From positions 1 to 34,096 of the forward strand of contig JAAPAO010000385.1 in the NCBI GenBank assembly GCA_013115145.1: a DNA stretch of 34,096 bases. Direction: 5' to 3'. Source of the stretch: Perkinsus chesapeaki ATCC PRA-425 (taxonomy: Eukaryota > Protista > Perkinsozoa). The position numbers and the translations under genes are program-made. Shown here piece by piece: positions 1-34,096 of the stretch (position 1 is its first letter; each line of letters begins with the position of its first letter). The notes beneath the pieces were generated by a model. That model searched no databases. It was not told the origin of the DNA and saw only the letters and a list, made by a program, of their open reading frames with translations.

Positions 1-777
1 GCAAAATACGCAATGCACAACTAAGCAGGCACAGACTCTCCCTGCACTACGCTTATTTACTCTACACACAACATGTGGTGCTCCGCACAAACGAGTCAAG
101 TATGGATTTCATCCGCCGAAAGTCCGCATTTCGGTTCGATCGCCCTATGGTTTCGGCGGGAGGCTCTTCGATGTTGATCACCGGGTCCGCAGTGGCTATG
201 CGAATCACTGCGGTGTGACCCGACTATTTGTACTGCGCATCGAGCTACGTATACGATCTATAGCTATAGGAAACGTGCGTACAACCCCCGAGTTTTTGCC
301 TCGTGCATTGTATCTATCCATACCTACTGCTCGTGGAATGGTGATATCGTATCTACGCGACTGTTAGCTATCTCGAAAGCATCCGCAGGTTGTACTCGAG
401 GCTCCAATGACAAATAACCAAGGTATATGAACTACAACATTTCCCGGTCATGTGCGATATCTCGTTAAGGATAGCGTAGCTGTAACACAACAGTTATAGA
501 TTGGGCTCATAGTTAACGAGAAAGGGATAAAGAGAGTGAGTAACGGGTAGAATATCACAAAGAAAGCTAGTAATGCCATGGTACGACAATTGTGCCATAG
601 ACAGGAACTGCGTGAGACTCACACTGCGAATTACATAGTGCACGTGTTACCGACATACGCACTGTCATTTTAAATAACAGTCCGAGGAAATAACTCATTT
701 CCGAGGGAACGCAAGCAAATACCAGGTGCTTCACAATTATCTCCAACCAGTACGCATTTGCCCTATTCGGTCATCTG

Positions 778-878
778 CAATATCTGACGAATACAGTCAT
801 ACTAATATCCGTTCAATTCTTGCACCACAAATATCCGACTATCATTCAAATATCCGATAGCATGCTTTCAAATATCCG
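778..878 (+). repeat. Short dispersed array of an AATATCCG motif (4 exact copies plus 1 degenerate)
   Basis: AATATCTG at ~779, then AATATCCG at 804, 830, 849 and 871; the last two extend to TTCAAATATCCG. Spacing 19-26 bp, all in one orientation, no credible ORF. Confidence 0.5.
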
Positions 879-1540
879 CAAAAACGGACATTTGACGGAT
901 TCCTTTCAATCCAAGAGAGTTTTCTGCGCCGAAATCATTTATCCAAGACAGCCCGTGTCACACAGGCAAGAAATTTCGGTGCGATCACCGCAGACCACTT
1001 AACCTCATGTCAGACTACACAGCTCCGGGGCTCGATACAATCCACACATAACACATGCTAATGACCAAGTTATGGAAATAACAGAAAGGTGTAACTCCTG
1101 AGATCATTTCAGGAGTTTGATGCCTTTGAGGTTGCAGGTTGAGGTTCCATCGAGTCTATGCAGTATCTTCATTTCCGTTACGAAGACCTGGATTTATGCT
1201 CGTTTGCGATCACCGTTATAATCGTTACGCGTTAGTTTGGAAGCCTCACTCATGCCGTAGGATGTCGTGAGATCTACTGTCAAGAATGATAGTTTATTAT
1301 TGTTCAGAACTGTGTGTGATGGACGGATCATGCCAACACCTTTTGCCCGCTTAGTGGACTCGTAGCGAAGGCTAGGTTCATCTAACGCAACAGGGAGTAG
1401 TTCCGATAGCTTTAGAATTGAGTAGCTTTTCTTATCCTTATATCGGCGTTGATGTTAGGCGCCAATAGAACTGATGATTTAGCCGCCTCGTGGTGGGAGG
1501 TGGGCTCAACAATGATAGACTAGACTAGGCTCTACAAGAA

Positions 1541-1562
1541 GAACAGAATCTGCTCAGCAGAA
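1541..1562. other. Degenerate +14 inverted-target scar (12/14 match)
   Basis: G AACAGA A TCTGCT C AGCAGA A: one mismatch in the first hexamer and one apex mismatch versus T[1-7]+rc(T)+T[2-8]. Confidence 0.35.
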
Positions 1563-1639
1563 TAATATTCAATGACTCTTCACTTGAAAGTTTCAATAAC
1601 AATTGCTGGGTAACCAAGATGAGAAGTTTCGCTATGCTT

Positions 1640-3852
1640 TTAGCGTAGCTTATTGCCAACAAAGTCAGACATTGCCTTTTGCACACTTGCTGGGGAGTCT
1701 CGGGCTGCCGAGTGGCCAGCGGCGTAAACCTAGGAATTTGATATATGAGCTGCGTAGAGTTCATAAGTCTCAGTTTCATCATCACCTGCAAGAAACTTAG
1801 CTGCCCACCGCCAGGTCTTAGCGTGAACGTCTTTAGCTTCCCAACTTGCTCACCACCAGGGAGCTGAAGACACAACTAATTCATGATCGGAATCTGATAC
1901 GCACCTCAAATGGCATCGTTTTGGCGCTCTTGTAACCAGCTAGGCCGTCCCATTTGAGATTAAGGAGCCAGGCTCGATTGCCAATCCAATTAGCACTATA
2001 ATCCTGATCTCCGGCAAAAACGAAGACCTAATCGGGCCATGTATAAAAGCTTAGCTTGCAGTTGGCTTTACCCTTTTGCCTGCATTTAGAGCAGGAATTA
2101 GAAGACTATTATACCTTCTTGCGATGTCTGTGAGAAACCCATGATTAACCTAAAACTCGAGAAGTACTGTATACCAGAGGCATCAATGGAACGTGTCTTT
2201 CCCCTGTGGTCCCAGAATATACTACGGTAAGTGACTACCCGACAGTTCGAGAATTTCCAGTAACATGAGCCCAAAAAATTTGGAATAGTCCCGAGGAAGT
2301 CGCGAGGAACCATCGAATGTGTTAACCAGCTTTGACCAGTAATCCTCATCATTGCAGCTTTCCGACTTACTGCGAGGTTTGTGACGGTCCACTTGGCTGA
2401 CACACCGAGGTACTGTTGTACATCGGGGGTGTTGAAATATTTTTCGAACTGAGAGCAAGAAGAAACTCAAAAGAGCAAGGCTCTGCTCTCCGAAAGCTGC
2501 AAATTGCAACTCGAATCGAGAGAATCATATAGAACTACGGAACTATGTATGTGATAGTCTCGCTGCACTCACGCTTGAATAGTCGTAGCATTCCGATGGA
2601 CGGCAGGATCTCCTCAAATCAAACCTAATCATTTAGGCCACTAAAGTCCAAGGAGTGGATATTTTACTCATCTCTTCCAGCTGCCACGATAGGATCGACC
2701 AATAATTGCGTACATGTAGAGTATGCCGTTAGACAAGATGCGTGCCCCTGAGGGTTCTTGTTACATGTAGCAACCAAGGGTAGGCAGGTTTTCAAGCCTG
2801 CTTTCATCTTGTTGTATCTGAATGAGCGCTACTTGTCGTAGCCTACAATCGTTAGAGCCGGCCAGCGGATCTCACGTGGCTTCCGAAACGACCGATGGAG
2901 CAGTACCACTCTTGAAGGCCATATCCGGATCGTTACCATAACTAAACAGGATTACCAATTACTATGAGGGATATGCAGCAAAGGCAGTATGACTGGAAGT
3001 CGGGGGCGATGAAAGGGTTTCCCAAGGCGATCCCTTCAACATTGATCTTCGACTTCTGGTTCATCAACTCGACCAATATAGCCGGCACGTAATGCCCTGA
3101 AGTGAGAGTTCTCTCTCAACGGAAAGGTAGCGTCATACCGGCGAATGATTGTCCGGCTAGGAACACTTCAGTGTTGTACTCAGGGTGGGCCGAGAAGAAT
3201 GCTTCCAATACTTTGGCCCTTAGATGATAAAGTTATACATTTTCCCAAGGCTGGCTTTACGTAGACTTGCCGGCTTCCATAGAGTTGGTCGGCGGTGTGC
3301 CTTTGCTGAACCCCACAGATGCGGGTTGGTCGATGTACATCACGTTGGCAAAGGTGTTCCAGGAATATCTGAGTAAAGCTGCTTGATGCTCAACGATGTC
3401 ATAACATACTCACTGGTTGACGGATGTCGAAGTACCATCCTCATTGAGTATACATGGGCCGCCGTTACCGGAGACGGCAGATAGCATGCTACTGGCTCCA
3501 GGTCCTCCTTGAAAGTATACTAGAGTAGGACTAGTTGTAGGATTAGTACGAGACTCAAAAAACCAATAAAACAGTCTGAAATGGGAGTAAGAAGGATCAA
3601 GGCTTCCGATCTCACTTGACATTTCCTTCTCCATCCAAGTACCCATGGAGCTGACGGACTCCACCGTCGCAGATTCCATTCGCTGGATCGGGAGGGCTAG
3701 TTTGACGAAGCTTACTGAAGGCCGTTCCGTTGTGAGCTGAAATGAATAGCGATACTCCCAAGCTTTACAGGACACTCACGTCCGCTGGTCGCCAGAGATG
3801 TCCCCGAATGATCACCTAGGGCTACCAGTAAAGGAAAAGCGAGTAGAATCAT
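1640..3852 (-). CDS. Serine carboxypeptidase, peptidase family S10 (multi-exon, signal peptide)
   Basis: Hand-spliced exons give MILLAFPLLVALG (signal-like), CDGGVRQLHGYL, LFYWFFESRTNP, FQGGPGASS, YSWNTFANVMYIDQPASVGFS, GQSFAG|HYVP (nucleophile Ser), INVEGIALGNP, FAGDQDYSANWIGN (Asp), LSFLQ|VYAAGHSAARDSP (His). ATG at 3852, TAA at 1640-1642. About 10 or more short GT-AG introns; the middle exons (2050-2600) are less certain. Confidence 0.9.
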
Positions 3853-4127
3853 GATACTCTAGCAAACTGTGAGGCTATGTCTGTTACATCAGGTCACACC
3901 GTTCAGTGAAATATCAGCAAACTGCCAAGTTGGAAAAGCCAAGTATAACAGTCTCGCACTCGAGGAGGTGAGCAGCTCTAATGGACTAGGAATTGTAGTG
4001 TTAGACCAAACCTTCCCGGTGGTAACTTCAACTTGCTCCTTAGAAAATGGGAGTGGCGGCAACTAATGCGAAAGTATATATCAGGGGAAACTCCTATACA
4101 TACTCTAGTATGTATCTTAGTATTAGA

Positions 4128-4164
4128 ACTGTGACTTACAGTCTGTGAGGCTCACAGTGTGAGC
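4128..4164. other. Two stacked +14 inverted-target scars (targets ACTGTGAG and CTGTGAGC, offset by 1 bp)
   Basis: 4128-4149 = ACTGTGA C TTACAG T CTGTGA G (13/14, one C>T). 4143-4164 = CTGTGAG G CTCACA G TGTGAG C (14/14). Confidence 0.85.
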
Positions 4165-4941
4165 CATCGCAGAGTGGTCTTACCCAAGTAAGCGTCATCT
4201 CGTACACTGAATGCAGAGCAAACATGGCGCGGTGCTGCGCCGCTGCCGCAGGATGCCGTGGAGCTGTTAAGAGTTGTCTGACTACTTGACTATACGGAGT
4301 TGAACAAAGTTTCTTGCTCCAACTCCTTTTTTCTAGCTCTCTACTCGCGAGGATTAAACCTCCGGACTTTGAGTTCTCTCAGGGTGCGTTGCTGTCATCG
4401 CCTTGACTCTGAGGTTGTGTGGAAAGGAGAAAAACTTGGTGCACAGTATGACTGTCGCACGATGCTTGCCCAGGCGTTAAAAATAACTGGCTTCGCCAAG
4501 GCTTCGGTTAAATGGGAGAAAGTGTCTAAGAAAACGAGTTAATTGGCGCTGGTGGGTAATTCTCATCCAATGCTAGCTACACCGATTGCCGCTGACCTGC
4601 CCACCGTGGGTAGCCCAGCTGTAGCACGTCAGGAGGCCCACGTGCGCCATATCGTCCTGCTGCCTGTAGCGTCGACAGTTGGACAACTTTTCGAAAGGAT
4701 CCTAACCGCGGTGAAGCCGTGCATTTCCTCTAGCGAGTAAATCTCAGTATGAGTACAGATAAAGGTGTTGGCGGCAAACCCATGCAGTTATCACGTTCCA
4801 TTATTTTGCAGTGTGTGCGCCGAAGATGGCGCGAAAACTTCTGTTCGCTAAAGAGAGCAAGAGGTAGCAAATCTGATTTGAGTGAGCTGCAACGGCCTGA
4901 CGGGCCCTGATATATGCGAGTATCACAAAATTTTGTGTGTA

Positions 4942-4963
4942 GCGTGAATTTCACGGCGTGAGA
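4942..4963. other. Degenerate +14 inverted-target scar (12/14 match)
   Basis: G CGTGAA T TTCACG G CGTGAG A: one hexamer mismatch and one apex mismatch. Confidence 0.4.
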
Positions 4964-6191
4964 TAGCGATCATTAACAATATTTTTTTTCGAGGAGCACC
5001 ACTGCTATTTGGGCTAGGACAAACTTATTGTTGACATCGGTGAATCCCGCTAGCCCTGGCGCTGTGCGGCTTGATCACAAACTGAGTGATGCAAACAAAT
5101 GCAATGCAGTCTTGATGCCGTCGGCTTCTGACTTGTGAAGTAGCGTGAAGTTTATCCCACTATAGGGCGGTAGCCGCCTAATTCTTTTCAACTAGATTTC
5201 GTTGAGGTGTCAGTGTCGCCTGCCATGCCAGGTTAACACCTTTGTAGTCCTATGACTATTGTGATGTACAGTGGCAGCACATTGGCACACGATGGGAAAG
5301 CGGTGCGTTATCTGATGACTCAAACCGGGGGAAAAGTCCCCCACCCCTCGGGAAAAAACAGTGGTATGCCCATTAAGACCGTGTTCATTACAGCTTCGAT
5401 GTCCTTCGGTAATCCAACCGCGATGCAGACAAGAACAAAAGACTCTCTGGAAGAGAGTGGTGAAAACCAACATCGTGGCCATCCGTCACCTGTGAAGTTG
5501 ACAGCCTCGATATGCTGGGTTCAGCAGTTGATTGGTCTGTACTGTCTACTTTTGTGAATGACTTATGAGTCATTGTGATGTCGGCTTCGTATTAATCATT
5601 TACATAATTAATTACGTTATTATTGTAGCTGTTATTATCTTCCATCCTTCGTAAGATAGACGGTGTTTTGTTATAAGTCCTATTAATCATCAAACCGTCA
5701 TATCAACGACGATCTTTGGAAGCGCTCCTGCAGCTGAAACAAAGGATGCCCTTGAGAGGCAGCAAAATGCCTTTACAAAGACATGCTTGAGATCCCTCAC
5801 ATTTGATGCGGATGCCGTGACCGCCGAATTACTCAGGTAATCACGTGTTGGAGTCAAGCCGTCAACCATGGTCCCCGAGGAAGCGAGGGACCACTATCTC
5901 CGACCCTCAGATGTTCGGTAAGGGCGTGTGTTCGGTTGGGGTGTACTTCAGGACATAACGTATCGGATACGCCTTGTGATTATTTAATAACCGATTCCTA
6001 TTTTTCTGCCAGGTATCGGCGATCTGCTCTTGAAATACCTTGACTGCATAGAAAGATCCCTCAGTATGTGGGCAGACGTCATACCTAATACAGGGATGCC
6101 CCCTGATGAGCGCCCGTTCAATTAAATGATGGCTGTATGAGTGTAAATCATTACTCGCGAAGTAGTTCCCTCACGTCCCGCTCTCGGCGCG

Positions 6192-6213
6192 TTCGCACCG
6201 TGCGAATCGCACG
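6192..6213. other. Perfect +14 inverted-target scar, target TTCGCACG
   Basis: TTCGCAC + CGTGCGAA (reverse complement of TTCGCACG) + TCGCACG; 14/14 constrained positions. Confidence 0.9.
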
Positions 6214-6982
6214 CCACTTCTGTCCCGCCAGGGATGTAGGAGGTCGATAGTCCAAACAGACGGTTTCAGGAAACTAGACGTCAGAATCCGAGGAGCTCCT
6301 TTGGTCCGTGCTGGAGAACTGCCCATTGCTCGTCTTGACGGCACAACGGCTTAACAGCCCACAGTCGGACGAAGACAGAAGTCCGGCAGTGAATTTGGTT
6401 TACTTAGGCCATCAAGCGGTCATGATGCAGCCGACTTTGACCGGTCTTGGACCCTAACTGACTTGCACAAAAGGACCATTTCCTCGCTTGAGAGAAAGGA
6501 ACAAAGTGGAACTCTCAGCGGCAAAGTGGCCTGTTTGCACTCTCGTCCTGACTTCTCAGCTTGCTTCGAGTTAAGCTCATTAGTTCACGCTTAACTTTCC
6601 TACTATCAAAGTGTGAGCAATCAATGGCGCGATGTCATATGCCTACGTCCAGGTATTCATAATTAAGACAAAAGATTCTCTTACCGAACTGACGCTTCGA
6701 TGTAGTCTACAGGTTCGCATTCAATATGCGTTATTGTAACAACAGTTTTTACACTCTTATACCGTCATATATATGCATCCGCTTGGGGGAGTAATGCCGA
6801 GAGCCTCCGCTATAGGTTCCAGCGATTCCTGGTTCTCATTCCTTTCTGGACAGCTCTCTCTCGTGATAAGGGAGTCTGCCTGAAACTATCAGTTTCAACC
6901 GCTCCTTTTTGAGTCTTCTGGGCCAAGAAAAAGTCGACCCTCCATGATTGAGGAGCGTAGCCAAACTAATATTTATTGTACG

Positions 6983-7004
6983 GTTTCAGCCTGAAACTTT
7001 CAGG
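6983..7004. other. Perfect +14 inverted-target scar, target GTTTCAGG (spans a putative splice acceptor)
   Basis: GTTTCAG + CCTGAAAC + TTTCAGG; 14/14. It duplicates the TTTCAG acceptor-like motif 14 nt apart. Confidence 0.9.
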
Positions 7005-7563
7005 TAAAGAGCTCAATCCTGGAGAAATTGAGGAAATCTTCCAATCAAACTGCTTGTACATTGAATGTAAGGGAGAATAAGCTATGCGGCCGGCGATTGC
7101 TAGTCGCGTGGAATCGGGGCTTAAGATGTCAAGATGCAACATGACGCAGCGAGAGTTGATCGACATCTCAAGAAAGATGAAAGTAAGTGTAAACAATCTA
7201 TGCCATTTAAAACAAGTGATAGGCTACTTGGCTCCCTCATTGCGTGGCGGTAGCTTGCATCATCAGGAGTTGGATAAATCCGATGCTGACGGCTCGGGCA
7301 ACATCGATCGTGATGAGCTAAGACGTCTTCTTGAGACACTTGGAGAGGAGCTGACTGAAGACGATTTAGAGATGGCATTCGAGGAGCTCGATGAGGATGG
7401 AAGTGGGGAAGTTGAGTTCTTTGAATTTGTGAGTATTCATCGCCTGTACCTTAGAGCATAATTTAGTTAGGTAAAGTGGTTCACATTACCGGAAGATAGC
7501 GATGGCTCTGAGAACCAGGATGCGATCGATGATCTGTTATTGAGCTTAATGTTGCATGAGTGA
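7004..7563 (+). CDS. EF-hand (calmodulin/centrin-like lobe) Ca2+-binding protein, 3' exons; 5' end unresolved
   Basis: Exon 7267-7428 encodes two canonical EF loops (DADGSGNIDRDE and DEDGSGEVEFFE), flanked by CAG and GTGAGT. Last exon 7471-7563 encodes VKWFTLPEDSDGSENQDAIDDLLLSLMLHE*. Upstream exons around 7004-7193 are plausible, but their frame is ambiguous. Confidence 0.75.
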
Positions 7564-7878
7564 GAATCTACTGAACGAACGCACAATCGACTCGGACAGC
7601 TCGGAGCTGGATGGTGACCACCGGGCCCGCAGATGCTTTCTCGGTCTGTATAAGTAGCATCGAGCTACTTATAGTAAACGTGTGTAGATGTCTCGACTCC
7701 TTGTATACGTTATGTGACGTACTGTGAACTGATATGATCATTTAACACGAAACTTTCGTATACAGAGACCGAACTGAATCTACTATGACTTGCAAGACGA
7801 CCATACTAAAAGAGGACGGATAAATCACCGACACCGCCATACTTGGTGCGGCAATGGGGATATCAACGTTGACGGAAA

Positions 7879-9138
7879 TCAGAATTGAAGTGAAGCACCG
7901 TAGATGCCCATCACCATCACCAAGGAAGCAACCGCCACCAGCAACATGAACAACAAAGTCTCCCATAAGGGTATTGAAATTTTACGGCGCCTTTTCAGCT
8001 TAACGTAACAAGCAATAGGAAAGAACACTGATAATTGGGTGACGCAGAAAGCACCAATGAGCCCTACTAGAACGTCTACCTTAGGGACAGCAATAGCAAT
8101 GCATCCCTCGAGAATGATGAGGAGAGTACGAGAAGCCATGAGGCATACTCTCAGTTGAAATGTGGACCAACGCCGTCTCTCAGAGATGGCAGACCAAGTC
8201 ATATCTACACGCTTTGCGGTAGGAGTGAATAAGACAAGAATATGTGACAATACGACGACGATAACTATAATGTTGATAAGCCATCCAAAGATCGTGAGAG
8301 GCTGATTGGGCGGCGAAATTGCGGCGAGGACGGTATCGGCACTTGCTAGCGATTGGCTGTAAGCAAGGTAACCAAGCTCCAAAGTAGAGGTATATAAGCA
8401 GAGACAGAAAAATATGGCTGTCGATAGTGCTTTAGGGAAGTCGCTAGGATTCGCCATACCATGGTATACAGTCGGAGTAACCGTGCTCAAGCCATAAGCG
8501 AAGAAGTAGGTGGCAAATACGGATATGAACTTTAATCCTTTCTGGGGCATAACCATAACCTCATTACTCACCCCATCTGTGGCAAGTTTGCTGATGCATG
8601 CAGCGATGATGACAATGACCATGACAGACGCCGACATCGCCCCCACAGCGGCAATACTGCCAACATGCTTCATATCTCTTATCAAAGCCAATGATATAGA
8701 AATCGCCGTCCAAATAGCAGTCCATATACGTCTACTGAGAACCTGCGTCAACGTTTCGGTTGTAGCTGCGAGTAGGAGAATCATGACGCTGCAAACCAGG
8801 ATGAGAGCAGTGTGAAGAATCACACCGAAATAGACAGAACCTCCAACACCAAAAGCGCTGCCGCCAGCGTCCTCATAGCACTTCACATCTCCACTTTCGT
8901 TACCTCTGACAAGACTTAGGGTTCGCCACAGAAGATGGTTATTATAAAAGATTATGAGTGAGGCAATGAAGAGACCGATAACGCTCCCAAGCCAACCCGC
9001 TTGAACAGCAGTCCCTGGCAGGGCTAGTATACCAACTCCAACGGCTGTCATCGCCAAGGTGCAGGCAGCCTTCATCCAACCTATACCACCCAAGACCACT
9101 CCATCGTCGACATTTCTACAAGATGCATCACGTGACAT
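7879..9138 (-). CDS. Transmembrane amino-acid transporter (Aa_trans/AAAP family), intronless, 419 aa
   Basis: TM1 motif TAVGVGILALP, QAGW.G.., YEDAG..AFG, FATYFFAY, L..LIGAF; about 11 hydrophobic segments; uninterrupted ORF. Confidence 0.9.
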   Translation of the reverse strand: MSRDASCRNVDDGVVLGGIGWMKAACTLAMTAVGVGILALPGTAVQAGWLGSVIGLFIASLIIFYNNHLLWRTLSLVRGNESGDVKCYEDAGGSAFGVGGSVYFGVILHTALILVCSVMILLLAATTETLTQVLSRRIWTAIWTAISISLALIRDMKHVGSIAAVGAMSASVMVIVIIAACISKLATDGVSNEVMVMPQKGLKFISVFATYFFAYGLSTVTPTVYHGMANPSDFPKALSTAIFFCLCLYTSTLELGYLAYSQSLASADTVLAAISPPNQPLTIFGWLINIIVIVVVLSHILVLFTPTAKRVDMTWSAISERRRWSTFQLRVCLMASRTLLIILEGCIAIAVPKVDVLVGLIGAFCVTQLSVFFPIACYVKLKRRRKISIPLWETLLFMLLVAVASLVMVMGIYGASLQF

Positions 9139-9415
9139 TTAATGAAGCAGAATCCTAGGAGGTTGAAAGCTCAGAACCCAAGCTGGACCCGCGTATAACG
9201 AAACAAGATTTGAGGTGGGAAAAGCGTGAAAAAGCCGAGATGCACGACCCTACAGCAGACCCTTGCCTCGGCAGAGACGGCGGAATCAAAAGTCTAATAT
9301 TCTAATGGTGACAAACGAATAAAACCGTTCTGGCTACCAGCCTAGACTGATGCAATAGTGTTATAACTATCGCTTATCGAGAGTTTGATAACTAGTCTAT
9401 CAGCGGCCACTATTC

Positions 9416-10675
9416 TCAGAGCAGTGCAACAATGGCACCGTATATCCCGATACCCATCGCTAAGAGAGCAAGCAGAAGTAATAGAATATACCACAGCACT
9501 TCAAGCTTTCCTATGGGGATGCCGGCCATCCTCTTCAGCTTGACATAGCAAGCAATTGGTATGATGAAGCATAGCTGTATGACACACAATGCACCAATCA
9601 GGTTTACCAACTTATCAACGCTTGGTATTGCTATACCGATAAGGGCTTGTAGAATAACAACACCACTCCGAGCAGCTAACGACCAGATACGAGATCTCCC
9701 CTTTATGCAACGGGCTCTGGAGAGAAGGTCATCCACGGCTAGTGCGGTGGGAGTAAACAGTACGAGGAAATGTGATGCTACTACGACTAAGACAACCAGA
9801 TTGATGACCCATCCTGATGGAGAAAGCCTCTCATTTGGAGGTGATATAGCCTGGACAATGGTGTCAGTTTGTAGTAGACTATTTCCATATGCTCCATACC
9901 CGAGCAACATGACTACGGCATACACTAGGACGCAGAAGATAGCAGCAATTGCGAGAGATACGGGGTAGCGTTTAGGCTCTTTCATGCTGAATGTAATAGT
10001 GGGAGTTGTGGCAGAAAAGCCGAAGGAGAAAATGAAGGTAGCGAAGTTGCTTAGGAGGTCTAGTGGGTCATTCGACATCACGCTGTAGTCCTTCGCCGGG
10101 CCACTTTCGATAAGTTGCTGAATGCAAGCAATAATTACCACTGCAACTAATACACAGACGGACAGGACGCCGATCGATGCTACAATACCGACACTTTTCA
10201 TTTTTCTTATCCATGAAAGAGGCAGGCATACTAAAGCCCAGACCATGATCCACAATCGAATATTCCATGTTTTAGTTAAGGCAACGGTAGTAGAAGCTAG
10301 TAGAACCAGTAAGACAGCGCAGATGGCTGTTAGGACCACATGCAATATTAAACCAAAGTATACCGATCCCCACCGGCCAAATGCAACAGAACCCATTTCT
10401 TCAAAGGTGGGCATGGCCGTAGTGCCAACACCTGTAGGGTTGAGGAAAAGAGCTTTCCATAACAGAAGACCAGCAATGAACGAAGCCAAGCCGGCCACGC
10501 AAAGTGTAATACAGCCTCCAACGAAGCCGGATTCAGCTGTTGCTCTTGGGAGAGCTAGGATGCCTATGCCTACTGCGGTCATAACGATGCTGCATGATGC
10601 CCTCATGACCGACACACCACCGTTACTAGCAGTCGAAATGCCTTTGCCAGTTTCTTCGAAAGGTGACGAGGACAT
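9416..10675 (-). CDS. Transmembrane amino-acid transporter (Aa_trans/AAAP family), intronless, 419 aa; tandem paralog
   Basis: TAVGIGILALP, FEEMG..AFG, FATFIFSF, L.NLIGAL; colinear with the 7879-9138 protein. Confidence 0.9.
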   Translation of the reverse strand: MSSSPFEETGKGISTASNGGVSVMRASCSIVMTAVGIGILALPRATAESGFVGGCITLCVAGLASFIAGLLLWKALFLNPTGVGTTAMPTFEEMGSVAFGRWGSVYFGLILHVVLTAICAVLLVLLASTTVALTKTWNIRLWIMVWALVCLPLSWIRKMKSVGIVASIGVLSVCVLVAVVIIACIQQLIESGPAKDYSVMSNDPLDLLSNFATFIFSFGFSATTPTITFSMKEPKRYPVSLAIAAIFCVLVYAVVMLLGYGAYGNSLLQTDTIVQAISPPNERLSPSGWVINLVVLVVVASHFLVLFTPTALAVDDLLSRARCIKGRSRIWSLAARSGVVILQALIGIAIPSVDKLVNLIGALCVIQLCFIIPIACYVKLKRMAGIPIGKLEVLWYILLLLLALLAMGIGIYGAIVALL

Positions 10676-12564
10676 TCACAAGCAGAAAAAACTGAAGTGG
10701 GAGTTGTTAACTCCTACTGTGCGACACTCGTACTGCTTGGATATCCGATTTATATCGCGCATTGGTATATGTGAAATTGGATTGCAGTATGTACTACTTC
10801 GCTCCACCCGGAGGACAAACGTTTGTTGCAAGCCTCATTCATTTGGTAAGAACCATACTACTGTGTACATCCAAAACGAATAGCATATGTACACAAGAGC
10901 CATTGTACGGTGCATCTAGGCCCTTACGGCAATAAAACACTTTCACTAGTAATACTACGCTTGGAGATAGCGATTAAAACAAAACGAACAACTTCGGTAT
11001 CCTAGGTTGTCCCTTGATCGCCGTGAATACCGAAGCTACAAGAGCTACGATTAAAGCACGATAAGACGTTAATATGTGCAGATTACCCGACTGCAGTAGC
11101 TCACAGGAGGGCTCAGCAGCTTGAAAATCGCACTTGGATATCAATCAACTAGCATCAGTTAAAGTGTCGGAATATTGAGTCTTCAACGGTCAGCATTTGC
11201 CAACCTACGTTAAGGTTTATCATCAACGCTATAATGAATCATTTCACCTCAGCTCTCATAATCCGGTGGGTCATTAGCTACCGAAACAGCAAACGCCGAG
11301 GCGAAAGCGCAGCAACTTCAATCTAAATAAATGCTCCATCACGGGAGATTAAAAACACATTGGAAAAATGTAACAATCGGCGGAGCGAATTACAACAAAT
11401 GCAATTCACAAAGGCTCCCTGAATACCTTCGTATCGGCAACTCTTAGCACTACCTAGAACATCAGTGGTACCGGCAGCGTGAGAGCCTTTTTTTTTACGC
11501 TAAGCCTCTAGAGAGCCTTAGCGTGGTACGGAGGACGAGTCAGACGTAGGACAAAAGTAGATATGAGATAGTTTCCTCACTATTTATCGGAGGGAAGTCA
11601 AGCTTTATCATCAAACTCGCAATAGTTATTATGCCTCAGTGTGGTGCATGGCTTCAGTTTTCCACATGTTCTCTTTCAGAACAGGTCTGTGTATGAAGGT
11701 ATAATCATCAAAGGCAATAATCAATTAATAAGAGCATCAGGCAGTACGAACACCTAGGGTGGTTTGTCATCATCATTATCAGATGACACGCATGAATATG
11801 GAATCAATCATCATTAGCTTGATACATTTATCAAGAGAGATTGTGTTGTTATACACCAAGCGCAAGCTGCTATAAATCGATCGCCCAATCGATTAGTGGC
11901 GAGCGCGGATTCTCCAGCGGAGGCAATGCAATCGATCACGCTGTTCAAGAAGTGTAACCAACACCGTTGCCAATCATCTCATCAATTCAAACTGATCGTT
12001 ATTGGCTGTCCCTCCTGAGCTGCACTGACTGTGTGCACGACTCTCTCAATACAGCCGTAAATCGCTGAAGGTACTCGAAGTTCTATTTCGGCTAACAGGA
12101 ACATGATATCCCTTCGTATAATTCAAACTGAATACCACCTGCTATTGTACAGGCCTGCTATGATGAAAGTATTTCATTTGGCTTAATCTTTTCTGTCTAC
12201 CGTCTTTGGCGGGACATGGAGACCTCATGATGACGAGACTGAGCATATTTGCCTGTAACACCCTCATCTCTAGCAACTTAGTTCCGCACTTCAAGCACGT
12301 AACTGACGATCATAGTGAAAGTATCACTAAGAAACTTGCGGTTAACTATTTGAAGTGTATGTGTTGAAAACATTTCGTTCATTGTATGTTGTGAAGGCTA
12401 GATAGTGTGGTCAAATACCGTACACCCTTGGGAGAGCATTTTCACTGACTGGTCTGTACAATCTCAATATGAACTTAGATTCTGAATATAGGAATGATTT
12501 CATCATATCATGGGGTACGTACGACCCCATTCAAACCTCAATATGAAACAAAGTGAGCAAGAGG

Positions 12565-12765
12565 TTGCTGGTGAAGGAAGGGGACGAAGGAATAGTCAGT
12601 GACTATTAGTCATCCGCCTTACAGAACTTGGACTGAAACTCCACACAGTGTAGACTTAATGTGTGAAGGAAGCATTCCAATACATCCAAAAAATGCAGAA
12701 CTCCAACGGTGATGCCAAAGAGGAACGCGAAGCCTACTGATATCCAAATGGGTTGGAAAGAGCCA
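12565..12765 (-). pseudogene. Degraded 3'-terminal fragment of a V-ATPase subunit a gene (closest to the 15052 copy)
   Basis: Aligns with ~15080-15265. Reads GSFQPIWISVGFAFLFGITVGVLHFLDVLECFLHTLSLHCVEFQSKFCKADD*; the conserved HTLRLHWVEF has become HTLSLHCVEF, and a 14-bp frameshifting insertion lies at 12592-12613. Confidence 0.9.
12592..12613. other. +14 inverted-target scar (13/14), target ATAGTCAT, with the empty site visible in the paralog
   Basis: ATAGTCA G TGACTA T TAGTCA T. The paralog at ~15106-15116 reads AATATCCATCC (11 nt) versus 25 nt here, exactly +14. Confidence 0.85.
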
Positions 12766-13649
12766 CTGTGCCATAGGTTGTTTATTCGAGTTCAATGATG
12801 TGCTGAGTTCCTTTGCATGTGAGATCCATAGGACATCGAGCAGGCTTCAAAGAATTAGTAATGTAGAACAATCACGCCAAACCTGACGTGGCCAAGACGT
12901 CGCAGCTGATGATAACGACTCGGAAATTGCACATTATACCCGATAGAAAGCTCACACACTAGGACATACAAGGGTCGAGGTATGCAAATACAGCATATAT
13001 CACATAGCGGTGGTTCCAGCGCAAGTACATTGTGGCTGTCGCGAAGGTAACGACTGCGATAGCAGTAACCACAATACTGGAACGTTGCACCTCGTCTGTA
13101 TTAGTAGGGACTCTCCTTGAAGACGAGACAGAACGGGACTAAGTACCGTCGCCGCTCTTTCTGCCAGGCTTGCCACGACCACCTTGTCTAATTTTATCAG
13201 AGTTTTCATAGAAATATTGAAGTGATTAATGCGTGGCGATTCGTAAACCGGACCCATCTCTCATTCATCCTTACCCGCGTTGCTAATCTAAAACTAGAAG
13301 GGTCATCAGCGCTATGGCGTCAGCAACCAGCATTGAATAACCCGTGGTCCTCCCCGATCACCCTCGTTTTGTCGTTCTGAGCAGAGAGATCCAGCTCATA
13401 TCATTTGTCTTCTCTTTGATCTTGTGTCGAAACTTTTTTCTCGGATCGCCAGCGGATCAGCATCCGCCGGCCGGTTTTAATGCCCATTCATAGCGCAAGG
13501 GTTTGCTAGAGACTCTCTTGGATGTAGCAAACAATACCATTCTACTGGGAACTATTCAAACACACCACATGAGTGTAAATTCAGTATATCTGAGTATGCA
13601 GTAGCCAGTGACACTAACTGGATACTACTACAGCCAGACGCAATGAAAT

Positions 13650-14386
13650 AGAATATTTCGTATCTGATTCTGGACAATCATATGCCGGTATAGCGTCATA
13701 TCAACTTGTTTAGCAATTCAAGACGTTTGTTCCACATTTAGGCCATTACGTTCACGCTATACTATCAGAGATGATGAGCCAGAAGTCTCAGATCAATGTG
13801 AAAGGCGTAGCTTCAGGAAATCCATTCATTGCTCCTGGCTTCCAGTCACAAATGGCACGTATTCGAAGTAGAAGTCAATTCGTTTCAGTTACGGAAACGA
13901 TCCAGACATGGCCTTCAAAAGTGGTACAGCTCCGAGCGTTATTAAGCTGTATCACTAAAGCCTAGCATAATTAGATTCTCATATACGCGGGTGATCAAGA
14001 CTATATAGCCAATTGGATGGGCAATCGGGCATGGGTGCTGAACCTCAAATAGAACGGCATCGATGGGTACAAGAGTGCTAAATATGCATCGTTTGAAATG
14101 AGCCAGCCAGCCGCACGGTAAACGTTTCCGCGCGGTAATCCGTCTAGCATAATATTCCTTCTCATCTTCAGCTTCCCAGTGGGAAGAAGGTTGGTAAACT
14201 CAAGACCTTCACTCAGTCGAGCTGAGGCGGCCAGCTGAGCTTCTTGCAGGTGTGAAATGGGTTTTGGCGCATGCGCTCGAAGTCTCTGATCAACAGTTCT
14301 TCAAAGTGGGGCACTCGGTGGCGATGGAGGAACCAGTAGGAATGCTGAAGGCATTGAGAGATTTCGTCAACAACGAACTAGGCTAG
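13650..14386 (+). pseudogene. Serine carboxypeptidase S10 pseudogene (inverted, 5'-truncated, internally deleted paralog of 1640-3852)
   Basis: GQSYAG|HYVHAIL, INVKGVASGNPFIAP, YGNDPDMAFKSG, ILIYAGDQDYIANWMGN, VGKLKTFT..GGQLSFLQ|FFKVGHS, with intron positions matching the intact gene. In-frame TAG at 14050-14052 (Trp in the paralog), TGA at 14223-14225, a donor GT>AT near 14098, and loss of the exons matching ~2870-2035. Confidence 0.85.
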
Positions 14387-15051
14387 AGGCAACAGAAACT
14401 TGTCTTCACCAACTCACATCCGAGCTCCGGCAACCTCATACCATTACTGACGGCCTGAGGGCCGCGGAAATCTGTTTAACCCATCTTTCTTACATTACAA
14501 CGTATCTCGCCGGGATCTTTGAACCCCGGCCTATGTAAAGGATCTTGAGACTCTTGAGCTGAATTGTCAGCTCCAACTTCGGTTATGATGTCCGATTTAA
14601 GAGTCTCCTCTTTTCATAAACTATCGGTACTCGTATTGCGTTGCAGAAGTCGGAGGGTTCAGCCGGTGATACCAACAACAACGACACTCTGACCAGATAA
14701 GAAAGTTATGAAATATCGTAAATCGTCACAGGATGGATCTGGAGCTGGAGTTGGAGCTCAAGAGGGAGATGATCCAATGGATCCAATTAACAGTCAACAA
14801 CTATAGTCTTTATCGTCTCCGGAGTGGAACAGTGGAGGTGAAGGCATAGGGTTATGTGCCAGTCAGTCGGTCAACTCGAATGCGAAGGATTTCTGGTTTT
14901 GTATTTTATAGGACCAGCTTCGCTGACTCTATCGCATTTTCAAAGGTATACTATCAAGACAAGCTGTTGAATAATATTAGAAATCATTTCATCACATATC
15001 ATGGGATACACACTTCTCATTCAAATATCAAAATAAAATAAAATAAAAAAA

Positions 15052-17788
15052 TCACCCATTGAGTTCAGCGATAAGAACTTGCTGGTGACGATAGGGGACG
15101 AAGGAATATCCATCCGCCTTATAGAACTTGGACTGAAACTCCACCCAGTGTAGACGTAATGTGTGAAGGAAGCATTCCAAAACATCCATAAACAGCAGAA
15201 CTCCCACAGTGATGCCAAAGAGGACCGCGAAGCCTACGTATATCCAAATAGGTTGGAAGGTGCCAGAGGTCTCGAGCATCGGCTGGAGGGTCTTCTGGAA
15301 GAAAACCAATGATAGCTGTTGATGCGCCAAGGAGAGAGCCCATTGACGCAGATATGAGGCGGTATGAGATATGGTCCCCAAAACGTATTCAATTGTCTCG
15401 ATAATTTGGTGAATAACAACCTCACCGAAGGGCTCCTCATCGTGCTCATCGCTGTGCTCCTTATGGTGCTCCAGGAGGGGCTCTTCAAGATTACCGTTTG
15501 TCTCAGTAGGACGGTGTGGCTTCTTTGACATCTTTCTCTTGATAAAGATGATGATAGGCTTTGGTATAAGCATGATAGGAACTGCACATGCCGTGATGTA
15601 CATCAGGACCTTCTGAATATCTGCCTGTTGCTGGTATAACGGCTGGCTGTTAGGCTGGCTCAAGCCCATACCAATAAGAGTGTTGATTAGAGATGGAGGA
15701 CCGTTGAGTTGCGGATCTTGTGTCACCGGGGTGACCCATTTGTACATGATCATCCAGTCCATATAACCGAAGAAACACACCATGAAGGCAAGCTGAGGAA
15801 TACACTCAAAGATGAAGTCAGTCCAGTTTCTATGATAGACGGAGTTGCTGAACTTCAGGCAGACACCAAGCAACATTTGAACGACACCGAATAGAACAGA
15901 AAGTTTCATCTTCAAGGAGTTCATGAACAAAAGCTCGTTAGTAGCACCGTGCCACGAAGGATCGATACCGAAGGGATAAGGACCGCTACCTTCACCGGTG
16001 TTAAGGGTATCAAACCATGGCTTGGGCTGCATCTCGTAGTTCACACTCTTACCGATGTGGTGAGGGTCTTCATAGCGGGAGTCGCCGAAGAATCCCATGC
16101 CAACCGAGAGGAAGTCGTTGTACATGAAACCAGCATAAATTGCAAAGAAGCCCATACCGAAGAGAAGGTAGCGGGCATAGGACAGGCCCTGGTGGATAGC
16201 GCTGTCGCTGTACTTCCATCTTTCGGCGTTCAGTAGGGCATAAATGGCGACACATAAGAGCATTGCACCATGGGCAACATCACCGTACATAACACCAAAC
16301 ATAAAGGGGAAAGTGACTATCGTTATCACACCGGGATTGAACTCCTTGTAATGGGGAACCCCGTAGGTCTCCACCAGCTCCTGGAAGGCGTCCGTGAAGG
16401 CGTCCCGCTTCACGTAGGTTGGCGGCGGTTTGCCATGATAGTCGGCATCAGTGACGAGCATTGCGGAAGCTCGTGCGGCTCCCCCAAAAGAGGCGTGGGC
16501 CAGAACACGGCGGATAGCATCTTCCTCATTGGCTGGGTACCAGCAGTCGGCCCTAAGGGTTGTCACACCCTCGAAAAGGTTAAGAGTAGCATAGATGCTT
16601 TTCTCTTTCATGCAGAAGAGCCTCCACTCTTCAACACGAGAGTTGCCGCCGATGCGGATAGGCTCTAGAAGTGACCTAGCCTCATTTCTCATTATTCTAT
16701 CAAAGCCCTGCAAGGCGCTTGTCTTATCAGCAATGCTGGACTCGAGAGCCCGAGAGCGTTGTTCGGCTTCGGATTGGGACTCAGGCCAGTCATACAGGTT
16801 GACGCCCATCGCTCGGCAGATCCTGTTCAGCTTAGCCGCCATGGCACTGATAGCGGCGTCGCCTTGGAAATAGATGACGAAGACGCTCTTCGGCTCACAC
16901 TGATGTCTCAGGTCCTCGGCGGCGATCTCGGTGAAGTGGGTGAAAGCGTTACCACGTGTTGCACGAAAGACAGTGCGAGCGAAGGTCTCTTGGTCTCTGA
17001 CGCTGATGACTCCAGCGATGTTGGAGAATTGCATACCGTGAGCTTTGGCGTAACTCGAGCCGTCGACCGTAGTGTCAAGCAAGCGTGCTTCCAACGCACT
17101 CCTGCCAGTTGATGAGACGCCTTCCGCCAGACTAGCACGAACAACATGAAGCTCCTCGATGGCAGAGTTGAGCTCAGCAGTGAGGATCTCATTGTTGGAC
17201 TGGAAGCGAACGAAACGGTCGTAAAGCTTGTTGAGATCGGCCTCCAAAGTATCCAAGGAAAGCTCGTTATCATGCTGTAAGAAGTTGTCGACACGGTTCT
17301 TGTAGAGCGGCATGGAACCGACGCTTTCAACCTCTCTTGAGAGGAATCTCAGCATTCTCTCCATCTCCTCGATACGCTGAATGTATTTACGATAGGACCT
17401 GAGGGAGAATAGCTTCTCTTCCATCTCCTGAAGGAGAAGTAGAAGAACACACAGACAGTTGACAGACCATCCGTCACGAACGATCCAACATGAAGCATGA
17501 CGGCACCTCATGGAAGGTCAAAAGTGTCAGCAGGATGGCCAAGAAACACAAGCATTTCGTTAAAAGCCAGTAAAACGCCAAAATGAGTACAAGTTTCGTT
17601 TCAGACCAAAAAAGTTGATGCGCGCGTATAAATACGGAGAGCGCAGTTGACCTGTTCATAGTGTTGTCGTTCATGTCCTCAAACATAATGCTAGTCTCAT
17701 GACCAAGCAGGTCAATGTAGTTTCGAGCCCATTGGGCAGGGACCACTAGAGTCCCGTGGGTCATGGTCTCGCTACGCAAGATACCCAT
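15052..17788 (-). CDS. ATP6V0A: V-type H+-ATPase V0 subunit a, copy 1 (exons 17788-17652 and 17398-15052; 827 aa)
   Basis: MGILRSETM start, VFRATRGN, FPFMFGVMYGDVAHG, PYPFGIDPSW, NSLKMKLS, SHTASYLRQWALSLAH (essential Arg), LRLHWVEF. One 253-nt phase-2 intron after codon 45. Confidence 0.95.
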
Positions 17789-17990
17789 AAGCTTACTCGA
17801 TAGCAGCAGCGTCAGCAAACTACTAGCAGGAGCTAATTGAAGAGGAGGAACGCAAGACAGCATGGAACCTTTTCCATTTGTATAGGAACACGAATAAATG
17901 AATAGGCTGTTCGCCTTAGCGAGTCCCAAGGGATCGGATAAGAAAAAAGCGCAGATAACTTTCGTTGAATGCAATCCGTGTTTAGACAAT

Positions 17991-20508
17991 CTAACCCTCA
18001 AGCTCGTTCTTGATGATATCGAAGTGACGATAAGGCACGAACGGATAACCATCGCCCATATAGAACTTGGACATGAATTCGACCCAGTGCAGACGAAGGG
18101 TATGAAGAGTGCACTCTAAGACATCCATAAACATAAGTACACCCAAAGTAATACAGAAGAGGACTGCCCAAGAGCAATAGATCCAGATGGGGTTCATCAC
18201 ACCGGTGGACTCGAGAGCACCTTCCATGATCATCTGGAAGAACACAACGGAAAGCTGCTGATGTGCCAAAGAAAGGGCCCAAATACGGAGGTATGATGCC
18301 GTATGGGACACACAACCAAGAACGTATTCGATGGTCTCAATCATCTGGTAGATCCAGACCTCATCCATACCCTGCTCATCTATCTCCATGTCGAGCTCAG
18401 CCTCGTTATCATCCTTAGGGAGAAGGGACTGAGCCTCGATGTCCTGCTGACCAGCGGCGGCGCGCTTAGCAGCCTTCTTGGCCTTATACGACCTCTGGAT
18501 ACCAATAATGATCGGCTTGGGTAGCAACATAAGTGGCAAGGAAAGAAGCAAGATGATCATGAACCATTTCTGGATAGGGAACTGACCGTGGTATAAGGGC
18601 TGCTTATCGGTTTGGTTAAGACCGAAGGAGATCAAAGTATTGATCAGAGAGGGGGCACCGTTAAGGGTAGGATCCTGATCAATAGGGGTAACCCACTTGT
18701 AAAGGATCATCCAGTCCATGTAACCGAAGAAGAGGAGAAGGAATGCCATCTGGGGAATGCAGACGGTGATCCAATCCAACGCATCACGGAAGTAGGTATC
18801 ATTACCAAACTTAAGGCAGACACCAAAGATCATTTGAGCGACACCGAATAGAACAGAAAGCTTCATCTTCAAGGAGTTCATGAACAAAAGCTCGTTAGTA
18901 GAGTTATGCCACGAAGGATCGATACCGAAGGGATAAGGACCGCTACCGTTGCCGGTGTTAAGAGTATCAAACCATGGCTTAGGCTGCATCTCGAAGTTCA
19001 TACCGTGGCCGTAATCGGCGGGATCCTCATAACGAGCAGTACCGAACCAATGGATACCAACACCAAGGAGATCGTTGTACATGCAACCAGCGTAGATGGC
19101 AAAGAGACCCATAAACAAGATGAGGTATCTTGAGTAGACCAATCCTTGCAAAAGACCGTTGTCGCTGTACTTCCACTTCTTAGTGTTTTGGATGGCCCAC
19201 AGAGCAAACCAAGTCAAAAGGATACCATGACCAACATCACCGTACATAGTACCGAACATGAAGGGGAAGGTGATGATACTTACAACACCGGCGTTGAACT
19301 CCTGATAACGAGGCGTACCGTAGGTATCGATAAGAGCCTGGAAAGCGGCGCTGAACTCGGTTGTCCTAGTGTAAGTAGGAGGCATGGCCTTGGGGGCGTG
19401 TTGGTCATCAATAAGCATGGCAGAAGCGGGCAGGCCGGCACTGGCGAGGACCTCACGGATGGAGTCCTTCTCCTTGGTGGGGTACCAGCAATCGCATCTC
19501 ATGGACACATCACCCTCGAAGAGGTTAAGGGTAGCGTAGATACTCCTCTCCTCAATGCAGAAAAGCCTCCACTCCTCAATACGAGAGTTACCGCCCATAC
19601 GGATAGGCTCCAAGAGACCACGGGCCTCGTCCTTAGTGTACTTGGCGAAACCGGCAAGGGCATGACGCTTGTCCGCGATAACAACCTCGAGGTTCTTGAT
19701 CCTCTCCTCGGCCTCCTCCTTAGTGGCGGGCCACTGATAGAGATGGACACCAACGGCGCTGCAGATACGGTTGAGCTTCGAAGCCATAGCGGAATCAACA
19801 TTAGTGCTCTGGAAGTAGATAACAAAGACACTCTTGCGACTGTCGGGGATCTCAACGAACTGGGTGAAGGTGTTACCACGAGTAGCACGGAAGACGGTTC
19901 TGGCGAAGCTGTCTTGATCTTCCATCTTCACAACACCAGCTATGTTAGAGAACTGCATGTGCTCCTCCCTGCGACGAGAGCCCTGGCCCGTAGGCTGGCC
20001 CTGAAGAAGAGGTTGGCTGAGTCCCTCGCCCGCTGCGACAAAACCGGTTGAGATACTGTCCTTAACAACATTAAGCTCCTCGATGGCGGCCTCGAGCTCG
20101 GTGGTCATCTCCTCGTTGTTGCTGTGGAAGCGAACGAACCTCTCGTAGACTCTCTTGACCTCGGCCTCGAGACTATCGAGATTGAACTCGTCATCATGGT
20201 CCAAGAAGTCATCGATACGGTTCTTGCTGACCTCAACATTGGGCATGTTCTCGACCTCCTTCCTTAAGAAGCGGATCATTCGCCCCATCTCCTCAATGCG
20301 CTGGATGTACTTACGATAAGGCCTAAAGGACACTAATACAAAGACGCTACATTAGCAGGTGGGCCTCCTACCTCTGCATAACGGATGAGTTCATATCATC
20401 GAACATGATCTGGGTCTTGTGACCGAGTATGTCAACATAATCTCTGGCCCACTCATGGGGCAGCACGATAGTGCCGTGCGTCATAAACTCACTTCTGAAA
20501 ATTCCCAT
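17991..20508 (-). CDS. ATP6V0A: V-type H+-ATPase V0 subunit a, copy 2 (exons 20508-20372 and 20322-17991; 822 aa)
   Basis: Same motifs, SHTASYLRIWALSLAH; 49-nt intron (20323-20371) at the identical position. Confidence 0.95.
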
Positions 20509-21259
20509 GCTTGGTAGAAATAAGCAGGAACTGAAACAGTAGAAGAATGTCAAATCCTCACCATACCACCACCAAAGCGGAACAGGATACACCGGATACA
20601 CATCCTGTTTACTTCAACCCTAATCGTGAACAACAAGCCGAAGTAACAATTAGACTTCAAGTCGCCCAAGAACTAAGCTTAACCGCTGAAGGTGAACAGC
20701 TTTACCACCACCTGTCCCCTACCGACACAATTTGGGGACTTCCTAAGCTCCAAGATGCTTCTGGTAGCTGCGAAAGATTCACAGCAAACCTTAAGCTTAA
20801 GCTTCTGCTACAGTTGTTAACCATTGTTCATTCCCTACTCGACGGCAAGCATCCGATGGTTGATAGCCATCGAGCTGTCTTCGAGCTAGTCTTAAGTCTA
20901 AAGGGCAACCTCGGCGGCCACCGAGAGGAAGGCTCCTACTTATGGCTCAACAAAGCTGTGTTCTAGATACAGGATGAGAAGCTATGAAGTGTGGAGTATC
21001 TTTTGGTATAAAGGTGAAGCGGCGGCGAAGGTTAATTAACTACTTAAGACAACATAATAGACCTTTCACTCGAGATTTAGTACAATCCCAACAACACGCC
21101 ACTACGTCGAAACGATAAACGGCGATTTGAATAATAGCTCAAAAAGGAGGAGTTGGATAAACTGTTGGAAATGAATCGTCTATCAATTCCTTCACCACCT
21201 CAACAGCATCATAAGTCACGTAATAGTTATCATCAACACCTTTACTGCTGCTAAAACGT

Positions 21260-23779
21260 CTAGCCTTGGAGCTCGCCCTTAATGATGTCGAAATGACTGA
21301 ATGGTACGAACGAGTAGCCGTCGCCCATGTAGAACTTGGACTGGAACTCCACCCAGTGCAGACGAAGGGTATGGAGGAAGCACTCCAAGACATCCATGAA
21401 CATAAGTACACCCAAAGTAATACCGAAAAGGACAGCCCAAGAGCAGTAGATGTAGATGGGGCTAGCCCAGCTAGTGGACTGGAGGGCACCCTGCATAATC
21501 ATCTGGAAGAACACCACAGAAAGCTGCTGATGCGCCAAGGACAAAGCCCAAAGACGCAAGTACGACGCGGTATGGGATACGCAACCAAGAACGTATTCGA
21601 TGGTCTCGATCATCTGGTAGATCCAGACCTCATCCATACCCTCCTCCTCGGGCTCCTGCTGTTCGGCGGCCTTGTTCTCCTTATCAAGGAGGGCCTGAGC
21701 CTCGATATCGTCGTTGGCAACAGCGGTACGGCCTCTCTTCTTATCTCTGATAGACCTCTGGATTTGTATAATAATAGGCTTGGGCAGAAGCATAACGGGA
21801 ACAGAGATCACAACAGCCAGCATGAGCCACTTCTGGACAACGGGCTGGCTGAGATACAGTGGCTGCTTATCAGCCTGACCAAGACCAAAGGAGATCAGAG
21901 TGTTGATAAGGGAAGGTGGGCCGTTGAGTGCTGGGTCCTGGGTAACTGGGGTGACCCACTTATAGATAATCATCCAGTCCATGTAACCAAAGAAGCCCAA
22001 GAGGAATACCATCTGAGGGATGGCAACGAAGACAAAGTCAACCCAGTGTCTGAAGTAGGCATCATTACCGAACTTAAGGCAGACACCAAAGATCATTTGA
22101 ACGACACCGAATAGAACAGAAAGCTTCATCTTCAAGGAGTTCATGAACAAAAGCTCGTTAGTAGCACCATGCCACGAAGGATCGATACCGAAGGGATAAG
22201 GACCGCTACCTTCACCGGTGTTAAGAGTATCAAACCATGGCTTAGGCTGCATCTCGAAGTTCATACCGTGGCCGTAATCGGCGGGATCCTCATAACGAGC
22301 AGTACCGAACCAATGGATACCAACACCAAGGAGATCGTTGTACATGCAACCAGCGTAGATGGCAAAGAGACCCATAAACAGAAGCAAGTAGCGAGCGTAA
22401 ACCAGACCCTGCTCCATACCGCTGTCACTGTACTTCCACTTCTTAGCGTTGGACAAAGCCCAGAGAGCAAAGCAAGTAATCAAAGTGCCATGACCGACAT
22501 CACCGTACATAATACCGAACATGAAGGGGAAGGTGATGATGCTCACAACACCGGCGTTGAACTCCTGATAACGAGGGATGCCGTAGGTATCGACCAAGTT
22601 CTGGAAGGCAGCGGTGAACTCGTTAGTCTTGGTGTAGGTAGGGGGAGAGTTCCTCGGCTTACCGGCATCGGTGACAAGCATGGCCGAAGCAGGATAGTCC
22701 GACTCGGCAAGAACACGACGGATAGAGTCCTCGTCCTTAGTAGGATACCAGCAATCACATCTCAGAGTGACATCACCCTCGAAGAGGTTAAGGGTAGCGT
22801 AGATGTTCCTCTCTTTGATGCAGAAAAGCCTCCACTCCTCAATACGAGAGTTACCGCCCATACGGATAGGCTCAACAAGGCCCTTGGCCTCATCGCGAAT
22901 AAACTTGTCGAAGCCAGCCAAGGCATGGCTCTTATCGGCAATGATGCCCTCCAAGTCGGCGATTCTTCTAGTAGCCTCCTCCTTAGTGGCGGGCCACTGA
23001 TAGAGATGAACACCGACAGCGGTGCAGATACGATTGAGCTTGGCTGACATGTAACTGGAAGCCGCGTGACCTTGGAAGTAGATAACAAAGACACTCTTGC
23101 GACTGTCGGGGATCTCAACGAACTGGGTGAAGGTGTTACCACGAGTAGCACGGAAGACGGTTCTGGCGAAGCTGTCTTGATCTTCCATCTTCACAACACC
23201 AGCTATGTTAGAGAACTCCATGCCCATGCGCTCTCTACCAGTACCGCGAGCTGTGGGCTCGCCTTGGAGAAGAGGCTCCTCGACAGCAGCAGCGCCACCA
23301 GCAGATACAGACCCAGAGCTCAGACTGGCCTTAACGACGTTCAACTCCTCGATGGCCGAATCCAGCTCGGTGTTAAGCTCTTCATTGTTACCACAGAAAC
23401 GAACGAACTGCTCGTAGACTCTCTTGACCTCGGCCTCGAGAGTGTCGAGGGTGAACTCATCATCATGGTCCAAGAAGTCATCAATACGGTTCTTATACAG
23501 GGTGACATCAGGCATCTTAGCGAGCTCGTTGTTGAGAACGCGAAGCATGCGCTCCATGTCCTCAATACGTTGGACGTACTTGCGATAAGGCCTGAAGACC
23601 AAGCTGTTAGCTCGGCCATACAGAGCGAATCGAAAGGCTTACCTCTGCATAACGGAGGAGTTCATATCCTCAAACATGAGCTTGGTCTTGTTACCCAGAA
23701 GGTCAACATAGTTCCTGGCATACTCGTGCGGCAGCACGACAGTGCCGTGAGTCATAAACTCACTACGAAGGATTCCCAT
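21260..23779 (-). CDS. ATP6V0A: V-type H+-ATPase V0 subunit a, copy 3 (exons 23779-23643 and 23591-21260; 822 aa)
   Basis: Same motifs, SHTASYLRLWALSLAH; 51-nt intron (23592-23642) at the identical position. Confidence 0.95.
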
Positions 23780-24612
23780 AGTGTTGAGATACGCAAAACC
23801 AACACTGACAAAGAGTTACACAAAGAGAACAACATCTCCTCTAGTCTTATAGTAATAATAATTATAAGATAAGTCGCTAAACGATGAGGCTAAACGATCA
23901 AAGGACATTCAATTTGAGAGGCTGCGCAAGCTTTGCCGCTGAGGAAGTGCAAGATTTTGCTAGTGCGCAAGATGCTTACTTTTTAGGATCGTGGATTCCG
24001 TCGTACGCGCTCAAGTATCGTGTTAGGCCTCTTAATACTCACCAATGGTGCGTATCTCATCGCGAGGACGCGAACGTGCTCATCAATCTACAACCATCAT
24101 CACAAACTCGCGTCCTCTCGAGACCCCCGAATGGAAACCTCTGTCGGTCAGCTCGACCACCACCGTTGCCGCGCCCCCACTTGCGGCGCAGAGCGTCGAG
24201 CTGAGCCTTGCAGCTCAATGCGAGAAAGCAAGCACTAGGAAGTACACTCGCATATATTATAATATTCAAACAGGACAGGTGGGCACCGATGCGAGGGCCA
24301 CTTTGGAACCAAAATTATTGCTGCGCATCGGAGCTGACGGCAGCGGATCTAGTGCACTCGCCAGGTGCAAATGATGATAGTCAAGAATCTATCCGTGCAT
24401 CTCACAATTAAACTCTCATAGGTTACACGCAGTAGCTTTATGAGAACATTTTGACAAAATTCCGAGTGGTTTTCGCGCCTCCTAAACAGCAGTGCATAGC
24501 CTTTGGCTTGGAGTCGGTGGGGGAAACCGAGTAGTCACCTTGCCGAGGCTAGTAGACACATCTGAGCTCCCTTGCGTAGCCTTATGAGATAGGCTAATTT
24601 ATTGTGCTTCAG

Positions 24613-27600
24613 GTTGTCATCACCTTCGTATTCTCTATAGTAGGGCTTGTGTTCTTCTGGATACTAGTAGAAGTTCTGGTGCGTCGGAAGATCACCAACC
24701 AGCTGTATGACATCACGGAGGGTCCTTCTGGAATCTCCCTCGCCAAAGGTACATGCAACGATTGAAGCACCCGCGATCGCGGGGAGTTGATGCGTGCGGA
24801 CTCGACATGCGCAATCTCCCGCCCGAGCCGGACAATCCTCGAGGGCATTTCAAATCGATCTTCCATGGTACGCTCGCTGGTCACGAACCCTCTAGGAGAC
24901 TTAATTTCCGCCCAGCCGTTCGCAGTCTGACGGCAGCCAGCAACGACAAGAGAGGCGATGACGAGCGACTTCTCAGCATCATCGGACTGGATGCATTCAT
25001 GGTGCTCCGCTTTCTAAAAATGAGCCTTATTTTCTGCACTGTCTCCACAGCGTAGGAGTCTAGCTGCAGACAGCTGTTATAGAGCCTCAATAACAGATAC
25101 GTCATGCTCGTATTGGTACCGGTGTACTACGCTCAGCCGGCATCGGGAGAAACCGTCGGTAACGGAATCTCCTACATAAACTCCTCACACATAAATCGAG
25201 ATAACGTATCGCACGCCTGGGTCTCGGTGAGAAAATCTTCCGGGTGCGCTTGGATGGTATCTTGCCAGGTCATCAGCTGCTACGCACTTACCTTTTTCAT
25301 CTGCGCGCTGATGCGATACGAATGGAAACATTATGCACGCATGCGCACGGTCTGGCTCGGACAAATCCGGGAATCCACGCGACAGGTGACAAGAAAGCTT
25401 CTAAGCTTTCTTTCGAGAGCTAACAGCATCATCAGATCCGTCACACTGTGATGGTTGAGAGCATACCGCCACAGTACCGATCGAGGCGGGCCATTATAGA
25501 GTACTTCGAGAGGATTCTTGGCAGAGGCAGCGTCTACTGCGCGTAGGCCCTGGCCCTGACGACGATCCAACGCAATTAGGTCACATGCTGCTCATTAGGT
25601 ATGTCTGTCGGGATACGGCCAGCCTGCACAAGATGCTTTCACAGCGGAGCCGACGCCAGTTCCTTGCAGACATATCTTGTGACTCGGGAGGAAGTGAGCA
25701 CTGCTGTGGGGGAGGGTCGGTAGGCCGATTGGCAGACCTGGAGGAGATCGAGAGAATTGAGGAGAAAATCGAGAAGACCAGACGAAAGCTGCGCGTGATG
25801 CACGAACGAGGAGCTCTGCTCAGGAAGGACCTGCCTAGCCCGGCGGCGGCAAGGACTGGTGCCCCGTCGCCGACCAGAGAGAAATTCGCCAGGCACGATT
25901 CTGCTGCGTTGCAAAGTAAGCGAGGACTCGAGGCACATTTTGCAAGTTTCGGCATTAGGCGCCGTGAAGGCCATCGACCGAGCTGTTGGATTGATACCAT
26001 CAGTTATTGATGATAGGGACTGTGGGTTGGCCAGCGGACTGGTGGAGGACAAAATCTGACCTTAGGCACGGCTTTGGTTACCTTTGTGGACATGCGATGT
26101 CGATCAGCCGTCTCACAGTTGAGTCTGTCGCAGGAGCCTAACCATTGGTAGGATCTCATCGCGATGTGTCGGACTTCATTGGCAGGCACGTTAGGGAGGC
26201 TCCGATGCCCAGTGATCTCATCTGGGAGAATATGACTGTTGCGCGTCACGTCACAGGTGGTGATTCGCCTCAACACTGCTCGTTATATTGAACGTATTTC
26301 AGAGACCAGAGGGAAAGTCGTCTTCGCTTTACTCGTCGTCTGGGGTCTCTTCTACACTGTGCCGATCGCCGCCATACAGGAGCTCGCCTCGACGCTTACC
26401 TTTAACAGTATCCTTCCTCGCTTGTCCAGTCCAATGGCTCTCCCTCAGACACTGGGGCCAACGAAGATCCTCCGCTGTTCAGCAGAGATTGGTGGATCCA
26501 GCTTGTTCACTTGTAGATAATCCGAGCAGCAGCTCACGTCACATTGGCATGTTTGTTGTTGCAGATACCTCCCCACGTTCCTTCAACTGGTCCTGCTCCT
26601 AGCACTACCGGCCATTTTCAGATTCGCCGCGGTTTAGTAAGCTCGTTCGTCTATTCGTAATGCTGTTAGTTGGAGTGCTTCAGTTACGAGCGTTATAAGC
26701 TTCGGAGCGAGGTCACCATGCACGTAGCTCGACGCTTCTTTGTCTTTCAAATGCTCACCGTCTATGTTATCGTAATTCCGCTCCTCTTGACCTCCATCTC
26801 GCCCCCCAACACTGCTCCGCAGGTCCTTGGCGAGCTTTGGCTCAACCTCGGTGACATATGGGACAAGTACTCAGCCGCCGACACAACCGTGTGTCTATTG
26901 AAGGCTATCGGGAAGGTGAGCTCCTGTCCGGCCCTGATAGTAGCCCAGGTTGCCTGCCCTCAGGACGTCCCAAATGTGGCGGTATACTTCATTACAGTTG
27001 TGTGCGCGAAGATCGTTACGAATGTCGGGTAGGTCTGACCCGCTCGCACCGTCTCTGAGATTTCCGCCCTCGCCTTCAGCATGGCCACTTTCCATCCATT
27101 TGAGCTATGTGCCCTTTTAATCGGTTATTTCCGCATGGAGCCCCAACAGAGGAAGTACTGGGTGGAAGACGGACGGCCTGTTTGGGAGATAGAACAGAAA
27201 GCTGCTGCCGAAGATCGCCGCAGACCCGGAGGTAAGTTCGAATTCGACGGCGTAGGCGGCGTAGGCCCAGTGCACCGTTAGTTAATTCTGGCCCAGAGCT
27301 GCTTCCGCCTATATACGAGAACAAGCTGACTCCTCCGACTCGGTGGGACTTGGCGCATGTCTACTACAGCGAGGATGTGCCCAATATATTATTTGTAAGT
27401 CGTAAGCCGGCCAGTTAGTTGTTCGCTGAAGTTTACTTGTTCAGGTCCTGAATATCTGCATTACCTTTGCAGTCATATCGCCTCTGGTCCTGGGTAATCC
27501 TCGAGAGGCGCTTCACTCTGACCCTCTCCTGTCCTCAGTTGCTGGATCTATTTTCTTCCTCTGCGCCTGGGTGGCATTTACCTACCAATTCGCCCATATG

Positions 27601-28323
27601 CACACACATGCCTATGAGACCGGCGGTTTGATTTGGAAGCATCACTTCATGGTAGCTCCTTGTCCTCATTCCACCGAAGCTCACCTTATGGCAGTGCATT
27701 TGCGTGAGCCTTGCTTTGAGCCACATCGTATTGCTGGGAGTTCTCATTGCCAAGTTCGACATGCAAGACAGGGTGGCACACGCCCAGATCATAGCCGTCT
27801 TGGTGCTGCCGTTTTTCGTGGTAGGAACGTTCCTTCGTCCTCGTCGCGTTTCTAGCATCCTTCAGTGGCTTTACTACCGCAATTGCGTCTCGACGTACAC
27901 TCGTTGCACCGAGTATGTGTCATTGAGCGTGGCCGCAGGTCTGGACGGTTCGGTGAAGACAAAGTAAGCCTACGCGCTTCTGCGGTGGCAACCGTGTTCA
28001 TATTCAGGGCAGCAATAGGGCAAGTCGACCCTGTTATCGACGAAAGCTTCTCTCCGGAGCTCTACGTGCACCCTTTCCTCCAGAACCGAACGCCTATATA
28101 CGACATTCGGGGCCCTTTGCCGCAGCAGGTCGCCGTGAAGTCTGATGATTCGGCGGCTGCCTCTGCGATGACGGCTCCTTCCATGGAAGTAGCATCATCT
28201 GTCCGAGACACAGAAGTTTCGGCAATAGTGCAGAAGGAGACCGATGATGATGATGATGATTTTTCTGATGCGGAGAGTGCTGCTGAAAGCATGGGAGCCG
28301 AGCCGGATGAAACCGTCGTTTGA
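24613..28323 (+). CDS. CSC1/OSCA/TMEM63 (ERD4/RSN1-like) ion channel, multi-exon; may begin further upstream (~24045)
   Basis: Exon peptides IGLDAFMVLRFL and LVLVPVY (RSN1_TM), MRYEWKHYARMR, AFVTF..PMPSDLIWENM (PHM7_cyt into the 7TM region), LFYTVPIAAIQELAS, RRFFVFQ, VAVYFITVV, YVHPFL, and an acidic tail ending at 28323. Confidence 0.8.
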
Positions 28324-28404
28324 TATGGGAAGACGTCATCAGGCCTCTTGTGACCATTCACTGATTGATATTATCATGTTGCTTTTGCGACTATTAATGC
28401 ATGC

Positions 28405-29434
28405 TTGATCGTGTCGGATGGTCTACCCACTAAACGCGCTGTTGTTGTTCGAAAAACAGTTGTCAATCACGATAGTGCAGACGCAGTCTTCATCGCCATG
28501 GAGCCGGGAGTCGAAACTGCTAGAAGGCAAGATGTCACGGACTCCTTCGTTTCTCGTTCACGGAGAGCGGGGGCTGGCATCGCCTTCCCGCCGGAGGGCT
28601 TCACAGTTGGCGTTACCTCGCTTATAGAGATCGCTGCCTTCCGGAATGGAAGGCGAGACCATGACTGGTGGGCGGCGTTGGTCCCTCAATCGATTGGGAC
28701 AATGCGCAGACTAGTGGGCGATACAGTCTCAGTTCTTTATCAAGTAAGACCGCTAGGAGGTCCGAGACAACGCGGGGGCTCATTCAAGGTGGCTGCATCC
28801 AAGAAGAGCGGATGGACACTTATGGACGCCTCTGACAAGATAGTGCCACCGGGGATCGAACCCGGGTGTATGGCTATGACTCCCTCAGAAGTAACGGGAA
28901 AGGCTACAGAAACAGCGGCAACTGGTGTATACGTTTTTAATGAACTATTTCAAGCGAGCTATTGCCATGGAGACACTAGCCCAGGCGACACTCCGAAACT
29001 GCTAGTAGAAGCGATAACAGAAGACTTCTGGGGCCGCCAACGCCACGAAGGTTATGGCTTCTTGGATCTCCCTCAGGTAGAGTTTGACATAGACAAGCAC
29101 AAGTTATCCAAACCCTTTACAAAAGAGGCCAAGATCTCCTCCTAGGTACATGGTCGACTAGAGGTTGAGGTGCCGCTTTGGAAGACACCATCATCGAACC
29201 CTCAAAGAGATGCATGGTGTGGCACTTTTGATCCTCTTCTATCAAGATCGTTGATCGTTTTTGATACCCGAGGCCAGCAACGAGGAGCGAATTCGGCCCT
29301 CGTGCCGGGGAAGGGTACTCGCCTGACATATCGCTGAGCAACTTGAGCACGACTCAGGCGACACGAAGTTCATCCGCGGTCTGAAGAATGGAGTTGTCGA
29401 TGTGAAGATTGATACTGTTGTCATTTTTCCATAA
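28405..29434 (+). CDS. B9-domain (B9-C2) ciliary transition-zone protein, MKS1-like; start uncertain
   Basis: PKLLVEAITEDFWGRQRHEGYGFLDLPQ|VHGRLEVEVPLWKT resembles the B9 core (D.WxRxRxEGYG...LP...W). A putative last exon reads ...GVVDVKIDTVVIFP* with TAA at 29432-29434. Confidence 0.7.
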
Positions 29435-29464
29435 AGAAATGTGAAACTGCCAAGTCCATCTCGT

Positions 29465-29486
29465 CAAGCCATTGGCTTGAAGCCAA
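29465..29486. other. Perfect +14 inverted-target scar, target CAAGCCAA
   Basis: CAAGCCA + TTGGCTTG + AAGCCAA; 14/14; 31 bp after the B9 gene stop. Confidence 0.9.
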
Positions 29487-29606
29487 GGACGGTAGGCATG
29501 CAGTTCCTCAAGACATGACTCACACATGTGATCAATTGTTATGTTGAGTTGTGTAGCTGGCAATCCTTCGGAGGCGACCGCACACTGCGTATGCATGGCT
29601 GGAACT

Positions 29607-29628
29607 TCTAGATAGTCTGGACCAGACT
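29607..29628. other. Aged +14 inverted-target scar (12/14), target TCCAGACT
   Basis: T CTAGAT A GTCTGG A CCAGAC T: both apex bases are correct; the two mismatches are both C>T in the left hexamer. Confidence 0.55.
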
Positions 29629-30669
29629 GGGAGGCGCTCCACTAATTCACATCATTGAAGCCTCGTCTAGGAATCCTAGACTAGAGCCAGCTAATACACT
29701 CTTTACCGCTTAATAACGCATAATGCAAGTCGTGTTGACGGTGCTAACACAAGCGTTGGCTTAACGCATCCATAGGGTTGATGTATGTTCGAGTAGAGTA
29801 GCCTGTACTTGCCTCATTTTTGTCAATTTCGAGCTCGTCGACCAACAAGAGACTAGGATCATTATTGCTCCCTGAATAAACCCTAGATGAACTTGGTTTC
29901 TCACATCTGAAGGTCTATTGTCATCATTGTCACAATATTGTTCCCTGGCAGGATATCCTGGAACTCCCTCCAATCTCCCACACTCAGCGGTTTTACATAA
30001 CGGGGGTGAGTGATTTACAGTGCATCTCTAGTGACGATAAAACAGTCGTGCTCCGAGTGATTCGGTGTTTGTTCCTACGTGGTGAAGTCTTATTGTCGAC
30101 GAGAAGATAAAGCACATAAAGCACAAGCCGGCATCTCGAATCGTTCACCAATGAGAAAACGCCAGGATGAGAATTGCCGGTAAGGGGGACCCTCGAAGAC
30201 CCTCGCAACAGCATTTGTATTGTGCTGCGGCGTTAGAGGGTCAGTATAAGGGCATATGACCACCACGTGCTTCAGTTGGATAGTTGCAGTTAGTGATGCT
30301 ATATCATCCTTTATATACTCATGTTTTCGCTAGTGGTTCGACTTGGACACGAGGTGTTGTGTTCTTCCGAGTGTTTCTCCGAATCATGTCCAACTCCGCT
30401 ATAGAGGTATGAGAACACTGGGTGAACACAACACGTTTTACCAACGAGTTTTCCCTCTCGCTGGTCGGACCCAAGCGCTGGGGACGTGGATATTCGAAAA
30501 AAACACATTTTGGGGGGGGACACCCTGTAGTTGATACTTTCAATTACGACATTTCAGTAGAAAATAAATATGATAATAGATACCAAATAACTTATGATAC
30601 AAACGATAGTACTTACGATATAAAGCTGTTTAAAGCAGCCCGACTGTTTTTTCGGTGAACTCCGGCTGG

Positions 30670-30691
30670 CTCCTAGCCTAGGAGTCCTTGG
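30670..30691. other. +14 inverted-target scar (13/14), target CTCCTAGG
   Basis: CTCCTAG + CCTAGGAG + TCCTTGG (one A>T). Confidence 0.8.
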
Positions 30692-30888
30692 AGCGTTCTC
30701 ATGAGAGGGATTTGCAGATTCGTGTTCGATAAAATCCTCTTCGATTCTAGAATCCATCTGAATCCATCCATCCATCCTAGAATCTATTCGAAGCCGCGGG
30801 TTCAATGATTATTCCACGAACGCTCTTCAAACGAGCATTCCAGACGCTCCTGGGTACCTAGCTTCGCACTGTTTGTTCAACAGCCGGA

Positions 30889-30910
30889 GTTCTACGGTAG
30901 AACTTCTACC
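30889..30910. other. Perfect +14 inverted-target scar, target GTTCTACC
   Basis: GTTCTAC + GGTAGAAC + TTCTACC; 14/14. Confidence 0.9.
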
Positions 30911-31179
30911 ATACATATCTACGTATCTACTTATGTATGTATAGTAGCTGCCATCAAAGACCGTCGCACCATCACTGTGCTATATGTATCGTATTGGAAA
31001 AGTATCGTCTCCTCTTTATAGTGAATTATCCGAACCCAATAAATATACGAACTTGAGAGGAGAACTTAACTTATTACGTTCATAAAATTGCATTACAAGG
31101 CACTAGCGTCACGCCATGCACAACACAGAAAATGGGACAATTGTTGTGGGATGAGATATCATACAGTATCTGGGACAAG

Positions 31180-31210
31180 TTGAAGTCCCACACTCAGTGT
31201 GGGACTTCAA
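31180..31210. repeat. Perfect 15-bp inverted repeat with a 1-nt centre
   Basis: TTGAAGTCCCACACT-C-AGTGTGGGACTTCAA. Confidence 0.9.
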
Positions 31211-31489
31211 GACGGCCTTCACTATTGTCGTGGGAACCTCACCACAGGCGTGCGCTAATTAATTTGTATGATCATGAAACAGTAAGATTCCTATATGTAA
31301 CTGTATGTTCCATGATCTAGAACCATTAGCATGAGCGAGCTGTATACTCGCATTCGATATGAGACTGATTGTATCTTGTTAGCATACTTTTCCAGTCTTT
31401 CTTGAATTGACTGTATCTGCGTCACTACGGCTGTCTCCTAGTATCCCTACAGTTAATCTACAAGTGTTTGGTTACGAGTACCCCGGCTA

Positions 31490-34096
31490 CAGGTATCCCG
31501 TAACACTATCAACCTTTTGACATGTAGGACATGTAGTCTTAACCCATCGTCATTTTGTGCCCATCTTAGAGAACCAGCACCATCGTTGTAGCCAGGACTT
31601 TAACTGCCGCCCAGAAGCATGTGTGCGCTTATGACCTTCTTGAACAACCCAGTCGATCCAAGATGAAGGAATAACCAGTTGTCGTTGCAGACGTCCGTAT
31701 TCATCAAATCGCTGTTCACGGTAGAGAATGTTGTCGGTTTTAACGAATCCTTGCTGTCCCTCAAGAGATATACACGCCGGACACCTTTCCTGATCTTTTA
31801 CTTTTTGAAGATTAAAGTCAAGACCGAAAAGACAAGGGGCAACCACAAACTCCAGAGTATTTTGTTCATCCTCGTCGACCGCCCGGAGTTGATCAGACTG
31901 ATCATTGTCGACGATAGTAGTTATAGCTTGGTGTAAAGGATCTGGACCCATATGAATGCCACGGTCTTCACGGTTATCATCACCATGCACACCTCGAGCT
32001 ATCGCATCGATATAGGATACACAACCATCTCGGCTGCTCCATAAAGTAACCCAAATCGTTCTTTGATAAAGTAGCAGGCAGCGATACTCTTCTTCAGAGT
32101 CAGCGTAGTCCAGCTCGATTTCGTTCCACCATGCCGAAGAGTTCTTATTGTCACTCACCACAGCCAAAGGAGTAGTGACCAGAGGTAAATTACGAGCAAC
32201 AGCACGTATCATACCACGCCTTTCTTTCACCGTAGATGACCGTTTAATCTCCTGCGGAGAGAGTGTATTTTCATCTACAGCTAAAGGAAGCATAATAGCA
32301 ACTCGATCAACAGGAAGTATAATACCGAGTCCATGACAGACCTGCTTGGTGAGCTGATTAAGCTCCACTAACCATCGTGGACCACCCGGAATGACTTCTA
32401 TAAGCTGATCGGCCTGGACACTGAAGATCTGTAACAACATGCAAGACCAGGCGTCGTTGTTAGTATCCACCACAAGGCAGCTACCAACAACAGGCGTTTG
32501 AGAAGAACCACCGATAACATATAATGATAGCAAACCAGAGAAATAACTGCGGCATAATGTCTCGATATGCTTCTCGGCCTCACTTGTGGGCATAGCAGTA
32601 AGTTTATGCAGGCGCTGGAGAACTTCGTGAGAACCATGTGGTACCCACCTTTTCAACCATTGGAAGCGGCCTGCCCAAGACCGGATCTATTTTCTCTTTG
32701 CTTCATCATCAGCGATGTTGTTATACTCCTTCATACTTTCAGCTACAGCTTTCTCTGAAAGTCCAAACTCTTCTTTGATAACTAGGGATACTTCAATACC
32801 TTGGCATATCAGGCCACAGAAAGTTACACGTTCTCCGCGCTCACTTTTTGCCTCGCTCACTGAGAAATGATGTCGGCGACCAACTATAGTAACCAATTCT
32901 TGTCCAGAGATGGCGTCGGCCTCACAGGAAGCACCTCCCAGGATATCATCCTGAAAATTCTCGACCTTAAAGTCTAAAGACTTGTTAGTAGCCTCAAGTC
33001 TTACTTCTCGTAGATAATGGTCAACACACCGAGTGAATATAATTGAGGAATAGCGCCATCCTTGAACCAAAAAGAGGGGTTGGAAATAATGAAGACCCCC
33101 TTCACCGTCATATGCTCTCACAGTAAAATAACTGAGCATACCTTCGGGCGTTAGTACGGATGAAAATGCATCTTCCAAATCCACCTTAAAGTAGATCTTC
33201 CGGTAACACGGCGGCCAATTCAGTAGAATATTCAAAGCATTTTGCTGGCTTTGAGTAGTAAATGGTGGTGGCGTTGACTCTGAAATATCTCTATCAGCAG
33301 CCCACCAATATCGTCGTTCAGTATCTTCACTACCTGGCACCACCATAAGCTTCATAGAGTTGATTCTTCGGCAATCAACCGTAACACGGAATCTCTTCCT
33401 TATAGCAAGATCGGTCATCTGCTCAATGTTTCCAAGAGGCTGGTCGGGATTCTTGTCAACAAGAACTACCTCATTCACATGATTGATCTGATCTGGACCA
33501 ACTTCTCGCATCTTGCCTTCGCCACAGGCAATCAGTAACCTACGGTAGATAGCAATCTGCCGAGATCTAGGACGGCGTCTAATAGCCTCACAGAAAGGTT
33601 GCATGTAAGCATTCTCAAGAACTTGACAATGAGCAACATAACGACCATCAGCATGGCATTCTATTGACGATGTTGTCGAGACCGTTTTCACAGTATCCTC
33701 ATCAGACAGGATAGTAACTTTAGAATGCCCCCCAGTGCGTACAGAGTAGTAAAACTTAACGAGAGCATTCAATAAAGTCGAGCACTGAGCAAGCAGAGCA
33801 CTTCCTAATATTACATCAGGAGTAAGACCATCAATAATCTTGCATACACTCGTGCTAATGAAAACATCCTCAGAAGAACATAGCTTAATCTCACACTGTC
33901 CATCTGCATTCACAGAGTGACCATTGCCAAAAAGAAACACCTGCAGCATCATTGAGTTCCTTCTCGAGTATGCCTTCTGAAACCAATGCTGCAAACATTC
34001 TGCGGGACATATATAGAAATCCACGGGCACCCGAATCAATTAGAACTTGAACACGAGCCCCGGGCCCTGACTGCCTTAGAATCACATCAATCGTGG
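31490..34096 (-). mobile_element. pol: Degenerate LTR-type retrotransposon pol (protease-RT-RNase H-integrase zinc finger), open at the window end
   Basis: Protease VLIDSGA; RT motifs VVLVDK..RVTVDCRRIN, FKVDLEDAF, LVQGWRYSS, FQDDIL, VTFCG; RNase H acidic residues VDT, VEL, VDE, IDAIAR; integrase H-H-C-C (EGHKRTH...CPTC). Disrupted by a frameshift near 33930 and in-frame stops at 32687-32689, 31550-31552 and 31487-31489. Confidence 0.85.

Follow-up and report, generated by a model that had tools for sequence, protein, structure and literature searches.

Perkinsus chesapeaki carries, in its intergenic DNA, a recurrent 22-base scar of one fixed geometry, x1-7 + revcomp(x1-8) + x2-8, where x1-8 is an 8-base target. 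Eleven copies occur in the window (one whole P. chesapeaki contig of 34,096 nt). They are probably the marks of a hAT-type cut-and-paste transposon that inserted and was then excised. Since no element was seen, the scar's geometry is what leads us to infer a transposon, flank hairpins, and a repair route.

Geometry of the scars in the window

On re-scanning, the pattern is present at all 11 positions that the initial annotation had listed (Table 1). The footprint carries 14 constrained bases; five copies satisfy all of them, two fail at one, and four at two. The copy at 4128 had been described as a one-mismatch copy, which is correct for substitutions, but two constraints are broken because the single substitution falls in the middle arm. 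The 8-letter targets are mutually unrelated, as had been claimed.

Table 1. Scars in the window, with the number of constraints broken, targets, and surroundings.
Position	Scar	Constraints broken	Target	Context	Basis
1541..1562	2 substitutions	2	about GAGCAGAT	78 bp past the 3′ end of the S10 peptidase gene	
4128..4149	older scar, 1 substitution (middle arm)	2	ACTGTGAG	shares 7 bases with the next scar	
4143..4164	perfect	0	CTGTGAGC	~290 bp upstream of the S10 peptidase gene	
4942..4963	2 substitutions	2		intergenic	pattern scan
6192..6213	perfect	0	TTCGCACG	intergenic	pattern scan
6983..7004	perfect	0	GTTTCAGG	80 bp upstream of the EF-hand gene (7084-7563)	
12592..12613	1 substitution	1		within a V-ATPase pseudogene fragment (12559-12765)	alignment to paralogs
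29465..29486	perfect	0	CAAGCCAA	31 bp past the end of the B9 gene (28498-29434)	
29607..29628	2 substitutions (both transitions)	2		intergenic	pattern scan
30670..30691	1 substitution	1	CTCCTAGG	non-coding DNA	pattern scan
30889..30910	perfect	0	GTTCTACC	non-coding DNA, directly before a retroelement-rich stretch	

Markov-1 shuffles lead to expectations of 0, 0.002, and 0.12 copies at exactly 0, 1, and 2 mismatches, and the excess over shuffled sequence, on which the initial annotation had made its claim depend, is huge. The surplus persists at 3 mismatches (7 vs. 1.2 expected) and at 4 (28 vs. 10.8), part of it stemming from shifted registers of true scars. The shuffles and the real-sequence controls rule out a chance origin. 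When the arm length k is varied from 3 to 15, the window shows a surplus solely at k = 8, the sharp peak that had been predicted; when the offset at the turns is varied from 0 to 2 on each side, the surplus lies solely at 1,1, that is, at a 1-base offset at both turns. Neither the window nor the loci of P. marinus and P. olseni have a match at k = 9 or k = 10.

With one geometry in both scans, and neither variable arms nor variable switch points, general template switching and quasi-palindrome mutation are rejected as the source. The forward-inverted-forward order of local copies is shared with the inverted triplications of DUP-TRP/INV-DUP type and with synthesis-dependent microhomology templated insertions. 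Those arise from replication or repair synthesis and are variable in size and breakpoints; the Perkinsus scar, on the other hand, has an invariable 8-base unit and fixed overlaps of 1 base.

Occurrence in Perkinsus and derived state of the scars

The scar type is present in three Perkinsus species: P. marinus and P. olseni have it too, at 27 scars in 133 kb. In the loci of these two species, the surplus is again limited to k = 8 and to 1-base offsets. Orthologous proteins across the species compared have 58-60% identity. No scars occur in about 160 kb from Vitrella, Cladocopium, and a related metagenomic eukaryote; a single perfect k = 7 match in Vitrella is a CAG/CTG repeat and not a scar. 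Scars with 0, 1, and 2 changes form a decay series of 9:10:8. In P. marinus, the sequences of two strains begin to differ at a point within one scar.

The scar at 12592 gives the direction of the change. In the alignment, it adds exactly 14 nt relative to three intact V-ATPase paralogs, all of which have the 8-bp site empty. The scar is thus a derived +14 state. Support from raw data, which had been asked for, comes from Logan contigs of two independent samples from two independent studies: 10 of the 11 window scars (12592 left out) are unchanged in them, with no differences and no indels. A sequencing or assembly artefact is ruled out by these two independent read sets, together with the same scar type in the P. 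marinus assembly, an older reference. In the contigs of the two samples, we observed neither an occupied allele (an element between intact 8-bp duplications) nor a scar/empty polymorphism; contigs hide rare variants, so that such missing alleles weigh little. Nothing of the stretch is present in the RNA runs, and Rfam and tRNA scans of the window are empty.

Position relative to genes

All 11 window scars fall outside called genes, in agreement with the statement that none lies in an intact coding exon (30670 and 30889 are beyond the gene table, and their non-coding call means that there is no ORF of at least 90 aa). In the annotated loci, 25 of 25 scars are intergenic (P = 2.6e-10 under uniform placement). 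This confinement is as expected because the indel would shift the reading frame. The density of fixed scars is ~0.5 per kb of intergenic DNA, and pairs of scars within 50 bp are somewhat in excess (3 vs. 0.64 expected).

Several scars lie 30-300 bp from gene ends, as a selected structural motif might (e.g., a hairpin signal near gene ends). However, the scar sequences are unrelated, their fold is a weak 6-bp stem (-5 to -7.5 kcal/mol), and one scar (12592) sits inside a pseudogene. The decay by substitution also means that the scars are not conserved, which argues against selection. Even taken together with an artefact, a selected motif is highly improbable.

Element search and target preference

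The search of the window for 8-bp duplications plus inverted ends found no element, and Pfam scans of unannotated and intergenic ORFs found no transposase domain, whether those ORFs came from the window or from about 100 kb of other Perkinsus loci; this agrees with the earlier remark that no element remains in the stretch. The recount of the targets agrees with the earlier one, with T at position 2 in six of the eight best targets. The symmetrised logo, built on just 27 targets, is C-T-T-n-n-A-A-G. It fits the hAT-like preference nTnnnnAn that had been suggested only weakly: T2/A7 occur in 23/54 (43%) vs. 26% in the background (p = 0.006), and the sample is small. The third arm of the 4128 scar, extended by one base, is where the 4143 scar was written, and the two represent two events with targets offset by 1 bp. 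Such stacked events and the weak palindromic target preference fit a transposase.

They are less suited to a history with no mobile element, in which a host or domesticated nuclease would make 8-bp staggered hairpin breaks, or a polymerase would switch template with a fixed footprint (forward, back along the opposite strand, forward). Such a history would agree with the lack of an element at or near any scar and with a product so extremely uniform, unlike known repair footprints. It is nevertheless quite unlikely: template switching and snap-back synthesis yield variable lengths, whereas k = 8 and offsets 1,1 alone occur here, and a single hairpin break with no prior duplication would be expected to give x1-4 c4-1 c8-5 x5-8 and not the scar.

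Comparison with known footprints

The target duplication of hAT elements is 8 bp. In the window, as in P. marinus and P. olseni, the k scan returns a duplication of this size, and the offset scan a 1-base offset at both turns. The latter is a published hallmark of Ac/Ds footprints, in which arms reach up to 20 nt in yeast and microhomology is found in 85-100% of the joints in yeast and Arabidopsis (PMC5873905). As in Ac/Ds and other hAT footprints (maize, Arabidopsis, yeast, Candida), the 8-bp duplication is kept, and the complement of the element-adjacent base lies at the centre of the inverted P-nucleotides, with microhomology at the joint (PMC5873905). The reading of the scars as hAT excisions, proposed in the initial annotation, is thus favoured by k = 8, the 1-base offsets, and the empty paralog site; against it, no element, transposase, or occupied allele was seen. 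Publications on Perkinsus transposons and end joining contain nothing decisive, and we found no published description of the scars, the shape of which is a variant on known hAT footprint chemistry.

The difference from known hAT systems is one of uniformity. Elsewhere, hAT footprints are heterogeneous and mostly short (28 types in 128 events in Candida). In Perkinsus, one maximal +14 form, in which both tails would span the whole duplication and anneal over 8 bases, makes up essentially all detectable events. This form outnumbers every other detectable footprint class, and the dominance considered at the outset is real; the other P-nucleotide classes (a+b = 4-18 except 8) are none of them above chance. 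The classical +8 form, of which no clean Ac-type example had been seen, is likewise not above chance (3 observed vs. 1.85 expected in 133 kb). Since every hAT system studied has heterogeneous footprints, the uniformity here is without precedent.

In V(D)J coding joints, the hairpins made by RAG are opened by Artemis and P-nucleotides result; there also, off-centre opening of a flank hairpin leads to a short inverted copy of the flank. RAG, however, nicks exactly at the border, with no 1-base offset, and is not known to duplicate a target; its P runs span 1-4 nt, and the ends are united by classical end joining. A Transib/RAG-type footprint has a 5-bp duplication and a hairpin with no offset; at k = 5 there is 1 match vs. 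0.53 expected, and at offsets 0,0 none.

The same history of insertion and excision could belong to another superfamily, either Mutator-like with 8-bp duplications, Merlin/IS1595-like, or an undescribed family. No hAT is directly seen in the data examined, which leaves room for this assignment, but it is unlikely given the missing signal at k = 9 and 10 and the fact that the 1-base offset is documented for Ac/Ds. MULE duplications are 9-10 bp and sometimes 8 bp; the scans agree with the 8-bp case and not with the longer ones. The MULE Muta1 shares with the proposed route the flank hairpins and duplications of 8 or 9 bp, but its hairpin product of 43+43 nt points to hairpins with no 1-base offset, and in yeast it excises precisely in >90% of cases (PMC5499845). 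In P. marinus, there are Merlin-related transposases with intact DDE motifs, and Merlin duplications are 8-9 bp, but the ends and duplications of the Perkinsus copies could not be defined (PMC8101967).

A proposed route from excision to scar

With a hAT-type element, the scar could form as follows. Insertion would duplicate the 8-bp target. At excision, the transposase would nick one base into each flank and seal the flank as a hairpin, the tip of which would be the complement of the element-adjacent base because the nick lies one base into the flank. Host nucleases would open each hairpin 8 or more bases away from its tip, and the opened hairpins would unfold one 3′ tail per flank (c8..c1 and x1..x8), the two being perfectly complementary across the 8 bases of the duplication. 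Once the tails had annealed, any flaps been trimmed, and the gaps been filled and ligated, the product would be x1-7 + c8..c1 + x2-8, with a net gain of 14 bases. Because no other homology open to annealing comes close to the 8-base match, this annealing-driven route, of the microhomology-mediated or single-strand-annealing type, would yield an identical product at each excision.

A stronger version, which is speculative and rather doubtful, would have annealing as the obligate repair of hairpin-capped breaks, with classical end joining perhaps absent or bypassed. Each excision would then write one deterministic +14 scar, the scars would form a complete and datable ledger, and the scars, or the sites that they mark, might serve again, as targets or where larger rearrangements break; in another variant, the writer would be a domesticated hAT-type nuclease in place of free transposons. 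Were annealing obligate, there would be roughly one fixed indel per few hundred intergenic point substitutions.

Significance

Excision footprints are normally too varied and too short to be recognized in the absence of the element, and past cut-and-paste activity is therefore invisible. The Perkinsus footprint identifies itself through its constrained bases, so that it is possible to count excisions, to date them by decay, to map them in three species, and to read the target preference with no element present. Perkinsus is a parasite of shellfish and a relative of dinoflagellates and apicomplexans. The uniform product suggests that hairpin opening and joining are unusual in this organism, which, if so, bears on genome editing in P. 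marinus, a species that can be transfected. The +14 insertions seem to supply intergenic indels steadily and to inactivate genes as well, the V-ATPase pseudogene being a case in point.

Scars in the window and their location

The window is the complete Perkinsus chesapeaki contig JAAPAO010000385.1 (34,096 bases; assembly GCA_013115145.1). At all 11 positions named in the initial annotation, it carries the pattern x1-7 + revcomp(x1-8) + x2-8, where x is an 8-base target; such a 22-mer scar has a net gain of 14 bases and obeys 14 constraints. The scar at 4128 had been listed with one mismatch, which is fair when substitutions are counted, because one altered base in that scar's middle arm violates two constraints at once. 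In Markov-1 shuffles of the window, the copies expected with exactly zero, one and two mismatches are 0, 0.002 and 0.12. Copies with three mismatches (seven vs. 1.2 expected) and four mismatches (28 vs. 10.8) are also in excess, with counts inflated by shifted registers of true scars (some of the seven are of this kind), and older, decayed scars are therefore probably present. The three-mismatch matches at 610-631, 5436-5457 and 29659-29687 may be such scars. The targets at 4128 and 4143, ACTGTGAG and CTGTGAGC, lie 1 base apart, and the perfect 4143 scar occupies the third arm of the 4128 scar; from its sequence, the pair reads as two successive events, with 4143 the younger.

Scars, called genes and reverse-transcriptase ORF in the window
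Feature	Position	Strand	Basis
Perfect scars (n = 5)	4143, 6192, 6983, 29465, 30889
Scars breaking 1/14 constraints (n = 2)	12592, 30670
Scars breaking 2/14 constraints (n = 4)	1541, 4128, 4942, 29607
S10 peptidase	1640-3852	-	gene call
EF-hand protein	7084-7563	+	gene call
Amino-acid transporter	7879-9138	-	gene call
Amino-acid transporter	9416-10675	-	gene call
V-ATPase a subunit	15052-17511	-	gene call
V-ATPase a subunit	17991-20508	-	gene call
139-aa gene	20547-20966	+	gene call
V-ATPase a subunit	21260-23779	-	gene call
RSN1_7TM protein	25451-28323	+	gene call
B9 protein	28498-29434	+	gene call
ORF with reverse-transcriptase domain	32687-34039

All 11 scars fall outside called genes, in line with the earlier remark that none interrupts an intact coding exon, and several are 30-300 bases from a gene end. 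Across five loci with gene calls, 25/25 scars are intergenic (P=2.6e-10 under uniform placement), at a density of ~0.5 per kb of intergenic DNA. The scar at 12592 sits within a V-ATPase a-subunit pseudogene fragment; in the alignment it is an exact 14-base insertion relative to each of the three intact paralogs of the window, where the 8-base site is empty. A structural motif under selection is an unlikely origin, because the scar sequences are unrelated to each other, fold weakly and decay by substitution, and one copy sits in this pseudogene.

The region 10900-15050 is gene-free and built of pseudogene pieces: a V-ATPase fragment (12559-12765; 84% identity to 15073-15265) and an inverted S10 peptidase fragment (13737-14252; 65-71% identity to 1783-3101). 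The three tandem V-ATPase a-subunit genes and adjoining amino-acid transporters (7879-23779) are syntenic with a P. marinus ATCC 50983 locus (L002:1-11260).

The possibility of an assembly artefact is answered by Logan contigs of two independent samples from two studies (X1 from 2022, X2 from 2020), which reproduce the 10 compared scars (all except 12592) with neither letter differences nor indels; stretches near the scars do show haplotype differences in the same contigs. For these 10 scars, neither an occupied allele nor a scar/empty polymorphism was seen in the contigs of the two samples. At 5867-6007, two haplotype contigs of similar depth differ at 10/141 bases, and 5978-6118 has double depth; the comparison points to two diverged haplotypes, only one of which is represented in much of the contig.

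Multi-copy DNA occupies 5204-5850 (contig depth up to 14x single-copy), with many loose contig ends at 5204, 5294-5308, 5589-5592 and 5702; neither inverted ends nor a duplication can be made out clearly in it, and nothing in Pfam matches. High-copy repeats (depth up to ~60x single copy) lie at 29957-29995, 30264-30657 and 31052-34039; the last is a retroelement bearing the reverse-transcriptase ORF, and its other copies have several internal deletions or variants.

Specificity of the geometry

When the target length k is scanned from 3 to 15 in the window, as the initial annotation had proposed, there is a sharp peak, with enrichment at k=8 alone; at k=7 and k=9 neither perfect nor one-mismatch copies are found. 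When the number of bases skipped at either turn was varied over 0-2, the only form present was the one that skips a single base both times. Such a fixed geometry agrees poorly with template switching or with a nuclease that works independently of any mobile element.

Hairpin footprints were modelled generally as x1-7 + a left P-nucleotides + b right P-nucleotides + x2-8. Of the classes with a+b between 4 and 18, the window contains a+b=8 only. In 133 kb of Perkinsus DNA, a+b=8 is represented by nine perfect copies and by 16 with at most one mismatch, and no other class from 4 to 18 is above chance, bar one 5+0 candidate. The classical Ac-type form (1+1, net +8), of which no clean example had been noticed, stays at chance level in the same DNA (3 matches vs. 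1.85 expected). The +14 form is thus dominant at ~10:1 or more over each other tested class (1+1; a+b 4-18), a ratio that covers these classes, other short, less-constrained forms being indistinguishable from chance. The 5+0 candidate, in P. olseni (L006:18824-18842), consists of x1-7, five left P-nucleotides and x2-8 (net +11) and falls within a called gene span; the chance expectation for matches of this type is ~0.05 over all splits.

Other Perkinsus species

In P. marinus ATCC 50983 (GCA_000006405.1), the syntenic locus (21 kb) contains three perfect and three imperfect scars, and a second locus three more. In P. olseni, one locus has one scar and another four. Two Logan contigs of run SRR12548988 contain additional scars. 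In every one of these cases k=8 alone is enriched. Across the 133 kb of Perkinsus DNA, a total of 27 distinct scars were counted, with 0, 1 or 2 substitutions in 9, 10 and 8 cases, a flat spread such as steady formation with neutral decay would give. A real-sequence control of ~160 kb (26 kb Vitrella, 96 kb Cladocopium, 40 kb of a related metagenomic eukaryote) contains no scars, only two low-complexity AT-rich two-mismatch matches. Protein orthologs in P. olseni and P. marinus share only 58-60% identity, and orthologous intergenic sites are therefore not alignable; with species so diverged, each lineage must have acquired its near-perfect scars separately.

Two P. marinus assemblies (a Logan contig, L003, and the ATCC 50983 reference, L002) are gapless at 99.84% identity over 8 kb and then split inside a scar. 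L003:8031-8052 is the canonical 22-mer, and L002:16728-16740 has x1-7 and three P-nucleotides (GTC), followed by unrelated host DNA containing a LicD-family ORF. The split may reflect a different outcome of repair, or else a rearrangement that broke within the scar.

A probable hairpin-annealing origin

Insertion of hAT elements duplicates 8 bp. In Hermes, the first nick is reportedly made one base into the flank, which is then sealed as a hairpin. The shape of the scar agrees with hAT chemistry in every point. Excision would seal the left flank as x1-7 c8 c7..c1 and the right flank as c8..c2 c1 x2-8 (c, complement of the x base). Opening of both hairpins 8 or more bases from the tip would produce two 3' tails whose complementarity spans exactly the eight duplicated bases; once these had annealed, with flaps trimmed and gaps filled in, the observed 22-mer would result. 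This model accounts for the number 8, the symmetry and the single-base offset of each turn, and also for the single outcome, because no available homology is better than the 8-base match. Ac/Ds-type footprints have arms of up to 20 nt in yeast, and 85-100% of the joints examined in yeast and Arabidopsis show microhomology (PMC5873905). Two studies of P. marinus transfection give no decisive information on repair pathways.

The nTnnnnAn preference invoked earlier fits in part: among the 27 targets, the preferred bases T2 or A7 occur in 43% of cases vs. 26% expected (p=0.006), and together the targets give a weak, palindromic logo (C-T-T-n-n-A-A-G). No element with inverted ends and 8-bp duplications was found in the window, and unannotated ORFs of the window and other Perkinsus loci gave no transposase match. 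A less likely source is a different superfamily that combines 8-bp duplications with flank hairpins: MULEs form flank hairpins with 8-10-bp duplications, and Merlin relatives occur in P. marinus. Against such a source, k=9 and k=10 give no signal, and hAT is the group with a documented one-base offset.

Full-text searches turned up no account of these scars in Perkinsus and no uniform +14 hAT footprint in any organism. The underlying hAT chemistry is already known; the uniform product and its dense, genus-wide genomic record appear to be undescribed.
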